From: a virus
Lineage: Duplodnaviria > Caudoviricetes
Direction: 5' to 3' (one strand)
Virus record (IMG/VR): IMGVR_UViG_3300020434_000055
DNA: 64,000 nucleotides
Of this stretch, positions 1-64,000 are shown one piece after another. The notes beneath the pieces were generated by a model. That model was not told where the DNA came from, did not search any database, and worked only from the letters and a program-made list of their open reading frames with translations. The translations under genes and the position numbers were made by a program. Numbering within the stretch: position 1 is the first letter of the stretch; each line of letters starts with the position of its first letter.

Positions 1-24
1 AGCAGGAGCATAAATATCGTTACA

Positions 25-264
25 ATGATATTACGAGAGCTATTCTATTTTGATAAAGATTCTTTACAACCTGTAGATCAAAAAAACTACGAGGCGGGTG
101 ATGATGATTCTATATTAGATATAGATGATACTAGAAAAACTAGACTAACTCTTAAACAAATCAACAAAGCACGAAGAGCCGGTGAGTTTCATAAAGAAGA
201 ACAAGAGAAAGAATTAGATTTTGTTAGAACAATGTACGGCGCGGCAAATCAACCAGAGATGTAA
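25..264 (+). CDS. Hypothetical phage protein, late-gene context
   Basis: 79-aa ORF preceded by TAAATA (11-16); no recognisable family. Confidence 0.6.
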   Translation: MILRELFYFDKDSLQPVDQKNYEAGDDDSILDIDDTRKTRLTLKQINKARRAGEFHKEEQEKELDFVRTMYGAANQPEM

Positions 265-267
265 TCA

Positions 268-858
268 ATGTCCATTGCTTTTGTATTAGGCAATGGTATG
301 AGTCGGAAGGTAATTCCGCTAGAACCTTTGCGTGAAATAGGTAAACTCTACGGTTGTAATGCAATCTATCGAAATTTTACTCCTGACTATCTTATTGCAG
401 TAGATTCTAAAATGGTGTTTGAAATCTGCGAAAAAGACATTCATCATAAAATAGAAACCTGGACTAATCCTAATAGATCATATAAACGATTCCAAAAATT
501 AAATTTCTTTTCACCTAGCTTAGGTTGGAGCTCTGGACCTACTGCTCTTGGACTGGCTAGTAAGCATGGTCATAAGGTAATTTATATCCTAGGCTTTGAT
601 TTCCACGGATCTCCTAGTGGTAAAATGAATAACATATACGCAGATAGTAAAAATTATAAAAAGAGTTCAGACGTAGCAACATATCACGGAAATTGGAACA
701 GGCAAACTTGTATAACTTTACAAAAAAATCCGTCCAAAGAGTATATTAGAGTGGTCAGTGATAGAACATTAGAAGATTTTAAAACAAAAGATCTCGAAAA
801 ATTTGCAAATTATCGAGAAATAACTGTCTCCAAGTTTAAAGAAAAGTACCATCTGTAA
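268..858 (+). CDS. MptE-like / MAF (DUF115)-like Rossmann protein, possibly glycosyltransferase-related
   Basis: Motifs AFVLGNGMSR, YGCNAIY, DYLIAVD, SSGPTALGLA and IYILGFD resemble the DUF115/MptE/CstII-like fold. Confidence 0.45.
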   Translation: MSIAFVLGNGMSRKVIPLEPLREIGKLYGCNAIYRNFTPDYLIAVDSKMVFEICEKDIHHKIETWTNPNRSYKRFQKLNFFSPSLGWSSGPTALGLASKHGHKVIYILGFDFHGSPSGKMNNIYADSKNYKKSSDVATYHGNWNRQTCITLQKNPSKEYIRVVSDRTLEDFKTKDLEKFANYREITVSKFKEKYHL

Positions 859-964
859 AATTTGTTCAAAAAAGGGCCTTTTGGGCCTAAATCTACTCGT
901 ATTTGCCCATTTAGAGTAAATAAATGGACGGACAGTCTAAAGAATCACTTAAAGGAGAAAACTA

Positions 965-2038
965 ATGTCAGATAAAAAAGAAACGGCTACTCCTGTTGAG
1001 TCAAAAAGCAAATTTGAGCAAATGCTCGAAAAAGTTGTTGCGGATGACAGAACAGGTGCGGACGACATATTCCACGAAATCGTGGTAGAAAAATCAAGAA
1101 AAATTTACGAAGACCTCTTAGAAGATGACATCAAAGAAGTTGATGTTCCTGAGGCTAGTAAGGACGAAAAAACAGCAGAAGCTACAACTACTGAAGCTAC
1201 AAAAGAAGACAAAGCTGAAGAAAAAGCAGATGCTAAAGAAGAAGATACAAAAGAAGCTACAAAAGAAGACGACAAGAAAGATGAAGAAGTAAAAGAAAAG
1301 TCTAAAGAAGATCAAAAAGACGAAAAAGCAACTTCAGAAACACTTGTTGACATTCAACCAGTAGAACAACCACAAAAGGTTGAACTGGCACCAGTAGCAA
1401 CACCAACACCAACAGAAGATGGCATAGGCGGTGACGCAACAGACGACATGGTCGGTGACATTGAAGTTGATAAAGACAATGGCGACGAAGCGCCTTCAGA
1501 TGGTGAAGACCTTGAAGATCGTGTAGTTGACCTTGAAGATGCAATTGACGAGCTAAAAGCTGAATTTGACGCAATGATGTCAGATGGTGGCGATGACGCA
1601 GAAGCTCCAGCAGACGACGAAGCTGGTGACGATGAAGAAGGCTCTGATGATGCAGAGGAAGAAGGTAATTTACCTACTTCCGAACTTGGAAGCGAAGAAC
1701 AAAAGATCGTTCCTAGAGTAGAAAGCAAACAAGCACAAGCTAAATCCCCTAGAGAAGAAATGAGAGAGTATGTTAATAAAGTATCAGCTAAAACATCTGA
1801 TGGTACAGACAATAGCAAATCTCCAGTTGCATCTAAAGGTGGAGCAAGTACAACTGAAGCTTCAGGTGTGAAAATATCTGGATCTGAAGAAAAAGGTGGA
1901 AAAGCGCCTAAGGCAAAACAAGAAGATGCTGGAAACGTTAATAAACCTGGTGCGAGTGCGGCTAAACTACACGCGGCCAAAGGCTCAACAGCTGACGGAA
2001 CTGATGGTTCTAGTAATAAATCAGCTATTGGCAGTTAA
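965..2038 (+). CDS. Highly acidic low-complexity prohead core/scaffold-type protein
   Basis: D/E-rich middle, K/G/S/A-rich C-terminus, strong RBS (AAGGAG), directly upstream of the prohead protease. Confidence 0.55.
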   Translation: MSDKKETATPVESKSKFEQMLEKVVADDRTGADDIFHEIVVEKSRKIYEDLLEDDIKEVDVPEASKDEKTAEATTTEATKEDKAEEKADAKEEDTKEATKEDDKKDEEVKEKSKEDQKDEKATSETLVDIQPVEQPQKVELAPVATPTPTEDGIGGDATDDMVGDIEVDKDNGDEAPSDGEDLEDRVVDLEDAIDELKAEFDAMMSDGGDDAEAPADDEAGDDEEGSDDAEEEGNLPTSELGSEEQKIVPRVESKQAQAKSPREEMREYVNKVSAKTSDGTDNSKSPVASKGGASTTEASGVKISGSEEKGGKAPKAKQEDAGNVNKPGASAAKLHAAKGSTADGTDGSSNKSAIGS

Positions 2039-2061
2039 TAAACTAGTAGGACATAGTATTG

Positions 2062-2694
2062 ATGATATCATTACGTGAGACGCTGACTTTCGACCAAGCT
2101 AAGATAGTCGTTGAAACGAAGGAAGAAAATAACGGGAAGTCCTTATACATGAAGGGCATTTGCATTCAAGGTGGTGTGAAAAACGCTAACCAAAGATTGT
2201 ACCCTGTAAGTGAAATCCATCGGGCTGTCAGTACACTTAACGACCAAATCGAGGGCGGTTATTCAGTGTTAGGCGAAGTGGATCATCCAGAAGGTCTTAC
2301 TATTAATTTGGATCGTGTTAGTCACATGGTTAATTCTATGTGGATGGACGGACCTAATGGTTACGGAAAATTAAAAGTATTACCAACGCCGATGGGACAA
2401 CTAGTAAAAACAATGCTTGAAAGCGGAGTTAAATTAGGAGTTTCATCGCGTGGTAGTGGTAACGTAAAAGAAGACGGCATGGGACCTTATGGTTCAGGTG
2501 AAGTAAATGACTTTGAAATTATCACAGTTGATATCGTAGCTCAACCAAGTGCTCCGGGAGCCTATCCAACTCCCATTTATGAGCATTTGTTAAATTCAAA
2601 AGGTGGATATAAGGCTTTAAATTTGGCAAGAGATAATGAGGCACAGAATTACTTAAAGGATAACTTGATTAATATAATCAACAAACTCCAATAA
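2062..2694 (+). CDS. gp21: Prohead core protease (T4 gp21-like)
   Basis: NANQRLYP, LGEVDHP, VSHM, LGVSSRGSG and DIVAQPSAPGA motifs. ATG at 2062 preferred to TTG at 2059. Confidence 0.92.
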   Translation: MISLRETLTFDQAKIVVETKEENNGKSLYMKGICIQGGVKNANQRLYPVSEIHRAVSTLNDQIEGGYSVLGEVDHPEGLTINLDRVSHMVNSMWMDGPNGYGKLKVLPTPMGQLVKTMLESGVKLGVSSRGSGNVKEDGMGPYGSGEVNDFEIITVDIVAQPSAPGAYPTPIYEHLLNSKGGYKALNLARDNEAQNYLKDNLINIINKLQ

Positions 2695-2714
2695 AAAAAA
2701 AGGAGACAACAATA

Positions 2715-3806
2715 ATGTTAGATGCACTGAAATCACTTTTTGAGAACGAAGCAATTTCGAAAGAGATCAGAGCGGAAATAGAATCAGCATGGGACAAAAA
2801 GATTGGTGAAAACCGTCTTGAAGTTACTGCGGAACTTAGAGAAGAGTTTGCAAAGAAGTATGAGCACGATAAAGCAACATTAACTGATGCCTTAGATGCC
2901 ATGGTTCAAGAAAAACTTGAAAAAGAAATCGCAGAGTTCGCCGATGACCGTAAACAACTTGCAGAGCAAAAAGCCAAGTATGCGGTTCATATGAAAGAAC
3001 ATTCAGATAGATTGAAAGCATTTGTTTTCGAACAATTAAAATCTGAAATTGCTGAATTACACGAAGACCAAAAAGTTATGGCAACTAATTTTGCTAAACT
3101 TGAGGACTTTGTGGTAGACGCTTTATCTAAAGAAATAGCGGAATTCCACGAAGATAAGAAAGACGTAACTGAAACAAAGGTACGTTTAATTCGTGAAGCA
3201 AAAGCACATTTTGAAAAAGTTAGACAAAAATTTATTCAGAAAGGTGCTTCAAAAGTATCAGAAATAGTTGGCAGACACTTGAAAAAAGAAATCAGCCAAT
3301 TAAAAGACGATATTGATGCATCACGTAAAAATGACTTTGGTCGTAGGTTGTTTGAGTCTTATGCACAAGAATATACTAATTCATTCTTGAATAGCAAATC
3401 TGAAACAGCTAAACTTTTAAAAGTTGTAGACGTAACAAAACAACAATTAGAAGACGCGAAAAGCACAGCCAACGAGAAAGAAAAAATCATCGATTCTAAA
3501 CAAGTTGAAATTGATGGTCTTAAAACTAAGGCTGAAAGAGAAGCTGTAGTTAACGAGTTAGTTAATCCGTTGAATACAGAACAAAAAGAAATAATGACAA
3601 ACTTACTGGAAAGCGTATCTACTGGAAAATTGCGTAAGCAATTTGACAAGTATATGCCCTCTGTAATAAATGGTAGGAGTCCAGCGAAAAAGGCAAGTTC
3701 AACTATAGGCACAGAAGTAACAGGCGACAAAATTCAAACAAACATTGGTAATGCGAGTCAATTCAATAGAAATATTGTAGATATAAAAAGACTTGCAGGA
3801 ATCTAA
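2715..3806 (+). CDS. Prohead scaffold protein (T4 gp22-like)
   Basis: Long charged coiled-coil between protease and major capsid; C-terminal IKRLAGI typical of this position. Confidence 0.8.
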   Translation: MLDALKSLFENEAISKEIRAEIESAWDKKIGENRLEVTAELREEFAKKYEHDKATLTDALDAMVQEKLEKEIAEFADDRKQLAEQKAKYAVHMKEHSDRLKAFVFEQLKSEIAELHEDQKVMATNFAKLEDFVVDALSKEIAEFHEDKKDVTETKVRLIREAKAHFEKVRQKFIQKGASKVSEIVGRHLKKEISQLKDDIDASRKNDFGRRLFESYAQEYTNSFLNSKSETAKLLKVVDVTKQQLEDAKSTANEKEKIIDSKQVEIDGLKTKAEREAVVNELVNPLNTEQKEIMTNLLESVSTGKLRKQFDKYMPSVINGRSPAKKASSTIGTEVTGDKIQTNIGNASQFNRNIVDIKRLAGI

Positions 3807-3822
3807 AAAGGAGAAAAATACA

Positions 3823-4986
3823 ATGTCAGAACTAACAGAAACTCGCTGGCAGGATACAAAGAGTGCGTTACTAGAAGGCCTATCAGGCAATAAAAAGTCT
3901 GTAATGGAAGCAACTTTAGAAAATACTAGAAAGTATATTTCTGAGGCGGCTACAGCTGGAGCAACTTCGGCTGGTAACGTAGCAACTTTAAATAGAGTGA
4001 TCCTACCGGTGATAAGACGGGTTATGCCGACTGTAATAGCTAACGAATTGGTTGGAGTTCAACCAATGACTGGCCCAGTTGGACAAATCCACACACTAAG
4101 AGTGAGATATGCTGATACAACAACAGGTGGTAGCACAACTACTACTGCTGGTGAAGAAGCACTATCTCCGTTTAAGATAGCAGAAGCTTATTCTGGAGCA
4201 AATCCATCTAATGCGGCATCAACAGCCACTTTAGAAGGTACTGCAGGTAAGAGGCTATCAATTCAAATCTTGAAACAGGTTGTAGAAGCCAAAACTAGAA
4301 AACTATCAGCTAGATGGACTTTTGAATCTGCTCAAGATGCTCAAGCACAACAAGGCGTTGACGTTGAAGCGGAAATCATGGCGGCATTAGCACAAGAAAT
4401 TACTGCTGAAATCGACCAAGAAGTAATAGGTTCTCTAAGAACTTTAGCTCCAACTGAAGAAACGTACAATCAAGCATCTGTATCAGGAACTGCTACATTT
4501 GTTGGTGATGAACACGCCGCTTTAGCTGTGTTAATTAACAGAGTAGCAAATAAAATAGCTCAACGTACAAGACGTGGTGCTGGTAACTGGACTGTTGTAA
4601 GTCCACAAGCACTTACAGTACTTCAATCAGCAACAACTTCAGCGTTCGCAAGAACAACTGAAGGAACTTTTGAAGCGCCAACTAACCAAAAATTAGTAGG
4701 AACTTTGAATGGCTCGATGAAGGTGTACGCTGACACATACGCGGCTGACGATACGGCTGTATTAGTAGGATATAAAGGCTCATCTGAAGCAGATGCCGCC
4801 GCTTTCTACTGCCCATACATTCCGTTAATGTCTTCAGGCGTTGTACTTGATCCAGGTACTTTCGAACCAGTTGTATCTTTTATGACTAGATACGGCTACG
4901 TAGAATTGTCAAACACTGCATCTTCACTAGGAAATGCGGCTGACTACTTGGGTGAAATCTCTGTAACAGGAGTTACATTCCAATAA
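3823..4986 (+). CDS. gp23: Major capsid protein (T4 gp23-like)
   Basis: LPVIRRVMPTVIANELVGVQPMTGPVGQIHTLR, KTRKLSARWT and FYCPYIPL/MTRYG motifs. Start moved to ATG 3823, downstream of AAGGAG (3808-3813). Confidence 0.97.
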   Translation: MSELTETRWQDTKSALLEGLSGNKKSVMEATLENTRKYISEAATAGATSAGNVATLNRVILPVIRRVMPTVIANELVGVQPMTGPVGQIHTLRVRYADTTTGGSTTTTAGEEALSPFKIAEAYSGANPSNAASTATLEGTAGKRLSIQILKQVVEAKTRKLSARWTFESAQDAQAQQGVDVEAEIMAALAQEITAEIDQEVIGSLRTLAPTEETYNQASVSGTATFVGDEHAALAVLINRVANKIAQRTRRGAGNWTVVSPQALTVLQSATTSAFARTTEGTFEAPTNQKLVGTLNGSMKVYADTYAADDTAVLVGYKGSSEADAAAFYCPYIPLMSSGVVLDPGTFEPVVSFMTRYGYVELSNTASSLGNAADYLGEISVTGVTFQ

Positions 4987-5014
4987 GGATTGAGTAAATT
5001 AATTAAACAATACG

Positions 5015-5043
5015 AAAAAAGGCGGCTTTATGTCGCCTTTTTT
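5015..5043. terminator. Rho-independent terminator, probably bidirectional
   Basis: A6-GGCGGC-TTTAT-GTCGCC-T6 just after the capsid gene. Confidence 0.85.
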
Positions 5044-5214
5044 CATGACTTCTTCATCAATTTCTAACATAGTTTTATACTAACATAATATTTTTATCCA
5101 TTAATTGCGGCATCTGTCAAAAATATAGTAGTTTTACTTCTAAAACTCTATACCTAAATAATGTCACGTTCCCAAGTTTTGGGAAAGTACTTTAAACGAA
5201 AAGGGAGGTCCATT

Positions 5215-5448
5215 ATGGATATTCTTAATAAAGTTAAAGGATGGGCAAAAGCATTAACCGATTTAGGCATAAGTTTACTTGCCATGGGAATCGTTTTTGA
5301 AATCCTATTCAACGGTCAAGGTATTCCGTTCTGGCCACACATTTCTGTGATAGGAAATGTTCAGGGCGTATTGCAAGGTTTTTCAGATCAAGGTCTGATG
5401 GGCTTGGTAGCAATATGGGTACTATATCATATCTTCAACAAGAAATAA
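5215..5448 (+). CDS. Small two-helix membrane protein (77 aa)
   Basis: ATG 5215 follows GGGAGG; two hydrophobic segments; resembles small conserved proteins I associate with SAR11-type genomes (unverified). Confidence 0.7.
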   Translation: MDILNKVKGWAKALTDLGISLLAMGIVFEILFNGQGIPFWPHISVIGNVQGVLQGFSDQGLMGLVAIWVLYHIFNKK

Positions 5449-5475
5449 TATAGACATTTAGAATACTAACCTAAT

Positions 5476-5505
5476 CTTGGGTGGCGCTTCGATGTGCCAC
5501 CTAAG
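5476..5505 (+). terminator. Strong hairpin, possible terminator or RNA stabiliser
   Basis: CTTGGGTGGCGC-TTCGAT-GTGCCACCTAAG stem; no clear U-tract. Confidence 0.5.
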
Positions 5506-5624
5506 CCATTAATTATGATTACACTATTCATTTTATCTAAATTCGGAATCCAAATTTCAATATTTGTAATATTCACCAACATATTATCTAGCATATTAGG
5601 GTTTACTTTTTGGTAAATCAAAAC

Positions 5625-5652
5625 TTGACTTTTTACCAAAATACGTTATAAT
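5625..5652 (+). promoter_or_regulatory. Sigma70-type promoter, likely leaderless transcript
   Basis: TTGACT (5625-5630), 16-nt spacer, TATAAT (5647-5652); ATG at 5659, no RBS. Confidence 0.7.
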
Positions 5653-5658
5653 GTAACT

Positions 5659-5850
5659 ATGAAAACAATAGCTACATTATTTCTTTCATTGTTTGTACTA
5701 ACAGCTTGTTCAGTAAAAAATCCTGCATTAGATTTAGGCAAAAGATGTATGCAAAAAGGTGATCAAATTGTATATTCTTATCTTTGGGTTTATGACAAAG
5801 AAGCTGGAAATAAAGCAACAAAAGAAATGTGCGATCAAATCGCAGAATAA
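5659..5850 (+). CDS. Small lipoprotein
   Basis: MKT N-terminus, hydrophobic core and lipobox LTAC; two further Cys. Confidence 0.7.
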   Translation: MKTIATLFLSLFVLTACSVKNPALDLGKRCMQKGDQIVYSYLWVYDKEAGNKATKEMCDQIAE

Positions 5851-5856
5851 AAATAA

Positions 5857-6666
5857 ATGGAATTAATCCAGCCCATCTTTGTCAACCAATCTGGTGAAAC
5901 ATATGAGGCTGGGTTAGGTCCAGACAATTCAAGTTATAGTCTTAAAGACATTAATAACAAAATTCAACAAGATATAAACGAAGGTGGAGAATCTTTTTTA
6001 CTATTCGTAGTCCCAAATAAAAAAACAAAAAATCCTGATTGGAAATTTAATGGTGAAGTAGTATCTCAAATTAAATCTAAATTTGGAAGTAAAGTAGAAT
6101 TGTTTACAGATATTTGTTTATGTTCTACAATGACAGATGGTCATTGTTGTGTAATAGATAATCCTAAAAAGACAGAAGAATTATTACAAAATCTTGCAAG
6201 TGTTTATTATAAAGCAGGTGCAGATTCTTTAGCCCCTTCTGATATGCAACCAAATACAGTTAAAAATATTAAACAAGAATTCCCTAAAGCTCACGTAACA
6301 AGTTATTCCACAAAATTTCGTAGTTCATTTTATAAAGGATTTAGACAAATTGCTGACAGTTCACCTAGTTCAAAAAGATTTTATCAATTAGATGTATCAA
6401 ATGCAGGAGCGGCCATTCAAAGTTCTATAAAATATGATAAAGACGGAGCAGATTTTTTAATGGTTAAGCCAGCAATGACATCATTGGATTTAATTGACAA
6501 AATAAAAATGGCTACACATAAGCCAGTAGGTGCATTTCAAGTATCTGGAGAGTATCTTGGACTAGCTGATGACGATCAATTGCTAGAAACCTATAAAGTG
6601 ATGAAAAGAGCCGAAATTGACTTTTTAATCTCATATGGTGCTAGAAAACTACTAAAACTGCTATAA
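5857..6666 (+). CDS. hemB: Porphobilinogen synthase (ALA dehydratase), short form
   Basis: DICLCSTMTDGHCC Zn motif, APSDM, SYSTKF and MVKPA (two Schiff-base Lys), YQLD, AFQVSGEY. Confidence 0.93.
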   Translation: MELIQPIFVNQSGETYEAGLGPDNSSYSLKDINNKIQQDINEGGESFLLFVVPNKKTKNPDWKFNGEVVSQIKSKFGSKVELFTDICLCSTMTDGHCCVIDNPKKTEELLQNLASVYYKAGADSLAPSDMQPNTVKNIKQEFPKAHVTSYSTKFRSSFYKGFRQIADSSPSSKRFYQLDVSNAGAAIQSSIKYDKDGADFLMVKPAMTSLDLIDKIKMATHKPVGAFQVSGEYLGLADDDQLLETYKVMKRAEIDFLISYGARKLLKLL

Positions 6667-6692
6667 TATTTTTATTGCTAGTAAATATTTGT

Positions 6693-6977
6693 ATGATACA
6701 AGAAATTGAAACAGAAGAACTATACAATCAGTATACAGAATACAGAAACAGACTAAATGTTTGGAAGAAAAACCATGGTTTGTTTATCAATGATATTATA
6801 AAATTAGAGAAGCACTTAGACAAATTATTAAATGAAAGACTAGATCATTTAATAATGTTAAGGCAAACTAAAAGACAAATGTACCAAGAACGTGCTGATC
6901 AAAAATTAATAGAAGCAATCAAATCCTTAAAATATTTCAGTAAAATAGAACTATTAGCCTCCCTTTCAAAGAACTAA
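6693..6977 (+). CDS. Hypothetical coiled-coil protein
   Basis: ATG 6693 follows TAAATA (6682-6687); helical charged sequence. Confidence 0.55.
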   Translation: MIQEIETEELYNQYTEYRNRLNVWKKNHGLFINDIIKLEKHLDKLLNERLDHLIMLRQTKRQMYQERADQKLIEAIKSLKYFSKIELLASLSKN

Positions 6978-7057
6978 ATACACTTGAACTAGACGCCTTG
7001 TCTGGTCTTATGCGGACAGAACCGCGTATAACATAGAACGTTAAAGGGAGAAAAAAA

Positions 7058-7495
7058 ATGGGAAGACCTCTAAGAGAAGCAAAAGTAGTAGTGGGAGACA
7101 CAGGTAGTACAACTAAAACTGGTCCAACAGGAACAGTATCAGTTGCAGGTGAACAAATTACTATGGACGCTCATATCGGTGGTAGCTCAGCGACAGCTAC
7201 AGCAATGACACAAGTATCAAGTCGTAGATTTAATATTACCAACGCTGGTGGTACTAAAGTTTGTACATTAACAGCAAAGGCATCAAATGCCATTGCGAAT
7301 GGTGAATGTATGCTTTTGCTAACAGATAGTCAAAGTAAAACATATTACGCAAGTAAAATTACGCAAAATTTTGTAACTATTGGCGCACTAGGTACAGGCT
7401 CACCAACTCAATTCGCAGTCGGTACTAGAGTAAAATGGGTAGATGATCAAACATCAGCAACAGTAGATGAAACTGTACAAGTTCCAACTGCTTAA
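7058..7495 (+). CDS. Probable abundant virion protein (MGRP-type, copy 1)
   Basis: Strong RBS GGGAG, structured leader, own terminator, T/G/A-rich beta composition. Confidence 0.55.
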   Translation: MGRPLREAKVVVGDTGSTTKTGPTGTVSVAGEQITMDAHIGGSSATATAMTQVSSRRFNITNAGGTKVCTLTAKASNAIANGECMLLLTDSQSKTYYASKITQNFVTIGALGTGSPTQFAVGTRVKWVDDQTSATVDETVQVPTA

Positions 7496-7523
7496 TAATT
7501 AATTTAAAATAGCAACACACTCT

Positions 7524-7552
7524 AAGGGGAAGTTTTTACACTTCCCCTTTTT
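7524..7552 (+). terminator. Rho-independent terminator
   Basis: AAGGGGAAGT-TTTTAC-ACTTCCCCTT followed by T-run. Confidence 0.85.
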
Positions 7553-7580
7553 GCATAAATAAGTATAATATAATAAGAAT

Positions 7581-7958
7581 ATGGGTAGACCGGTTAATAA
7601 ACGTAATTTTGGACGAATAGATGGCTCAGACAATAATTTTGTTGTCACAGTCAAAGTCGGTTCAAATGCCGTTTCAGCCGTAGGAATTATTAAAAGACAG
7701 CGTGGGTCTAATAAATTTATGGTAGATGACGCAAATAATGATTCCGGTAATGAAGGAGTATGTAGGTTGGTAGACAAAGATATTAATGATTTGAATAATG
7801 ATGAAATGTCTTTAACAGGTTACATAGCTGGAGCCGGTAACGGAGTTAGACTTAGAAAAGTGTTTAATAGAACCGCAAGTGACTTTTCAGGTGTCCGTTA
7901 TAAGTGGTCAATAACAGATGATTCCACTTCTAGCCAAATGGTTTTAACAGCGGTATAG
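7581..7958 (+). CDS. Probable virion protein (MGRP-type, copy 2)
   Basis: Starts MGRP like 7058; preceded by TAAATA (7556-7561). Confidence 0.55.
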   Translation: MGRPVNKRNFGRIDGSDNNFVVTVKVGSNAVSAVGIIKRQRGSNKFMVDDANNDSGNEGVCRLVDKDINDLNNDEMSLTGYIAGAGNGVRLRKVFNRTASDFSGVRYKWSITDDSTSSQMVLTAV

Positions 7959-7968
7959 GGATTTATAA

Positions 7969-8943
7969 ATGTCAAGATTTGTTACAGTACCAAATGGTGA
8001 TTATAAAATAAAAGTTCAATCTGGAGGAGAAATTACTTTAGATACTGGTGTAACAACTGGTGCTGTTAGAGTAACAGGTGACTTAATTATCGAAGGTACA
8101 AGAACTCAAGTAACGTCAAATGAATTATCTGTTAAAGATAATATTATAGAAGTTAACAGTGGTGAAAATGGCGTAGGTGTAACACTTCTTCAAGCAGGAT
8201 TAAGAATAGACAGAGGTAGTTTAGTTGATACTCAAATACTATTTGACGAACAATTATCTTGGAATAATCCTGATAATCAAACAGTTCAAACAGGTGCTTT
8301 TACATTTGTTGATGTAAATGGAGCATTACTAGGTTTAAGAACTAATAGTATTAGTACTGGTGGAGCACTTTATTTTCAACCAGGTGGAAGTGGTTCTATT
8401 AGAATAATTAAAACAAATTATGAAACTTACGTAACAGACAATAATGATATTCCAAATAAAAAATTCGTTGATGATGAAATTTTAGGTGCAATTCAAAATT
8501 TATCTTATCCATTTATTGCAAATCAAGATTCAGAAATAAGAATTACTGACGGTACAAATCTTTCAAGTGATATTAGCTTTAAAATTGATGGTGTATTAAA
8601 AGCTAAAATGACTGACAACTGGTTTCAAATGTATAATACTACAGTTGATATAGGTCAAATTAGAATAGAAGATAATATTATATCTAATACTGTAAGTAAT
8701 GGTGATTTAAAAATTCATGCACCAGGTACAGGTTCAGTAAAAGTAGATGACTCTTTCACAATTACACATACACCTGGCGTATTAGACCCTGCTACAGACC
8801 CAGCATATGATACTGAAGGTGTTAAATTATATGCTAAATTGCCAGCAGGCGGTAATACTGGGCTATATTATGTAAATACAAATAATGAAAGAGATGAAGT
8901 AATTGGTAGAAATAGATCATTGCTTTTTAGCATGATGTTTTAA
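7969..8943 (+). CDS. Baseplate/tail structural protein
   Basis: Beta-rich, GDLIIEGT..VKDNIIEVN fibre-type motif; located in the tail cluster. Confidence 0.55.
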   Translation: MSRFVTVPNGDYKIKVQSGGEITLDTGVTTGAVRVTGDLIIEGTRTQVTSNELSVKDNIIEVNSGENGVGVTLLQAGLRIDRGSLVDTQILFDEQLSWNNPDNQTVQTGAFTFVDVNGALLGLRTNSISTGGALYFQPGGSGSIRIIKTNYETYVTDNNDIPNKKFVDDEILGAIQNLSYPFIANQDSEIRITDGTNLSSDISFKIDGVLKAKMTDNWFQMYNTTVDIGQIRIEDNIISNTVSNGDLKIHAPGTGSVKVDDSFTITHTPGVLDPATDPAYDTEGVKLYAKLPAGGNTGLYYVNTNNERDEVIGRNRSLLFSMMF

Positions 8944-8952
8944 GGATAAAAG

Positions 8953-9324
8953 ATGGCTATAACAAATAATGAAATTACAGTAGGATCAACAGTAAACGTT
9001 TTACCAAATAATGCGGCAGTGCCGGCAGGTAAAAATTATGCAATTACCGGATTATTGTTAACTAATATTGGAGCAGAAGATCCAACTGGAGCCAACGATT
9101 CAGTATTCACAATCCACGCAATTGCAAGTGGTGGTGTAGGTGATGCTTCCAATTACATAGTTAATACAGCCTTACTTCCAGGTGCCGAAACATTTACATT
9201 AGATACAGAAAAAATAATATTAGGTGCAGGAGATCATATAGATATTAGTGTTGCAGGAACTGGTCAGGCAGGAAATACTGCGCCAAAAAATGTTTCAGCT
9301 GTTCTTAGTTATTTGGAGGTATAA
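8953..9324 (+). CDS. Small virion adaptor-type protein (family with 16921 and 33683)
   Basis: Shared pattern P-x-G...L-x-N...L-x-AG..V...E with the two paralogues. Confidence 0.5.
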   Translation: MAITNNEITVGSTVNVLPNNAAVPAGKNYAITGLLLTNIGAEDPTGANDSVFTIHAIASGGVGDASNYIVNTALLPGAETFTLDTEKIILGAGDHIDISVAGTGQAGNTAPKNVSAVLSYLEV

Positions 9325-10124
9325 TGAGATACCTAAAAAGACACAACACAAATAGAAGATTACTTCGTGGCAAAGGAATAGTATTTGATCAATACGAAAA
9401 TATCGAAGTACAATCCACAGGAACACTTCAAGTCCCAAAAGGAACAACATTAGAAAGACCCCCATTACCAGTTGTAGGTCAACTACGATATAATACAACA
9501 ACTAAAAATTTCGAAGTTTATGAAGACGTAGCGGCTGGTGGAACCATGTGGAAATCATTTAGATTAAGTGAACCATTTGGAATAACTGTTCAAGCATTAG
9601 GAAACGGAAATGACATCGAAATAAATTTTGGTGCATTAGATTCAAATGATGGTGGTATGAAACAAGAACCAACAACTGCTCAAGCAGTATTAGTAATGAT
9701 TGAAAACGTTTTACAAATTCCAACAACAAATTATATGCTTGTTCAAAATCCTTGTTCTTATGCCAGCTCTTATATAAAAGTAGTTCAAAATTATAATGCT
9801 ACAGGTGTTGGAGCATTTCAAAGTAAAGATTTAGGATTTGTTGATTGGGTAGCAGGTGGATATCATATAGGTCAAGATGTTGTAGTAACAGGAGCAGGTG
9901 TACAAAATAACAATGGAACATGGACAGTTACCGCTGTTACTCAAGAATATTTAAGCGTTGATCAATTACTTACTAATGACACTAATATAGGTAATGCTGT
10001 TTATAGTGTTGCAGGACAAAGTACAATAACAAGTTCGGCCTATCCAACAGGATTTTATCTTACATTTGGTACACCAGTTCCTACTGGAAAACCTATCACA
10101 GTTTTACACAACTTTGACAAATAA
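9324..10124 (+). CDS. Tail/baseplate structural protein
   Basis: VPKGTTLERP...GQLRYNTTTKNFEVY fibre-shaft motif; start overlaps previous stop. Confidence 0.55.
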   Translation: MRYLKRHNTNRRLLRGKGIVFDQYENIEVQSTGTLQVPKGTTLERPPLPVVGQLRYNTTTKNFEVYEDVAAGGTMWKSFRLSEPFGITVQALGNGNDIEINFGALDSNDGGMKQEPTTAQAVLVMIENVLQIPTTNYMLVQNPCSYASSYIKVVQNYNATGVGAFQSKDLGFVDWVAGGYHIGQDVVVTGAGVQNNNGTWTVTAVTQEYLSVDQLLTNDTNIGNAVYSVAGQSTITSSAYPTGFYLTFGTPVPTGKPITVLHNFDK

Positions 10125-10164
10125 TTAATCCCACAAATACAATAAATACGTAAAAAGGAGTATT

Positions 10165-13050
10165 ATGCCTTATCCAACACAATACGGTAGAATATCGGGA
10201 CCATTACTTAGAGAGAATCTAACTAGATCTTCTGATCTAGCATTTGAAACAGATTTACTCTTTATAGGGCATACTAATGACAAAATAGGAATTAGAACAG
10301 ATGCTCCTACAAGAGAATTAACTATAGTTGGTACAACTAAAATTCCTCAAGATTTACTTGCAACAAATAGTACTACATTTGGCAATATGTTGTTTGACCA
10401 AGATGGTATTAGAGCTTTAACAGGACCTATTACAATATCAACTGGTGCTGGTGGATCTATAAATTATGATGAATTAAGAACAGAACATATTTCTTTTACA
10501 AATAGCACAATAAAAGCATTTAATACAAATTCAGATATTGAATTTCATCCAGGACCTGGAGGATTATTTAGAATTACAGGTGGACTTAAAACTATTAATG
10601 ATAGTGATATTCATGCTACAGGAGATATTACATTTGATGGTAATGTTTTTATAGGTGGAGATTCAGACGAAGATACTATAAAATTTGAAGGTGATATAAC
10701 TTCAAACTTAAATCCAGATCAATCATTAACATATGATATAGGTGAAAATTCAAAAAGATGGGGATACTTCCACGTAAAAAGTATGCCTAACTTAAACAAT
10801 ATTACTATTGATAACTTTATAAGTTTGAATGGTGTAGCTGTTAACTTAGGTATAACAAACAAATGGTATGTTACTACAGATGGTACTGATTCTTTATCAG
10901 GTACTCACCCTAACTTTGCATTTGGAACTATCAAACACACATTAGATCAACTAGAATCAAGTACAGGTGGCCCACATGAAATTCATGTTTTTCCAGGAAC
11001 ATATGAAGAAAATTTTCCAATGGAAATTCCTGAAAATGTTACTATAAAAGGTGTAGGTCAAGGAACTGTTCTTATAAAATCTCCAGTTATAACTGGTGAT
11101 ACAGCATTTTATTTAAATGATAATACTTCTGTACAAAATGTTACAATTGATGTTACTGGAAGTAACGCCGCTTTTAGATTTGCCACAGGAACCAGTTCTG
11201 TTATAAACACAGGACCTTACATAGCAGACGTTAAAGTAAAAGGTCTTTTAGGTGTTTTGAATGCTGAGCAAACTAATAGTGCTACCTATCCACCAGCACC
11301 AGGTTCTCAACCTAGTATAACATTTAAAAATGTTGATTGTAATTATGGTGGTGGTAGTGGCTCGGCAATTCTAGCATCAAATGGTGTACGAGTAGAAATG
11401 ATAGACTGTACTATTGAAAATGCTAACAGTGTAATTTCTGCATCTCATGGACTTTTTGGTTTTGGAAATTTTGCTTATTCAGGTAACCCTTCTCATGATA
11501 ATTCTGATCACATATATGGTACAGATATAAGAGCAGTAGGATGTATATTTCGAGATATAACAGATGCAGTAATTCAAGCAGGTTATCATGGCCATGTAGG
11601 TGATGATATTCTAATTAATCTTATTGGTTGTACATTTATTAATGTAGAACAAACTACATCAATAACTGAGTGTCTTGATAATAAGAATCCTATAATATAC
11701 ACAAACATATTTGATGATAAAGGTATTTTTAGAATGGGGCAGGAAGAAGTTACTATATCTTCTGGAGATATACCTACTCCATATAATTTAACAATAAGAG
11801 ATGATGAAACTACTTTTAAATCAAGTTCAATGACTTTAGAATATTCTCATATAAATTTTAGAGCTCCTGATAGTACATTCATTGCTAGTGATTGGGTAGA
11901 AGCAGGTGATTTTACTCTTACAGAAAATACAATCCAAAGTAATTTTGGAGATATGAATTTAAAAGCAACATCTGGAACAACTAATATTCAAACAGATACA
12001 AAAATTCATTCAGATCTAGATGTAACAGGAAATACTATAATAGGTGGATCAATGATTACTTTAGGTGATCAGCCAACAGATACTATTGATTTTTCTATGC
12101 AAATGACACAAGATTTAATGCCTACTGGAAGTACTGTACAAAATTTAGGATCAGCAACTAAAAATTGGTTTAAAACTAATTTTTCTACAGTAGATGTTGG
12201 AGACATTACTGCTTACAATAATGTTATGACTACAACTGTATCTAATGCTGATTTAGAAATGAGAGGCAGTGGTACTGGTAATGTTATTGCAGTTGATTTA
12301 ACATTTGGAACAGGAATTGATTCTCCAAATGATATAGTTTTAGATGCAGGATCATCAACAGTTACAATTGATAGTACATCAGCATTGAATCTTCCTACAG
12401 GTACATCTGCACAAAGACAAGCACTAACTAGGGAATTAAGATTTAATACAGACACAAATTTATATGAAACTCATTCAACAGGAGTAGCCCACGTTGGCGG
12501 CGTTAGAGATGCCGATTTAGACACATATATTGATGTATCTAGCAATAATGAAATGACATTTTATGGTGGTGGTAATAACATTGCTACTTTAGATGGAGCA
12601 GGAGTATTAACAGCAACAAAATTTAGTAGTCAAGATGAATTTGCACTTGACGGAAATTCAGTAACTGTTGGAAGTCCAGGAGCTGAAGCAGGATTAGAAG
12701 CAAATGGAAGTGGTAAAGTAATATTAGATACATCTAATTTTACAATGTCAGGAGGTGTACTTCTTAACACAGAAAGTGGTAGTGATACAGTTTTTACAGG
12801 AACAGGATTAAAAATAGATAGATCTATTAAAGTTGACGCTCCAGCAATAAAATTTGGTAGTGGTACATCAGCAGAACAACAACAAAAAGCTGATTTAAGA
12901 CAGGGTGAATTGTTCTGGAATACAGATGTTAGTATTCTTCAAGTTTACACAGGAGTAGATTGGAAGTCTGCAACAGGGCAAGAAGAATCTCAAATAACCA
13001 TCGAAGATTTAGAAGCAATTAACTTAACATATAACTTAATAATTAATTAA
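10165..13050 (+). CDS. Baseplate/tail fibre protein with parallel beta-helix (paralogue of 13206)
   Basis: GRISGPLL..NL...DLAFETDLL N-terminus; WYVTTDGTD..F.TI..(G.Y.E) beta-helix cap; repeated LP.GT.AQR shaft motifs. Confidence 0.65.
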   Translation: MPYPTQYGRISGPLLRENLTRSSDLAFETDLLFIGHTNDKIGIRTDAPTRELTIVGTTKIPQDLLATNSTTFGNMLFDQDGIRALTGPITISTGAGGSINYDELRTEHISFTNSTIKAFNTNSDIEFHPGPGGLFRITGGLKTINDSDIHATGDITFDGNVFIGGDSDEDTIKFEGDITSNLNPDQSLTYDIGENSKRWGYFHVKSMPNLNNITIDNFISLNGVAVNLGITNKWYVTTDGTDSLSGTHPNFAFGTIKHTLDQLESSTGGPHEIHVFPGTYEENFPMEIPENVTIKGVGQGTVLIKSPVITGDTAFYLNDNTSVQNVTIDVTGSNAAFRFATGTSSVINTGPYIADVKVKGLLGVLNAEQTNSATYPPAPGSQPSITFKNVDCNYGGGSGSAILASNGVRVEMIDCTIENANSVISASHGLFGFGNFAYSGNPSHDNSDHIYGTDIRAVGCIFRDITDAVIQAGYHGHVGDDILINLIGCTFINVEQTTSITECLDNKNPIIYTNIFDDKGIFRMGQEEVTISSGDIPTPYNLTIRDDETTFKSSSMTLEYSHINFRAPDSTFIASDWVEAGDFTLTENTIQSNFGDMNLKATSGTTNIQTDTKIHSDLDVTGNTIIGGSMITLGDQPTDTIDFSMQMTQDLMPTGSTVQNLGSATKNWFKTNFSTVDVGDITAYNNVMTTTVSNADLEMRGSGTGNVIAVDLTFGTGIDSPNDIVLDAGSSTVTIDSTSALNLPTGTSAQRQALTRELRFNTDTNLYETHSTGVAHVGGVRDADLDTYIDVSSNNEMTFYGGGNNIATLDGAGVLTATKFSSQDEFALDGNSVTVGSPGAEAGLEANGSGKVILDTSNFTMSGGVLLNTESGSDTVFTGTGLKIDRSIKVDAPAIKFGSGTSAEQQQKADLRQGELFWNTDVSILQVYTGVDWKSATGQEESQITIEDLEAINLTYNLIIN

Positions 13051-13089
13051 GCAATATTCTAGCATACTACTACCTAATATCAAAATCCG

Positions 13090-13097
13090 TATAAATA
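13090..13097 (+). promoter_or_regulatory. T4-like late promoter TATAAATA (representative copy)
   Basis: Full T4 late consensus here. The TAAATA core also lies shortly upstream of genes at 11, 917, 5155, 6682, 6975, 7556, 10143, 20688, 27551, 34032, 36474, 37481, 41989, 42448, 58481, 60277 and 63573. Confidence 0.6.
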
Positions 13098-13205
13098 GTA
13101 TTAATGTTTAAATTAGACCATATTTTAGACAGGACAAACTGTGGTTCAACCCGCAAGGTAATGTGGTTGGTGGGACAAGATCCCCGTGCTATAAGGAGAT
13201 AGAGA

Positions 13206-16200
13206 ATGGCCGTTGGTCGAATTTCGGGACAGCTCTTAAAGTCCAACTTGCTTCGTAATGGAGTAAACCTGGCCTTCGAGACTGATCTTTTATACATTGA
13301 TGTTAATAATTCTCGAATAGGAGTGAAAACTGCTACTCCTCAATATCCATTAGACATAAATGGAACAGCACGTACAACAAATTTAGAAGTCACAAATCAA
13401 GCAGTAATCAACAATATCACAATTGGTGCTAATACAATATCAACTACTGCATCAGTTCTTAATATTACTTCACCAGACAGTATATTATACAATAATAAAC
13501 TAGTAATAGATGACCTTATAATTGAAGGTAACACTATTACAGCCACAGAGTCTAATCAAAATTTTGAAATTATAACAAGTGGTACAGGTATTGTACACGT
13601 AGATGCTGATATGAGAGTGGAAGGTAATATCCACGCTACAGGAGATATCAGAGCAGATGGTGATATTCAAATAGGTGACGCAGATACAGATTCAATTTCT
13701 ATTGCGGCAGATTTTACAAGTAATATTACTCCAGATTTAACTGACACATATAATATGGGTTCCGCAGGAAAAAGGTGGAATGACGTATTTGCAAATAATT
13801 TAATTGTAGATAATCTTACATTGAATGGTAACATTACTGTACAAGGTCTTGACTTAACAGCCAGACCAGGTAAAATTTATTATGTTGCAACTAATGGTGA
13901 TGATGCTAAAACAGGAACTCACCAAAATGATCCTTTTGAAACAGTTAAAAAAGCAACAGAAACAGCAACAAATGGAGATTTAATTTATGTTTATCCGGGA
14001 ACATATGTAGAAATTTTTCCATTAACAATTCCATCTGGAGTATCAATAAGAGGAGATGGAGTTAGAGCAGTTTTAATTACACCACATCCAAGTGTAATAG
14101 ATAAAGATGCATTTCTTCTTAATGGTGAAACTACTATAGAAGATTTAACTGTTACAGGTTTTCGTTATGATAGTGCAGGTAATACAGGACACGCATTTAG
14201 ATTTAACACAGGTGCAGATAGCACTTATTTTGCACTTACTAGTGATATTCCTTTAATTAAAAATGTTTCAGTTATTACAGAAGGATCTGTAACGTCAGAG
14301 TCTGATCCAAGAGGATTTGATCAAGGAGATGCAGGAAAAGCCGCATTACTTGATGGATCAGTTATTTCAGGAGCTGACTTAGAACTTAGAGTTAGATTTC
14401 AAAATTGTACATTTATTACTCCAGGTATGAATGCATTAACAGTAACAAATGGTGTAAGAGTAGATTGGATTAATTCATTTACATATTTTGCAGATGAAGG
14501 AATTAGAATTGAAGATGGTCCTACAGGAATAGCGGCGGCAGGAGAAACAAAAATAAAATATGCACAATTAGTAGGATCTACTCCAACGGCTACTGAAACA
14601 ATTACTTACTATGATACAAATGGATCTACAAAATTAGGAGAAGCAACAATTAATTCAATTGATGGAAATGGAACATTACATATTACTGGAAAATCTACAG
14701 GATTTGCACTAGCATCTACAAGAACAGTTAAAAAAGTTATACCAACAGGAACTACAATAGATTCTTCAACTAAAAAATATGGAAGTGGAAGTTTTAAAAA
14801 TGGTTTTATAAATGCAAATACAGATCATTTAAAAGTTGAAGGACATACAGATTTTGGTTTTGGTACTGGAGATTTTCAAATAGAAGGATGGTTTAATCCA
14901 TCATCAGTACAAAGTAAAACTTTATTTAAAATAGGTAGACTTGAAGTTGATTTAAGTGGTAATGCTCCAAGAGTTAGACTTGATGGAAATGTTGTTGTAA
15001 CTTCTGGAACAGGTCTTAATATTAATTCTTGGACACATTTAGTTGTAATGAGACAAAGTGGTAACTTAAGAATGTTCATTGGTGGTAATAATGAAGTAGA
15101 TCAAAATGGTTGGAGTGCAGATTTAAAAAGTGCAAGTCCAGTTTATATTGGAAATAATGATATTTTTACTTCAGCTTTTTATGGTCATATAGATGATATT
15201 AGAATAATCAACGGTAGTACAACATATACAGCAAATTTCACACCGCCTAGTTCACAATTAGTTAGTACAGATGTTTCGCAAGAAACTGTATTAATGTTAA
15301 ATGGTAATGACTTTTCAGACAATGGAACTAGAGGACAAGACATTAGATTTTCAGGTGGTTCAACTGCTTCAGAAATTACTTTAGCTGATTATTCAGACTT
15401 TGGATCAGATTTTAGAAGTATGTCGAGTACATCTGTTTATGGAAATAAAGGAATTGTTGCACAAGGTCCTGGTGCAAATGTAACTTTAGTTAATCATAAT
15501 TTTGCATATATAGGTAGCGGTAAAAGTTATGAAAATGATGATACAGCGGCTATTCAAGCAAATGAAGTTGTAGCAACAAATAGTGCAAAAGTAAATTACA
15601 ATTCAACTGATCAAAGTGGTGATTTTAGACTTGGTGAATTATTTCATGTTAATCAAAAAACAGGTGTAGTAGAATTTAAAAGTGCTGATATAAGAATAGA
15701 CACTGCAGGTTCTATGACAATTAATAATGGTTCAGACGCAACAGTAATAGATTCAACAAAAATAGAAACAAATAAATTAAGAATGAGTGGACAAACTATT
15801 CAAAGTCTTGCAGGGGATCTTAATCTTAATTCATCTAGTAATTTAATTAATATATTGAATAATGTTAATATTCAAGGTCATTTAGAAGTTGTAGGTAATA
15901 TAACAATAGGTGGTAACATAACAATAGGTGATGAAACTACTGATACTGTTACTATTACAGCAGGAATAGGAAGTGATATGACGCCTGCAATAGATAATAC
16001 ATATAATCTTGGTAGTTCAATTAATAGATGGAATACATTATTTGCAAATCAAATGCAAATAGATAGTATTAATATTACTAATAATGTAATAACAACTACA
16101 GACAGTAATGCTGATTTAGAATTAAGAGCAAATGGAACTGGCGGAATTAGATTAGAATCATTTAGATTTGATCAAAGTACTATTACTAATGATTCAGGAG

Positions 16201-16913
16201 ATATGACACTTACTCCTGCATCTGGAGTAGCAAGAGTTGATGGTACTGGAAGTATAAGAATTTCTTCAGGTACAACTGCACAAAGACCTGGAACTCCTGT
16301 TGCAGGTATGATACGTTATAATACAGATACAAGTTTATTTGAAGGTTATGATGGATCTATTTGGATAGCACTAACAGGTGTATATGACATAGATAGAGAC
16401 ACTTACATAACAGCAGAACTTACACCAGGTGCAGATGATGATACTATTAGATTTTATGCTGGTGGAACTTTAGTTGCAAATGTAAATTCTACAAGATTTG
16501 ATATAACAAAATTAATAGTAGATGACATAGAAATTAGTGGAAATACCTTAAAAACTACTGGGGTAAACCAGGATTTAATATTGAATGCAAACGGAACAGG
16601 TAGTATTAGGATTGAAGACTTTAAATTCGAAGGAAATACGATAACTAATACTATATCGGACCCTATCGTAATAAGAACGAGTGGAAATGGGTATGTAGAC
16701 GTTTCAGATGCTGGAGGATTTGTACTTCCTTCAGGAACTGTAGTAGATAGACCTGCTGTTGCAGAGTTGGGTATGACAAGATACAATACTCAAGATAGCA
16801 GGGTAGAACTTTATGATGGAAATCAATGGGGTTCTATTGCAGGTTCTTCTGGTGCAATTAGTGTATTAGATGCTACTGAAATTTCAATAACATACGCGAT
16901 AGCTTTAGGATAA
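13206..16913 (+). CDS. Baseplate/tail fibre protein with beta-helix and LamG/ConA-like domain
   Basis: Same N-terminus as 10165; YYVATNGDD..PFETV; FGTGDFQIEGW..WTHLVVMRQSG..GHIDDIRI LamG-like stretch (about 14770-15305). Confidence 0.7.
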   Translation: MAVGRISGQLLKSNLLRNGVNLAFETDLLYIDVNNSRIGVKTATPQYPLDINGTARTTNLEVTNQAVINNITIGANTISTTASVLNITSPDSILYNNKLVIDDLIIEGNTITATESNQNFEIITSGTGIVHVDADMRVEGNIHATGDIRADGDIQIGDADTDSISIAADFTSNITPDLTDTYNMGSAGKRWNDVFANNLIVDNLTLNGNITVQGLDLTARPGKIYYVATNGDDAKTGTHQNDPFETVKKATETATNGDLIYVYPGTYVEIFPLTIPSGVSIRGDGVRAVLITPHPSVIDKDAFLLNGETTIEDLTVTGFRYDSAGNTGHAFRFNTGADSTYFALTSDIPLIKNVSVITEGSVTSESDPRGFDQGDAGKAALLDGSVISGADLELRVRFQNCTFITPGMNALTVTNGVRVDWINSFTYFADEGIRIEDGPTGIAAAGETKIKYAQLVGSTPTATETITYYDTNGSTKLGEATINSIDGNGTLHITGKSTGFALASTRTVKKVIPTGTTIDSSTKKYGSGSFKNGFINANTDHLKVEGHTDFGFGTGDFQIEGWFNPSSVQSKTLFKIGRLEVDLSGNAPRVRLDGNVVVTSGTGLNINSWTHLVVMRQSGNLRMFIGGNNEVDQNGWSADLKSASPVYIGNNDIFTSAFYGHIDDIRIINGSTTYTANFTPPSSQLVSTDVSQETVLMLNGNDFSDNGTRGQDIRFSGGSTASEITLADYSDFGSDFRSMSSTSVYGNKGIVAQGPGANVTLVNHNFAYIGSGKSYENDDTAAIQANEVVATNSAKVNYNSTDQSGDFRLGELFHVNQKTGVVEFKSADIRIDTAGSMTINNGSDATVIDSTKIETNKLRMSGQTIQSLAGDLNLNSSSNLINILNNVNIQGHLEVVGNITIGGNITIGDETTDTVTITAGIGSDMTPAIDNTYNLGSSINRWNTLFANQMQIDSINITNNVITTTDSNADLELRANGTGGIRLESFRFDQSTITNDSGDMTLTPASGVARVDGTGSIRISSGTTAQRPGTPVAGMIRYNTDTSLFEGYDGSIWIALTGVYDIDRDTYITAELTPGADDDTIRFYAGGTLVANVNSTRFDITKLIVDDIEISGNTLKTTGVNQDLILNANGTGSIRIEDFKFEGNTITNTISDPIVIRTSGNGYVDVSDAGGFVLPSGTVVDRPAVAELGMTRYNTQDSRVELYDGNQWGSIAGSSGAISVLDATEISITYAIALG

Positions 16914-16920
16914 AATAGAG

Positions 16921-17250
16921 ATGGCAACATATTTTAAAAATGCAATAGTAAAAAACATTGGAACACTACCGGTGACAATTTATACGCCACCTGTAGGAAC
17001 TAATGCAATTGTGTTGGGTCTTAATCTTGCAAATTTAATATCTAGTGTAGTAAAAGTTAGTGTAACATTACAAGACCTTACTAGTGCGTCAGGATTTCTT
17101 ATTAAAGATGTAATGATTGCACCTAATTCGAGTTTAAGAGTTTTAAGTGCTGGAGAAAAATTAATAGTAGCGGCTCAAAGCACGTTATCAGTAAATTCTG
17201 ATATTACTGATTCTGTAGATGTAGTCGCAAGTTATGTGGAGTTAACGTAA
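16921..17250 (+). CDS. Small virion adaptor-type protein
   Basis: TIYTPPVGTNAIVLGLNLAN pattern; paralogue of 8953 and 33683. Confidence 0.5.
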   Translation: MATYFKNAIVKNIGTLPVTIYTPPVGTNAIVLGLNLANLISSVVKVSVTLQDLTSASGFLIKDVMIAPNSSLRVLSAGEKLIVAAQSTLSVNSDITDSVDVVASYVELT

Positions 17251-17251
17251 A

Positions 17252-17710
17252 ATGAGTGCAATAGGACAAGGAGTATCAGCATATTTAAAAGCCGGAGTTA
17301 AAGATAGATATTTTTACGGTTTAAGAAGAACTGATGAAGGTGAACTATATATAGGAAAAGTTGACCAAATGTTAACTGGCGATGGTGTATCAGTTAATGT
17401 TCCTGGAGATCCTGCAAAGAATTTTAGTGAGTTTGACCAAGGACAAGATTTTTATGAAGGCAGAGGACCTAACCATGATAAGGTTTTTGCAAATTTAAAA
17501 TATGAACAATTTAGATGGGATGATGTTAATTTAAATTATTATGTTAATAGTGAAGGAGAACTAGTAGTAAGAATTAATAGCCAACAAACTGATGGAACAG
17601 TGGCATATCCTAATACAGATGAACAAGTTGTATATGATAAAACTATATTTTCTTTTGATAGAGACGTATACTACTTTGATAGTAATGAAGTAACATTTGA
17701 CAAACATTAA
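17252..17710 (+). CDS. Conserved phage protein preceding a fibre gene (paralogue of 20329)
   Basis: RYFYGLRRT.EGEL.I.KVD and YEQ..WD..N..YYVN.EGELV.RIN shared with 20329. Confidence 0.6.
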   Translation: MSAIGQGVSAYLKAGVKDRYFYGLRRTDEGELYIGKVDQMLTGDGVSVNVPGDPAKNFSEFDQGQDFYEGRGPNHDKVFANLKYEQFRWDDVNLNYYVNSEGELVVRINSQQTDGTVAYPNTDEQVVYDKTIFSFDRDVYYFDSNEVTFDKH

Positions 17711-17730
17711 GGAGACATGGGAGCAAACAA

Positions 17731-20322
17731 ATGACAAAACAGATAATACAAGATGGTATAATACCTAATGACGGTCAAGGTGACAGTCTTAGAACAGGTG
17801 CACAGAAAATAAACACAAATTTTGATGAGTTATATACTGCACTAGGAAATGGTAGTGCTTTAACTTCTATTTCAGATAATTTATTTAATTCAACAGGTTC
17901 TAACAAGATTGCGTTTCACTTTGATACGCTAGGAGATTTACCAGATGCCACAACCTATCACGGAATGTTCGCCCATGTACATAGTGAAGGTACAGGTTAT
18001 ATGTCTCATGCAGGAGCCTGGGTTAAACTCGTAGATGCAAATAAATCTATTGATGCTTTAGCAGATGTTAATACAACTAACACTACACCAACAGATGGAC
18101 AAGCATTACTTTGGGATAACGCAAATAGTTATTGGAAACCAGGTGACGTACAAGCATCAGGTGGTGGAACTTTTGTTTCATTATCAGATAGTCCTTCTAC
18201 TTTTTCTGGAGCAAATAATAAATTTGTAACAGTTAATAGTGGAGCAAGTGCTATAGAATTTACAACTCCAGTTATTGATAAAATTGGAGATGTAGATACA
18301 ACTACAACACCTCCAACAGCTGGTCAAGTATTAAAATGGAATGGATCTAATTGGGTTCCGGCTCAAGATTCTACATCAGGTGGAAGTGGATCAGACGCTG
18401 ACACATTAGATGGTTTAGATAGTCCATATTTTTTAGATTATAATAATTTTACTAATAAACCAACATCTTTTGGTAAATCTTTTAACGTATCTGCCGCAAC
18501 ATATACAGCCGCGTCAGGTATAATGCAATTAACTATTGGAGCACACGATTTAGTAATTGGTGACAATATTAAAATTGCTCCATTAAGTTTAACATTTTCT
18601 TGCGACATGGATAATCATGCTACTAATACGCAATATCCAAGAGCAACTGGAAGTGCCGCACCTGGTGGAATGGATTATGTATATAATAAACCAGTTGCAA
18701 TTACGGGTGCAGATGCAACAACAATTACAATGAATGTTGGAACTGGAAATCTTAAATCTTTTACTCCAACAGCCGCAATATACACACCAGCAACAGGTGT
18801 AATGGAATTAACTATTGGTACACACAATTACATAGCTGGTAACAAAGTTAGTATTACTACAGAAAGTTTAACTTTCACTTGCGCCTTAGATGGTCATTCA
18901 TCACAAAAAGCATATCCAAGAGCAACAGGTTCAGCCGCTCCAGGTGGAGCTGACTATGCCTACGAAACACTACAAACTCTTACATCAGTAAGTGCAACAA
19001 CAATTACAATGAATGTTGGAATATCAAGTAATACATCTGCACATACATTTGTAAGTGCTTCTGCTGGTGCTATAACAAGTTCAAATATTCATACATTTAT
19101 AAGTGCTACTTCTAATTGTATAACATTTGCAAAAAGATTTACAGAGTTATCAGATGCTCCATCTAGTTTTAGTGGATATGGAGATTATTATCTTAAAGTA
19201 AACACTGGTGGAACAGCTTTAGAACTTGTAACAAAACCTGGCGGAGCAACTAATTTATCAGGACTTTCTGATATAACAACATTAGGAAATTATTACAATA
19301 CATCAAATGCAGTATATACACCTGCGACAGGAGTAATAGTATTAACTATTGGACAACACAATTTACAAGTTGGTCACAATGTAAAAATTGCTTCAAACAG
19401 TTTAACATTTACTTGTGCAATGGATAGTAATGCAACAGAACATACATATCCAAGAGGAAGTGGATCAGCATATGCAGGTGGAAAAGATCCTGCTTATACT
19501 TCAGCAAGTACAATTACGGCAATAACTGCAGATTCAATTACTGTAAATGTTGGAATATCAAGTAATACAACAACACACACATTTATAAGATCTACTGAAA
19601 ATAATATATCAGTAGTTGATCAATCTTACAGTACATCAAATGCAACATATACACCTAACACAGGACAATTGCAATTAACTATCGGAAACCATGCCATACA
19701 GGCTGGACATTCTGTTATGATTGCCGCAAATAGTTTAACATTTACCTGCGCCTTAGATAGTAATACTACACAATCAACTTATCCAAGAGCAACTGGATCA
19801 GCGGCACCAGGTGGAATGGACTATGCTTACGAAAGACCTGTATTAATTACAGCCGTAAGTGCGACAACAATTACAATGAATTGTGGTGTATCAAGTAATA
19901 CATCAGCACATACATTTGTAAGTGCTGTTGCAAATAATATAAAAGTTGCACCAACACAAGGTGATTCATTGTACTTCAATGGAGTATCATGGTTAAGAAG
20001 AAACGGACCAGTATCAAGATATGAAATAATAAATGACAGTAGCAATAACTTTACTTGGACAGGACCTGGTTTAACATCAGCAACTAATGATCCAGTAATG
20101 TATATGAACAGAGGTCATACATATTATTTGATTAATCAAGCAGGAAGTTCTCATCCTTTAGAAATAAGAACTAGTAATGGTGGTAGTGGATATACATCAG
20201 GAGTAACAGGTAGTCAATCAGGTACACAAATATTTGAAGTACCAATGGATGCACCTGCTACATTGTATTACCAATGCACAATTCATTCTGCAATGGGTAA
20301 CACAATTAACATATTGAGTTAA
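17731..20322 (+). CDS. Tail fibre with T4 gp9/gp10-like N-terminus, four YPRATG domains and cupredoxin-like C-terminus
   Basis: NDGQGDSLRTGAQKINTNFDELY baseplate-attachment motif; four repeat domains; HPL...YYQCTIHSAM. Confidence 0.75.
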   Translation: MTKQIIQDGIIPNDGQGDSLRTGAQKINTNFDELYTALGNGSALTSISDNLFNSTGSNKIAFHFDTLGDLPDATTYHGMFAHVHSEGTGYMSHAGAWVKLVDANKSIDALADVNTTNTTPTDGQALLWDNANSYWKPGDVQASGGGTFVSLSDSPSTFSGANNKFVTVNSGASAIEFTTPVIDKIGDVDTTTTPPTAGQVLKWNGSNWVPAQDSTSGGSGSDADTLDGLDSPYFLDYNNFTNKPTSFGKSFNVSAATYTAASGIMQLTIGAHDLVIGDNIKIAPLSLTFSCDMDNHATNTQYPRATGSAAPGGMDYVYNKPVAITGADATTITMNVGTGNLKSFTPTAAIYTPATGVMELTIGTHNYIAGNKVSITTESLTFTCALDGHSSQKAYPRATGSAAPGGADYAYETLQTLTSVSATTITMNVGISSNTSAHTFVSASAGAITSSNIHTFISATSNCITFAKRFTELSDAPSSFSGYGDYYLKVNTGGTALELVTKPGGATNLSGLSDITTLGNYYNTSNAVYTPATGVIVLTIGQHNLQVGHNVKIASNSLTFTCAMDSNATEHTYPRGSGSAYAGGKDPAYTSASTITAITADSITVNVGISSNTTTHTFIRSTENNISVVDQSYSTSNATYTPNTGQLQLTIGNHAIQAGHSVMIAANSLTFTCALDSNTTQSTYPRATGSAAPGGMDYAYERPVLITAVSATTITMNCGVSSNTSAHTFVSAVANNIKVAPTQGDSLYFNGVSWLRRNGPVSRYEIINDSSNNFTWTGPGLTSATNDPVMYMNRGHTYYLINQAGSSHPLEIRTSNGGSGYTSGVTGSQSGTQIFEVPMDAPATLYYQCTIHSAMGNTINILS
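18481..19125 (+). repeat. YPRATG domain pair, one copy nested inside the other
   Basis: TATCCAAGAGCAAC cores at 18634 and 18913; order A1-B1-[A2-B2-C2]-C1. Confidence 0.85.
19291..19950 (+). repeat. YPRATG domain pair, tandem
   Basis: Cores at 19447 and 19780; each copy complete. Confidence 0.85.
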
Positions 20323-20328
20323 TAATTT

Positions 20329-20676
20329 ATGAGTGGTGAATTAGATATAGAACAAATAACAGAGACACTTGGTAACTCTAGATATTTTTATGGACTTAGA
20401 CGTACTAGTGAAGGTGAATTGTTTATTTCAAAAGTAGATTTACTAGAATTAAAAGATGGTGTACAAGTTAATAGACCTGGTGCAGTGTCAGATAATTTTA
20501 ATGATTTTTCTAGAGGCGTAGATTTTTTTGATGGAAGAGATGGACAACATAGAAAAAATTATAAAAATTTAGTTTATGAACAATATAAATGGGATGGCAG
20601 AAATATTTTTTATTATGTTAATACTGAAGGTGAATTAGTTTTAAGAATTAACGAACAATATACATACGAAGCATAA
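20329..20676 (+). CDS. Conserved phage protein preceding a fibre gene (paralogue of 17252)
   Basis: RYFYGLRRTSEGELFISKVD motif. Confidence 0.6.
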   Translation: MSGELDIEQITETLGNSRYFYGLRRTSEGELFISKVDLLELKDGVQVNRPGAVSDNFNDFSRGVDFFDGRDGQHRKNYKNLVYEQYKWDGRNIFYYVNTEGELVLRINEQYTYEA

Positions 20677-20711
20677 AATGGAGAAAATAAATACTTTAGG
20701 GATATAATTCG

Positions 20712-23700
20712 ATGGCAGATTTCAAAATAGATAGGATACGATTTAGATGGAGAGGTGACTGGGTAGCAGGTACTTCTTACATTAAAGATGATATCGTTAG
20801 ATATGGTGCAAAAATATTTGTCTCTATCGAAATGCATACAGCAGATGCTAACTTTTATAATGATTTAGATAATATAGTTCCAAGATGGTCACAAATGATG
20901 GATGGTCAAAGTTGGACTGGTAATTGGAAAACAAGTAATTTTTATAAAGTAGGTGAAGTAGCAAAAGTTGGAGCGGCAGTTTATAAATGTATAGAAGGTC
21001 ACTTATCAAATGCAAGTGAAGCCAATGGATTATTAGGTGATGAAAATAAATGGGTTTACTTTGCAAGAGGTGAAAAATGGACATCTTTATGGCAACCTAA
21101 TACACTTTATAACGTTGGTGAAACAATTGTTTATGGTGGATCAGTTTGGAAATGTATAACATCACATACTTCTTCAACTACAGCCGCAGGTATAGAATAT
21201 CATCAAGCCAATTGGGTTCAATATCATAGATCAGATTTTTACAGAGGTTATTGGGCACCAAATATAAGATATTATCCAGATGATATAGTAAGAAATGGTG
21301 GAGTAATTTACAGAGCTGTAACAGGACATACAAGTGCCGCAGTAGATTATTGGAACGATTTAGATAGTACAGATTATACAACAAATTCATCAAGTGGTTC
21401 TGGTGCAGTTATAAATGTTTTCAGAGTTGGCACAACTTATTATGTAAAATTTACAAATGCAGGAGTAAACTTTGCGGCGGCAGAAACTATTTCTATAGTA
21501 GGTAGTAAAATTGGTGGAGCCGATGGTACAAATGATTTATCAATCACTATTAATACAGTAAACAGTGGAGCAATAGCAACGACATCTGCAAATGGTACTG
21601 CTGTTTCAGGTAGTGCAGGTTTAGAAGCCGATCAAGCAAAATGGGAAATAGTTCTTGATGGTATTGAATATGAAGATGATTGGGCATACGGAAAAAAATA
21701 TAATAAAGGTGCTCTTGTATCTTGGAGTCCGGGAATTTGGCAAGTAACTACTAGTCACTGGTCAATAACGGATTACATGAATGAAGCTAATTTTTCATTA
21801 TGGGTTCCAGGTGCAGAATACGAAGGAACTTACTCTACTACACAATATTATCAAAAAGGTGACGTTGTACATTATGGTGGTTATAGTTATGTTGCTTTAG
21901 TAAGCAATACAAATATTATTCCAGGGGTTACAGATAGTACAAATACTTGGGAATTAATTCAAACAGGTTATAATTTTAGAAGCGAATGGAATAGTTCAAC
22001 TGCATATAAAACAGGAGATGTAGTTAGAGCAGGTGGTAACTTATTCATAGCAGTACAAGATAGTACTGGAGCAGATCCTGATACAACTTTTATCTATGAT
22101 CCAGGTAGTGATGCTCCTGATCCTTGGCAATTATTAGTAACTGGTAAAGCATTTAAAGGTTCTTGGAAAGAAAGTGATTCCAACGGAGCAATTACTTACT
22201 TTGTAGGTGATGTAGTTACAGTAGCAGGAACAGTATACGCTTGTATTAAAACACATGAGTCATCATCATCTGATTCTAAACCAACTTTAGATGAAGAAAG
22301 TGAAAATGTCGGTCCTTATTGGGTAATGATAGCCAAAGGTAATGAACCAGGCGCTTTAGTACTTGAACAAATAGGTGACGTAAAAAGTTTTGATACAGAA
22401 AAAACAAGAATAGGTTTAGGAACAGTAGGACAATTATTTAAAGGCAATGCAACTGGTGATTATCCAATATGGGGTGATCATGATGTAATAAAAAATGTAT
22501 TTTTTGTTTCACCTTATGGAACAGACACTCCTACTAGTGGTAAAAGTGTTGCAGGACCTTTTAAAACAATCAAATATGCTTGTGATTTTGTAGCGGCAGA
22601 TTTAGCCGAACGAACACCATGTACTATAGCAATTAAAACTGGTGTATATGAAGAAATATTACCTATTACGGTCCCAAGAGATACACACATTTGGGGAGAT
22701 TTTACAAGACGTGGTGTGAACGTTAGACCTAAAGCAGGTTATACAACAACAGATATGTGGCGTGTAAACAATGCCTGTGGTATTGCAAATATGACAATGC
22801 AAGGAAAAACAGGTGGATTAACTGCCGCAAATGAATATGGAACAAAAAGAACAACAGGTGGAGCATATGTAACTTTAGATCCAGGTAGTGGACCTGCAGA
22901 TACAAGTGTTCATATTTTAACAAAATCACCTTACATTAAAAACTGTTCAATATTTGGAACAGGATGTACTGGATTAAAAGTAGACGGAGACTTACACGAT
23001 GGTGGTCTCAAATCTTTTGTTGCTAATGATACTACACACTTTATTGAAAATGGAATTGGCGCTCATGTTAATGGAGATGCTAGAGTAGAATTTGTTTCAG
23101 TATTTGCCTATTACGCCCACATAGGATATTTGGCAACAGGCGGTGGAAAATTTAGAGCAACAAATGGAAATTCATCTTATGGTGATTTTGGTTGTGTTGC
23201 AGAAGGACAGTTAGCGGCAGAAACTCCAACAACTGGAAAAATTAATAACCAATCACAAGAAGCACAGGTAGATGCAGTTTATAATGATGAAAATGAAATA
23301 TTTGCTTTTGCATATGATCACGCAGGACAAAATTATTCATCAGCAACAATTAATATTTTCGGTTCAGGAGAAGGAGCCGCGGCAACATTAGGTTACGATC
23401 AAATTAGAAATGGTGGAGTAGGTAAAGTAAGAATTAAAGGATTAGGTGATTCATCTACAGCTGGTGGTTCAAATTATACTAGTGAAATAGCACCTTCACA
23501 AGGTGGTGATGCAACATCAATTAAATTAGCACAACAATACGAAGGTACGCCAGCCGAAACTGTAGGACAAAGAATTTATATATGGGAAGGTACAGGTAGA
23601 GGTCAGTATGGATATGTTCATACTTACGACTCAGGTACAAAAGTTGCAACTATTAAAAGAGAATTTGATGATACAGATGGTTGGCAACACGTGATGGGTG

Positions 23701-26700
23701 GTTTCCCTATTGAAACTTTACTTAATGCATCTACAAAATATTCTATAGAACCTAGAATTACATTTACAGATGGACCTTATAATAAATCTACTCCTTCTTT
23801 TGGAACTACAGGAGAAATGTTAGTATCTGCATCAGGAAGAGTTGGAGCATCTGATGTTACAGTATTACTTGGTAATGGTAAAGGAAATAGAACAACAGAT
23901 GGTTCAAACTGGACTGCTGTTAGTGGAGTTCCTTTAGCTGACTGGATCGGAATGACTAGAACAGAAAATTATTTTATAGCAGTAGCACAAGATGGAACAA
24001 CTGCTAGATCCGCCGACGGTGCAACATGGACTAATATCACAACAAGTCAATATAGTACAACAGGAGGAACATATACACCATCTACAGGAGAATTAGTATT
24101 AGAAATTGGAGCACATGAAGTAGGTCAGACTTATAGTACAACAAGTGCAACATATACACCAGCAACAGGTGTAATGGAATTAGGTATAGAAAAACATACT
24201 CCTGGAGCACAATTTACTCCATCAGCCGCAACATACACTCCGGCAACAGGAGTATTAGAATTAACTATAGGATCACATAGTTTAGTAGCAGGTAATAAAG
24301 TTAAAATTGCTCCAAATAGTTTAACATTTACTTGCGCCTTAGACAGTCACGCTACTGAAAAAACATATCCAAGAGCAACTGGAAGTGCCGCACCAGGCGG
24401 AGTAGATTATTTCTACGAAAAAGCAATAACTCTTACGTCAGTAGGTGCAACAACAATTACAATGAACGTTGGTGATACTAGTATATCAGGCAATAACTCA
24501 ACACACACATTTGTAAGTGCTACTTCTAATTCTGTAACAGAACAAGTTATTGGAGCACACAATTTACATATTGGTAATGAAGTTAAGATTGCACCAACAA
24601 GTTTATCTTTTACTTGTTCTTTTGATGATCATACTGCTCAAACAGCCTATCCAAGAGCAACTGGATCTGACGCACCGGGTGGTTACGATTATTATTATTA
24701 TAGCCCAGTAGAAATTACAGCCACAACAGCATCAACAATTACAATGAATGTTGGTAAAGGAAATATTAAAAATTATACTGTAACAGACGCGGCTTATACA
24801 CCAGCAACAGGAGTAGTAATATTAACTATTGGTGATCATAATTTAGTAGCTGGTAATCATATTGACATTGCTCCATTAAGTTTAACATTTACTTGTGCCC
24901 AAGATAGTCATGCAACAGAACATAGCTATCCAAGAGCAACAGGTTCAGCCGCTCCAGGTGGTTATGATTATTTTTATAATAAACAAATAGAAATTATTTC
25001 AGCAGGTGCAACAACAATTACTGTAAATGTTGGAATATCAAGTAATACAACAGCACATACATTTATAAGTGCTCTTGCTGACGGTGTATCAAATTCAAAT
25101 ACACATACATTTGTAACTGCTCTTGCAAATAATATAACATTAGCAGGTCAATTTGTTATGATTGCTCCAAACAGTTTAGGTTTTACTTGTTCTTTTGATA
25201 ATAATGTATCAACTCATACATATCCAAGAGCAACAGGATCAGCGGCGCCAGGTGGAATGGATTATTTTTACGATACACCAGTTGAAATTCAAAGCAGAAC
25301 AGCAACAACAATTACAATGAATGTTGGAAAAGGAAATATTAAAAGTTACACTCCAACAGCCGCAGTATATACACCTGCATCAGGAGTAATGGTATTAACC
25401 ATTGGAGCACATAGTTTAATAGCTGGTAATTATGTTGATATTGCTACAGACAGTTTAACATTTACTTGCGATCAAGATAGTCATGGTAGTAATCATACAT
25501 ATCCAAGAGCAACTGGAAGTGCCGCACCTGGTGGTTATGATTATTATTACGAAAAACCAATAAGAGTTGAGTCAGTAGGTGCAACAACAATTACTCTAAA
25601 TGTTGGTATATCAAGTAATACAACAGATCACTTATTTGTAAGTGCGACTGCTGATTGTGTAACAAATTCAAATGCACACACATATGTAAGTGCTACTGCG
25701 AATAATGTATCTTATTATTCTGTTCCTGTTGATGTAATGTCAGGTATTGCATATCGTAATGGAACTGTAATAATTGCATCAGAAACAGGAATGGTTTATA
25801 AATCAACTGATGACGGTTCTAGTTTCTCAGCTGATCAATTAGAAGTTTATGATGGTTCAACATCGATATTCACATATATTGCCGCTGGAAATGGATTATG
25901 GATAGCAGGTAATGGAACTGGAAAAACTTATGAAAGTCAAGATGAAGGAACAACTTGGTCATTAGGTTCTAATATTGGAGACAAATTAATGGATATTAAC
26001 GGTGTTCTTAAATCTGTTCACAGATATGATGTAACATCATTAATATTTGGTGGTGGTAAATTTGTAGCAACAGTAATAGACGCTCCAGGAGATGAAAGTA
26101 CAGTTATTAGTAAATTTATGATATCAAATGCTACAGGACAAGTTGGAGCTTCTGAACAAACAGCTACAAGATGGACAGAAAGTGAAACACCTCCACACGC
26201 AGGACCTTACATTGGAGTTGCATATACTGAAGGTACATATGTTGCAATATCGGCCGGTGGAGATCTTGCTTACAGTTATGACGCTTGGTCTTGGAAAATA
26301 TTAGATTCTGCATTAACAGGAACGTTTTCAAGTATAGGTAGTGGTAAAGCTGGCGGTGGACATTTTGTTCCTTTACAAACTGGTAGTACCGGTACAACAT
26401 ATTTGTTAAGAAAAGGTTCAAGACCTTTAGCAAGAGCAATTACAAGTTCTCAAGTAATTACAAAATTACAAATTTTATCTCCAGGTAGTGGATATTCAAC
26501 TGCACCAGCAGTTACAATAACTGACAATAAAGCTACAACTGATGCAAGTCTTGAAGCAAGAATATTTGATGGAGTATTAGGTCAACCAGAATTTTCAAAT
26601 AGAGGTTCAGGATTTATGAATGTATCTGCAACATTAACAGGAGATGGTTTTGCAGATGAATATCAAATTGGTCCTTATCTTCAAGTAAAAGATATGAACG

Positions 26701-27533
26701 GAAAACCAGGACCAGGTGCAATTTTATATATAAATGGACTTGAAGATCAAGTTTATAGAATAACTCAGGTTAATAATGTAACAGGAAATTCTCCTAACAT
26801 TGCCGCTCAGTTTAGAATAACACCTAGACTAAATGCAAATGAATCTCCTGATCATGAAACAACAATAGAAATAAGAGAAAGATACAGTCAAGTTAGAATA
26901 ACTGGTCATGATTTCTTAGATATTGGAACAGGTAATAAATCTACAACTAATTATCCAGGTTTATACACTAGTGGTTATACACCAGGTTATGAACGTAAAC
27001 AACAAAATGAAACTGTATCAAATGGAGGAGGTAGAGTATTTTATACTTCTACTGACCAAGATGGAAATTATAGAGTTGGAGAATTATTTGAAGTAGAACA
27101 ATCTACAGGAATAGTAACATTAAACGCAGATTTATTTGACTTATCAGGTTTAACAGAAATTACCTTAGGTGCAGGTGGAGTTGGTGGTACTGATGTTAAA
27201 ATTAATGAATTTAGTACAGATCCAACGTTGAAGAAAAATTCAAATAGTGTGATACCTACACAAAAAGCAATTGCTACATTCGTTGGCTCTAGAGTTTCTG
27301 GAGGAGGTGCAAATCTTATTACTAATGAAGTTAGAGCAGGACAAATAAAATTTGCTAATGATCAAATATTTAATGAAGCATTTCCGGCGGCTGGACAAGT
27401 TGTATTTGCCGCTACAGTAAATATTTCAAATGTTTCTGGGCCTATGTTAGCACAATCATACTTTTTTGGCTCTAATGTTAGAGATAGCTGGGATGAAGGT
27501 GGAGTAGAACGGGACACATTGTATGGAAATTAA
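20712..27533 (+). CDS. Giant tail fibre/spike: CBM5/12-like W-Y repeats, beta-helix, BNR/Asp-box propeller, five nested YPRATG domains
   Basis: W...T.Y..GD.V..GG..Y.C...HTS repeats; Asp-boxes (SADGATW, STDDGSSF, SQDEGTTW); paralogue of 27582. Confidence 0.75.
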   Translation: MADFKIDRIRFRWRGDWVAGTSYIKDDIVRYGAKIFVSIEMHTADANFYNDLDNIVPRWSQMMDGQSWTGNWKTSNFYKVGEVAKVGAAVYKCIEGHLSNASEANGLLGDENKWVYFARGEKWTSLWQPNTLYNVGETIVYGGSVWKCITSHTSSTTAAGIEYHQANWVQYHRSDFYRGYWAPNIRYYPDDIVRNGGVIYRAVTGHTSAAVDYWNDLDSTDYTTNSSSGSGAVINVFRVGTTYYVKFTNAGVNFAAAETISIVGSKIGGADGTNDLSITINTVNSGAIATTSANGTAVSGSAGLEADQAKWEIVLDGIEYEDDWAYGKKYNKGALVSWSPGIWQVTTSHWSITDYMNEANFSLWVPGAEYEGTYSTTQYYQKGDVVHYGGYSYVALVSNTNIIPGVTDSTNTWELIQTGYNFRSEWNSSTAYKTGDVVRAGGNLFIAVQDSTGADPDTTFIYDPGSDAPDPWQLLVTGKAFKGSWKESDSNGAITYFVGDVVTVAGTVYACIKTHESSSSDSKPTLDEESENVGPYWVMIAKGNEPGALVLEQIGDVKSFDTEKTRIGLGTVGQLFKGNATGDYPIWGDHDVIKNVFFVSPYGTDTPTSGKSVAGPFKTIKYACDFVAADLAERTPCTIAIKTGVYEEILPITVPRDTHIWGDFTRRGVNVRPKAGYTTTDMWRVNNACGIANMTMQGKTGGLTAANEYGTKRTTGGAYVTLDPGSGPADTSVHILTKSPYIKNCSIFGTGCTGLKVDGDLHDGGLKSFVANDTTHFIENGIGAHVNGDARVEFVSVFAYYAHIGYLATGGGKFRATNGNSSYGDFGCVAEGQLAAETPTTGKINNQSQEAQVDAVYNDENEIFAFAYDHAGQNYSSATINIFGSGEGAAATLGYDQIRNGGVGKVRIKGLGDSSTAGGSNYTSEIAPSQGGDATSIKLAQQYEGTPAETVGQRIYIWEGTGRGQYGYVHTYDSGTKVATIKREFDDTDGWQHVMGGFPIETLLNASTKYSIEPRITFTDGPYNKSTPSFGTTGEMLVSASGRVGASDVTVLLGNGKGNRTTDGSNWTAVSGVPLADWIGMTRTENYFIAVAQDGTTARSADGATWTNITTSQYSTTGGTYTPSTGELVLEIGAHEVGQTYSTTSATYTPATGVMELGIEKHTPGAQFTPSAATYTPATGVLELTIGSHSLVAGNKVKIAPNSLTFTCALDSHATEKTYPRATGSAAPGGVDYFYEKAITLTSVGATTITMNVGDTSISGNNSTHTFVSATSNSVTEQVIGAHNLHIGNEVKIAPTSLSFTCSFDDHTAQTAYPRATGSDAPGGYDYYYYSPVEITATTASTITMNVGKGNIKNYTVTDAAYTPATGVVILTIGDHNLVAGNHIDIAPLSLTFTCAQDSHATEHSYPRATGSAAPGGYDYFYNKQIEIISAGATTITVNVGISSNTTAHTFISALADGVSNSNTHTFVTALANNITLAGQFVMIAPNSLGFTCSFDNNVSTHTYPRATGSAAPGGMDYFYDTPVEIQSRTATTITMNVGKGNIKSYTPTAAVYTPASGVMVLTIGAHSLIAGNYVDIATDSLTFTCDQDSHGSNHTYPRATGSAAPGGYDYYYEKPIRVESVGATTITLNVGISSNTTDHLFVSATADCVTNSNAHTYVSATANNVSYYSVPVDVMSGIAYRNGTVIIASETGMVYKSTDDGSSFSADQLEVYDGSTSIFTYIAAGNGLWIAGNGTGKTYESQDEGTTWSLGSNIGDKLMDINGVLKSVHRYDVTSLIFGGGKFVATVIDAPGDESTVISKFMISNATGQVGASEQTATRWTESETPPHAGPYIGVAYTEGTYVAISAGGDLAYSYDAWSWKILDSALTGTFSSIGSGKAGGGHFVPLQTGSTGTTYLLRKGSRPLARAITSSQVITKLQILSPGSGYSTAPAVTITDNKATTDASLEARIFDGVLGQPEFSNRGSGFMNVSATLTGDGFADEYQIGPYLQVKDMNGKPGPGAILYINGLEDQVYRITQVNNVTGNSPNIAAQFRITPRLNANESPDHETTIEIRERYSQVRITGHDFLDIGTGNKSTTNYPGLYTSGYTPGYERKQQNETVSNGGGRVFYTSTDQDGNYRVGELFEVEQSTGIVTLNADLFDLSGLTEITLGAGGVGGTDVKINEFSTDPTLKKNSNSVIPTQKAIATFVGSRVSGGGANLITNEVRAGQIKFANDQIFNEAFPAAGQVVFAATVNISNVSGPMLAQSYFFGSNVRDSWDEGGVERDTLYGN
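24051..25712 (+). repeat. Five YPRATG domains, nested
   Basis: Cores at 24366, 24648, 24927, 25221 and 25500. Confidence 0.85.
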
Positions 27534-27581
27534 AGATTTAACGGTAATGATAAATAATATACAACAAAGGATTATATAAAA

Positions 27582-30500
27582 ATGGCTGAGTTTAAACTAG
27601 GTAGAATTAGATTTGTTTGGAAAGGTTCTTGGGTAACTTCAACATCATATTACGTCGATGACGTTATAAGATATGGTGGAAGAACCTATAATTGCGTATC
27701 AAATCACATTGCTAACGCAGATTTCCAAGTAGACTTATCTGCTGAAAACTGGCAATTAATGTCCGATGGTCAAGAATGGAAAAGTGACTGGTCATTAAAC
27801 ACAGTTTACAAACCAAATGATGTTGTAAAATATGGTGGTTACATTTATATTTGTAACACAGGACACACATCTGCCGCAACGGTAGAACTTGGCTTAGAAA
27901 ATCATCAATCTTATTGGGATTTATTTGTAGAAGGATTTGATTGGAAATCTGATTGGACAATTTCTACTAGATATAAAGTAAATGATTTAGTAAAATATGG
28001 TGGATCAGTTTATCTTTGTATAGAAGAACACACATCAGATACAACAACAGCAGTTGGCTTAGAAGGAAAACAAAGCAAATGGGAAATTTTTGGAAAAGGT
28101 TTTGTTTGGTTAGGCGACTGGGCAATTAATACTAGATACAGAGTAAATGATACAGTTAGATACGGTGGACAAATTTATATTAACATAACTGGACATACTT
28201 CAGCGGCAACTATCGCAGATGGTTTAGAAGCCAATCAAGCACAATGGCAAGCCTTACACAAAGGAATAGAATATTTAGGTGCTCACGCGGCAACAACAAG
28301 ATATAAAGTTAATGATGTAGTAAAATATGGTGCAAATATTTGGATTGCTACAGCGGCACATACATCAACAACTTCTTTAGCGGCTGACGAAGGTAATTGG
28401 TCAGTTTTAATTCCAGGTTTAGAATTTGAAGATACTTGGGATTCTTCAACACAATATCAACCAGGTGACTTTATTACTTACGGTGGATATAGTTATGTTT
28501 CAAATACAAATAACGTTAATAAAAATCCACCTCTTAATTCAAGTGATTGGACATTATTTGTAACAGGATTTAATTTAAGAGGCGACTATAATGCCGTTAC
28601 TGCATACAAACAAGGTGACGTTGTTAGAGTTGGAGGTTTTACATATCTCGCAATTGCAGACACAACAGGTAATAAACCACCAAGTGTTTTACACTGGGAT
28701 AAACTTAATGAAGGTTTATATTGGAAAGGTAATTGGGCAAATGCAACTGAATTCGACAGAGGTGATATAGTAAGAGGAACTACTAACACTAATACAAGTT
28801 ATATTTGCGTAACAGGACACACATCAAATAATGTTGGACCAAGTACAATTAATCAACCAGACTATCCACCAGGAGCAGGTGTCGATACTAGTGTTTGGTC
28901 ATTATTAGCATCAGGAACAGAAAACGCTGTACTATCAGTAAAAGGTGATCTTTTAATTTATGGTCAATCAGGACCAGCTAGATTGCCAATTGGTAAAGCA
29001 GGACAAACTTTAATTGTAAACTCAGCAGGTGATCTTCCTGAATGGGGATACTTTGGAGCTGTAGATCAAGTTTATTATGTTTCAGAAACAGGAACAGATG
29101 TTCCAGCACCTGATTCAGGACCAACACTTGACAAACCTTGGAAAACTTTAAGATATGCTTTATGGCAAATTGAACAAGGACCAAGAAATCCTCAAGGAAC
29201 TTACATGATGGAAAGAAACAAAGCATTTATTCAAGCAGAAATTATAGCTTGGATTAACGCTCAAATTTCTGGAAACATTTCACCTTTCACATCAGGTTAT
29301 ACATACGACGCGGCAAAATGTACAAGAGACTCTGGATTAATGATTGATGCAGTTCTATGGGATTTAAGACATGGTGGAAATGAAAAATCAAGATATGCAA
29401 CACTTAGAATTTCAACTCAAACAGAATTTGTAAATAATTCTGCTGAATTACAAGCCTATCTTACTAGATTAGTTTATATTACACAACAAGTTACAGCCAA
29501 CAATGCAGGTTATTCTGCAGGACAAGGTACAATAAATCAAGTTGTTGATAACAATTATACTGCGGAGCCGGCTGTTAATGGAGAAATTGCAAGTTATATA
29601 CAAATTGCAATAGATTGTCTTGCGGCAGGTAATACATCTGGAGTACCTATAGAAGAAATAGCACAAACTACATTATTTGTTAAAACAGGAACATACGAAG
29701 AAGTGTTACCTCTTTCAATAAGAAAAGGAACAGCACTAGTAGGAGATGAATTAAGATCAACAGTTATTAAACCAGCGGGACAACAATCTTCAGTAAGCGA
29801 CACAGCATTTACATTACAAGGTATTGGTAGAATGCAGGCAATTTTGTCTGACATAGTTCAGAACGTTGCTGTAACACCAACACCTGTAGGAGGTGTTACA
29901 TTTTTAACAACACCTGCACCAGATTTAGGTTTTGTTAATGGAACTTACACTAACGTTGCAGTAACAGGTGGAACTGGAACAGGATGTACAGTAGATTGTA
30001 CTGTTTTATCATTTGCAATTACGGCTTTGTCTATAAATTCACCAGGACAGAATTATGTAGTTTCTGATGCATTAACAATTCCAGCGGCAACAATTGGAGC
30101 AGATGGAGTTTCAACTGTAACAGGAGTTACAACAGGAAATAATTTAACTCAAAATACAGATCTTCCTGTAGGTTCAGCGGCGGCAGGTACAGCGGCGGCG
30201 GCAATTGGACAAAATATTATAGATCATATAACTTACAAAGTTAATGCAACTGGATCTGATCCAGCATTAACTGGTGTTAATAGTGCAGATTCAACTGCAG
30301 GTTTCACAGATGCAAGATTAAGACTATTAGCAAATAAAGAATTTATTGCATTAGAAGCCGCGGAGTTTGTACAAAGAGCAAATCCAACTCATAGTAATTT
30401 TAAAGAAAAATGTTTGAATGATATTAGAATATATGTTCAAACAATTATGGACGACTTAGAATATACCGGCAATTATAAATCATTGAAAGCCTCAGATGCC

Positions 30501-33500
30501 TACATTAATTCTAGACTTGCAAAAGGTTCTAGTGCAAATGATATGTTCTATGTTAGAAATGCTTCAGGAATAAGAAATGTAACAGTAGAAGGTTTAATAG
30601 GAACATTAGGTACTACTCAATTCTCTACAACAGCGGCAACATACACACCAGCAACAGGTGTAATGGAATTAACTATTGGATCACATAGTATTGCTGTTGG
30701 TGAAAAAGTAATGATTGCTTCAAATAGTTTAATCTTTACTTGCGATCAAGATACTCACGCTACTCAACATAGCTATCCAAGAGCAACTGATCCTTATTAC
30801 AATAAAGAAATTTTAGTTACAGGTGCGACAGCGACTACAATTACAATGAATGTTGGAATATCAAGTAATACAACAGGACATACATTTGTAATGGCTACTG
30901 AAGATAATGTAACATTAGCTACTGCAAATGAATATGGAACAAAAAGACCAACAGGTGGAGCATATGTATCATTAGATCCAGGTTGGGGACCAGCACATGA
31001 AGAAGTATGGATTAAGTCTAAATCACCTTATATCCAAAATGTAACAACTTGGGGAGAAGGTTGTGTTGGAGTAAAAGTAGACGGTGCATTACACGATGGT
31101 GGTTTTGATTCTATCGTTGGAAATGACTTTACACAATTATGCGATAATGGTATTGGTGCTTGGATTACAAATTTAGGTAGAGTAGAACTTGTATCAGTAT
31201 TTTCTTATTATGCACACATAGGTTACCTTTGTGAAAATGGTGGAAAACTTCGTTCTACAAACGGAAATTCATCTTATGGTGATTTTGGTTGTGTTGCAGA
31301 AGGAACAGATGCAAGTGAAACTCCAATAACAGCAACAATAGATAATAGAAGTACAGATGCAGTTATTGACAATGTTATAACAGATGCTAATCAAATATTA
31401 GCATTTGAATATGATAATGCAGGTAGACAATATAGTAATGCAACATTTACTATATCTGGACCTGGTTATGGAATTGCTGGAACAACTCCAACTTATAATA
31501 CTGGTGGTGTTTACAAAATTAGATTAATAGAAACTAATCAAGAAGTAAGTGATCAAGGTGGATCAACTTACATGACTGCACTTAATACTGGACAAACAGG
31601 TGACACTACATCAATTACTATAGCTAACGCAGATAGTAATGCCTCAGGGGCTTATCCTGGAATGGCAATATGGATTGTAGAAGGAAAAGGTGTAGGACAA
31701 TATGCATATATTAATACTTACAATGCAACAAGTAAAGTTGCAACTGTTAAAAAATATTCAAATGCCGCAGACGGTTGGGAAAGACTTGGCGGTTTAGCGG
31801 TAGAGGCAACATTAGACAATACAACAAAATATAGTATTGAACCGAGAGTAGTTATTGCGGCTCCTCAAGATGATGGAAGTACAGCAGTTAGACAAGCAGT
31901 TGCAAGAGCAGTTGTTACAACAGAAAAAATTTCCAAAGTAAAAATTATAGATTGCGGAGCAAGTTATACTTCAGCACCTACTGTAACATTTACTGATCCT
32001 AACAATACTACAGATGCTCCAGTACAATCATACATAGATGATGGTGTATTAGGACAACCAACTTTCTCTGCAAGAGGAATTGACTTTGAAACTGCAAGTG
32101 CAACAGTATCTGACGCAGGAAGCGAAAAAGTTATTACAGGTATTTCACAAGCAAATCCAATGGAAGTTACAGCCGTAGCTCATAATTTTGTTGATGGTCA
32201 AAAAGTTGTATTTTCTGATATAGTTGGTATGACAGAATTAAATTCTGGTGTATATTTTTATATTAGATCTACAAGTGTAGATACATTTGCAGTTTACATT
32301 GACTTTGATTTAAATAATGGATTAGATTCAACTAATTTCACAGCATACGTTTCAGGTGGTAAAGCAACAAGCTTCGGTGGATTTAGAGATGAATATCAAT
32401 TTGGAAGATATCTTCAAGTAGAAGGATTAACAAAAGTACCTCAAGCAGGTTCTAATATAGAATTTGATGGCATTGGTTCTACAACATATCCTTATGCATA
32501 TGATGTTCTAACTTCAAATAAAGAATTTTTAAAAGATGAAGTTGTTTCTTGGTTTGATAATACTGGTTATCCAGGTGTTCATTCTCAAGCAGAATTAGAT
32601 AAGTGCGAAAGAGACGTAGGATATGAAATAGATGCGTTAGCACATGATTTAAAATTTGGCGGTAATACAGAAACAGTTAGGGTAGCAAAATTTTATTGGA
32701 TTGGAACTAATACACAACTAGGCGTAGGTGAACAAGCCTATGCAGTTGCAGTTAATAATAAATTAAAAGAAATAATTAATGGTTATATTCTTACTAATAC
32801 TGGTTGGTCAACAGAACAAACTCCAGTTGTTACTACTCAAACTACAACTGCATTTAATGGAGAAACTGGTACAATAGATAAAATTACAACATTAATTACA
32901 AACTTTAATGATGTTATTGAAAATGGTTTAACATCATTACCAGCTACAATAGGATTAAATAATCCTTACTACAAAATAGTAAGTGTTAAAAATCAAGCAG
33001 GATCACAAGCTCCTTATTCAGCACTATTACAAATTAGTCCACAATTAAGTGTAGCACAATCACAAGAGCATGGTTCTCAAGTGACAATGAAATTTAGATA
33101 CAGTCAAGTTAGATTGACTGGTCATGACTTTTTGGATGTTGGTACTGGTGACACAGCTAACACCAATTATCCTGGAACACCTTTAAATGATCCAGATTCA
33201 GCTAATGAAGCCGTTGGAAGAGGTGGAGGTAGAGTATTCTTCTCCGCAACTGATCAAGACGGTAACTTTAAAGTTGGAGAATTATTCTCAGTACAACAAG
33301 CAACAGGTATTGCTACGTTGAATGCTGATGCATTTAATATTTCAGGATTACAAGAGCTTCAGTTAGGAGATCAAACATTAGGAGGCACTAGTGCCGCTAT
33401 TAATGAATTCTCCACTGACGGGACAATGGCGGCTAATAGTGATTCCATTGTACCAACACAACGGGCAATAAGAACTTATATCGCTTCACAAATTGGTGGT

Positions 33501-33668
33501 GGTGCAAGTTCTATTAACGTTAACTTGATAACTGCAGGATTAATTCAGATATCAGGCAATTCAATAAATACAACAACAGGAGTAAGCATCAATATTGCAA
33601 GTCCAGTTAATTTCCTTAAAGGGGTTAGCGGAGGACCATTGGCGATGAACTTCTTAATACATAGTTAA
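27582..33668 (+). CDS. Giant tail fibre/spike, paralogue of 20712
   Basis: MAEFKLGRIRFVWKGSW start; same W-Y repeats, beta-helix and C-terminal GHDFLD.GTG..GGGRVF block; helical KC.RD repeats. Confidence 0.75.
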   Translation: MAEFKLGRIRFVWKGSWVTSTSYYVDDVIRYGGRTYNCVSNHIANADFQVDLSAENWQLMSDGQEWKSDWSLNTVYKPNDVVKYGGYIYICNTGHTSAATVELGLENHQSYWDLFVEGFDWKSDWTISTRYKVNDLVKYGGSVYLCIEEHTSDTTTAVGLEGKQSKWEIFGKGFVWLGDWAINTRYRVNDTVRYGGQIYINITGHTSAATIADGLEANQAQWQALHKGIEYLGAHAATTRYKVNDVVKYGANIWIATAAHTSTTSLAADEGNWSVLIPGLEFEDTWDSSTQYQPGDFITYGGYSYVSNTNNVNKNPPLNSSDWTLFVTGFNLRGDYNAVTAYKQGDVVRVGGFTYLAIADTTGNKPPSVLHWDKLNEGLYWKGNWANATEFDRGDIVRGTTNTNTSYICVTGHTSNNVGPSTINQPDYPPGAGVDTSVWSLLASGTENAVLSVKGDLLIYGQSGPARLPIGKAGQTLIVNSAGDLPEWGYFGAVDQVYYVSETGTDVPAPDSGPTLDKPWKTLRYALWQIEQGPRNPQGTYMMERNKAFIQAEIIAWINAQISGNISPFTSGYTYDAAKCTRDSGLMIDAVLWDLRHGGNEKSRYATLRISTQTEFVNNSAELQAYLTRLVYITQQVTANNAGYSAGQGTINQVVDNNYTAEPAVNGEIASYIQIAIDCLAAGNTSGVPIEEIAQTTLFVKTGTYEEVLPLSIRKGTALVGDELRSTVIKPAGQQSSVSDTAFTLQGIGRMQAILSDIVQNVAVTPTPVGGVTFLTTPAPDLGFVNGTYTNVAVTGGTGTGCTVDCTVLSFAITALSINSPGQNYVVSDALTIPAATIGADGVSTVTGVTTGNNLTQNTDLPVGSAAAGTAAAAIGQNIIDHITYKVNATGSDPALTGVNSADSTAGFTDARLRLLANKEFIALEAAEFVQRANPTHSNFKEKCLNDIRIYVQTIMDDLEYTGNYKSLKASDAYINSRLAKGSSANDMFYVRNASGIRNVTVEGLIGTLGTTQFSTTAATYTPATGVMELTIGSHSIAVGEKVMIASNSLIFTCDQDTHATQHSYPRATDPYYNKEILVTGATATTITMNVGISSNTTGHTFVMATEDNVTLATANEYGTKRPTGGAYVSLDPGWGPAHEEVWIKSKSPYIQNVTTWGEGCVGVKVDGALHDGGFDSIVGNDFTQLCDNGIGAWITNLGRVELVSVFSYYAHIGYLCENGGKLRSTNGNSSYGDFGCVAEGTDASETPITATIDNRSTDAVIDNVITDANQILAFEYDNAGRQYSNATFTISGPGYGIAGTTPTYNTGGVYKIRLIETNQEVSDQGGSTYMTALNTGQTGDTTSITIANADSNASGAYPGMAIWIVEGKGVGQYAYINTYNATSKVATVKKYSNAADGWERLGGLAVEATLDNTTKYSIEPRVVIAAPQDDGSTAVRQAVARAVVTTEKISKVKIIDCGASYTSAPTVTFTDPNNTTDAPVQSYIDDGVLGQPTFSARGIDFETASATVSDAGSEKVITGISQANPMEVTAVAHNFVDGQKVVFSDIVGMTELNSGVYFYIRSTSVDTFAVYIDFDLNNGLDSTNFTAYVSGGKATSFGGFRDEYQFGRYLQVEGLTKVPQAGSNIEFDGIGSTTYPYAYDVLTSNKEFLKDEVVSWFDNTGYPGVHSQAELDKCERDVGYEIDALAHDLKFGGNTETVRVAKFYWIGTNTQLGVGEQAYAVAVNNKLKEIINGYILTNTGWSTEQTPVVTTQTTTAFNGETGTIDKITTLITNFNDVIENGLTSLPATIGLNNPYYKIVSVKNQAGSQAPYSALLQISPQLSVAQSQEHGSQVTMKFRYSQVRLTGHDFLDVGTGDTANTNYPGTPLNDPDSANEAVGRGGGRVFFSATDQDGNFKVGELFSVQQATGIATLNADAFNISGLQELQLGDQTLGGTSAAINEFSTDGTMAANSDSIVPTQRAIRTYIASQIGGGASSINVNLITAGLIQISGNSINTTTGVSINIASPVNFLKGVSGGPLAMNFLIHS
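30612..30920 (+). repeat. Single YPRATG domain inserted in a beta-helix loop
   Basis: Core at 30774; absent at the equivalent site of paralogue 20712. Confidence 0.8.
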
Positions 33669-33682
33669 AGGAGAGAAAACAC

Positions 33683-34003
33683 ATGGCTTCAGGAAGATTA
33701 GGAAAAGCGGATTTGGTTGCCACTACTGATACTGTAGTATACACGTGTCCAGCGGATACATTTACCGTGGCCACCGTGTCTATCTGCAATAGAGGTAATC
33801 AAGTTATTACACTAAAAATGTCGGTGTCAGACTCAGGTACTCCAGATGCGTCAGAATATGTAGAATATGATACAGAAGTTCTGTCACACGGAGTATTAGA
33901 ACGAACTGGTTTAGTAATGAATGCTGGACAAAAGCTCGTTGTATGGTCTAACGCTGTAAATGTTAGTGCAGTAGTTATGGGTATTGAAACTGGTACTTCG
34001 TAA
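33683..34003 (+). CDS. Small virion adaptor-type protein
   Basis: VVYTCPADT..VSICNRG..LERTGLVMNAGQKLVV; family with 8953 and 16921. Confidence 0.5.
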   Translation: MASGRLGKADLVATTDTVVYTCPADTFTVATVSICNRGNQVITLKMSVSDSGTPDASEYVEYDTEVLSHGVLERTGLVMNAGQKLVVWSNAVNVSAVVMGIETGTS

Positions 34004-34066
34004 TAATTACGTAGAATTAGCTTAAATAACATAAATAGTTAAAATAGATACAAAGGACATAGAAAA

Positions 34067-34399
34067 ATGGGAAGATATATATCAACAACTGGAACTGCTG
34101 GTGCTGTTACTAGAGAAGTCTCTACAACATACGCCGCATTAGTTAATGATAGAATTCTTGCTGACAGTACAGGTGGAGCATTTACAATAACTCTACCGGC
34201 AAATGCTGGTTTGTTAATTAATGATACAATTCAAATCATTGATGCAACATCTCAAACTGGCGTAAATGCAATAACTGTTGGAAGAAACGGATCATTAATT
34301 CAGGGAGTGGCAGAAGATTTAACTGTTGACTTACCTGGAGCGATAATGACTATGGTTTATACTGGTGCAACATACGGTTGGATCTTAGGTGCTGTATAA
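34067..34399 (+). CDS. Tail-fibre proximal-type repeat protein
   Basis: DSTGGAFTITLP..DTIQIID..ITVGRNG..LTVD..MVY..GW resembles T4 gp34-type N-terminal repeats. Confidence 0.55.
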   Translation: MGRYISTTGTAGAVTREVSTTYAALVNDRILADSTGGAFTITLPANAGLLINDTIQIIDATSQTGVNAITVGRNGSLIQGVAEDLTVDLPGAIMTMVYTGATYGWILGAV

Positions 34400-34450
34400 G
34401 AATTATTATTAATTTTTTTACACAACAGTTTTATTTAGGAGAGTTAAGAG

Positions 34451-35440
34451 ATGAGTGCATTAAGCACAATGCTGACAACAAAAAAAGTAGGTTTTACCGA
34501 AGCCGAAGAACAGAATCTTGAGAAAGGAAGAATTTATACATATACTCAAGGGGCTAATTGGTCTAGACTTTGGTGCGGATTTTGTTTTCATCCTGAAGTA
34601 GCAGGAACAGTATATTTAGAATCATGGGGAGCTGGCGGTAGTGGCGGTAAAATGTGCTGTTGCGGTTTTGGCTTACCTGGTAACTCTGCGGCTTATGCCT
34701 ATAGAAAATTTGATCTAGGAGAAAATGGATTTATTTGCGGATGTACAGGTCAATCATGTGGTAATGCAGATACATTATGTCACAGAGGTTGTTCTGAACC
34801 AACGTTCATGAATATTTCTACTGGCTTAGGTGAATGTACTTGCGTTTGTACTCAAGGTGGTGCAGGCGGAGTTTCTTATTGTTCTACTAATACTTCATTT
34901 TATTGTTGTTTTGCGGCAAACGGTTTTTGTGCAACAAAAACTGATAACGATCACTGCGGATGGGTATGTAATATGTGCGATGGAAAACATATAGCTCAAG
35001 CATATTGCGGAGATGCAGGTTTTAATTGTCCAGGAAGAACTTCTTGTGTAGCGGCTTTTGGTTGTTACCCATTATGTATTTGTAATTTTACTCACTACGC
35101 ACCTACACCTGCAGGTATGTTTAGTAAAGAAGGAATGTATGTCGCTTTTAATACAGAAAACGATAACGGATTTTCATCATGGTCAGGACAAGGTGCACAC
35201 CAATTAGAAGCATCTTTAGGGGCTGGAAGATGGCCTACAGGTGGTATACCTTGGGCAACTTGCTGGGGAGCAAGTAAAGGTTGTCACTGTCAAATAGGTG
35301 AACCTTGTATACCTCACGTTCCAGTTGGAATGGGAGGACACGGATCAATGCCATGTCCACAAGTAAGAGATCACGCAAGTAGAGGAGGTCACGGTGGAGT
35401 ACGAATTAAATTTATTCGTAACGACGAACCGACTCAATAA
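34451..35440 (+). CDS. Cys/Gly-rich protein 1 (31 Cys), probable tail-tip component
   Basis: ESWGAGGSG..MCCCG..PGN and RDH..RGGHGGVRIKF shared by three tandem genes. Confidence 0.6.
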   Translation: MSALSTMLTTKKVGFTEAEEQNLEKGRIYTYTQGANWSRLWCGFCFHPEVAGTVYLESWGAGGSGGKMCCCGFGLPGNSAAYAYRKFDLGENGFICGCTGQSCGNADTLCHRGCSEPTFMNISTGLGECTCVCTQGGAGGVSYCSTNTSFYCCFAANGFCATKTDNDHCGWVCNMCDGKHIAQAYCGDAGFNCPGRTSCVAAFGCYPLCICNFTHYAPTPAGMFSKEGMYVAFNTENDNGFSSWSGQGAHQLEASLGAGRWPTGGIPWATCWGASKGCHCQIGEPCIPHVPVGMGGHGSMPCPQVRDHASRGGHGGVRIKFIRNDEPTQ

Positions 35441-35452
35441 AGAGAGATTATT

Positions 35453-36466
35453 ATGCCAGCATCATCATTAACAGCATTATTACAAACGAAGTATGATTAC
35501 CCATTAGCTAATGAAACTAATTTAGAAACGGGACAGCTTTTTACATTTTATCCTAGTAATCAATATAGCACTAATTTTTGGTGTCATATTTGTTGGAAAC
35601 CACCAGCAAATGGTATAGCTACAATTGAAGTATGGGGTGCGGCTGGATCAGGTGCAGAAATGTGCTGTTGCGGTGGAGGAATTCCAGGCAATCCAGGCGG
35701 TTATTCTAGAAAAGTATTACCAGAATTTGGAGCATCTTGGGCCGATTGTTATATTTGTGCTCAGATAGGTTTATCTTGTAATAACACAGACGATTTATGT
35801 TACAGAGGAATGTCAGAACCAACTCAAGTTTGTTGGTTAGCTGGTGATTCCGATGGATGTATTTGTGCTCAAGGTGGTAGAGGTGGAACATCATTCTGCT
35901 CATCTAGTCCAGCAATGTATTGTTGTTACCTAACAAATGACTGGTGTGGTACACAAGCCGGTGGAGCAGGTTGCGGTATAATTTGTAATTACAGAGATGA
36001 TGGTGGTACAAATTATGACGGTGCAGATTATTGTGCATTTGCTTATGGTGGAGATGTAAACTGTTATGGCGGATTTAGTTGTATGTACTTTAAAAACTGT
36101 TATCCAAACTGTAACTGTAGACAAAATCCAGTAATTAGAATTCCACCAGGAATGATTTCAGAAAAAGGTGGACAAGTTCAATACGCAATGGATACATCTA
36201 ATCAAAGATCTTATTGGTCAGGAATGGGCGGAATTTTTGGAGTAATGGAACCATTAAATATGGCAACAAGAAATCCAACTCAAGGAGCTCCTTATAATGC
36301 TTGTTGGACAGGTAATGACTCTTGCGGATGTTATCAAGATCAAGGAGCAATTAACTTCTTCCCTGGAGGAATTCCAGGACAAGGTCCTACACCTTGCGAT
36401 GGTGTAAGAGATCACGCTTGGAGAGGCGGAAACGGAATAATGAGGATTAAATTTGTAGCTTCGTAA
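35453..36466 (+). CDS. Cys/Gly-rich protein 2 (28 Cys)
   Basis: EVWGAAGSGAEMCCCG..PGNPGGY and RDHAWRGGNGIMRIKF. Confidence 0.6.
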   Translation: MPASSLTALLQTKYDYPLANETNLETGQLFTFYPSNQYSTNFWCHICWKPPANGIATIEVWGAAGSGAEMCCCGGGIPGNPGGYSRKVLPEFGASWADCYICAQIGLSCNNTDDLCYRGMSEPTQVCWLAGDSDGCICAQGGRGGTSFCSSSPAMYCCYLTNDWCGTQAGGAGCGIICNYRDDGGTNYDGADYCAFAYGGDVNCYGGFSCMYFKNCYPNCNCRQNPVIRIPPGMISEKGGQVQYAMDTSNQRSYWSGMGGIFGVMEPLNMATRNPTQGAPYNACWTGNDSCGCYQDQGAINFFPGGIPGQGPTPCDGVRDHAWRGGNGIMRIKFVAS

Positions 36467-36484
36467 AAAGGAGTAAATAGTATT

Positions 36485-37453
36485 ATGGCAACATTGAAAA
36501 AAATATTAGGTGAAAGAACAGCCGGAGGCGGTATAGAACAAAACATAGAAAAAGGTTATATCTATGCTTATTCTCCAGGTACTCAACATTCTAATTTTTG
36601 TAATGGAGTTTGCTGGACTGCACCTTCAAATGGTAAAGCAATTGTAGAAATTTGGGGAGCTGGTGGATCTGGTTCTCGTATGTGTTGTTGTGGTGATGGA
36701 TTACCAGGCAATGCAGGAGGTTATTCTAAGAAAACTCTTGCAATTACGGCAGATGATACTATTACAGCTTCTTTAGGAATGGCTTGTATGTCTCACCCAC
36801 TTTGTCACTCAGGTTGCGGTAGTCCAACTCAATTATGTTATGTAACAGCCGGTAGTAATGGAAATGGTTGTATGTGTGCTAGAGGTGGATATGGCGGGAA
36901 ATCAATGTGTACTACAGGTACATCTTTTTATTGCTGTTATTCCAACGAAGGATTTTGTTTCAAAAGATGTAACAATGACAATTGTGCATTAATTTGTAAC
37001 GTATGTTCTGGAGCATGGGAAGCCTTAGCATATGGTGGTGACGTAAACTGTTGTGGAGAAATAGGTTGCGTAAGTTATTTTGGATGTTGTCCTCACTGTA
37101 AATGTTTCTTTCAAAGACACGCACCTGTACCAGCAGGTATGTTTGCAGAAAATGGAGCGTTAATTACGTTCCAATCAGAATCAGATACGACTCCAATGTC
37201 GCAATGGTCAGGAAATCAATTATTCCAATATTATGCGTCCCTTAATTTGGCAACAAAAGCGCCAAGACAAGGAAATCCAAGATCATATTGTTGGAGATCA
37301 GACAGATCTTGTGGATGTTATGAATCACAAGGTTGTGCAAATTTATTGCCAGTTGGAGCTGGCGGATTAGGACCACTTGCTTGTCCTGATGTTAGAGACC
37401 ACGGAATTAGAGGTGGTCATGGAGGCGTTAGAATTAAATTTATAGCTTCATAA
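36485..37453 (+). CDS. Cys/Gly-rich protein 3 (31 Cys)
   Basis: EIWGAGGSGSRMCCCG..PGNAGGY and RDHGIRGGHGGVRIKF. Confidence 0.6.
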   Translation: MATLKKILGERTAGGGIEQNIEKGYIYAYSPGTQHSNFCNGVCWTAPSNGKAIVEIWGAGGSGSRMCCCGDGLPGNAGGYSKKTLAITADDTITASLGMACMSHPLCHSGCGSPTQLCYVTAGSNGNGCMCARGGYGGKSMCTTGTSFYCCYSNEGFCFKRCNNDNCALICNVCSGAWEALAYGGDVNCCGEIGCVSYFGCCPHCKCFFQRHAPVPAGMFAENGALITFQSESDTTPMSQWSGNQLFQYYASLNLATKAPRQGNPRSYCWRSDRSCGCYESQGCANLLPVGAGGLGPLACPDVRDHGIRGGHGGVRIKFIAS

Positions 37454-37504
37454 TAAATATTAGTATTAACAGGAGTTAGATAAATAGTTTTATAGGAGAA
37501 CACA

Positions 37505-38161
37505 ATGACAGTTAGCGTAGCTTTTAATATTGAAATGCCAAATGAACCGTATGTAGATGATTTTTCAAACGGTGATGTTCATGCGTCAACATATATTGGA
37601 CATAAGTTTATTTCAGTTAGCGTAGATGCAGATGGATGGGTTATTAGTGTTTTATCAGAAGCAGATACAGAAGCAGGATTAGTAGAACAAGCTAAACCTA
37701 CACCTGAAAATCATACAGCATTAACAATTGATGGTACAGCAAATCCTTTTGAAGCGTCTTATGTATGTAGAAAATATACAACAGGTGCAGTAGCAAATTA
37801 CACAGAAAATTTAGGAACAACTGATGATAATGGAGATCCAGAAACGTGGGAATATACATGGCACGAAAACGGAGTTTTATCTCAAATTTACTTACACGGT
37901 ACATTAAAATACTCAGGTGGAGCATTTCAAAAACCTACAATGAGAATACACGCATTTGACCAAGCATCATTTAATGCATCAATGGGTCCTATGTCAGCAG
38001 GATTACAAGAAGCTCTTGATGCCGACTCGGCGAATCAAGTTTATTCAGCAGAGCAAAGACAAGCAATTATAGATCACAAAACATATGTAGATAACATTAC
38101 TACAAAATACGCGGCAGTTAAGCATTGGAAAGTTCCTTTCAAACCAATGCCTCACGTATAA
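37505..38161 (+). CDS. Hypothetical protein, possibly tail-fibre assembly chaperone
   Basis: Follows the Cys-rich trio; C-terminal helix plus WKVPFKPMP is reminiscent of Tfa-type chaperones (weak). Confidence 0.35.
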   Translation: MTVSVAFNIEMPNEPYVDDFSNGDVHASTYIGHKFISVSVDADGWVISVLSEADTEAGLVEQAKPTPENHTALTIDGTANPFEASYVCRKYTTGAVANYTENLGTTDDNGDPETWEYTWHENGVLSQIYLHGTLKYSGGAFQKPTMRIHAFDQASFNASMGPMSAGLQEALDADSANQVYSAEQRQAIIDHKTYVDNITTKYAAVKHWKVPFKPMPHV

Positions 38162-38241
38162 TAGTTTAATACCTCACAATACAATTCAAAATTTTTAGGT
38201 AACAACATTCATACTTTATAAGTATAAGTGTTAACCTAATT

Positions 38242-39213
38242 ATGACTAAAAATAATCCAATATCTAGACCAAAAGCATTTTTTTTAAATGGAGGAATGGG
38301 CAGAATTATTTGTGCCATCCCTGCCCTTGAAAAATATTATGAAGAATCTGATGATAAAGATTTTATCATAGTAGTAGAAGGAATTCAAAATATTCTAAAT
38401 GGTCATCCAACTTTAGACGCTAGAACATATGATTATTCTCATAAAAATTTATTTCATACTAAACTTGTAAAAATGGATGTAGTAAGTTTAGAACCTTATA
38501 GAGTATGGGAATATTATAATCAAAAATGTAATATAATTCAAGCATTTGATATTTTAATTAATAATAAAGGTGTAAGAGAATTGCCTAAACCTAAAATTAA
38601 TTTGAGTAAAGAAGAATTAATGGCAGGAGAAAAAGCAATAAATGATATTAAAAAACAAATTAAAAAAGACAAAGTAATTATTATTCAACCCTTCGGTCGA
38701 GCAATTCAACAAATAGATAGTAGTTTTGTAGATAAATCTAACCGAAGTATGGAATTTAAAAATTTAAAAAATTTAATAAGAAAATTTCAGGAAAAAGATT
38801 ATGCAGTAGCTATAATGGCAGAATTTGGAATAGAATTTAAAGATGAAAAATATAAAGATGAAGTAGCAATGCCTGAAAAAATTGACTTAAGACAATGGAC
38901 AGCAATTATAAAATATGCTGATCAATTTTTAGGTTGTGACAGTGTAGGACAACATTTGTCTTATATAGTTGATACACCATGTACAGTTGTTATAGGACAA
39001 ACTTATCCTATTAACACATCATACCCTAAAACAAAAAATATTTCTATAATTGATATGGGACAACTAGAACGAGAATATGATCCAATAAGAATAACAGTAG
39101 ATGAAAGAGTTAGTAGACAAGGTGAAAAATTAATGTGGATGAGTAAAGAAATAGAAGATCTTGTTGTAAAAGTAGTATTAGGTGAAGAAACAATAGAGGA
39201 AGAAGATGAATAA
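38242..39213 (+). CDS. GT9 / heptosyltransferase-like glycosyltransferase 1
   Basis: N-terminal GGMGRIICAIPAL; IIIQPFG; C-terminal FLGCDSVGQHL..VIGQTYP matches the GT-B/GT9 G-x-D-S..H motif. Confidence 0.65.
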   Translation: MTKNNPISRPKAFFLNGGMGRIICAIPALEKYYEESDDKDFIIVVEGIQNILNGHPTLDARTYDYSHKNLFHTKLVKMDVVSLEPYRVWEYYNQKCNIIQAFDILINNKGVRELPKPKINLSKEELMAGEKAINDIKKQIKKDKVIIIQPFGRAIQQIDSSFVDKSNRSMEFKNLKNLIRKFQEKDYAVAIMAEFGIEFKDEKYKDEVAMPEKIDLRQWTAIIKYADQFLGCDSVGQHLSYIVDTPCTVVIGQTYPINTSYPKTKNISIIDMGQLEREYDPIRITVDERVSRQGEKLMWMSKEIEDLVVKVVLGEETIEEEDE

Positions 39214-41014
39214 AAAATCTGGATGGATTGCCGCAATTTCTAGAGGACATAATTCAGGAATATGTCTAATGAAAGATGGAGAAATTATTTTTGCAATTGA
39301 AGAAGAAAGATTATCAAGACACAAATATGATGGTGGTCCTTATATGAGTATGTTGGAAATATTAAAATATACAGACACTTTAGATTATTTAATTATAGCA
39401 CATACCCAACCATTAACTGATCCTTCTACTGGTAGAGTTGATTATACAGGTGATGATGTATATACAGGTTTAGCAAGAAAATTAGGATTGATAGATAGAA
39501 AAGTAGATTTAAAAAAACATCCTCAAGTAATAGATCTCAGTCATATTCATCACAAGTTACACGCCGCCTGTGCTTTTTATAGATCTGGATTTGATGAAGC
39601 GTGTGCGGTTATTTGTGATGGTGCAGGAACTTTTATGCCTATTAATAGTTCTCTTGTAGGTGATATGACAATGTTTGAAGTTGAATCTATATTTGATTGT
39701 TCTTATCCTAATAATATATTTACTGTATGGAAACATTATGGTACTGGTACAACATCTCCAGGTGCTCTTATGACACAACAATCAGACAAAATGGGAGAGC
39801 CTGGAAGAACTCATCAAGTATTATTGTCAGACAAGGCAGGAATTACTAAAGTTTATGAAGCAGTTACTCAATACTGTGGATTTTCTGCCATTGAAGCAGG
39901 AAAAACAATGGGATTATTTCCTTATGGAAAACCTAATGATAGAATCCCTAAACTTTTTCAACAAGAAGGAAGATTTTCACAATCTAATAGAAATGTAATT
40001 CTTCCTACATATCCAAATGCGGCTATAGTAAATGAACAAATGTATGAATATCTTAATAATGTACCTGAAAGTTGTTCTGATGTTTCTACATTAGATAATA
40101 GGAGAGATTTAGCATATGCTTGTCAAATAGAAACTCAAGCAGAATTATTAAAAGTAATTTACCAGGCTGTAAAAAGAACAGGTAGAAAAAATGTTGTATT
40201 ATCAGGTGGCTATGGATTAAATTGTGTAGCAAATTATTTTTATCTTGAATCTTTAAGAAAAGATGGAATTAATTTATTTGTTGAACCTGTGTCAAATGAC
40301 GCTGGAACAGCCATTGGAGCGGCTCTTTTATTTTATTATGCTTTGTCAGAGGATAAGACAAAAAGACCACTTACTACATTGTGTCAAGGTCCTGAAAGAA
40401 AATATACATTAGAACAAATACAAGAATTAACAAATAAAGAAGGTATTGAATTAGTAGATGCAAACGATAAAGATATAGTCAAATTAATGATAGAAAAAAA
40501 TATTGTTTCTATGTTTCAAGGAAAATCAGAGAGTGGACCTAGAGCATTAGGTAATAGAAGTATTTTATTTGATCCTACATTTAAAGATGGTAAAGATTTT
40601 GTTAATATAGTTAAACGTAGAGAATATTTTAGACCATTTGCAGGGTCTATATTACATGAACACGTACATGATTGGTTTGATTTAAGAGGAATGGAAGAAA
40701 GTCCTTTTATGATGTATGCTGTAAATTGTCAAGAAGGAATAGCAGAAAAAATTCCTAGCATTATACACATAGATGGTACTTGTAGAATACAAACAGTTAA
40801 AGAAGAACAAAATCCATTGTATTATAAATTAATTAAAGAGTTTTATGATCAAACAAAAATACCAATAGTGTTTAATACGTCATTTAATTTGGCAGGAGAA
40901 CCACTTGTAGAAACATTACAAGATGCTATATTAACTCTTGAACACTCTCTTTTAGAATATTTGTATCTTCCAGAATATGGAAAAATGATAAAGGTAAAAA
41001 ATGTCGAGAAATAG
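39206..41014 (+). CDS. O-carbamoyltransferase (NodU/CmcH/TobZ family)
   Basis: HHKLHAACAF, DGAG, EAGKTMGL, SGGYGLNCVAN, NDAGTAIGAA, ESGPRALGNRS, KRREYFRPFA, HIDGTCRIQTV, NTSFNLAGEP. Confidence 0.92.
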   Translation: MNKKSGWIAAISRGHNSGICLMKDGEIIFAIEEERLSRHKYDGGPYMSMLEILKYTDTLDYLIIAHTQPLTDPSTGRVDYTGDDVYTGLARKLGLIDRKVDLKKHPQVIDLSHIHHKLHAACAFYRSGFDEACAVICDGAGTFMPINSSLVGDMTMFEVESIFDCSYPNNIFTVWKHYGTGTTSPGALMTQQSDKMGEPGRTHQVLLSDKAGITKVYEAVTQYCGFSAIEAGKTMGLFPYGKPNDRIPKLFQQEGRFSQSNRNVILPTYPNAAIVNEQMYEYLNNVPESCSDVSTLDNRRDLAYACQIETQAELLKVIYQAVKRTGRKNVVLSGGYGLNCVANYFYLESLRKDGINLFVEPVSNDAGTAIGAALLFYYALSEDKTKRPLTTLCQGPERKYTLEQIQELTNKEGIELVDANDKDIVKLMIEKNIVSMFQGKSESGPRALGNRSILFDPTFKDGKDFVNIVKRREYFRPFAGSILHEHVHDWFDLRGMEESPFMMYAVNCQEGIAEKIPSIIHIDGTCRIQTVKEEQNPLYYKLIKEFYDQTKIPIVFNTSFNLAGEPLVETLQDAILTLEHSLLEYLYLPEYGKMIKVKNVEK

Positions 41015-41951
41015 TGCTATCTTTTTAAATGGTGGAGCAGGAAGAATGCTCAATTCAATACCTGCTTTAGAGAATTATCAAAAAGAAAATCCGGATGATG
41101 ATTTTGTAATAGTTTGTGAAGGTGGTACAGATGTTTTAAAAGGACATCCAACGTTACATTTTAGAACTTATGATGCTTGGCATAAAAACATTTTTCAAGA
41201 AATTTTAAAAGATAGAAATATAATTAGTCCAGAACCTTATAGAATTTGGGAATACTATACTCAAAAATGTAGTCTTGCTCAAGCATATGACATTGCACTT
41301 AATAATAAAGGCATAAGAGAATTATCTAAACCTTCAATAAAATTAAGTAAAGATGAAATTTTATATGCTCGAAAAATGTTAACAGAAATAAAAAATAAGA
41401 CTAAAAAAGACAAAGTAATTATAGTACAACCATTTGGACGAGGTATTAAAAAAGAAGATAAAGATATAGTAGACATTACAGGTAGAAGTATTGAAATAAA
41501 AAATCTTTATAATATTGTAAGAAAATTGGCTAAAAATTACAGTATATTAGTTATGACTGAAGTAGCTTTAGAATTTAATAAGCATATGTCAACACCTATT
41601 GCTATGCCACCTAATGTTCATATTAGAATATGGATGGCTTTAATTAAACAATGTGATCACTTTTTAGGTTGTGATAGTGTAGGACAACATATTGCTTATG
41701 CTTTTGATAAAACTACTACAGCTATAATAGGGTCTACATACCCTATTAACACGTCATATCCTGACGAAGAAACGTTTGACATCATAGATTTGGGCAAAGA
41801 TGACCGAGTATATAGCCCTATAAGAATAACTGTAGATGAATTTTCTGACAGAATAAATGAAGGTATAATGGACATGGATGACCAGCAAGAACAAAGGATA
41901 ATTCAGTCAGTTAATAGAATGATAAAACACGGTAAAAATAACCAATCATAA
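41001..41951 (+). CDS. GT9 / heptosyltransferase-like glycosyltransferase 2
   Basis: Clear paralogue of 38242 (GGAGR..IPAL, PEPYRIWEYY, FLGCDSVGQH, STYPINTSYP, PIRITVDE). Confidence 0.65.
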   Translation: MSRNSAIFLNGGAGRMLNSIPALENYQKENPDDDFVIVCEGGTDVLKGHPTLHFRTYDAWHKNIFQEILKDRNIISPEPYRIWEYYTQKCSLAQAYDIALNNKGIRELSKPSIKLSKDEILYARKMLTEIKNKTKKDKVIIVQPFGRGIKKEDKDIVDITGRSIEIKNLYNIVRKLAKNYSILVMTEVALEFNKHMSTPIAMPPNVHIRIWMALIKQCDHFLGCDSVGQHIAYAFDKTTTAIIGSTYPINTSYPDEETFDIIDLGKDDRVYSPIRITVDEFSDRINEGIMDMDDQQEQRIIQSVNRMIKHGKNNQS

Positions 41952-42017
41952 CCCACTCCCCCACTCAACTCTATCCTAGTAAAATTGGTAAATACATAAT
42001 ATAGAAGGATTTTTCAA

Positions 42018-42434
42018 ATGTTTGATGTGTCAAGATTATTTGGTAAAGGCGACAAAAATACGTTGTTAATGAAAAATGGATTAAATTTTTCATACAGCGG
42101 CCCTTATACTGTGGTAGAAGAAGAGGTGGTTTTAGACCAATGGCACGTTAATACCTTCTGTACAGCAGAGTATACAATATCTGTAGATTACGATACAAAT
42201 AATAAAGAAATTATTAGATGTTTAATGGTAGCTAGTCCTGAAAATAGTTCTCTTACAATTTATGGTAGATCAAATTTAGGAAATGATTTAGTAAAATTAA
42301 CTAGTGCAGTTACTAATTCATATGTACAATTAAAAATAGACCCTGCAAATAAAACAGCAACAACAAAATATACAGGATCAAAAGTTATCTTTAAAGCAAC
42401 ATATTTTCAAACAATAAATGCTTTAAAACTTTAG
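42018..42434 (+). CDS. Probable virion structural protein
   Basis: Beta-rich, preceded by TAAATA, inside the tail cluster. Confidence 0.45.
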   Translation: MFDVSRLFGKGDKNTLLMKNGLNFSYSGPYTVVEEEVVLDQWHVNTFCTAEYTISVDYDTNNKEIIRCLMVASPENSSLTIYGRSNLGNDLVKLTSAVTNSYVQLKIDPANKTATTKYTGSKVIFKATYFQTINALKL

Positions 42435-42468
42435 AAGGAAAACAAGATAAATATAGAGTGGACATAAA

Positions 42469-44658
42469 ATGGCAGTAAATTATAAACCTTTAGAATCGCA
42501 ATATGGTTATAAATCCCCAGGATTTGTTGTAGATGATACGGGTAATGTAACAGTAAGAACTGTAACCAGCACATATATTCCAACACCAGCTGAATCCGTA
42601 AATTTCATAGTTTCTGAAGATGCAAGTCAATTTACTATGGTGGCACCTTCAGCCGCATCTTATACTCCAACAGCCGCATCATATACACCTTCAACAGGAG
42701 TAATGGTATTAACTATTGGAACACATACTTTACAAGCTGGTAATAAAATTAAAATTGCCCCTAATAGTTTAACATTTACTTGTAACATGGACGGTCACGC
42801 TACTGAAAAAACATATCCAAGGGCAACTGGATCAGCCGCACCTGGTGGAGTAGATTATTTCTATGATAAAGAAATAACACTTACTGGTAGAACAGAAACA
42901 ACAATTACAATGAACGTTGGTGATACTAGTATATCAGGTAACAATCATCCACATACGTTTGTAAGAGCTACTGCTGATTGTGTAACTAATGAGTCTTTAG
43001 GAACTAATCCACTTCTTTCTTTAGAAAGAGGACAAAGTTATGTTTTTAAACTTAATGAATTAAGTTCTTTAACATTTAATACATTTTCACCTGACGGTAA
43101 TAATCCTTTAGTTCCAGGAAATCTTTTTAATGATGGTTTAAAACACGTTACAACTATTACAGGAAATACACTTGTATCTGGTACTTTAACATTTGCTCAA
43201 TCTTGGCAACAAGAAACAGATTATAATAGATCTGTATCTATAGTTGTACCTGATACTGCAAATACTCCTTTACAAGGAAAACAAATACCTGTAGTTATAA
43301 GTTTGCATAATACAAATAAAACAATGGGGAATGGTATTGCAAACATTACATATATGACAGACAAAATTTTAATTGCTCCTCAAGGTTATAATAATGAATG
43401 GAATGTTGGTTATCAAACTAGTAAAGCAAATGATATTGCATTTCTTGATAGCATTATAGAAGAATTAGAAAAGTATGACAATGTAGATACTACAGCTATT
43501 ACAATAGTAGGTAAAGGTAATGGCGGACAGTTAGCACATCAATATGGTTTACAAACAACAAAAACAAATGTTACAAACATAGTAATTGAGTCAGCATTAT
43601 TTCACGAAGATCAATACAGAAAAGATACTAATACGTTTTATGGAATGAATTTAACAAATTTAGGAGATTCAACAGTTGTATCTTGGTCGGCTGTATCAGT
43701 TTTACCTAAAAATATTTTAATGTTTCACGGTGAGGTAGATTTAGTTTTTCCTTATAATGGTGGAACTGTAAGTGGTCAAACTTTTACTAACGCAGAAGAT
43801 ACTATATATGGTTGGGCAAAAGCAAATAATACAGCTGAAGCACAATTAAGCAACTCTGGTGTTACACAATCAGATGGGTCAAACTTATTCTCATATAATT
43901 CTGGTGATGTTCAAATGTATGGATTTCCTAATATAGCACAAAATTGGGACGCATTTCTAACATCAGTTCAAGCAAAAATAAATGCTTTAGCAACACCTAA
44001 TTCTTATTTGAATATTCCAGTAATTACAGATACTACTGAAGGTGATGCACAAGGAAAAGCAACAGGACTTACAACGTGGGAAGTTCCAGTAGATGCTCCA
44101 GATGTATTATTTTATGGAAATAGTAATCGAAATCCTTATGGATCAGTTGCTATTACTAACCCAACTCTTGTAGGAATAGGATCTTTTAGTTCTATTCTTA
44201 ATACAGGAAATTTCTTTAGTTCAGGTGAAGATGCAATTATAACAATGAGTCCAACAGGTACTGGTACTGTAACTATTTCTCCAGCAGGTGGTGGATTTGT
44301 AAACAATGTAAATGTTAATGCAACTAATTTAACAGTAGGTGGAGAAGTAACTATAACACCTAATGAAGATGTAACTATAAGCCCACAAGTAAATGGTACG
44401 TTAGCAATGAACCCTTTATCAAGAGGTGAAATGAATAATATGAATATAGGAGGTTCTATAGCAGGAGATGGGTCTTTTTCTAGTTTAGTTTCTAGCGGAG
44501 GAACGTTAAATAACACTACAATTGGTGTAACTACACCTGCAAATGCTGGGTTCTTAACTGCTACGGCGGAAAACGTTCCGACAGATAAAAAGGACTTAGG
44601 TAATAAAGCGTATATTGATAATACCTCAATGGTATATTCAATTGCATTAGGAGTATAA
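42469..44658 (+). CDS. Tail protein with one YPRATG domain and a degenerate alpha/beta-hydrolase domain
   Basis: Repeat at about 42661-42990; LIAPQG..W, DIAFL, IVGKGNGG, FHGEVDLVFPYNGG; ends YSIALGV. Confidence 0.65.
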   Translation: MAVNYKPLESQYGYKSPGFVVDDTGNVTVRTVTSTYIPTPAESVNFIVSEDASQFTMVAPSAASYTPTAASYTPSTGVMVLTIGTHTLQAGNKIKIAPNSLTFTCNMDGHATEKTYPRATGSAAPGGVDYFYDKEITLTGRTETTITMNVGDTSISGNNHPHTFVRATADCVTNESLGTNPLLSLERGQSYVFKLNELSSLTFNTFSPDGNNPLVPGNLFNDGLKHVTTITGNTLVSGTLTFAQSWQQETDYNRSVSIVVPDTANTPLQGKQIPVVISLHNTNKTMGNGIANITYMTDKILIAPQGYNNEWNVGYQTSKANDIAFLDSIIEELEKYDNVDTTAITIVGKGNGGQLAHQYGLQTTKTNVTNIVIESALFHEDQYRKDTNTFYGMNLTNLGDSTVVSWSAVSVLPKNILMFHGEVDLVFPYNGGTVSGQTFTNAEDTIYGWAKANNTAEAQLSNSGVTQSDGSNLFSYNSGDVQMYGFPNIAQNWDAFLTSVQAKINALATPNSYLNIPVITDTTEGDAQGKATGLTTWEVPVDAPDVLFYGNSNRNPYGSVAITNPTLVGIGSFSSILNTGNFFSSGEDAIITMSPTGTGTVTISPAGGGFVNNVNVNATNLTVGGEVTITPNEDVTISPQVNGTLAMNPLSRGEMNNMNIGGSIAGDGSFSSLVSSGGTLNNTTIGVTTPANAGFLTATAENVPTDKKDLGNKAYIDNTSMVYSIALGV
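42661..42990 (+). repeat. Single YPRATG domain
   Basis: Core at 42814; closely similar at DNA level to the copy at 24366. Confidence 0.85.
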
Positions 44659-44662
44659 TTAA

Positions 44663-47600
44663 ATGGCTAAAAAGAAATTAAAAAATTATATATTTCAAAA
44701 AGGAATTCCTAAAACCGGGAATAACTATCCTATTGCTTGGAATCTACTTGATAAAAACGTAGAATATCTTAAAGATGAAATGTTAGGATATATTAAAGCC
44801 AGCTCAGCTAGAGATACTGCTATTAATTTATATCCTAATTTAGATTCTAGAATTACAAATAATAAAGAATATATTAAAGATGAAGTTGCATCTTGGGTTT
44901 CAGCACGAGTTATTCAAAATGTGGCACCATTTGCTGGTTATACAAAAGCGGCTAATGTTATAGAAGATGATGTTGATGCAGTAATAACTGCTGTTGCACG
45001 TGACGTTAGATATAATGGAAATGAACAAATAAGAGCACAAATAGAAACATATTTTATTGATGGAACACTTCAATTAGCTAATGGTGGCGATCCAGAAATA
45101 GCTTATCTAACTCAAGCTAGAACAATTATAACAGATTTCATTGCAACAGGAGCCACATATTCAAGTACTCAAAATGCAACAACTCAAGATCTAACAGGAT
45201 CAAATGGTGAATCAGGTGGAATAACTGAATTTACTACTAAAGCAAATCAAGTAATTGATACGATTGATAATGGAATTATACAAACTCCAGCTCTTTCTAG
45301 TAGCCCTTATGTATTTGAAAACTTTACTTACGATAAAAGTAAGTGCGATAGAGATTACCAATTTGTTTTAGATGCATTTTTAAATGATTTACGTTATAAT
45401 GGAAATAAATCAACAAGATATATTTCTTCTAAATTTTGGGTTGGATCAACACCTCAATTAGATGGAGATAGACAACCTGAAATACAAACACAATATTGGA
45501 TTAGAGATTTTATAAACAATTATATTTTTACTAATGTAGATGCTTCTAATCAATCTCCTAATGCAAGTACTATTATAAATGCTAATAAAGAATTTATAGG
45601 AGATGAAGTTGCGGCTTGGTTTGATGCAACATATCCAGGTGTTCATAGTCAAACAGAAATAGATAAGTGCGAAAGAGATTCTAAGTTTAATATCGAAGCA
45701 ATAGCACATGATATACAATATGGTGGTAATTCAGAAATAGTTAGAACAGCTAAAAAATATTGGGAAGGTGCCGCTTTAACATTATATCCAAATGAAAGAA
45801 CTTATGCAGTTGCAGTTAATAATAAAATAGAAGAAATTATTAATGGCTATATTCTTACTAATACTCCATGGACGTCATTACAAAGTCCAAGTGTAACTAT
45901 ACAAACAATGGGATCAGGTGAAGGTAGTGCTACTGCTAAAGTAACATCTTTCATCCAAATTCTTAATGCTGTAACATTAAATGGCGTAGGACAACTTCCA
46001 GTAGAAGTACATACTACTTCACATCAAGATCCTATAACTTCTGTTCAATTTACAGATGACAATACATCTGAAAGTCTAGCGTCTAATAGAATATCTACGC
46101 TTTCTTTTATTATTTCTGATGTAATGGAAAATGGATTAGATAATTTACCAGCTTTAGAAAGAAATGAAGTATCTAGTATAAGAGCAGTTGATCCAGCTGG
46201 AAAAATTAAACATGAAGATATTTTATTAGTTACTAATACTACAAGAAATACTGTATTATACAATTTTGCTGACCCTTCTATGGGTTGTGAAGTAGAATAT
46301 GACAGAGGACTAACTGGCAGTTCTCATACAGAGCTTGTTGAAGATACAGATTTTCCTTCTTTCTTAGAAGGTGCAGATACAATATCTACAATATTTTTTA
46401 ACGTAGATACTAGTACACACGAAAACACAGATAGTATACAAGCCTTTATAGAAGCTACAGAACTTAGAGTAAGACCATTTGATTTTGGTACAGATGCAAT
46501 TGAAAGATATAGAATTGCAAAACCTCAATCAATGATTGACGCTGACTTTGAGTATGGTCTTCAGCCAACAAAATGGCAAGCCATTTCAACACAAAGAGGT
46601 TATCCATCAATTTACGAAGTACCGGGTACAGATATTGACGTTGAATCAGTAACAACTGACGCATCAACTAGTACTCAAGGTATAGGTGCTTCATTAATAA
46701 CTGTAAACACAACAGGTCCTCATAACTTGGATGTTGGAGCTCCTATTTCAATTATAGGATTTGCAGGTTCAGGTGTAGAAGGTACAGGTAGAGCAACAGG
46801 ATCATTTGTTGTACATACTATTCCTACAAATAAACAATTAACTTATTATGCTAAAGCTAAAGTTGGTACTTCTGCTGGTGCAGTAATTTCTACAAAATTT
46901 ACTCAAATGCGTAGAGCCGCATTTTATACTGGGGCAGATTTAGGAGAACCAAGTTTTTCTGTTGCAAGTAATGGATCAAGTGGTGCTGTTGTTACATCAA
47001 TAGGCGCAATTCAAGGAGAAACAGTTTTAGCATTTACAGGAACACCTCCTCCTACTGGTGCACCTATTACTGGAACAGGTGTCGCAACAGGTACTCAAGT
47101 TACAGCGATTCAAGGAACAGGTGGAGCCATAGCAACACCAAAAATTAGTGGTGATTATGCCTCAGGAACATCACAAATAAATGTTGTTGATGCATCAGGT
47201 ATAGTTCAAAACTCTGTAATGGATAGAGGAGATGGTTATGCAACAACTATTATAAGTGTTGTAGGTCAAACTTTAGTTTTATCAACTCCATTAAATGGAG
47301 CTTTGATAGGTGATCAAACAGTTTATCCTGAAGTTGCTGGAACTAATGCAACGCCGGCAGGACTTGAGGCAACGTTTAATGTAACCTGGGCAGGTGGAAA
47401 CTATACTGTAACTCTTATTAATACTGGAAATGATTATGTAGTTGGAGATGCAATAGTTATTTTAGGAAATATGTTAAGTGGTACTACTCCTGAAAACGAT
47501 CTTATAATATCAGTAGATGAAGTAGATACTGCAGGAGAAATTCTTGCTTTTACATTTACAGGAGTCTCTTTTGGAGGAACAGGAAGTCTTTCAGGAATAA

Positions 47601-50600
47601 GTGGTACTGTAGCAGGTGGCACCGGAACAGGTGGAACATTTGCATTAACTAAAGATGCTGGAACATATACGATAGCATTAGAAGATAAAACTTACACAGG
47701 TCTTACAGCTACATACGCCGGTAATATATATACTGCTACTACTTGGGACATAACTGTATTAAATGGGGCTTATACTGTCCACACAGTAAACACTTCAGGA
47801 ACAGGACATATTGTAAACGATAAACTTGAAATTTCTGGAGGAAGTTTTGGTGGAAGTTCGGCTAATAATATAGTAATCACAGTTACCAGTGTAGATGGTA
47901 CAGGACAAATTACAGGACATACTATTGTAGGTACTGCTCCAGATATTATTGAATCATATATTAGTCCAGTATGGTCAACAGCAGGTGGTGGAACACTTGC
48001 AACTTTTACTATAACTAGAACAGGTACAGTATATACAGCACAAGTAACAACTCCTGGGGCTGGATTTGCAGTAAGTGATACTGTAGTAATTGATGGAGCA
48101 CTTTTAGGTGGTGCATCAACAACAAATGATTGTACTTTAACTATTAATACAATAGGTGGATCTGGTGACATTTTAACACTTACTCCAACAGGTACAGCAG
48201 TTAATACAAAAGATTTTACAGAAGTTTCTTCATCAGGTTATATAGGAACTGGAGCACAATTTAGTGTTACTAATGTAGTTGGGGCTACTACTTATAGTAG
48301 TATTACTGCAACATCATTAGGAGAAAAATATGGAATAGGACAAGAATTAATAATACTAGGATCAAGTTTAGGCGGTACTGACGGTGTACATGATTTAACT
48401 CTTGCATTAACAGGACCTTTAGGGGCCAATGATGCTGTAGTAGATCAACAATGGACAGACAGTGGTGCGGCACAACCAGGTCCTGAAACAAAAAATTATA
48501 CAGTAAATGATTTATTATTAGCTGGAGGAGTATCCTTAGGAGGTACAGCACCAACTAATGATGCATATGTTACAGTTACAAGTGTAGATGCAAATGGATC
48601 TATTACTGGTATGTCTATAGCAGGTACAGGAACAGATGCTAACGTAGATTATGTTAGTCCAGCATGGACAACATCAGGTTCAGGTGTAGATGCAACGTTT
48701 AGTGTAAACAGAACAGGAACAACATATTCAGTTTCAGTAACAGGTACAGGCTCAGGTTTTGCCGCAACAGATACAGTAACTTTTGCAGGAGATTTACTTG
48801 GTGGTGCTACAACTGCCAATGATTGTACTATTACAGTTGACTCAGTTAGTGCTGGAGCAATTGCTACAATAAGTGCCGCGGCAGGAACATCAGTAAACAC
48901 TCAAACTTTTTCACCAGCATCAATATCTGCAAGAGTAGGTACATCGGCCACTTTTGATGTTGACATAGCAGGTGGAAATTATACAGTATCTTTGAATCAA
49001 GGAGGATCAAATTATTGGGTTGGTCAAGAAATTACACTTCCTGGTACAATATTATATGGTAGTTCAACAGCAAATGATTTAGTAATTACTATTACAGCCA
49101 TTGATGCTGTTGCCACAGGTGTCATTACAACATTTAATTCGGCGGGAAGTGCCAATACTGGAACAGGTGGAATATCTACTGTTATGAGCGGTCAAAATAG
49201 AGCAATGACAGGAGTAGGTGGTACGTTTAGTGTAACAAGATCTTATTCAGAAGATTCTTCAACAACATATACTGAATGTCAAGTAACTTCTCCAGGTTCT
49301 AATTATAACGTAGGAGACAGACTTACTATATCAGGAGCAAGTTTAGGTGGAACTACACCAGCCAATGATCTCGAAGTTTTAGTTCAAGCAGTAAGTTCAG
49401 CAGGAGCCGTAACAGCAAATACTCACTCAGGTACTGCTATAGTAGGAACGGGTGTAACAGTTTATTCAAGTATAACGATATCTGATGCAACAACGACAAG
49501 TATTCCAAATGGAACTACATTAACTTATACTGCGATAGCAACTATGGAAGTAACTTTCTTAACTCCACATGGATTAGTTCCAGGTGCAGGATTCCTTGTA
49601 ACAATTGGATCTGATGACGGATCTAATAATCATATATTAGCATCAGGACCAGGTCTTGTTACAGAAATTCCTTCTCCTACGAAATTTAGATATCAGGTTA
49701 GATCTCCAGGAACAATTACAGATGCTCAATGGTCAGGATTCGTATATGTTAGACCAGATTCATTCTTTGTACATAGACCATTTGATGGAGGTGTTATGTT
49801 AGGAACAGGTGGACCACAACATGGTGCACAGGCGATAAGACAATCTAAAAAATATATTAGATATCAATCAGGTAAAGGTATTATGTATACAACAGGTGCC
49901 TTGTTTGCTCCATCTTATGATATTTTAAATGTTGTAGCAGATGGTAAAGCAGTAGGATCAGTAATAACAATTACTACAGATGAAATTGATCACGGACTAC
50001 AAGTTGGTGCAATAATAAAATTAATAGGAATAACACAACAAGAATATAATGATACCTATACAATAACTCAAATTATAAGTGAAAGAGTATTTAAAACTAC
50101 TGCACAAAGTACTTTAAGTATATTACAACCTGAATTTTCTGATCAACCTCAAGTATCATTAAAAAATTGGAATGGTGCAACAGTAAGATCAGGAATATTT
50201 GATGATCAAAACGGAATTTTTTGGGAATATGATGGTGTAAATCTTGCACTTACACAAAGAACAGCTACAAGACAATTAGCAGGTACAATTGCAGTAACAC
50301 CTGATTCTAATACAGTAAATGGTACAGGTACAAGATTTAGAGAACAATTAAAATCTGGTGATAGAATAGTAATAAGAGGTATGACTCACGTTGTATCGAA
50401 CGTTTCTTCTAACACAGAGATGTATGTAACTCCAGATTATAGAGGAGTTAATCCTTCTTCAGGTGTTAAAAGTTGTTTAATACTTGACAAAAAAACTAAA
50501 CAAAGTGACTGGAATTTAGATAAAGTAGATGGAACAGGACCTAGTGGTTATGATTTAGATGTCTCTAAGATGCAGATGGTAGGAATTCAAATGTCCTGGT

Positions 50601-52198
50601 ATGGTGCTGGATTTATTGATTACATGACAAGAGGTGGTGATGGTAACTTTATTTTCTGTCACAGAATGAGAAATTCTAACGTAAACACAGAAGCATATAT
50701 GAGAACAGGTAACCAACCTGTGCGTTATGAAGTTACAAATGAAGGTGCTAATGGTAAACTTTCAGCTGATATAAGTGCTGGAGAAACAACAATAAGACTA
50801 TTAGATACTTCATTCTTTCCACCAGCTGGCGGAACACTTTATATAGATAATGAAATTATTACATATACAGGAATTAACGGAAATAGATTAACAGGATGTA
50901 CTAGAGCAACTCAATTAACAAACTTTACTTCCGGTTCAATTAGATCATATTCAGCAGGAGCGGCGGCAGAACACTTTAGAAACACTGGAGTGGTATTAAT
51001 TAGTAATACATCAAGTCCAATTATATCACACTGGGGTTCATCTTATATAACAGATGGAGATTTTGATGAAGAACGTGGATATCTGTTTAGTTATTCAGCG
51101 ACAGCTTTAGCTTTATCAACTATAAGACAAACCGTGTTCCTAATAAGATTAGCACCGTCAATTGCAAATGCTTTAACTGGTGACCTGGGAGATAGAGACT
51201 TACTTAATAGAGCCCAATTGCTACTTGATGGTTTAGAAATAACATCTGAACCTACATCAGGTGCAGGTAATGGATCATTAGTTGTACAAGGAGTTATTAA
51301 TCCACAAAACTATCCATTAGATCCAAGTGATATAGGTTGGACGGGATTAACAGGAACAGCTCAAGGTGGTCAACCATCATTTGCCCAAATAGCGGCAGGT
51401 GGTTCGGTTAACTGGAACGGTGGAGCTACTCAAACTACACAAACAGCGGCAACATCGGCTATCATTACAACTGATGTAACAAACAACTGGTGGAACATGG
51501 GTTCTTGGTATAATAATTATTCATACTGGTTAAAAGAAGATGGCCCAGGTAACAATAATGGTTTCGCGGATAGAAATATTAAAGTAGGAGATAATGTAAG
51601 TGGTGGTAACTTTCCTGCAGGTACAGTTATTACAGAGCTTTATGAATATTCTTATTACTTCCTAGCATACTACAGTCAAAATCACGGTGGTATTCCTATG
51701 GCAACAACTATTACGTTTTCTATGGGTGGTGATTTAACTAATACAAACTACTTGTATATGGATCCTACTCAGTGGGAATCCTCAAATGCCACATCAGGTA
51801 CAGAATTGCAAGATACTAATTTCCCAGCTGGTACATCAGTTATTAGTGTGGATCCTAAAGCAAGATATGGTCCAGTAAGTACTGGTACAGAATATTACAA
51901 AGTAACGTTTTCACAAACGTCAACTGGAACAATTAATGCAGGTGCAAATGTTACGTTCTTATTTGGTAATCCACCATATGCACAACCGGGAGAAACGATC
52001 TTTTCATTCGTTGCACAACCGGGAGAAAGAGCAACATTATCACTTAATCAAATCAAGGAATTGACTAACACTACACTTGGTGGTCGAGGAGCATTTCCAA
52101 ATGGTCCAGATGCGTTAGCTATTAACGTATATAGAACAGCAGGTTCAGGTGATGTAGCTGGTACAGTTACATTACGTTGGTCAGAAGCTCAAGCGTAA
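44663..52198 (+). CDS. Giant (2511 aa) tail/baseplate protein with helical KC.RD repeats and G/T-rich beta repeats
   Basis: N-terminal helical repeats; DADFEYGLQPTKW block; about eight G/T-rich modules at 47366-49432. Confidence 0.7.
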   Translation: MAKKKLKNYIFQKGIPKTGNNYPIAWNLLDKNVEYLKDEMLGYIKASSARDTAINLYPNLDSRITNNKEYIKDEVASWVSARVIQNVAPFAGYTKAANVIEDDVDAVITAVARDVRYNGNEQIRAQIETYFIDGTLQLANGGDPEIAYLTQARTIITDFIATGATYSSTQNATTQDLTGSNGESGGITEFTTKANQVIDTIDNGIIQTPALSSSPYVFENFTYDKSKCDRDYQFVLDAFLNDLRYNGNKSTRYISSKFWVGSTPQLDGDRQPEIQTQYWIRDFINNYIFTNVDASNQSPNASTIINANKEFIGDEVAAWFDATYPGVHSQTEIDKCERDSKFNIEAIAHDIQYGGNSEIVRTAKKYWEGAALTLYPNERTYAVAVNNKIEEIINGYILTNTPWTSLQSPSVTIQTMGSGEGSATAKVTSFIQILNAVTLNGVGQLPVEVHTTSHQDPITSVQFTDDNTSESLASNRISTLSFIISDVMENGLDNLPALERNEVSSIRAVDPAGKIKHEDILLVTNTTRNTVLYNFADPSMGCEVEYDRGLTGSSHTELVEDTDFPSFLEGADTISTIFFNVDTSTHENTDSIQAFIEATELRVRPFDFGTDAIERYRIAKPQSMIDADFEYGLQPTKWQAISTQRGYPSIYEVPGTDIDVESVTTDASTSTQGIGASLITVNTTGPHNLDVGAPISIIGFAGSGVEGTGRATGSFVVHTIPTNKQLTYYAKAKVGTSAGAVISTKFTQMRRAAFYTGADLGEPSFSVASNGSSGAVVTSIGAIQGETVLAFTGTPPPTGAPITGTGVATGTQVTAIQGTGGAIATPKISGDYASGTSQINVVDASGIVQNSVMDRGDGYATTIISVVGQTLVLSTPLNGALIGDQTVYPEVAGTNATPAGLEATFNVTWAGGNYTVTLINTGNDYVVGDAIVILGNMLSGTTPENDLIISVDEVDTAGEILAFTFTGVSFGGTGSLSGISGTVAGGTGTGGTFALTKDAGTYTIALEDKTYTGLTATYAGNIYTATTWDITVLNGAYTVHTVNTSGTGHIVNDKLEISGGSFGGSSANNIVITVTSVDGTGQITGHTIVGTAPDIIESYISPVWSTAGGGTLATFTITRTGTVYTAQVTTPGAGFAVSDTVVIDGALLGGASTTNDCTLTINTIGGSGDILTLTPTGTAVNTKDFTEVSSSGYIGTGAQFSVTNVVGATTYSSITATSLGEKYGIGQELIILGSSLGGTDGVHDLTLALTGPLGANDAVVDQQWTDSGAAQPGPETKNYTVNDLLLAGGVSLGGTAPTNDAYVTVTSVDANGSITGMSIAGTGTDANVDYVSPAWTTSGSGVDATFSVNRTGTTYSVSVTGTGSGFAATDTVTFAGDLLGGATTANDCTITVDSVSAGAIATISAAAGTSVNTQTFSPASISARVGTSATFDVDIAGGNYTVSLNQGGSNYWVGQEITLPGTILYGSSTANDLVITITAIDAVATGVITTFNSAGSANTGTGGISTVMSGQNRAMTGVGGTFSVTRSYSEDSSTTYTECQVTSPGSNYNVGDRLTISGASLGGTTPANDLEVLVQAVSSAGAVTANTHSGTAIVGTGVTVYSSITISDATTTSIPNGTTLTYTAIATMEVTFLTPHGLVPGAGFLVTIGSDDGSNNHILASGPGLVTEIPSPTKFRYQVRSPGTITDAQWSGFVYVRPDSFFVHRPFDGGVMLGTGGPQHGAQAIRQSKKYIRYQSGKGIMYTTGALFAPSYDILNVVADGKAVGSVITITTDEIDHGLQVGAIIKLIGITQQEYNDTYTITQIISERVFKTTAQSTLSILQPEFSDQPQVSLKNWNGATVRSGIFDDQNGIFWEYDGVNLALTQRTATRQLAGTIAVTPDSNTVNGTGTRFREQLKSGDRIVIRGMTHVVSNVSSNTEMYVTPDYRGVNPSSGVKSCLILDKKTKQSDWNLDKVDGTGPSGYDLDVSKMQMVGIQMSWYGAGFIDYMTRGGDGNFIFCHRMRNSNVNTEAYMRTGNQPVRYEVTNEGANGKLSADISAGETTIRLLDTSFFPPAGGTLYIDNEIITYTGINGNRLTGCTRATQLTNFTSGSIRSYSAGAAAEHFRNTGVVLISNTSSPIISHWGSSYITDGDFDEERGYLFSYSATALALSTIRQTVFLIRLAPSIANALTGDLGDRDLLNRAQLLLDGLEITSEPTSGAGNGSLVVQGVINPQNYPLDPSDIGWTGLTGTAQGGQPSFAQIAAGGSVNWNGGATQTTQTAATSAIITTDVTNNWWNMGSWYNNYSYWLKEDGPGNNNGFADRNIKVGDNVSGGNFPAGTVITELYEYSYYFLAYYSQNHGGIPMATTITFSMGGDLTNTNYLYMDPTQWESSNATSGTELQDTNFPAGTSVISVDPKARYGPVSTGTEYYKVTFSQTSTGTINAGANVTFLFGNPPYAQPGETIFSFVAQPGERATLSLNQIKELTNTTLGGRGAFPNGPDALAINVYRTAGSGDVAGTVTLRWSEAQA
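47366..49432 (+). repeat. About eight G/T-rich beta modules (ATF.V...Y.V....G..Y..GD...I.G..LGG....ND....V)
   Basis: Recurrent LGG.T..ND motif visible in the translation; one module appears split around others. Confidence 0.75.
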
Positions 52199-52591
52199 TT
52201 ATTTCTTTTCAGGATTATTTTTAGAATCTTTTTGACTATCACCTTTAACAATTCTATAATTGTCATCAGAATGATCAGGAGTACTAACTTCAGATACACT
52301 ACCGGAATTACTCATACATACTAATTGATGTGGTTGGCAAGGAGGATTATGCCAAGAGTCGCCTTCTTTTAATTCTTGAGAATATAAAGTTGCATCTTTA
52401 GTATCAATCCAATTTAATTTAAATACACCATTGTTTACAAACCAAGTTTCATCTTTATCTTTATGAAAATGCATACTAAATTTTGCTCCTTTTTTAGTAA
52501 ACACCATAATTTTTCCACAGTACTTTTCATTAGAAGCCCATATTAATTCATAGCCCCAACCCATTTCTCGTTTACCTGTTTTATTGATCAT
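52199..52591 (-). CDS. Cupin-fold protein (sugar isomerase/epimerase-like)
   Basis: WGYELIW..YCGKI..KFSMHFHKDKDETW..G..HNPPCQPHQL cupin motifs. Confidence 0.75.
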   Translation of the reverse strand: MINKTGKREMGWGYELIWASNEKYCGKIMVFTKKGAKFSMHFHKDKDETWFVNNGVFKLNWIDTKDATLYSQELKEGDSWHNPPCQPHQLVCMSNSGSVSEVSTPDHSDDNYRIVKGDSQKDSKNNPEKK

Positions 52592-53396
52592 TTACAAATT
52601 CCTTAACGGTTTTCCAATTAATGTCTATATGTTTATTTAATTTTGTCAAATCGGCGCAAGTATAACTTTGATATTGATTGCTTAAATTTAATGGCATAGG
52701 TATAGTTTCTATTTTAGCATTGTATTTTTTAGCGATAATTCCAGCTATTCTTAAAAAACTAGTAGTCTTACCAGTACCTACATTAAAAATACCACTAACA
52801 TCTTTTTTTAACATTTGTTCATGTACAGTACATACATCATCTACACAAACAAAATCTCTAAGATAATTTTCACTATTTTCAAAAATTTTAATTACTTTAT
52901 CTTCTTTAGCTTGTTTTGTAAATTTAGTTATAGGTGATGCTTGATCTTTTTTATGTTCTTCGTCAGAACCATATACATTAAAATATCTAAATCCTTGAAC
53001 AAGGACATCAAATTGGTCCACAGATTCAATAAAACGATCAAACAAATATTTGCTCCATGCATATGGATTCATTGGAGACACAGGACCATCTTCTGTAAAT
53101 GTACTTTGACCTCCATAAACACTAGCAGAACTGGCATATTGAAAATTTGTTCCCATAGTATCACATAATTGTAACAATCTCATACTAAAATCATAATTTT
53201 GTGTTAATATTTTTTTAACATTAGTTTCTGTAGTAGTTGCAATTGCGCCTAAATGTATTACCCAATCATATTTTGATGGATCTGGCACAACATTTTCTAC
53301 ATAAGAATAACCTTTTACAGTATGTCCTTTAGACTCTAAATGTTTAGATAAGTTTTTTCCTATAAATCCATTATGTCCTGTTATTAATATGTTCAT
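52581..53396 (-). CDS. hldD: ADP-L-glycero-D-manno-heptose 6-epimerase
   Basis: TGHNGFIG, YASSASVYG, YAWSK, GFRYFNVYG, RDFVCVDD, IFNVGTG, YQSYTCADL. Start set at ATG 53396, overlapping the upstream stop (TAATG). Confidence 0.85.
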   Translation of the reverse strand: MNILITGHNGFIGKNLSKHLESKGHTVKGYSYVENVVPDPSKYDWVIHLGAIATTTETNVKKILTQNYDFSMRLLQLCDTMGTNFQYASSASVYGGQSTFTEDGPVSPMNPYAWSKYLFDRFIESVDQFDVLVQGFRYFNVYGSDEEHKKDQASPITKFTKQAKEDKVIKIFENSENYLRDFVCVDDVCTVHEQMLKKDVSGIFNVGTGKTTSFLRIAGIIAKKYNAKIETIPMPLNLSNQYQSYTCADLTKLNKHIDINWKTVKEFVNDQ

Positions 53397-54001
53397 TAAT
53401 ATCCTGTCTTTTTCTCTCCCCAAGGTCTAGTTTTTTCTGCTACACTTTCGGGGATAGTTAAATGTGCATAGGTACTATCAGGTACCGGTATAAAATTAAT
53501 ATTAATTGCCATTCTACTTTTTACATCTGTACAAGTAGATCCAGAATGCATCATATAACTAGGAAAAATAACCATTGAATTTTCTACACTTGGTATTTTT
53601 GTACCATCTTCAAATTCAGTGTATCCATCATTTGTATTAATATAAAGAATTGCTGTAACACAACAAGGAGTTACTGTATCAACATGATAACCATGAGTAA
53701 CAAGTTTATCTTGTCTAGTAACAAGATTTGCTTTAACTCTAATAAAAGTTATTGGATCTAATAATGCAAAAACAGGAATTAGAGCTTCCCAATTAGATTC
53801 ATTTGTAACAATTCTATTACTTTCTTGAAATACGTGTGTAAATTGAAATTGGTATTTTTCAGTATCTGGTAATATGTGCATATCATCTACTACATTAGAA
53901 TTATAATACCAAGGAAAATTAAGACCCATGATAAGTTCTTGTAACCTTTTAAAGTGCTCAATTGATAATGCGTTTGGTAATTGGATTATTTTATTGTTCA
54001 T
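53396..54001 (-). CDS. 2OG-Fe(II) oxygenase-like protein
   Basis: HVD, TAILYINTNDGYTEF, MVIFPS..HSG and RMAININF give the HxD...H...R facial-triad pattern. Confidence 0.75.
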   Translation of the reverse strand: MNNKIIQLPNALSIEHFKRLQELIMGLNFPWYYNSNVVDDMHILPDTEKYQFQFTHVFQESNRIVTNESNWEALIPVFALLDPITFIRVKANLVTRQDKLVTHGYHVDTVTPCCVTAILYINTNDGYTEFEDGTKIPSVENSMVIFPSYMMHSGSTCTDVKSRMAININFIPVPDSTYAHLTIPESVAEKTRPWGEKKTGY

Positions 54002-55232
54002 TTTTAATTTTTTCTATTATGTCACTTGTAGAATGTCCTTCTATTCTTGGAAAAATTCTAACTTCTGCAAGTTCATTTCCTACGGTTGTTTGTACTGTCC
54101 AATCTCCCCCTTTTACTATAATATCTGGCATAACTTCTTTCATAAGTTTGTGTGGATTATCTTCTTCAAAAACTTTAACTTCGTCTACCCACGGTAACAT
54201 CATTAATTGTTTAACTCTTTTATCTTCATTATTAATAGGTCTATCCGGACCTTTTATTTTTTTAACACTATCGTCACTATTAATTCCAACAATTAATTTT
54301 TTACCTAAACTTTTTGCATATTTTAATAATTCTAAATGACCTATATGTAAAATATCAAATACTCCATTAGTAAAAATAACTCCTTTTTGTAAATCATTTA
54401 AAGTAACAGGTACAACACCACGTTGTTCTACGTTTCTAGCTGATGCCGTACACGCCAATTTACAACATTCAAATACATTAATATCTTTGGATATACCATA
54501 AGCTAATACACTTAAAAATGTGTCTCCTGCACCTGTAACATCTGCAACATCTTTTGCTTTTTCTTTTAATAAAGAATATTCACCTGTAGTACATAATACA
54601 TGAGCACCATTACTACCATCAGTAACTATTAACCATGTCCATTGATGTTCTCGCATAAATTTAAGAGCATCAGTAATTGAAAATACACTATTCCATTCGT
54701 TATATTCTTTCATATTTGGTTTAACAATATATGCTCCATCATAGGTATCTGCACTTTGTTTTGGATCAACTATTACATATTTTGTTTTTTTTAATAATTT
54801 AGATATTGTATCTTTTTTAATAACACCTTTATTATAATCACTAACAATTACTATATCATTTTCATTACAATCAACTGTAACTTCATTAGAATAATCTTCT
54901 TCTTTATCTAATCTTAAAACGTGTTTACCACCTTGACCTATTATCCTTGTTTTAGTAGTTGTAATAGAATGATCATAATTTAATTTAGGATGTATTTCTT
55001 GATTTAAAAATAATTTTATTAATTTTTTACCTGGATCATCTTGTCCTATTGCTCCATATAATTCACAAGGTACCTTTAAATTTGCAATATTAACTGCAAC
55101 ATTTCCAGCACCTCCTATACTATATTTTTTATTATTCTCTTTTATAACTAATACAGGTCCTTCAGGTGAAACTCTTTCTGCATTTCCTTCTATCCATATA
55201 TCTAACATAACATCACCAATTATTTTAATCAT
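53991..55232 (-). CDS. hldE: Bifunctional heptose-7-phosphate kinase / heptose-1-phosphate adenylyltransferase
   Basis: PfkB domain (GGAGNVAVN, DVTGAGDTF) fused to a nucleotidyltransferase domain (FTNGVFDILHIGH, GINSD..KG..RPIN, KGGDW, STS). Confidence 0.92.
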   Translation of the reverse strand: MIKIIGDVMLDIWIEGNAERVSPEGPVLVIKENNKKYSIGGAGNVAVNIANLKVPCELYGAIGQDDPGKKLIKLFLNQEIHPKLNYDHSITTTKTRIIGQGGKHVLRLDKEEDYSNEVTVDCNENDIVIVSDYNKGVIKKDTISKLLKKTKYVIVDPKQSADTYDGAYIVKPNMKEYNEWNSVFSITDALKFMREHQWTWLIVTDGSNGAHVLCTTGEYSLLKEKAKDVADVTGAGDTFLSVLAYGISKDINVFECCKLACTASARNVEQRGVVPVTLNDLQKGVIFTNGVFDILHIGHLELLKYAKSLGKKLIVGINSDDSVKKIKGPDRPINNEDKRVKQLMMLPWVDEVKVFEEDNPHKLMKEVMPDIIVKGGDWTVQTTVGNELAEVRIFPRIEGHSTSDIIEKIKNEQ

Positions 55233-55660
55233 ACTATAAATTTAACCATTTTAAAAACTGTTTCTAATTTTGTTTGATTGGTTTTATTTTGTAATGTTTT
55301 TCTTAATCCTTGATGCAAAGGTTTAGGCCATCTACCAAAAGCTACCCAAGAATAACCATCATGTTCTTTATTTAATTTAGGTATAAATTCATCTTTTACT
55401 AAACAAAGATATGTATGGTATAAGAAATTTTCATCATTACTAATGAATGTTTCCATAGGAATAGTTTTAACAATTTGTTGATTACCGATTTCTTCTTTAA
55501 TTTCTCTTTTCAATCCTTCCCAAGGATTTTCGGAAGTTGTTGTTCCTCCAACTAACCCCCAAACGTGACTTTGCTTACTTTGTGTCCTATGTAATAACAA
55601 AAATCGCTGAGTATTAAGGGTATAGAAAAGTGCTCCGCAACCAATTATTCTCTGGGTCAT
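55229..55660 (-). CDS. NUDIX hydrolase
   Basis: WGLVGG...GLKREIKEEIG Nudix box; LNKEHDGYSW. Confidence 0.8.
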   Translation of the reverse strand: MTQRIIGCGALFYTLNTQRFLLLHRTQSKQSHVWGLVGGTTTSENPWEGLKREIKEEIGNQQIVKTIPMETFISNDENFLYHTYLCLVKDEFIPKLNKEHDGYSWVAFGRWPKPLHQGLRKTLQNKTNQTKLETVFKMVKFIV

Positions 55661-55673
55661 GTAAATAATTATC

Positions 55674-57137
55674 TTAAAGAGTAATAGACCAGGTTCCTTT
55701 ACGATACTCTCCTTCGAAACTTAATATCCATTGTGTGCCATCCCATTTATATTGGATGCCTGTATTAAGGTTTGTAACGTATGTAGGTGTGAATACTGTT
55801 GAATCATCTAAATTATTAGCACTTGCATTAAAAATTACTGTCCAATCTGTTCCATTCCATTCTATAATATCATTAGCTTCTGCTACAAAGTCTGCATTAC
55901 CAGTACCTTTCCATGCATCTGCACCATCAGTATTACTTACATCACCGATAGGTCCTAATAATAAAAGTCTTTGACCTGCTACTTTTGTAGATGTAGGATT
56001 ATATGTTACCGGATCAATTATAAAATCTACTGTACCTCTTGCATCTGCATATCCTTGAATATCAGTATCGGTAGGAATAGTATCTGCGTCCCAGTTTACA
56101 ATTAATTGATTTTCATTTAAACTGTTAATTGCAAATGTTCCACTAATTCTTGTAGAAACATCTAACCTATTAAGATACAATGTGCTTAAACTTGCTTGAT
56201 ATATTCCAGGTAATCTCTCTAGTAATGCATTCCAATTGACATTTCCTACAACACCTCTGTCTACTATTTGAGCTATATTATTCATTACAAGAATATCATA
56301 TTGTATACCTGTAGTTCCTATAACACTATCAACATCTGCTTTAACAACTTTACTAGTGTCAATAGTACCGTCTGCACTTTTTACAATATCTGCTTTAATA
56401 TCTTTGCCATAATCATCTTGATAGGCTTGTAATTCAGGCATAGACTGACTAAGGTCAATGTTACCTGTTTTTTCATTGTATATGCTAGTAATAATTTGAG
56501 TAATAACTCCTAATTTTTTAACTTTAGTAGGAGGACTAATCCAAATAGGTGTTGTAAAACCTAAAGTAGCTATATCTATTTCGCTTTCTGCTCCCACTGG
56601 AATTGTTCTTCCACTAAACTGTACACTTGTTAAATCCACTACACTTAAACTAGTCCAATCAATATAATTGTCTGTAGTTTGGATTTCTAAACTTGGATTG
56701 AATAACATTAAAACTTGTTCTAAAATTTGTAATTTTTGTTCAGTATTTGTAGACCATATATCACAATTTACATTTAACGTATAAGGTGTTGGCATTAATC
56801 TTTCTACAGTATAATTTGATCCTTGAACATTAAGATATTCTTTATTGGAATCATCATAAGCACGTTCTCGTAAATGAATTTTACTAACATAAGTAGCATC
56901 TGCTAATCTGTCTCTAGCCATTTCTAAACCATTAACATAAATTCCCATTCTAGGAGCAGAAGGAATTTTATTTTCTGAATTATCTCTTATGATATGACCA
57001 ACTTGTCTAGAAATATCACCATACATGACAGGTATTTGTTTTAGATTTCCATCACCATCTTTATAGCTAAAGTTACTCATTAGTCTAATAATTTGAGTGA
57101 TATATCGTCTTATCTGTCCGTCGTAAAAAAATTGCAT
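55674..57137 (-). CDS. Tail terminator / sheath completion protein (T4 gp15-like) with C-terminal extension
   Basis: FFYDGQIRRYITQ..IPVMYGD..QILEQVLMLFNP pattern; adjacent to neck genes. Confidence 0.65.
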   Translation of the reverse strand: MQFFYDGQIRRYITQIIRLMSNFSYKDGDGNLKQIPVMYGDISRQVGHIIRDNSENKIPSAPRMGIYVNGLEMARDRLADATYVSKIHLRERAYDDSNKEYLNVQGSNYTVERLMPTPYTLNVNCDIWSTNTEQKLQILEQVLMLFNPSLEIQTTDNYIDWTSLSVVDLTSVQFSGRTIPVGAESEIDIATLGFTTPIWISPPTKVKKLGVITQIITSIYNEKTGNIDLSQSMPELQAYQDDYGKDIKADIVKSADGTIDTSKVVKADVDSVIGTTGIQYDILVMNNIAQIVDRGVVGNVNWNALLERLPGIYQASLSTLYLNRLDVSTRISGTFAINSLNENQLIVNWDADTIPTDTDIQGYADARGTVDFIIDPVTYNPTSTKVAGQRLLLLGPIGDVSNTDGADAWKGTGNADFVAEANDIIEWNGTDWTVIFNASANNLDDSTVFTPTYVTNLNTGIQYKWDGTQWILSFEGEYRKGTWSITL

Positions 57138-57292
57138 TATTTTTTCTCTATTTTAGATTTTTCATTTGTTTTTTTAGTTGCTGGTTCATAAAAAGTTCTA
57201 ACTTTGCCCATATATTTTCGAGTAACTTTTTTAAGTCCAACGGCTTTTTCTGTGCCTGGTATAGGAATGCCCCATAATTCTCTAATCATCAT
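57137..57292 (-). CDS. Small basic 51-aa protein missing from the ORF track
   Basis: MMIRELWGIPIPGTEKAVGLKKVTRKYMGKVRTFYEPATKKTNEKSKIEKK; fills the gap exactly, with TAATG stop/start overlaps at both ends. Confidence 0.65.
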   Translation of the reverse strand: MMIRELWGIPIPGTEKAVGLKKVTRKYMGKVRTFYEPATKKTNEKSKIEKK

Positions 57293-58449
57293 TAATTGTC
57301 TGCCTTAGGTTTAAGTGCTTTAGATAAACTTTGTCTTTCAGTTACAGTTTCTCCACCTATTTGATTAGTTGCTGTATTATTAATAAACGTACCTTTTTGT
57401 GTAGCTCTTGTGTCTGTATTAGTTAATGTCATTCTTACACCATCTTCCATTTTAACCCATCTAGTCTTATCAAATCTAAATAATCTATTTGGTAAAAAGT
57501 CTGTTCTTAAGAAATAATCACCTTTAATTGCACTTGTTGGAAAAGTAATTCCATGACCAAATACTTCACCATTAGGTGCAATTCCATCACCTACTAAATA
57601 ACCTTGATATCCTGATCTATCAGGTGTTTGATTAACTCTGTCTGCTAATTCGTTTTGTGTACTAGCATCTAATTCATTTGTATCAGTAGTAACAAGCTCA
57701 GTATTACCTTTAGCATCTGTTTGTAATGTGTATAAATGACTAGTTTCATATCCACTTTTTGTAGTATCAGCTTCTGCTTGAGCAACAACAGCCTCATTAA
57801 TTTGCATTTCTTTTTCATATGTGGATAGTACATCTCTAAGTGTTTGACTTGATCCTTCTTGTGCAGGTAAATCAAGTATGCCTTTAAATTCTTGGCTGTC
57901 TACTATTTGTTTTAATTTTACTCTATATAAATGAGGATACCATGATACACTAAATCCTTCTGCCGCCCTGCTTATATCTTCTACTACATAGTATCTTTTT
58001 AATGCTAAATTAAAATCATTAAGGGCGTATTCGTCTTTTAAATGAGGTAATTCAAATACATCTCCCGGCATTATTTTTCGTCCTAACGTTTCTACAGAAG
58101 TTGATATAGGAATAGTCATAAACAATGTATCATTTTGTAAAAACAAACCAAACTGGCTCATATCAAAATCTATATCTGCTACATTGTATATTCCTCTTAA
58201 TGTATAAACACTTGAATCGTATTTTCTATCACGATTTTCAAGAAATAACATATCTTGAATGTTAGTTTCTTTTACAGCATTATATCTAGGTTGTGTAGCT
58301 GTAGCTTCTTCTTCTTCAGGATTCCTTGGACCTAGGTATTTGTGTACAAATACATCAGTGCCCCCTACAGTAAACATCTCATTAACTGTTCTATCTAAGA
58401 AGGCGTAGTCCTGTCCTTTTTCCGGTTTATATAGACTTATTCTTGGCAT
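57292..58449 (-). CDS. Neck / head-completion protein (T4 gp14-like)
   Basis: DMLFLENRDRKY, QFGLFL.NDTLFMT, GDVFELPHL, WYPHLYRVK; divergent from the gp13-like gene. Confidence 0.65.
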   Translation of the reverse strand: MPRISLYKPEKGQDYAFLDRTVNEMFTVGGTDVFVHKYLGPRNPEEEEATATQPRYNAVKETNIQDMLFLENRDRKYDSSVYTLRGIYNVADIDFDMSQFGLFLQNDTLFMTIPISTSVETLGRKIMPGDVFELPHLKDEYALNDFNLALKRYYVVEDISRAAEGFSVSWYPHLYRVKLKQIVDSQEFKGILDLPAQEGSSQTLRDVLSTYEKEMQINEAVVAQAEADTTKSGYETSHLYTLQTDAKGNTELVTTDTNELDASTQNELADRVNQTPDRSGYQGYLVGDGIAPNGEVFGHGITFPTSAIKGDYFLRTDFLPNRLFRFDKTRWVKMEDGVRMTLTNTDTRATQKGTFINNTATNQIGGETVTERQSLSKALKPKADN

Positions 58450-58455
58450 ACGTTA

Positions 58456-58486
58456 TATTTATTCTTAGGCAGGACGTTGATAAATA
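58456..58486. promoter_or_regulatory. Divergent pair of TAAATA late-promoter motifs
   Basis: TATTTA at 58456-58461 (minus-strand TAAATA) and TAAATA at 58481-58486 between the two neck genes. Confidence 0.55.
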
Positions 58487-58503
58487 TCTATAGAGAACAT
58501 ATT

Positions 58504-59262
58504 ATGGCAGATTTAGCAACACAAAAACAAGAAATATTCGACTACGTATACAATATGCTGGGCGGTGGCATGGTAGAAGTAGAGCTAGATCCAGCACATT
58601 ATGAAACAGCTTTACAAGATTCATTTGACAGATTCCGTCAAAGAGCAGATAATTCAGTAGAAGAAAGCTATATGTTTCTTACAACAGTAATAGACCAAAA
58701 TGCCTACACCTTAGCTAATGAAGTAATAGAAGTAAAAAAAATATATAGACGTTCAATTGGGTCACGAACGGGTGGAGGAGATGGCGGTACATTATTTGAA
58801 CCATTTAATTTAGCATATACAAACACATATCTTCTCGCTAGTACTAACATGGGAGGTTTAGCAACTTATAATATGTTTGCACAATTCCAAGAACTTGTGG
58901 GAAGAATGTTTGGTAGCTTTATTGAATTTAAATGGAACACTACAACTAAAGAATTAACTCTCTTACAACGACCTCGTTCAGACGAAGAATTACTATTATA
59001 TTGTTACAATTTTCGTCCAGATTCCGAATTAATGAAAGATTACCTAGTCAAAGAATGGCTTAAAAGACATACCCTTGCATTATGCAAAATATCACTAGGC
59101 CAAGCAAGAGGCAAGTTTGCCACTATTGCTGGACCACAAGGAGGAGCCGCATTAAACGGTGATTCTTTAAAACAAGAAGGTCAAGCCGAACTTGAAAAAC
59201 TTGATGAAGAACTAAAAACGCAAGTTGGTGGTGGTCAAGGGTATCATTTCACAATTGGTTAA
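58504..59262 (+). CDS. Neck protein (T4 gp13-like)
   Basis: LGGGMVEVELD..A..FRQR..N..EE and K..LGQARGKF..GPQGG..LNG motifs. ATG 58504 preferred. Confidence 0.7.
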   Translation: MADLATQKQEIFDYVYNMLGGGMVEVELDPAHYETALQDSFDRFRQRADNSVEESYMFLTTVIDQNAYTLANEVIEVKKIYRRSIGSRTGGGDGGTLFEPFNLAYTNTYLLASTNMGGLATYNMFAQFQELVGRMFGSFIEFKWNTTTKELTLLQRPRSDEELLLYCYNFRPDSELMKDYLVKEWLKRHTLALCKISLGQARGKFATIAGPQGGAALNGDSLKQEGQAELEKLDEELKTQVGGGQGYHFTIG

Positions 59263-59271
59263 TAATAACAT

Positions 59272-59300
59272 TTGACATTCGCATAAATTTCCGTTATACT
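59272..59300 (+). promoter_or_regulatory. Sigma70-type promoter, likely leaderless transcript
   Basis: TTGACA (59272-59277), 17-nt spacer, TATACT (59295-59300); ATG at 59307. Confidence 0.8.
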
Positions 59301-59306
59301 TTATAA

Positions 59307-59900
59307 ATGATTATAGGTATTTGCGGTCTCATGGGTAGTGGAAAAGACACCATAGCCGATCATCTTATTCAAGAGCATCAATTTAAAAAAATATCATTCG
59401 CAGATAAATTAAAAGAATCTGTTGCTACAATGTTTGATTGGGATAGAACTATGCTTGACGGTCAAACAGATGAAAGTAGACAATGGCGAGAAAAACCAGA
59501 TGAATATTGGTCTAAAGAAGTAGGCAAATCTATTACTCCAAGATTTGTATTACAAAAATTTGGTACAGAATGTATGCGTGATAATTTTTATGACGGTATA
59601 TGGGTTAGTATGACTAAAAAGAAAATTTTAGATAATCCTAATACTAACTGGGTTGTTCCTGATGTTAGATTTGAAAATGAAGTTAAAATGATTAAAAGTA
59701 TCAATGGTCAAGTATGGTGGGTAAAAAGAGGTGAATTACCTACATGGTTTAGAGTTTATCAAGACATAGGTGTAGAACCTAAAGATGTACATCCTAGTGA
59801 ATGGTCTTGGGCAAAGGCTAATTTTGATAAAGTTTTAGATAATAATTCTACTATGGATAATCTTAAAAATCAGGTACAAGATCACCTTGTTTCCACTTAA
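59307..59900 (+). CDS. Deoxynucleoside monophosphate kinase (T4 gp1-like)
   Basis: GICGLMGSGKDT P-loop, SFADKLKE, TPRFVLQKFGTE, VPDVRFENE. Confidence 0.88.
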   Translation: MIIGICGLMGSGKDTIADHLIQEHQFKKISFADKLKESVATMFDWDRTMLDGQTDESRQWREKPDEYWSKEVGKSITPRFVLQKFGTECMRDNFYDGIWVSMTKKKILDNPNTNWVVPDVRFENEVKMIKSINGQVWWVKRGELPTWFRVYQDIGVEPKDVHPSEWSWAKANFDKVLDNNSTMDNLKNQVQDHLVST

Positions 59901-60204
59901 ATCCTTCTTTATGTAATGTTCTTTGACAGTTGGCGCATACTGTTTTAAGATTTTTAAAGTTACAATTATTCATATGTCCATCAATATGAAACACATTAAA
60001 TTGTATTGGGTACTCACTTTTATACCCACACTTGTCACATTTACTTTTCATACGATAACCAGCATTATGCCATTTAGGCATACCATGATTGGCTCCACCA
60101 TATCTAATACAAGCTTCGCATTTACTTCTATAAAAGATTATATCCTTCTTATGATAGTTAATTGCACATGGATACTTGTTACAAACTTTACATAAAGGTC
60201 TCAT
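59863..60204 (-). CDS. Zn-finger / HNH-like protein
   Basis: Four CxxC pairs plus FHIDG..NN..NLKTVCANC (HNH-type). Confidence 0.6.
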   Translation of the reverse strand: MRPLCKVCNKYPCAINYHKKDIIFYRSKCEACIRYGGANHGMPKWHNAGYRMKSKCDKCGYKSEYPIQFNVFHIDGHMNNCNFKNLKTVCANCQRTLHKEGFKWKQGDLVPDF

Positions 60205-60318
60205 ATAGCTTATTTACCTGCCCTTTTCTGGCCCTTTTCATTTAGTAATTATAACCTGTCTTTTATGTAATAAGCATAAATAACGTTAACAAAGGAATTA
60301 TAAGCAGGAGATTATAAA

Positions 60319-63300
60319 ATGGCATTAGTTTCACCAGGAGTACAAGTAAGCGTAATAGACGAAAGTTTCTATACACCGGCCGAACCAGGCACGGTGCCAA
60401 TGATATTCGTTGCATCAGCACAAGATAAAACATCAAGTTCAGGAACAGGAACAGCATCAGGCACAACAGCCGCAAATGCTGGTAAAGTTAATCTAATTAC
60501 TTCTCAAAGAGAGTTAGCAGAAACATTTGGTGATCCTACATTTACTAAAGATGGTAATAATAATCCTATACATGGTGGTGAACTTAATGAATGGGGACTA
60601 CAAGCGGCTTACTCTTATTTAGGTGTAGCCAACAGAGCTTATGTTGTTAGAGCGGCAGTTGATACTGGAGAATTAAATGCTTCTGCAACAACACCAGCGG
60701 CTAACCCTCCATCAGGAACTTATTGGCTAGATACTGCTAATACAGAATGGGGAGTATTTGTTTGGAATGGTAATGCGTCAACTACTACAGGTGGACAAAC
60801 ATTTACAAAACATGATCCAATAGTTATAACTGACAAAACAAATTGCGTAGGAGGTGTTGCAGGTGCAGTACCTAAAACTTCAATAGGAGCAGTTGGTGAT
60901 TATGCCATTAATGCTACTACTACGTATAACGATTTATATTTTAAAAAGCATGATGGAACTTGGCAAAAAGTTGCTTCTGCAGGATGGAAACAAAGTAATC
61001 CTGCTATAATTGGTGCAACATCAAATCCAACTATTACTAATGGTAAGACTATGACTCTTAATGGTAATAATGTTACTGCTTCAGGAACTACTTTAGATGC
61101 TTTAGTTACAGAAATAAACACTAATAATCCACACGCAGGTATTAAAGCTAAAAATCTTGATAACAAATTAGCAATTTATTCAGACGGTTCTCAAGCTGGT
61201 CCTTTAGATACTAAAGTGACAATTGTAGACGGTACAGGACTAATGGCAGAAGTAGGAATTACTGCTTCAACTGGTGATGGTTATAAAATACCAGCATACA
61301 ATACTTCTACTCACACTAACGTTCCAGCATTTAAAGGAACTCTAGGTAATGATGGAATGGCGTCAGGCGCTATTTGGCTTAAAACAACTAGTCCAAATTT
61401 AGGTGCAAATTGGAAAGTTAAGAAATTTAATGATACTACTAAACTTTGGGAAGACGTAAGTGCTTCATTATACTCTAGCAATGAATCTGCATTATATAGT
61501 TTAGATTTATCTGGAGGAGGAGTAAATCTTCCAGTTGGTACATTATACGTTAATACAGTAAATGGTCAAACTGGCGAAGCTGATTTTAAACTTTTCAGAC
61601 GAGCAAACACAGGTTCAACAACAATTACATCAAGTGCAATAGCAACACAATTAACAGCGGCTACATATGCAGTTACTATAGAAGAATCAATAGTAGGAGC
61701 AGAAGCTCTTGCTTCTAAGACTTTTAGTGTAACAACTACTGCGGCAACTACTGATGCTGATGTATTAGCAGGCGAAATTAATAACGCAAGTTTTACAAAT
61801 GTTAGTGCTAGTGTTGATACACTTAACAGAGTTGTAATAACTCACAATGATGGTGGAGAAATTAAAATTACTGACACAGATGGATTAATAGCTCTAGCAG
61901 GAATAACACAAGATTCAACTAACGTAACATATGAACCAGGTATAGATCCAGCTAGTCCTCCTACTCCTAGAGTATATAGAGGATCTAATTGGGGAGCATT
62001 AACACATAATTCTTCTTCAACAGCTCCTACTTCACTTGCAACAGATGGACAACTTTGGTATTCATCTATTGTTGACCAAGCAGATATTATGGAACATACA
62101 GGTGCTAAATGGGATGGTTATTTAACTGTAAATGCAAACACAGATCCAGCAGGACCACAAGTTTCTGCTACAGCACCAACTACACAATCAGATGCTACAG
62201 CTCTTGTAGATAGAGATTTATGGATTGATTCAAGTGATTTAGAAAACTATCCTAAAATTTCTAGATGGAATGCAAGTACATTAAAATGGGTAGCAGTAGA
62301 TAATTCAGATCAAACAACAGAAGATGGTATTGTATTTGCAGATAGTAGATCAAGTACAGCAGGCGCAGATGAAACAGATGCTACAATTGTTGCTTTACTA
62401 ACTAGCGATTTTGTAGATACAGATGCACCAGATCCAGCATTATATCCAAAAGGAACTTTACTTTTCAATACACGTAGAAGTGGATTTAATGTTAAGAAAT
62501 TTGCAAGAAATCATGTAGACACTACAGCTAACAATCTTAGAATGGGTAGTGCATCTATGAGTGGTTATTATGCTCACAGATGGGTTACAGAATCAGCTAA
62601 TAATTCAGATGGTTCAGGTTCATTTGGACGAAGATCACAAAGAAAAGTTGTTGTACAATCACTTCAAGCATTGGTTAATGCTAATCAAGAAATTAGAGAT
62701 GATGAATCAAGAATATTCAACGTAGTTGCTTGTCCTGGTTATCCAGAACTAATAGGTGAATTGGTTAGTCTTAATAATGACAGAAACTTGTCAGCATTTA
62801 TAGTTGGTGATTCACCAATGAGATTAACATCAGATGCAACGTCATTAAACAACTGGGCAACTAACGTTAGTTCAGCAACTGAAGACAATGACAATGGTCT
62901 TGTAACTAACGACGATTATCTTGGAGTGTTTTATCCATCAGGATTTACAAGTGATAATTTTGGTAACAACGTTGTTGTTCCACCAAGTCACATGATGCTT
63001 AGAACAATTGCTTTAAGTGATCAAGTTTCATTTCCATGGTTTGCTCCAGCAGGTACAAGACGAGGAGGAATTACAAACGCTAGTTCAACTGGATATATAG
63101 ATTCAGAAGGAGAATTTGTAAGTTCTCCATTAAATGAAGGTCAAAGAGACACTTTATATTCTAGCAATGTTAATCCACTTACTTTTATAACAGGTGCTGG
63201 TTTAGTTAATTATGGACAAAAAACTAGAGCAGGTGGTACTTCATCTTTAGACAGAATTAACGTATCAAGATTAGTAATTTACTTAAGAAGTCAATTAAAC

Positions 63301-63567
63301 AAATTGGCTAGACCTTTTGTATTTGAACCTAATGATAAAATTACAAGAGATGAAATAAAAGCACAGGCAGATAGCTTATTACTTGAATTAGTAGGTAACA
63401 GAGCATTATATGACTTCTTAGTAGTGTGTGATGAATCAAATAACACACCTTCAAGAATTGACAGAAACGAACTATATTTAGATATAGCAATTGAACCAGT
63501 AAAAGCAATAGAATTTATATACATTCCATTGAGACTTAAAAATACTGGCGAAATAGCTGGTTTATAA
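60319..63567 (+). CDS. gp18: Tail sheath protein (T4 gp18-like)
   Basis: LVSPGVQVSVIDES start; WFAPAGTRRG, NPL..G..VNYGQKT, LDRINVSRL, VFEPND, IAIEPVKAIEFIYI. Confidence 0.96.
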   Translation: MALVSPGVQVSVIDESFYTPAEPGTVPMIFVASAQDKTSSSGTGTASGTTAANAGKVNLITSQRELAETFGDPTFTKDGNNNPIHGGELNEWGLQAAYSYLGVANRAYVVRAAVDTGELNASATTPAANPPSGTYWLDTANTEWGVFVWNGNASTTTGGQTFTKHDPIVITDKTNCVGGVAGAVPKTSIGAVGDYAINATTTYNDLYFKKHDGTWQKVASAGWKQSNPAIIGATSNPTITNGKTMTLNGNNVTASGTTLDALVTEINTNNPHAGIKAKNLDNKLAIYSDGSQAGPLDTKVTIVDGTGLMAEVGITASTGDGYKIPAYNTSTHTNVPAFKGTLGNDGMASGAIWLKTTSPNLGANWKVKKFNDTTKLWEDVSASLYSSNESALYSLDLSGGGVNLPVGTLYVNTVNGQTGEADFKLFRRANTGSTTITSSAIATQLTAATYAVTIEESIVGAEALASKTFSVTTTAATTDADVLAGEINNASFTNVSASVDTLNRVVITHNDGGEIKITDTDGLIALAGITQDSTNVTYEPGIDPASPPTPRVYRGSNWGALTHNSSSTAPTSLATDGQLWYSSIVDQADIMEHTGAKWDGYLTVNANTDPAGPQVSATAPTTQSDATALVDRDLWIDSSDLENYPKISRWNASTLKWVAVDNSDQTTEDGIVFADSRSSTAGADETDATIVALLTSDFVDTDAPDPALYPKGTLLFNTRRSGFNVKKFARNHVDTTANNLRMGSASMSGYYAHRWVTESANNSDGSGSFGRRSQRKVVVQSLQALVNANQEIRDDESRIFNVVACPGYPELIGELVSLNNDRNLSAFIVGDSPMRLTSDATSLNNWATNVSSATEDNDNGLVTNDDYLGVFYPSGFTSDNFGNNVVVPPSHMMLRTIALSDQVSFPWFAPAGTRRGGITNASSTGYIDSEGEFVSSPLNEGQRDTLYSSNVNPLTFITGAGLVNYGQKTRAGGTSSLDRINVSRLVIYLRSQLNKLARPFVFEPNDKITRDEIKAQADSLLLELVGNRALYDFLVVCDESNNTPSRIDRNELYLDIAIEPVKAIEFIYIPLRLKNTGEIAGL

Positions 63568-63597
63568 TAGGATAAATATTAATAGGAGATTATAAAA

Positions 63598-64000
63598 ATG
63601 AGTATATCAACATTATCAAAGATTACAGTACCTTTGAGTTCTAATCAAAGTTCTAGTAACCAAGGCCTATTAATGCCTAAGTTACAATATCGTTTTAGAG
63701 TAACTTTAGAAAACTTTGGTGTATCTACTCCTACTACTGAACTTACTAAACAAGTTCAGGATGTGATGAGACCTAATTTAAGTTTTGAAAAAACAACTAT
63801 TGATGTTTATAATTCAAAAGTATATCTTGCAGGTAAGCATACTTGGGAGCCAATTACTTTAACATTAAGAGAAGATGTTGCAAACAATGTTCAAAAATTA
63901 GTAGGCGAACAATTGCAGAAACAATTCGATTTCTTCGAACAATCTGCGGCGGCATCTGGAGCAGATTACAAATTTGTAACTAGAATTGAAATAACAGATG
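63598..64000 (+). CDS. gp19: Tail tube protein (T4 gp19-like), truncated by window end
   Basis: ATG 63598 after AGGAG; LMPKLQYRFRV..RPNLSF..YNSKVYLAGKHTWEPITLTLRED; follows the sheath gene. Confidence 0.88.
   Translation, partial: MSISTLSKITVPLSSNQSSSNQGLLMPKLQYRFRVTLENFGVSTPTTELTKQVQDVMRPNLSFEKTTIDVYNSKVYLAGKHTWEPITLTLREDVANNVQKLVGEQLQKQFDFFEQSAAASGADYKFVTRIEITD

What the first reader, a model, noticed from the sequence alone, without database searches (positions are those of the whole stretch)
18481..42990. The same domain is mobile across four virion genes (11 copies), with a clean filled-versus-empty site
Seen: TATCCAAG-cored copies at 18634, 18913, 19447, 19780, 24366, 24648, 24927, 25221, 25500, 30774 and 42814. 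In ORF 27582 it sits between NVTVEGLIGTLG and ANEYGTKRPTGGAYVSLDPG, while paralogue 20712 reads NMTMQGKTGGLTAANEYGTKRTTGGAYVTLDPG with no insert. Copies 24366 and 42814 share long near-identical DNA (cacgctactgaaaaaacatatccaag...acaattacaatgaacgttggtgatactagtatatcagg), suggesting recent copying. The child-in-parent junction TITMNVG[TK]GN[LI]K recurs three times. Inference: an in-frame mobile module, spread by recombination or gene conversion, decorates several appendages with one ligand-binding unit.
Basis: partly seen in the sequence, partly recalled or inferred. Interest (0 to 1): 0.75.

Follow-up and report, generated by a model that had tools for sequence, protein, structure and literature searches.

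The report
Plug-in barrel domain spreading among cyanophage fibres
A small, unnamed beta-barrel domain sits 11 times in four tail and baseplate genes of a T4-like marine phage, and comparison with related phages shows it was pasted in frame into three of those genes at different times, a clear case of how phages rebuild their host-contact parts from one module.

Summary
The window has exactly 11 copies of one module of about 100 aa, at the stated places, in four plus-strand virion genes.

The module has three parts: an N hairpin, a core and a closing strand. The window holds 11 of each, and they parse without violation as nested insertions, up to three deep in gene 20712.

Related phages give the direction of change:
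- The copy in gene 42469 is missing from about 44 orthologue clusters.
- The five-copy, 558-aa block in gene 20712 is missing from the 22 nearest orthologue clusters.
- The single copy in gene 27582 is shared with one relative but missing from more distant orthologues, which have an unbroken site.
- Only the four copies in the gp10-like gene keep their positions in that relative.

Synonymous sites between copies are not saturated, whereas the surrounding paralogous sequence is.

I found no sign of an autonomous element. The recurring parent-child junction looks inherited by copying a nested pair as a unit, not made three times. Ligand binding is untested.

The fold is predicted with high confidence (pLDDT 97.7). 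It has no Pfam family and no close solved structure.

This scan had already noted self-nesting of this kind of barrel in three other cyanophage genomes.

The parts
17731..20322 (+). gp10-like baseplate wedge / fibre-connector gene (863 aa), host of four modules
   Evidence: PF07880 T4_gp9_10_N at aa 3-51; phrog_677. Element string NKNKCCNKCNKC.
18487..18741 (+). g10_1, parent module: N hairpin and core, interrupted after NVGTGN
   Evidence: N and K HMM hits. Its closing strand lies at 19084-19110.
18766..19059 (+). g10_2, complete child module nested inside g10_1
   Evidence: N, K and C HMM hits.
19084..19110 (+). displaced closing strand (SSNIHTFISA) of g10_1
   Evidence: C HMM hit, 6.4 bits. 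It balances the element count.
19303..19596 (+). g10_3, complete module
   Evidence: 85% aa identical to its orthologue in relative R.
19636..19929 (+). g10_4, complete module
   Evidence: It pairs with its R orthologue (bootstrap 90).
20712..27533 (+). tfA, tail-fibre-like gene (2273 aa) with four CBM5/12 repeats and a beta-helix-like region
   Evidence: PF02839, phrog_9851.
22812..22835 (+). empty site in tfA (GGLTAANE) matching the filled site of tfB
24045..25718 (+). 558-aa block of five modules nested three deep (tfA aa 1112-1669); a gain specific to this lineage
   Evidence: Absent from R's tfA (1717 aa), whose flanks are 70% and 62% identical. Absent from the 22 nearest orthologue clusters. 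Element string NNNKCKNKCCKNKCC parses with 0 violations.
24060..24116 (+). orphan N hairpin of outermost module A (core 25143-25328, closing strand 25662-25697)
   Evidence: N HMM hit, 23.9 bits.
24141..24197 (+). orphan N hairpin of module B (core 24561-24755, closing strand 25089-25121)
   Evidence: N HMM hit, 20.5 bits.
24219..24524 (+). tfA_1 (module C), complete and innermost; closest relative of the copy in gene 42469
24561..24755 (+). tfA_2, core of module B (parent type)
   Evidence: In a clade with g10_1 and tfA_4 (bootstrap 86).
24780..25073 (+). tfA_3 (module D), complete child nested in B
25143..25328 (+). tfA_4, core of module A (parent type)
   Evidence: Groups with R's g10_1 (bootstrap 96).
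25353..25649 (+). tfA_5 (module E), complete child nested in A
27582..33668 (+). tfB, paralogue of tfA (2028 aa)
   Evidence: PF02839 and PF16190. Its scaffold is saturated at synonymous sites against tfA in most bins.
30610..30918 (+). in-frame insertion in tfB carrying module tfB_1 (elements 30630-30899; short-loop form)
   Evidence: Same position in R. Orthologues P0332 and P0328 read GTLG-SAN(A)YGTKRP without a break.
30602..30609 (+). AACATTAG, left copy of an 8-bp direct repeat; right copy at 30911-30918
   Evidence: Resampling gives p about 0.012, but the choice was post hoc and only this one of three sites has a repeat.
42469..44658 (+). g729, virion-cluster gene with an esterase / PHB-depolymerase-like part
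   Evidence: NF050058 weak hit. Gene order matches the orthologue locus L017.
42640..42996 (+). insertion in g729 carrying module g729_1 (elements 42667-42972); a gain specific to this lineage
   Evidence: About 44 orthologue clusters of 618-626 aa lack it; there about 6 aa stand in its place.

Best explanation
The 11 copies are instances of one independently folding, all-beta barrel module of 95-110 aa. The family has no name, and among isolates it occurs only in T4-like cyanophages.

The module is encoded as three parts: an N hairpin (YTPxTGxLxLTIGxH), a core (...FTCxxDxH...YPR...TITxNVG) and a closing strand (SSNTxxHTFVSA). It can sit inside a surface loop of a host protein, and two of its own loops can hold another copy, so it can nest inside itself.

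It spreads passively. Recombination during phage replication or co-infection copies a module, or a nested pair, in frame into a loop of another virion gene. Selection on host-contact proteins keeps some of these events.

In this lineage:
- The four copies in the gp10-like gene are old.
- The tfB copy entered before the split from relative R.
- The five-copy nested block in tfA and the single copy in g729 entered after that split.
- The tfA block is built from gp10-type parent and child units.

Low-level gene conversion between copies has also occurred.

The likely effect is to add projecting barrels to fibre and baseplate proteins and so change reach or adhesion. A structural metal site is possible.

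Shown: copy set, nesting grammar, direction of the gains, relative ages, fold confidence. Inferred: recombination mechanism, three-dimensional reassembly of the split modules, function, metal site.
For: - Copy set and balance: 11 N, 11 core and 11 closing elements. All four proteins parse as nested with 0 violations.
- Nesting across the family: (NK)nCn patterns recur. P0040 and P0049 show complete four-deep nests at residue level.
- Independent fold: AF2 with a 140-sequence alignment gives pLDDT 97.7, pTM 0.88 and nine strands.
- Direction of the gains: g729; tfA block; tfB. 117 of 120 homologues of the beta-helix region carry no module.
- Age: same-codon share is 72% against 51% expected, while control paralogues sit at expectation. 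The youngest pairs have dS 0.32-0.35, against 0.44-0.53 for window-versus-R orthologues.
- Unit copying: separate parent-type and child-type clades, 279-nt parent-to-child spacing in all three pairs, and gp10 as the block's nearest non-self relative (52% aa).
- Conversion: 71 genome-specific against 43 control sites; g10_2/tfB_1 alone 13 against 1.
- Spread of the family: 321 phage records, all cyanophage or marine virus, with 1-16 places each. 553 protein clusters, with up to 24 stretches per protein.
- Real DNA: contigs from three independent studies cross both block junctions at 99% or better.
Against: - No junction shows a clear mechanistic scar. An 8-bp repeat occurs at one of three sites only.
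- No intermediate forms of the tfA block (one to four copies) were found, so its stepwise assembly is inferred.
- Block copies are only 65-80% identical in DNA to gp10 copies, and tfA_4 is nearer to R's g10_1 than to the window's own. The donor may therefore have been another phage rather than this genome.
- The tree rests on 210 nt, and several nodes have weak support.
- Reassembly of split modules in three dimensions was not modelled.
- No evidence bears on ligand or metal binding beyond invariant Cys, His and His.
Confidence: 0.75

Rival explanations
1. Old, fixed architecture with differential loss. The modules were present in the ancestors of all four genes and were cleanly deleted in other lineages.
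For: The gp10-like gene keeps its four copies at the same positions in relative R. P-SSM2's fibre homologue has one short-loop copy in a collinear but not identical place. The 8-bp repeat flanking the tfB copy could promote deletion.
Against: It would need parallel exact losses in about 44 g729 orthologue clusters, in 22 or more tfA orthologue clusters and in 117 of 120 homologues. The empty sites are of uniform length. The youngest paralogue pairs have lower dS than window-versus-R orthologues.
Confidence: 0.07
2. All copies are old, and their similarity is kept up mainly by ongoing gene conversion (concerted evolution), not by new insertions.
For: Same-codon excess across almost all pairs. 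Genome-specific shared sites exceed the control pattern, 71 against 43. Nine of the 11 copies carry an identical ATGSAAPGG loop. A 42-nt perfect run lies inside a pair that is 81% identical.
Against: Orthology sites dominate (341), and orthologous copies pair in the tree. Conversion cannot create the copies that are absent from orthologues.
Confidence: 0.12
3. The module is, or rides on, an active mobile element, such as an intein-like or homing-endonuclease-driven element or a DGR target.
For: Clean in-frame filled and empty sites. A conserved nucleotide core. One flanking 8-bp repeat.
Against: The module gets no significant Pfam match and no NCBIfam match. It is a plain 100-aa barrel. No repeats flank two of the three sites. 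Mismatches are not adenine-specific. The copies diverge like ordinary coding sequence.
Confidence: 0.03
4. Assembly artefact: repeats caused a metagenome assembler to build chimeric arrays.
For: The window is metagenome-derived and the region is repetitive.
Against: The near-identical strain G001 and clusters P0246 and P0155 have the same lengths. Contigs from three studies tile the block and cross both junctions with 0-2 differences; 20 runs from 9 studies hold it.
Confidence: 0.01

Closest known systems
Promiscuous Ig-like domains on phage virion proteins (Fraser et al. 2006, J Mol Biol, 'a tale of promiscuity and deceit'; cited from my own knowledge, not read here)
   Same: One small beta domain appears in many unrelated structural proteins of phages. 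Copy number and position vary. It is thought to be added by recombination and to give weak adhesion.
   Different: The fold here is a closed barrel, not an Ig sandwich. It has no Pfam family. It nests inside itself. Here the direction of three gains could be read from orthologues.
Si3 insertion of cyanobacterial RNA polymerase beta-prime: eight sandwich-barrel hybrid motifs, four of them built from distant parts of the chain (PMC10895346)
   Same: A solved case in which repeats of one small beta domain are not tandem: several copies are assembled from separated parts of the chain.
   Different: It is a cellular enzyme with a different fold, and one fixed insertion. No spread among several genes and no recent gains are known.
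E1 FCCH-type small barrels and the beta-barrel domain of phage phi92 endosialidase (PDB 4p22, 2v31, 4hiz)
   Same: These are the best structural matches: Z 7.9 and 7.7, rmsd 2.1-2.5 over 76-77 residues. In my recollection (not checked here), the barrel of phage endosialidases is itself inserted into the beta-propeller. tfB carries a true Pfam FCCH segment elsewhere.
   Different: Z lies in the range the tool calls common for unmatched models. Foldseek finds nothing at E of 0.001 or better. The module has no Pfam FCCH hit. hhalign against tfB's own FCCH segment gives probability 7% over 21 columns.
Mosaic tail-fibre genes of T-even and other phages (segment exchange by recombination; established knowledge)
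   Same: Host-contact genes are rebuilt by recombination of segments between genes and between phages.
   Different: What moves here is a defined folding unit placed into loops, including loops of its own copies, rather than collinear segment swaps between homologous fibres.

Membership tests
Unnamed cyanophage barrel module (segments of phrog_701, 1276, 18802, 5342, 2885) | Significant profile match over the whole module | tested here: met
   The module alone hits these PHROGs at E 9e-20 to 3e-7. Profile built here: 553 clusters at E of 0.001 or better. All 11 cores score 68-85 bits.
Unnamed cyanophage barrel module (segments of phrog_701, 1276, 18802, 5342, 2885) | Invariant Cys (FTC), Pro (YPR) and His (HTF), and near-invariant His (IGxH) | tested here: met
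   C43, P55 and H89 are invariant and H24 nearly so in 140 sequences. The split pieces of the window keep them.
Self-nested domain arrays (as in Si3 of cyanobacterial RNA polymerase) | Domains assembled from separated parts of the chain, with opening and closing parts balanced and properly nested | tested here: met
   11/11/11 elements and 0 grammar violations in the window. Four-deep nests in P0040 and P0049. This is sequence grammar only.
Self-nested domain arrays (as in Si3 of cyanobacterial RNA polymerase) | Three-dimensional completion of interrupted domains by the distant pieces | not tested
No coordinates are returned, so contacts could not be read.
Pfam PF16190 E1_FCCH | Pfam HMM match at or above the gathering score | tested here: not met
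   No FCCH hit for any of the 11 copies at E up to 10. hhalign probability 7%. Structural Z 7.9 is inconclusive.
Ig-like phage decoration domains (Big_2, I-set, FN3) | Ig-type sandwich fold or a Pfam Ig-like match | tested here: not met
   No Pfam match. The top structural matches are small barrels.
DGR variable region | Differences between near-identical repeats confined to adenines of one copy | tested here: not met
   61 mismatches spread over all base pairs (A 19, T 17, C 14, G 11).
Transposon-like or homing element | Target-site duplication at every insertion, or an associated nuclease or transposase | tested here: not met
   No repeat of 7 nt or more at the tfA block or the g729 site; 8 bp at tfB only. 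No enzyme family in the module. Neighbouring genes were not searched for nucleases.

The most novel reading that the evidence does not exclude
The module is a true intragenomic 'plug-in'. Its conserved nucleotide core and insertion-tolerant loops make it a preferred substrate for recombination, so cyanophages routinely gain, nest and lose it in fibre and baseplate genes to retarget host adhesion. The three separately encoded parts are clasped by one His/Cys/His(/Asp) metal site, which would enforce last-in-first-out folding of the nested copies.
Probability: 0.12. Interest if true: 0.8.

Novelty: new variant of a known kind. Interest (0 to 1): 0.58.

Why it matters
Tail fibres and baseplates decide which Prochlorococcus and Synechococcus cells a phage can infect.

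One undescribed folding unit accounts for much of the size difference between orthologous fibre genes: 558 aa in tfA and about 113 aa in g729. Elsewhere in the family it occurs up to 24 times in one protein.

Because orthologues with unbroken sites exist, each gain can be placed on a lineage. That gives natural pairs of phages with and without the module for host-range and adsorption tests.

The domain also deserves a family entry, since it has no Pfam or NCBIfam model. It is also a second natural example, after Si3 of cyanobacterial RNA polymerase, of a beta domain repeatedly inserted into itself.

Tried and rejected
- Megablast of tfB against the phage collection found nothing, and the window's own assembly is not held.
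- The first AF2 run, with the 11 window copies alone, was poor (pLDDT 62). It was used only for an atlas search, which still hit viral models.
- Foldseek against the PDB gave no match at E of 0.001 or better. AFDB clusters gave one family member and otherwise weak fibre and spike barrels.
- I planned to fold the g10 nested pair. A trial alignment put all single domains on the inner copy and left about 10 rows for the outer one, so I folded a single domain instead.
- The complex predictor was not used. Any N hairpin would be expected to dock on any bare core, so a pass would not discriminate.
- A DGR reading was rejected on the mismatch spectrum.
- Target-site duplications: none at two of three sites.
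- Copy-number variants in public runs: the only 'joints' were cross-mapping of the paralogous copies in tfB and g729. Contigs cannot show rare variants, so this is no evidence of absence.
- Homology to tfB's own FCCH segment is not significant.
- The long GSAAPGG loop as a marker of one lineage was rejected: similar long loops occur in other proteins of the family.
Full report
**What is there**

The window is the structural-gene block of a T4-like marine myovirus. Gene 17731-20322 has a T4 gp9/10 N-terminal domain and matches the baseplate-wedge and fibre-connector PHROG. Genes 20712 (tfA) and 27582 (tfB) are paralogous fibre-like giants with CBM5/12 repeats. Gene 42469 (g729) carries an esterase-like part.

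It encodes the Tyr-Pro-Arg of a module of about 100 aa.

A six-frame scan with sub-profiles finds 11 N hairpins, 11 cores and 11 closing strands in the whole window, all on the + strand.

**Nesting**

The elements are not in tandem order. The gp10-like protein reads NKNKCCNKCNKC and tfA reads NNNKCKNKCCKNKCC. Both parse with no violation under the rule 'module = N [modules] K [modules] C'.

In tfA an outer module A holds module B in its first loop and E in its second. B in turn holds C and D.

The same grammar recurs across the family. P0040 and P0049 show complete four-deep nests at residue level, and other members use a further insertion point before the last core strand.

Tandem duplication cannot produce NKNKCC. 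It needs a whole unit pasted between K and C.

I tested it by element counts and grammar, not by structure. The scan has follow-ups on similar self-nested barrels in three other cyanophage genomes.

**The domain**

There is no significant Pfam match and no NCBIfam match.

A profile of the 11 copies finds 553 protein clusters among 1.84 billion representatives, with up to 24 stretches in one protein. tblastn finds the module in 321 phage records, all cyanophages or marine viruses, at 1-16 places each.

In a 140-sequence alignment Cys43, Pro55 and His89 are invariant, and Tyr10, Gly15, His24 and Phe41 nearly so. The N hairpin, the core and the closing strand thus each supply one potential ligand (His24, Cys43, His89). 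This is why I raise a structural metal site, as inference only.

AF2 gives pLDDT 97.7, pTM 0.88 and nine strands.

Foldseek finds no solved structure at E of 0.001 or better. The exhaustive aligner gives Z 7.9 to the E1 FCCH barrel and 7.7 to the barrel domain of phi92 endosialidase, followed by other phage tail barrels. The tool rates these values as middling. ESM Atlas neighbours are all viral. hhalign against tfB's own Pfam FCCH segment is not significant.

**Direction of change**

*Near-identical strain.* G001 is 97.5-99% identical and has the same gene lengths.

*Relative R.* This relative is about 76% identical in DNA and its contigs come from several marine metagenomes. It has the gp10-like gene with four modules at the same positions and tfB with its module at the same place. 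Its tfA is 1717 aa and lacks residues 1112-1669 entirely, with flanks 70% and 62% identical.

*tfA.* The 22 nearest tfA orthologue clusters are 1713-1721 aa. Of 120 homologues of the beta-helix region, 117 carry no module.

*tfB.* More distant tfB-type orthologues read ...GTLG-SAN(A)YGTKRP... without a break. The tfB copy is therefore a gain in the common ancestor of the window phage and R.

*g729.* About 44 orthologue clusters of 618-626 aa lack the module, and only the window's own cluster has it. An orthologue locus has the same gene order, and there about six residues stand where the window has about 119.

*Other homologues.* P0104 has two units at a nearby but different place, and P-SSM2's homologue has one at a third place. 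A separate protein family comes in sizes of 652, 748 and 865 aa with 4, 5 and 6 cores.

**Ages**

At identical, degenerate residues the copies use the same codon in 2144 of 2982 comparisons (72%). Window codon usage predicts 51%. The tfA/tfB scaffold in most bins, and a trio of unrelated paralogues, sit at expectation.

The youngest pairs (tfA_1/g729_1, tfA_1/tfA_5, tfA_3/tfA_5) have NG86 dS of 0.32-0.35, below the 0.44-0.53 between window and R orthologues. This fits their absence from R.

**Origin of the block and of the repeated junction**

In a tree of the 210-nt core, orthologous copies of the window and R pair up: g10_3 100, tfB_1 93, g10_4 90.

The interrupted 'parent' copies (g10_1, tfA_2, tfA_4) group together (86-96). 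The complete 'child' copies (g10_2, tfA_1, tfA_3, tfA_5, g729_1) group together more weakly.

Parent-to-child spacing is 279 nt in all three nested pairs. The block's nearest non-self relative is the gp10-like protein (52% aa).

I therefore read the three identical junctions as one old junction copied together with the nested pair, not as three hits on one site.

Block copies are only 65-80% identical in DNA to gp10 copies, and tfA_4 is nearer to R's g10_1 than to the window's own. The donor may have been another phage.

**Conversion**

A four-sequence site test on the copies shared with R gives 341 orthology sites, 71 genome-specific sites and 43 of the control pattern. The one-sided binomial p is 0.006, but the pairs are not independent. 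The g10_2/tfB_1 pair stands out at 13 against 1. So some exchange between copies, including between genes, is likely, but it does not erase orthology.

**Mechanism**

No repeat of 7 nt or more flanks the tfA block or the g729 insert.

The tfB insert is flanked by AACATTAG, as note e1-5337696 said. Resampling gives p of about 0.012, but the site was chosen after the fact.

The tfA_1/g729_1 mismatches show no adenine bias, so there is no DGR signature. The module holds no enzyme.

I conclude passive copy-and-paste by illegitimate or short-homology recombination, which is ordinary for T4-like phages.

**Reality of the DNA**

Twenty public runs from nine studies hold the block. Contigs from three studies cross both junctions with 0-2 differences. 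The apparent joints are cross-mapping from the tfB and g729 copies.

**Verdict**

The spread is episodic, part of the architecture is old, the repeated junction is inherited, and ligand binding is untested.

The closest known parallels are the promiscuous Ig-like domains of phages, mosaic fibre genes and, for nesting, Si3 of cyanobacterial RNA polymerase (PMC10895346).

Noticed in passing
window 30930-31380 versus 22830-23100: Just downstream of the tfB insertion site, tfA and tfB share the same codon far more often than expected (44 of 54 against 29 expected, z 4.3). Most of the rest of the two scaffolds is saturated. This may be a conversion tract between the paralogues next to the site.
   Followed up: partly
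window 17731-18030 versus L009 2402-2701: Against the near-identical strain G001, 28 of the 65 differences in the gp10-like gene fall in its first 300 nt. About half of all differences in the three genes change the residue (31 of 65, 49 of 97, 37 of 63). This suggests fast protein-level change.
   Followed up: no
window 23830-26400 (tfA aa about 1040-1900): The five-copy block sits between repeats with Asp-box-like motifs (TTDGSNWT, SADGATWT, STDDGSSFS, SQDEGTTWS). This suggests a propeller-like region carrying an inserted barrel array. In my recollection, not checked here, phage endosialidases carry their barrel in a propeller in this way. Seen by eye only; Pfam gave no BNR hit.
   Followed up: no
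proteins P0225/P0229 (652 aa), P0222/P0224 (748 aa), P0211-P0219 (864-866 aa): A separate virion protein family (N-terminus MA[IV]APVNKF) comes in three sizes with 4, 5 and 6 module cores. This is copy-number variation of the same module among homologues in other phages.
   Followed up: partly
window 32178-32369 (tfB aa 1533-1596): tfB also carries a true Pfam E1_FCCH segment (E 2e-9), and FCCH is the module's best structural match. A remote common origin is possible but not shown (hhalign probability 7%).
   Followed up: partly
window 18634-25520, several pairs of copies: Several pairs of copies have dN equal to or above dS over the 66-codon core, for example g10_3/tfA_3 at 0.40/0.27 and g10_1/tfA_5 at 0.36/0.30. 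Either surface residues diversify fast or synonymous sites are held similar. The stretches are short, so this is noisy.
   Followed up: no
window 42469-44658 and L017 8001-9857: g729 and its orthologues weakly match an extracellular PHA-depolymerase catalytic domain (NF050058, 27 bits against a cut-off of 150). They sit in a conserved run after a carbamoyltransferase flanked by two paralogous genes.
   Followed up: no

What the first reader, a model, noticed from the sequence alone, without database searches (positions are those of the whole stretch)
24051..25712. Russian-doll tail fibre: a ~93-aa domain recursively inserted into copies of itself, forming a branched tree
Seen: the domain has three parts, A (YTPATGVMELTIG.H), B (G..VKIAP.SLTFTC..D.H....YPRATGSAAPGG.DY.Y...I...ATTITMNVG) and C (HTFVSA..N.V). 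In ORF 20712 the order is A1 A2 [A3 B3 C3] B2 [A4 B4 C4] C2 B1 [A5 B5 C5] C1, which parses like balanced parentheses. Domain 1 carries domains 2 and 5 in two loops, and domain 2 carries 3 and 4 in the same two loops. This is not a tandem array. Inference: the protein folds into a dendrimer-like, multivalent head grown by insertion at two permissive loops. I do not know of a described phage fibre with recursive self-insertion of this depth.
Basis: partly seen in the sequence, partly recalled or inferred. Interest (0 to 1): 0.88.

Follow-up and report, generated by a model that had tools for sequence, protein, structure and literature searches.

The report
Self-nested beta-barrels in a phage fibre
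A giant tail-fibre-like protein of a marine T4-like phage holds five copies of one small beta-barrel, two of them split open by other copies sitting in their loops; this nesting turns out to be common, and apparently undescribed, across a family of ocean cyanophage virion proteins.

Summary
In ORF 20712..27533 (2273 aa), a profile of the intact ~94-aa domain finds three whole copies plus fragments. The fragments' profile coordinates join up only as A1(A2[D3]B2[D4]C2)B1[D5]C1.

Predictions support folding across the gaps. The inner host with its two guests models at pLDDT 86 and pTM 0.58, with the orphan hairpin at 90. The outer orphan hairpin A1 docks only on B1 and C1 residues (ipSAE 0.67, best control 0.01).

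The fold is a six-stranded barrel like the E1 FCCH domain and the glycan-binding barrel of phage endosialidases, which are themselves insertion domains.

Nesting is family-wide. Three loops accept guests, closed nests reach depth 10, and cultured Prochlorococcus phage P-SSM4 gp7 has one. The barrel also sits in a non-barrel domain of ORF 27582, where the ORF 20712 paralogue is unbroken.

At DNA level this nest looks like two flanking tandem duplications (81 nt and 573 nt).

It is not unique in kind: cyanobacterial RNA polymerase Si3 is a solved recursive self-insertion. The "multivalent head" function is untested.

An overlapping window's first-stage reader in this scan noted the same stretch.

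The parts
20712..27533 (+). ORF 20712, 2273-aa tail-fibre-like virion protein (P0001). It has N-terminal CBM_5_12-like repeats, a fibre/beta-helix part, Asp-box-like flanks around the barrel nest, and a C-terminal part shared with ORF 27582.
   Evidence: Pfam CBM_5_12 E 4.6e-29 with 5 stretches; PHROG tail fiber phrog_9851 E 3e-162; neighbouring genes are baseplate wedge and gp10-like connector
24069..24122 (+). A1: orphan N-terminal beta-hairpin of the outermost barrel D1 (aa 1120-1137). It ends at the near-invariant His.
   Evidence: profile 2-19; 19.0 bits with the A sub-profile; docks on B1+C1 only, ipSAE 0.67 against a best control of 0.01
24147..24200 (+). A2: orphan hairpin of the inner host barrel D2 (aa 1146-1163).
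   Evidence: profile 1-18; 18.7 bits; pLDDT about 90 and modelled as a hairpin in the D2 model
24228..24539 (+). D3: intact barrel (aa 1173-1276), guest in loop 1 of D2.
   Evidence: full-length profile hit, E 5e-35; matches the E1 FCCH and FAD-binding barrels, Z 5-7.3
24543..24764 (+). B2: core of host barrel D2 (aa 1278-1351). It is followed by a 'KGNIK' linker and a short extra strand that leads into D4.
   Evidence: profile 12-78, E 6e-19; pLDDT 65-92
24789..25088 (+). D4: intact barrel (aa 1360-1459), guest in loop 3 of D2.
   Evidence: full-length profile hit, E 3e-35; phi92 endosialidase barrel Z 7.6, rmsd 2.0, 76 aligned; E1 FCCH Z 7.4
25089..25139 (+). C2: orphan closing strands of D2 (aa 1460-1476), carrying the invariant His-x-Phe.
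   Evidence: 10.8 bits with the C sub-profile; pLDDT about 82 although the alignment does not cover it
25140..25346 (+). B1: core of the outermost barrel D1 (aa 1477-1545) plus the linker.
   Evidence: profile 10-78, E 5.5e-17; 63% identical to B2, its nearest relative in the window; residues 1488-1491, 1515-1516 and 1529-1543 touch A1 in the docking model
25362..25664 (+). D5: intact barrel (aa 1551-1651), guest in loop 3 of D1.
   Evidence: full-length profile hit, E 1e-35; phi92 endosialidase barrel Z 7.6; no D5 residue lies in the A1 interface
25662..25709 (+). C1: orphan closing strands of D1 (aa 1651-1666).
   Evidence: 10.0 bits; residues 1654-1656, 1658 and 1661-1668 touch A1 in the docking model
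23892..24032 (+). Upstream flank with two Asp-box-like motifs (aa 1061-1068 and 1100-1107): a possible propeller blade just before the nest.
   Evidence: motif scan; weak DUF6242 match, E 0.012, below threshold
25803..25958 (+). Downstream flank with two Asp-box motifs (aa 1698-1705 and 1742-1749): a possible continuation of the same propeller.
   Evidence: weak DUF6242 (E 0.0056) and BNR (E 0.017) matches; nearest Atlas clusters carry DUF6242_C, score 0.98
18496..19941 (+). The same barrel family in the gp10-like connector ORF 17731: one host (AB at 18496-18750, C at 19072-19125) with a guest (18775-19077), then two intact copies (19309-19608 and 19642-19941).
   Evidence: phrog_677, E 2e-75
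30609..30914 (+). One barrel inserted into a non-barrel domain of ORF 27582 (aa 1010-1111). The paralogous site in ORF 20712 (Leu703/Thr704) is unbroken. The 8-nt word AACATTAG lies at both edges.
42676..42987 (+). Single intact barrel in ORF 42469 (aa 70-173), 81% identical to D3 in the core.

Best explanation
The stretch encodes five copies of a ~94-residue six-stranded beta-barrel of the E1-FCCH / endosialidase-barrel type, wired as a rooted tree. The chain makes the first hairpin of barrel D1 and leaves it right after a near-invariant His. It then does the same for D2, makes the whole of D3, returns to build the D2 core, makes the whole of D4, closes D2, builds the D1 core, makes the whole of D5, and closes D1.

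This works because the two ends of such a barrel lie side by side, so a whole barrel, or a whole sub-tree, can hang from a surface loop without disturbing its host. The family tolerates guests in three loops, after profile positions of about 18, 52 and 78. This protein uses the first and third.

Shown: the sequence grammar, its recurrence in relatives, and predicted folding of both split barrels.

Inferred:
- The nest arose by duplicating an already split host-plus-guest unit (573 nt) and the A hairpin unit (81 nt).
- The cluster hangs from a loop of an Asp-box propeller, as the single barrel does in endosialidases.
- The barrels are lectin-like modules that add avidity or breadth for host surface glycans without changing the length or register of the fibre (about 45% likely).
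- The invariant His (A), Cys (B) and His (C) form a metal site that ties the three segments together (about 30% likely).
For: Grammar:
- Fragment coordinates in the domain profile join up (A ends at 18-19, B runs about 10-78, C runs 78-93) and parse as balanced brackets.

Family:
- In 122 homologues, 296 continuation fragments resume where the innermost open host stopped, against 183 +/- 10 (maximum 214) after shuffling the order.
- Single-guest forms are frequent: A-F-BC 43, Ab-F-b2C 63, AB-F-C 21.
- Closed nest depth per protein is 1:19, 2:73, 3:15, 4:8, 5:6, 10:1.
- 63 of 149 independent 50%-cluster representatives hold at least one closed split.
- P-SSM4 gp7 aa 4619-5763 is nested.
- Orphan fragments keep the invariants: G8 127/127, C36 139/139, H83 189/189.

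Folding:
- The D2 model has pLDDT 86.2 and pTM 0.58, with A2 at about 90 and C2 at about 82.
- A BFVD viral model superposes on the whole D2 model: TM 0.62, 349 columns, E 4e-33.
- Single-barrel PDB chains align across model residues 1..342/343: 6geh_A Z 5.2 with 89 aligned; 1hze_A Z 5.0 with 76 aligned.
- A1 docks on B1-D5-C1 with ipSAE 0.65-0.68 against a best control of 0.01. It touches only B1 and C1 residues, including both conserved His. That mark was reached by 58 of 80 solved complexes and 2 of 110 mismatched pairs; these counts hold only roughly, because my own alignments were used.

Fold identity:
- phi92 endosialidase barrel Z 7.6; E1 FCCH Z 7.4, 7.1 and 6.3.
- E1_FCCH is above Pfam's threshold in homologue P0007.

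Function lead:
- The K1F endosialidase barrel is a polysialic-acid binding site and a host-discrimination hotspot (PMC12632334).

Origin:
- The two B-guest-C units are 68% identical over 189 aa with no gaps.
- There are 81-nt tandem A units and a 300-nt repeat that crosses the host-guest junction.
Against: - All 3-D evidence is predicted. No coordinates could be inspected, so packing is inferred from confidence values, aligned ranges and an interface list.
- In the first whole-region model A1 was poorly modelled (pLDDT 55-67), and no row showed D1 or D2 as a discontinuous barrel.
- Aligned ranges give only the first and last residue and can be stretched by stray residues, as the 238..560 rows probably were.
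- The docking test cannot tell A1 from its homologue A2 as the partner of B1.
- The fold matches are middling (Z below 8), and the window's own copies hit no Pfam family even at E 10.
- No ligand, metal or receptor evidence exists.
- The parser leaves many fragments in divergent homologues unmatched (153) or open (367).
Confidence: 0.8

Rival explanations
1. The region is a linear string of beads made by tandem duplication of sub-domain pieces: three A hairpins, then two 191-aa B-guest-C units. Each incomplete barrel is completed by whatever strands lie nearest in sequence (strand swapping or circular permutation), not by the distant nested partner.
For: - The DNA does show tandem units: 81-nt A units at 71-76% identity, and a 573-nt unit at 68% aa identity with no gaps.
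- B2 is preceded by a second partial copy of the A strand, so its profile hit starts at position 12.
- Short 'YTPxAA' pseudo-strands precede each guest.
Against: - The order cannot be cut into whole permuted units.
- In homologues the types of break close in mirror order, for example (2 (3 (1 (2 F 2) 1) 3) 2) in P0006.
- The D2 model places A2 and C2 with high confidence.
- A1 docks on B1 and C1, not on D5.
Confidence: 0.08
2. The orphan A and C pieces are decaying leftovers of duplication that now serve only as linkers, and B1 and B2 are degenerate or partly unfolded.
For: - A1 was modelled with low confidence in the whole-region model.
- A2 has Glu-Lys where intact copies have Gly-x before the His.
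Against: - Orphan pieces across the family keep the same invariant residues as intact domains: G8 127/127, H83 189/189, F85 183/189, C36 139/139. Part of this is selection by the profile itself.
- The numbers of A, B and C pieces balance exactly here.
- pLDDT is 90 for A2.
- The docking score is far above the controls.
Confidence: 0.06
3. The nest is real, but the barrels are structural: spacers, stabilisers or a shield on the baseplate or fibre, not receptor- or glycan-binding modules.
For: - No binding residues or ligands are known.
- The most conserved residues (Tyr, Gly, His, Cys, Pro, His, Phe) look like fold or metal residues rather than a variable binding pocket.
- Structural matches to this barrel type include parts of phage virions not known to bind receptors: the FCWL1 head-to-tail interface, a tail tube and lambda gpJ.
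Against: - The nearest solved phage analogue, the endosialidase barrel, binds glycan and tunes host range (PMC12632334).
- Copy number and nesting vary quickly between relatives, as expected for host-range parts.
- The protein also carries five CBM_5_12-like repeats.
Confidence: 0.35
4. The layout is an assembly artefact of a repetitive metagenomic region.
For: The region is repetitive, and the source looks like an environmental assembly (relatives are ENA, JGI and TARA records).
Against: - The repeats are only 61-80% identical in DNA, too diverged to be collapsed or mis-joined.
- The frame stays open for 2273 codons.
- An independent record holds a 99%-identical protein (P0003).
- A cultured, finished phage genome (P-SSM4) shows the same kind of nest.
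Confidence: 0.02

Closest known systems
Si3 insertion of cyanobacterial RNA polymerase beta' (sandwich-barrel hybrid motifs, SBHM)
   Same: A small beta domain is inserted recursively into copies of itself. In the crystal structure, SBHM-2 to -5 are built from distant parts of the chain (PMC10895346). A survey of domain insertions describes a six-level recursive architecture with branching hosts in Prochlorococcus RpoC2 (PMC13114784).
   Different: - The fold is different: no RNAP chain appears among the top structural matches.
- The setting is different: an enzyme's trigger loop, not a virion fibre.
- Si3 is a fixed, conserved layout. Here copy number, depth and insertion loop vary widely between close relatives.
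Beta-barrel domain of phage endosialidases (K1F, phi92; Pfam End_beta_barrel PF12195)
   Same: - It is the best structural match to the intact copies (4hiz_A residues 255-338, Z 7.6, rmsd 2.0-2.2).
- It is itself a guest domain looped out of a beta-propeller in a phage tail spike.
- It binds glycan (PMC12632334).
- The nest here is flanked by Asp-box-like motifs.
   Different: - In endosialidases there is one barrel, not a nest.
- Sequence similarity is marginal: PF12195 hits 4 of 60 family members, best E 0.0076, and none of this window's copies.
- The invariant His/Cys/His set is specific to this family.
- The propeller host here is not proven.
E1 FCCH domain (first catalytic cysteine half-domain of ubiquitin-activating enzymes, Pfam PF16190)
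   Same: - It is the same small barrel by structure: 4p22_B Z 7.4-7.5, 9mc4_A Z 7.1-7.3, 2v31 Z 6.2-6.3.
- It is likewise an inserted domain.
- PF16190 scores above its threshold in homologue P0007, on the hairpin/core junction motif.
   Different: - There is no functional link to ubiquitin activation.
- The window's copies do not match PF16190.
- The Z values are in the range where only a common arrangement may be shared.
Giant virion proteins of cultured cyanomyoviruses (e.g. P-SSM4 gp7, 7312 aa; S-SSM7 'baseplate wedge initiator'; Syn30, ACG-2014 structural proteins)
   Same: - They carry the same barrel family. In the phage collection it occurs in 323 of 50,697 records, all Synechococcus, Prochlorococcus or marine phages.
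- BFVD models of these proteins match the D2 model.
- P-SSM4 gp7 aa 4619-5763 is nested in the same way.
   Different: - The records annotate them only as structural, baseplate or fibre proteins.
- I found no paper in the searchable library that describes the nesting.
- This phage's sheath is closest, at 42-48% identity, to jumbo phages rather than to cyanophages.

Membership tests
Nested (recursive) domain-insertion architecture | The host domain's sequence is interrupted, and it resumes at the same point of the domain after a whole guest domain. | tested here: met
   A ends at profile 18-19 and B starts at 10-12. B ends at 78 and C starts at 77-78. Complete copies lie between.
Nested (recursive) domain-insertion architecture | A guest is itself a host (depth of 2 or more), and guest and host belong to the same family. 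| tested here: met
   D2 is a guest of D1 and the host of D3 and D4. All five match one profile.
Nested (recursive) domain-insertion architecture | The separated pieces of the host fold together as one domain. | tested here: met
   Prediction only. D2 model: pLDDT 86, A2 at 90, C2 at 82; single-barrel chains align over 1..343; BFVD model TM 0.62. D1: A1 docks on B1+C1, ipSAE 0.67 against 0.01. No experimental structure exists.
Plain tandem-repeat array of whole domains | Head-to-tail complete units. | tested here: not met
   Only 3 of 5 copies are contiguous, and the piece order cannot be cut into whole or permuted units. Sub-units (81 nt and 573 nt) are tandem at DNA level.
E1_FCCH / endosialidase-type small beta-barrel (PF16190, PF12195) | Six-stranded barrel of about 80-95 residues that superposes on solved members. 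| tested here: inconclusive
   Z 7.6 (4hiz_A), 7.4 (4p22_B), 7.1-7.3 (9mc4_A) and 6.2-6.3 (2v31), with 75-80 aligned at rmsd 2.0-2.8. These are the top of the list but below the Z 8 the tool advises for trust. Foldseek found nothing at E <= 0.001.
E1_FCCH / endosialidase-type small beta-barrel (PF16190, PF12195) | Match to the Pfam model above its gathering score. | tested here: not met
   There are no Pfam hits at E <= 10 for four window copies. Among 60 family members, PF12195 hits 4 and PF16190 hits 2, all weak. Only the whole proteins P0007 (31.8 bits) and P0011 (35.5 bits) pass 29.5.
E1_FCCH / endosialidase-type small beta-barrel (PF16190, PF12195) | Occurs as a guest looped out of another domain. 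| tested here: met
   It is a guest in copies of itself (this locus). It is also a guest in a non-barrel domain of ORF 27582, where the ORF 20712 paralogue is unbroken.
T4-like tail fibre / baseplate-attached virion protein | Homology to known fibre proteins and position in a baseplate/fibre gene block. | tested here: met
   phrog_9851 'tail fiber protein', E 3e-162. Neighbours are baseplate wedge (phrog_13163, E 5e-143), gp10-like connector (phrog_677) and tail sheath.
Endosialidase-like propeller carrying the barrel | Asp-box beta-propeller on both sides of the barrel insertion. | tested here: inconclusive
   Asp-box-like motifs lie at aa 1061, 1100, 1698 and 1742. DUF6242 and BNR matches are below threshold on both flanks. 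Atlas neighbours carry DUF6242_C. No fold was predicted for the flanks.
Metal-stapled fibre domain (as Zn in T4 gp12, Fe in T4 gp37; from general knowledge) | Conserved His/Cys ligands that meet in space and bind a metal. | not testable with these tools
   H17 0.96, C36 1.00 and H83 0.99 in 636 copies, one per segment. Both His lie in the A1/B1C1 interface. No geometry or metal data exist.

The most novel reading that the evidence does not exclude
This barrel family is a self-propagating plug-in module. Its ends meet and three loops at one (possibly metal-stapled) pole tolerate guests, so recombination can grow or prune branched clusters of binding domains at a single loop of a virion protein. 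That would give marine cyanophages a rapid way to tune valency and host range without changing fibre geometry. It would also be the deepest (10 levels or more) and most variable natural case of recursive self-insertion known.
Probability: 0.3. Interest if true: 0.8.

Novelty: new variant of a known kind. Interest (0 to 1): 0.62.

Why it matters
- The giant structural proteins of ocean cyanophages, which make up a large share of their host-recognition genes, are built partly by a rule that standard domain annotation and aligners misread. MAFFT stacked the copies in every trial here.
- The family gives a second, far more variable natural system beside RNA polymerase Si3 for studying how recursively interrupted domains fold.
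- It suggests a design principle for displaying several binding modules from one loop.
- If the barrels bind host glycans, their number and nesting would be a readable marker of host-range evolution in metagenomes.

Tried and rejected
1. Mixed alignments of homologous segments for AF2 (A1 and several sandbox trials). MAFFT always piled the homologous copies onto one or two domains and paired A2 with B1, which would have biased the fold. I used only rows with the A-F-B(-next) layout (A2, A3).
2. Whole-region AF2 model: pLDDT 71, pTM 0.32. Its VIA rows with range 238..560 at first looked like a B1+C1 barrel. By comparison (same chains, same start as D4) they are more likely D4 plus a few stray C-terminal residues, so I do not use them as support.
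3. Foldseek against the PDB with both models: nothing at E <= 0.001.
4. ESM Atlas shape search: TM <= 0.43, uninformative on packing.
5. Sequence searches of the PDB with the region, with the downstream flank and with a 60-member profile: only chance-level hits.
6. Megablast of the gene against the phage collection: no match.
7. Literature searches for a prior description in phage fibres found none. Absence from this library is not proof of absence.
8. My bracket parser is heuristic. It first mis-parsed this very protein because C pieces abut neighbouring hits, and it still leaves 153 unmatched and 367 open fragments in divergent homologues.
Full report
**What is there**

ORF 20712..27533 encodes a 2273-aa protein. 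It sits in a T4-like baseplate/fibre block:
- Upstream are baseplate-wedge proteins and a gp10-like connector. Further downstream are the sheath genes.
- The protein itself matches PHROG tail-fibre families (phrog_9851, E 3e-162) and has five CBM_5_12-like repeats at its N-terminus.

Simple motifs already show five A, five B and five C pieces between aa 1120 and 1666, in the order A A A B C B A B C C B A B C C.

I built a profile from the intact copies and refined it on 636 intact copies from relatives. It reports three full-length hits (D3 1173-1276, D4 1360-1459, D5 1551-1651) plus partial hits whose profile coordinates fit together:
- A1 covers profile 2-19 and A2 covers 1-18.
- B2 covers 12-78 and B1 covers 10-78.
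- C2 and C1 cover about 78-93.

Dedicated A and C sub-profiles score the ten short pieces at 10-31 bits. The best background hit in the protein scores 2.3 bits. The only consistent reading is A1(A2[D3]B2[D4]C2)B1[D5]C1.

**Is it real as a fold?**

I had two AF2 runs and no access to coordinates.

A first lesson was that ordinary multiple alignment cannot handle this layout. MAFFT stacked homologous copies and paired the wrong pieces. I therefore used only rows with the same A-F-B layout.

The whole region then modelled moderately (pLDDT 71, pTM 0.32). The uncovered A1 was weak.

D2 with its two guests (aa 1140-1482) modelled well: pLDDT 86.2 and pTM 0.58. The orphan hairpin A2 was at about 90. 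The orphan C2 was at about 82, although C2 had almost no alignment cover.

A structure aligner run against 48,161 PDB chains gave these results:
- It matched D3 and D4 separately to small six-stranded barrels.
- It aligned two single-barrel chains across the whole span 1..342/343 (6geh_A Z 5.2 with 89 residues; 1hze_A Z 5.0 with 76 residues at 3.7 A), as expected if A2+B2+C2 make a third barrel.
- Ranges list only first and last residues, so this is suggestive rather than decisive. The similar-looking 238..560 rows of the whole-region model are probably D4 plus stray residues, and I discard them.

An independently predicted viral protein in BFVD superposes on the entire D2 model (TM 0.62 over 349 columns, E 4e-33).

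For the outer barrel I ran a fragment test. The 33-residue A1 piece (aa 1112-1144) was set against the contiguous B1-D5-C1 piece (aa 1472-1672), each with its own alignment.
- A different predictor (ESMFold2) docked A1 with ipSAE 0.65-0.68 in three runs. The best control scored 0.01.
- The tool states that 58 of 80 solved complexes and 2 of 110 mismatched pairs reach this mark. It adds that the counts hold only roughly when one's own alignments are used.
- The confident contacts on the large piece are all in B1 (1488-1491, 1515-1516, 1529-1543) or C1 (1654-1668). None is in D5.
- This supports the claim that an orphan hairpin completes the B1/C1 barrel. It cannot distinguish A1 from its homologue A2.

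**What the domain is**

The window's copies hit no Pfam family even at E 10 and no PDB sequence.

By shape the intact copies are closest to:
- the beta-barrel that is looped out of the propeller of phage phi92 endosialidase (4hiz_A 255-338, Z 7.6, rmsd 2.0-2.2);
- the FCCH domain of ubiquitin E1 enzymes (Z 7.4-7.5, 7.1-7.3 and 6.2-6.3);
- barrels in other phage virion parts (FCWL1, N4, lambda gpJ) and FAD-binding barrels.

These Z values top the list but fall in the tool's 'middling' zone.

At sequence level the link is faint:
- E1_FCCH passes its threshold only in the whole homologues P0007 and P0011.
- End_beta_barrel and E1_FCCH touch 4 and 2 of 60 family members.

I therefore call it an FCCH/endosialidase-like barrel by fold, and a distinct sequence family. 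Both named relatives are themselves guest domains, which fits a fold whose ends meet. The endosialidase barrel binds polysialic acid and is a host-discrimination hotspot (PMC12632334). That is the basis for my inferred function.

**The phenomenon is family-wide**

A search of 5.8 billion proteins returned 477 relatives, almost all 1400-3968-aa proteins from marine metagenomes. An exhaustive profile search of 1.84 billion cluster representatives found 740 proteins. In the phage collection the domain occurs in 323 of 50,697 records, all Synechococcus, Prochlorococcus or marine phages.

In the 122 proteins studied:
- Guests sit in three loops, after profile positions of about 18, 52 and 78. Closed gaps number 103, 79 and 114 respectively.
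- Single-guest forms are common.
- 296 continuation fragments resume exactly where the innermost open host stopped, against 183 +/- 10 after shuffling.
- Break types close in mirror order (P0006).
- Fully closed nests reach depth 3 in 15 proteins, 4 in 8, 5 in 6 and 10 in one.
- Gaps closed around guests that are themselves split number 14, 9 and 48 for the three loops.

Cultured Prochlorococcus phage P-SSM4 carries such a nest in gp7, aa 4619-5763.

Orphan fragments keep the family's invariant residues. These are Tyr3, Gly8 and His17 in A; Cys36 and Pro48 in B; and His83 and Phe85 in C. One invariant potential metal ligand lies in each segment, and two insertion loops lie immediately after His17 and just before His83. 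Both His are in the A1 interface. A metal staple is an attractive idea, but it is untested.

**Elsewhere in the window**

- The gp10-like ORF 17731 has a host with one guest plus two intact copies.
- ORF 42469 has one copy.
- ORF 27582 has one copy inserted (aa 1010-1111) in a non-barrel domain. Its paralogue in ORF 20712 reads straight through at Leu703/Thr704, with 62% identity over the 190 aa that follow. The same 8-nt word lies at both edges. This confirms an earlier first-stage note (e1-5337696) and shows that the barrel behaves as a portable guest.

**How the nest arose**

- The two hosts D1 and D2 are each other's closest relatives (63% in the core). The leaves D3-D5 group with other intact copies.
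- The units B2-linker-D4-C2 and B1-linker-D5-C1 align end to end at 68% identity without a gap. This is a 573-nt tandem unit that crosses the host-guest junction.
- A1, A2 and the start of D3 are 81-nt tandem units at 71-76% identity.
- So a host that already carried guests was extended by duplicating its right-hand part and its left-hand hairpin. That yields a proper nest without any literal insertion event. This is inference from similarity, not a dated history.

**Setting of the nest**

Asp-box-like motifs lie on both sides, at aa 1061, 1100, 1698 and 1742. Both flanks weakly resemble the same DUF6242 region and BNR, all below threshold. Atlas neighbours of the downstream flank carry DUF6242_C. 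The whole cluster may therefore hang from a propeller, as the endosialidase barrel does. I could not fold the flanks.

**Comparison and novelty**

Recursive self-insertion is known. The Si3 insertion of cyanobacterial RNA polymerase consists of eight SBHM domains, four of them discontinuous (crystal structure, PMC10895346). A 2026 survey of 48,551 insertion events calls it a six-level recursive architecture (PMC13114784).

The present case differs in fold, setting, branching and above all variability. I found no description of it in five literature searches. I rate it a new variant of a known kind.

**Limits**

- All structural support is predicted.
- The function is inferred from an analogue.
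- The same stretch was also noted by another first-stage reader of an overlapping window (e1-5337695).

Noticed in passing
window 30609-30914 (ORF 27582 aa 1010-1111) versus 22818-22823 (ORF 20712 aa 703-704): Filled versus empty site. One barrel sits inside a non-barrel (beta-helix-like) domain of ORF 27582, while the paralogous sequence in ORF 20712 is contiguous. The 8-nt word AACATTAG occurs at 30602-30609 and 30911-30918.
   Followed up: yes
window 18496-19941 (ORF 17731): The gp10-like baseplate connector (phrog_677) also carries four copies of the barrel, one of them split by a guest in loop 3.
   Followed up: partly
L002 (Prochlorococcus phage P-SSM4, NC_006884.2 57144-79082), gp7 aa 4619-5763: A cultured, long-sequenced cyanophage has a 7312-aa 'gp7' with a deep nest of the same barrel that uses all three insertion loops. 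The record annotates it only as a virion structural protein.
   Followed up: partly
window 23892-24032 and 25803-25958: Asp-box-like motifs and weak DUF6242/BNR similarity lie on both sides of the nest. This suggests the whole cluster is itself a guest in a beta-propeller, as in endosialidases.
   Followed up: partly
all barrel copies, e.g. window 24276-24278 (His1189), 24333-24335 (Cys1208), 24504-24506 (His1265): One near-invariant His, Cys and His in the A, B and C segments (0.96, 1.00 and 0.99 of 636 copies), plus a variable fourth His at profile position 41, 45 or 53. This is a possible metal site tying the three segments together. Two insertion loops flank these residues.
   Followed up: partly
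window 24117-24146, 24198-24227, 24756-24788, 25338-25361: Each guest is preceded by a short degenerate copy of the first strand ('xYTPxAA'-like). In the models this strand is counted with the guest barrel as an extra N-terminal strand.
   Followed up: no
window 60319-63567: The 1082-aa tail sheath is most similar (42-48% identity) to sheaths of jumbo phages (Atu_ph07, Phosso, PA5oct) rather than to cyanomyoviruses. The baseplate wedge and the barrel family, in contrast, point to cyanophages. The phage's lineage and host are unsettled.
   Followed up: partly
window 20712-22200 (ORF 20712 aa 1-480): Five CBM_5_12-like repeats (Pfam E 4.6e-29) form the N-terminal part of the fibre protein. ORF 27582 starts with similar repeats.
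   Followed up: no
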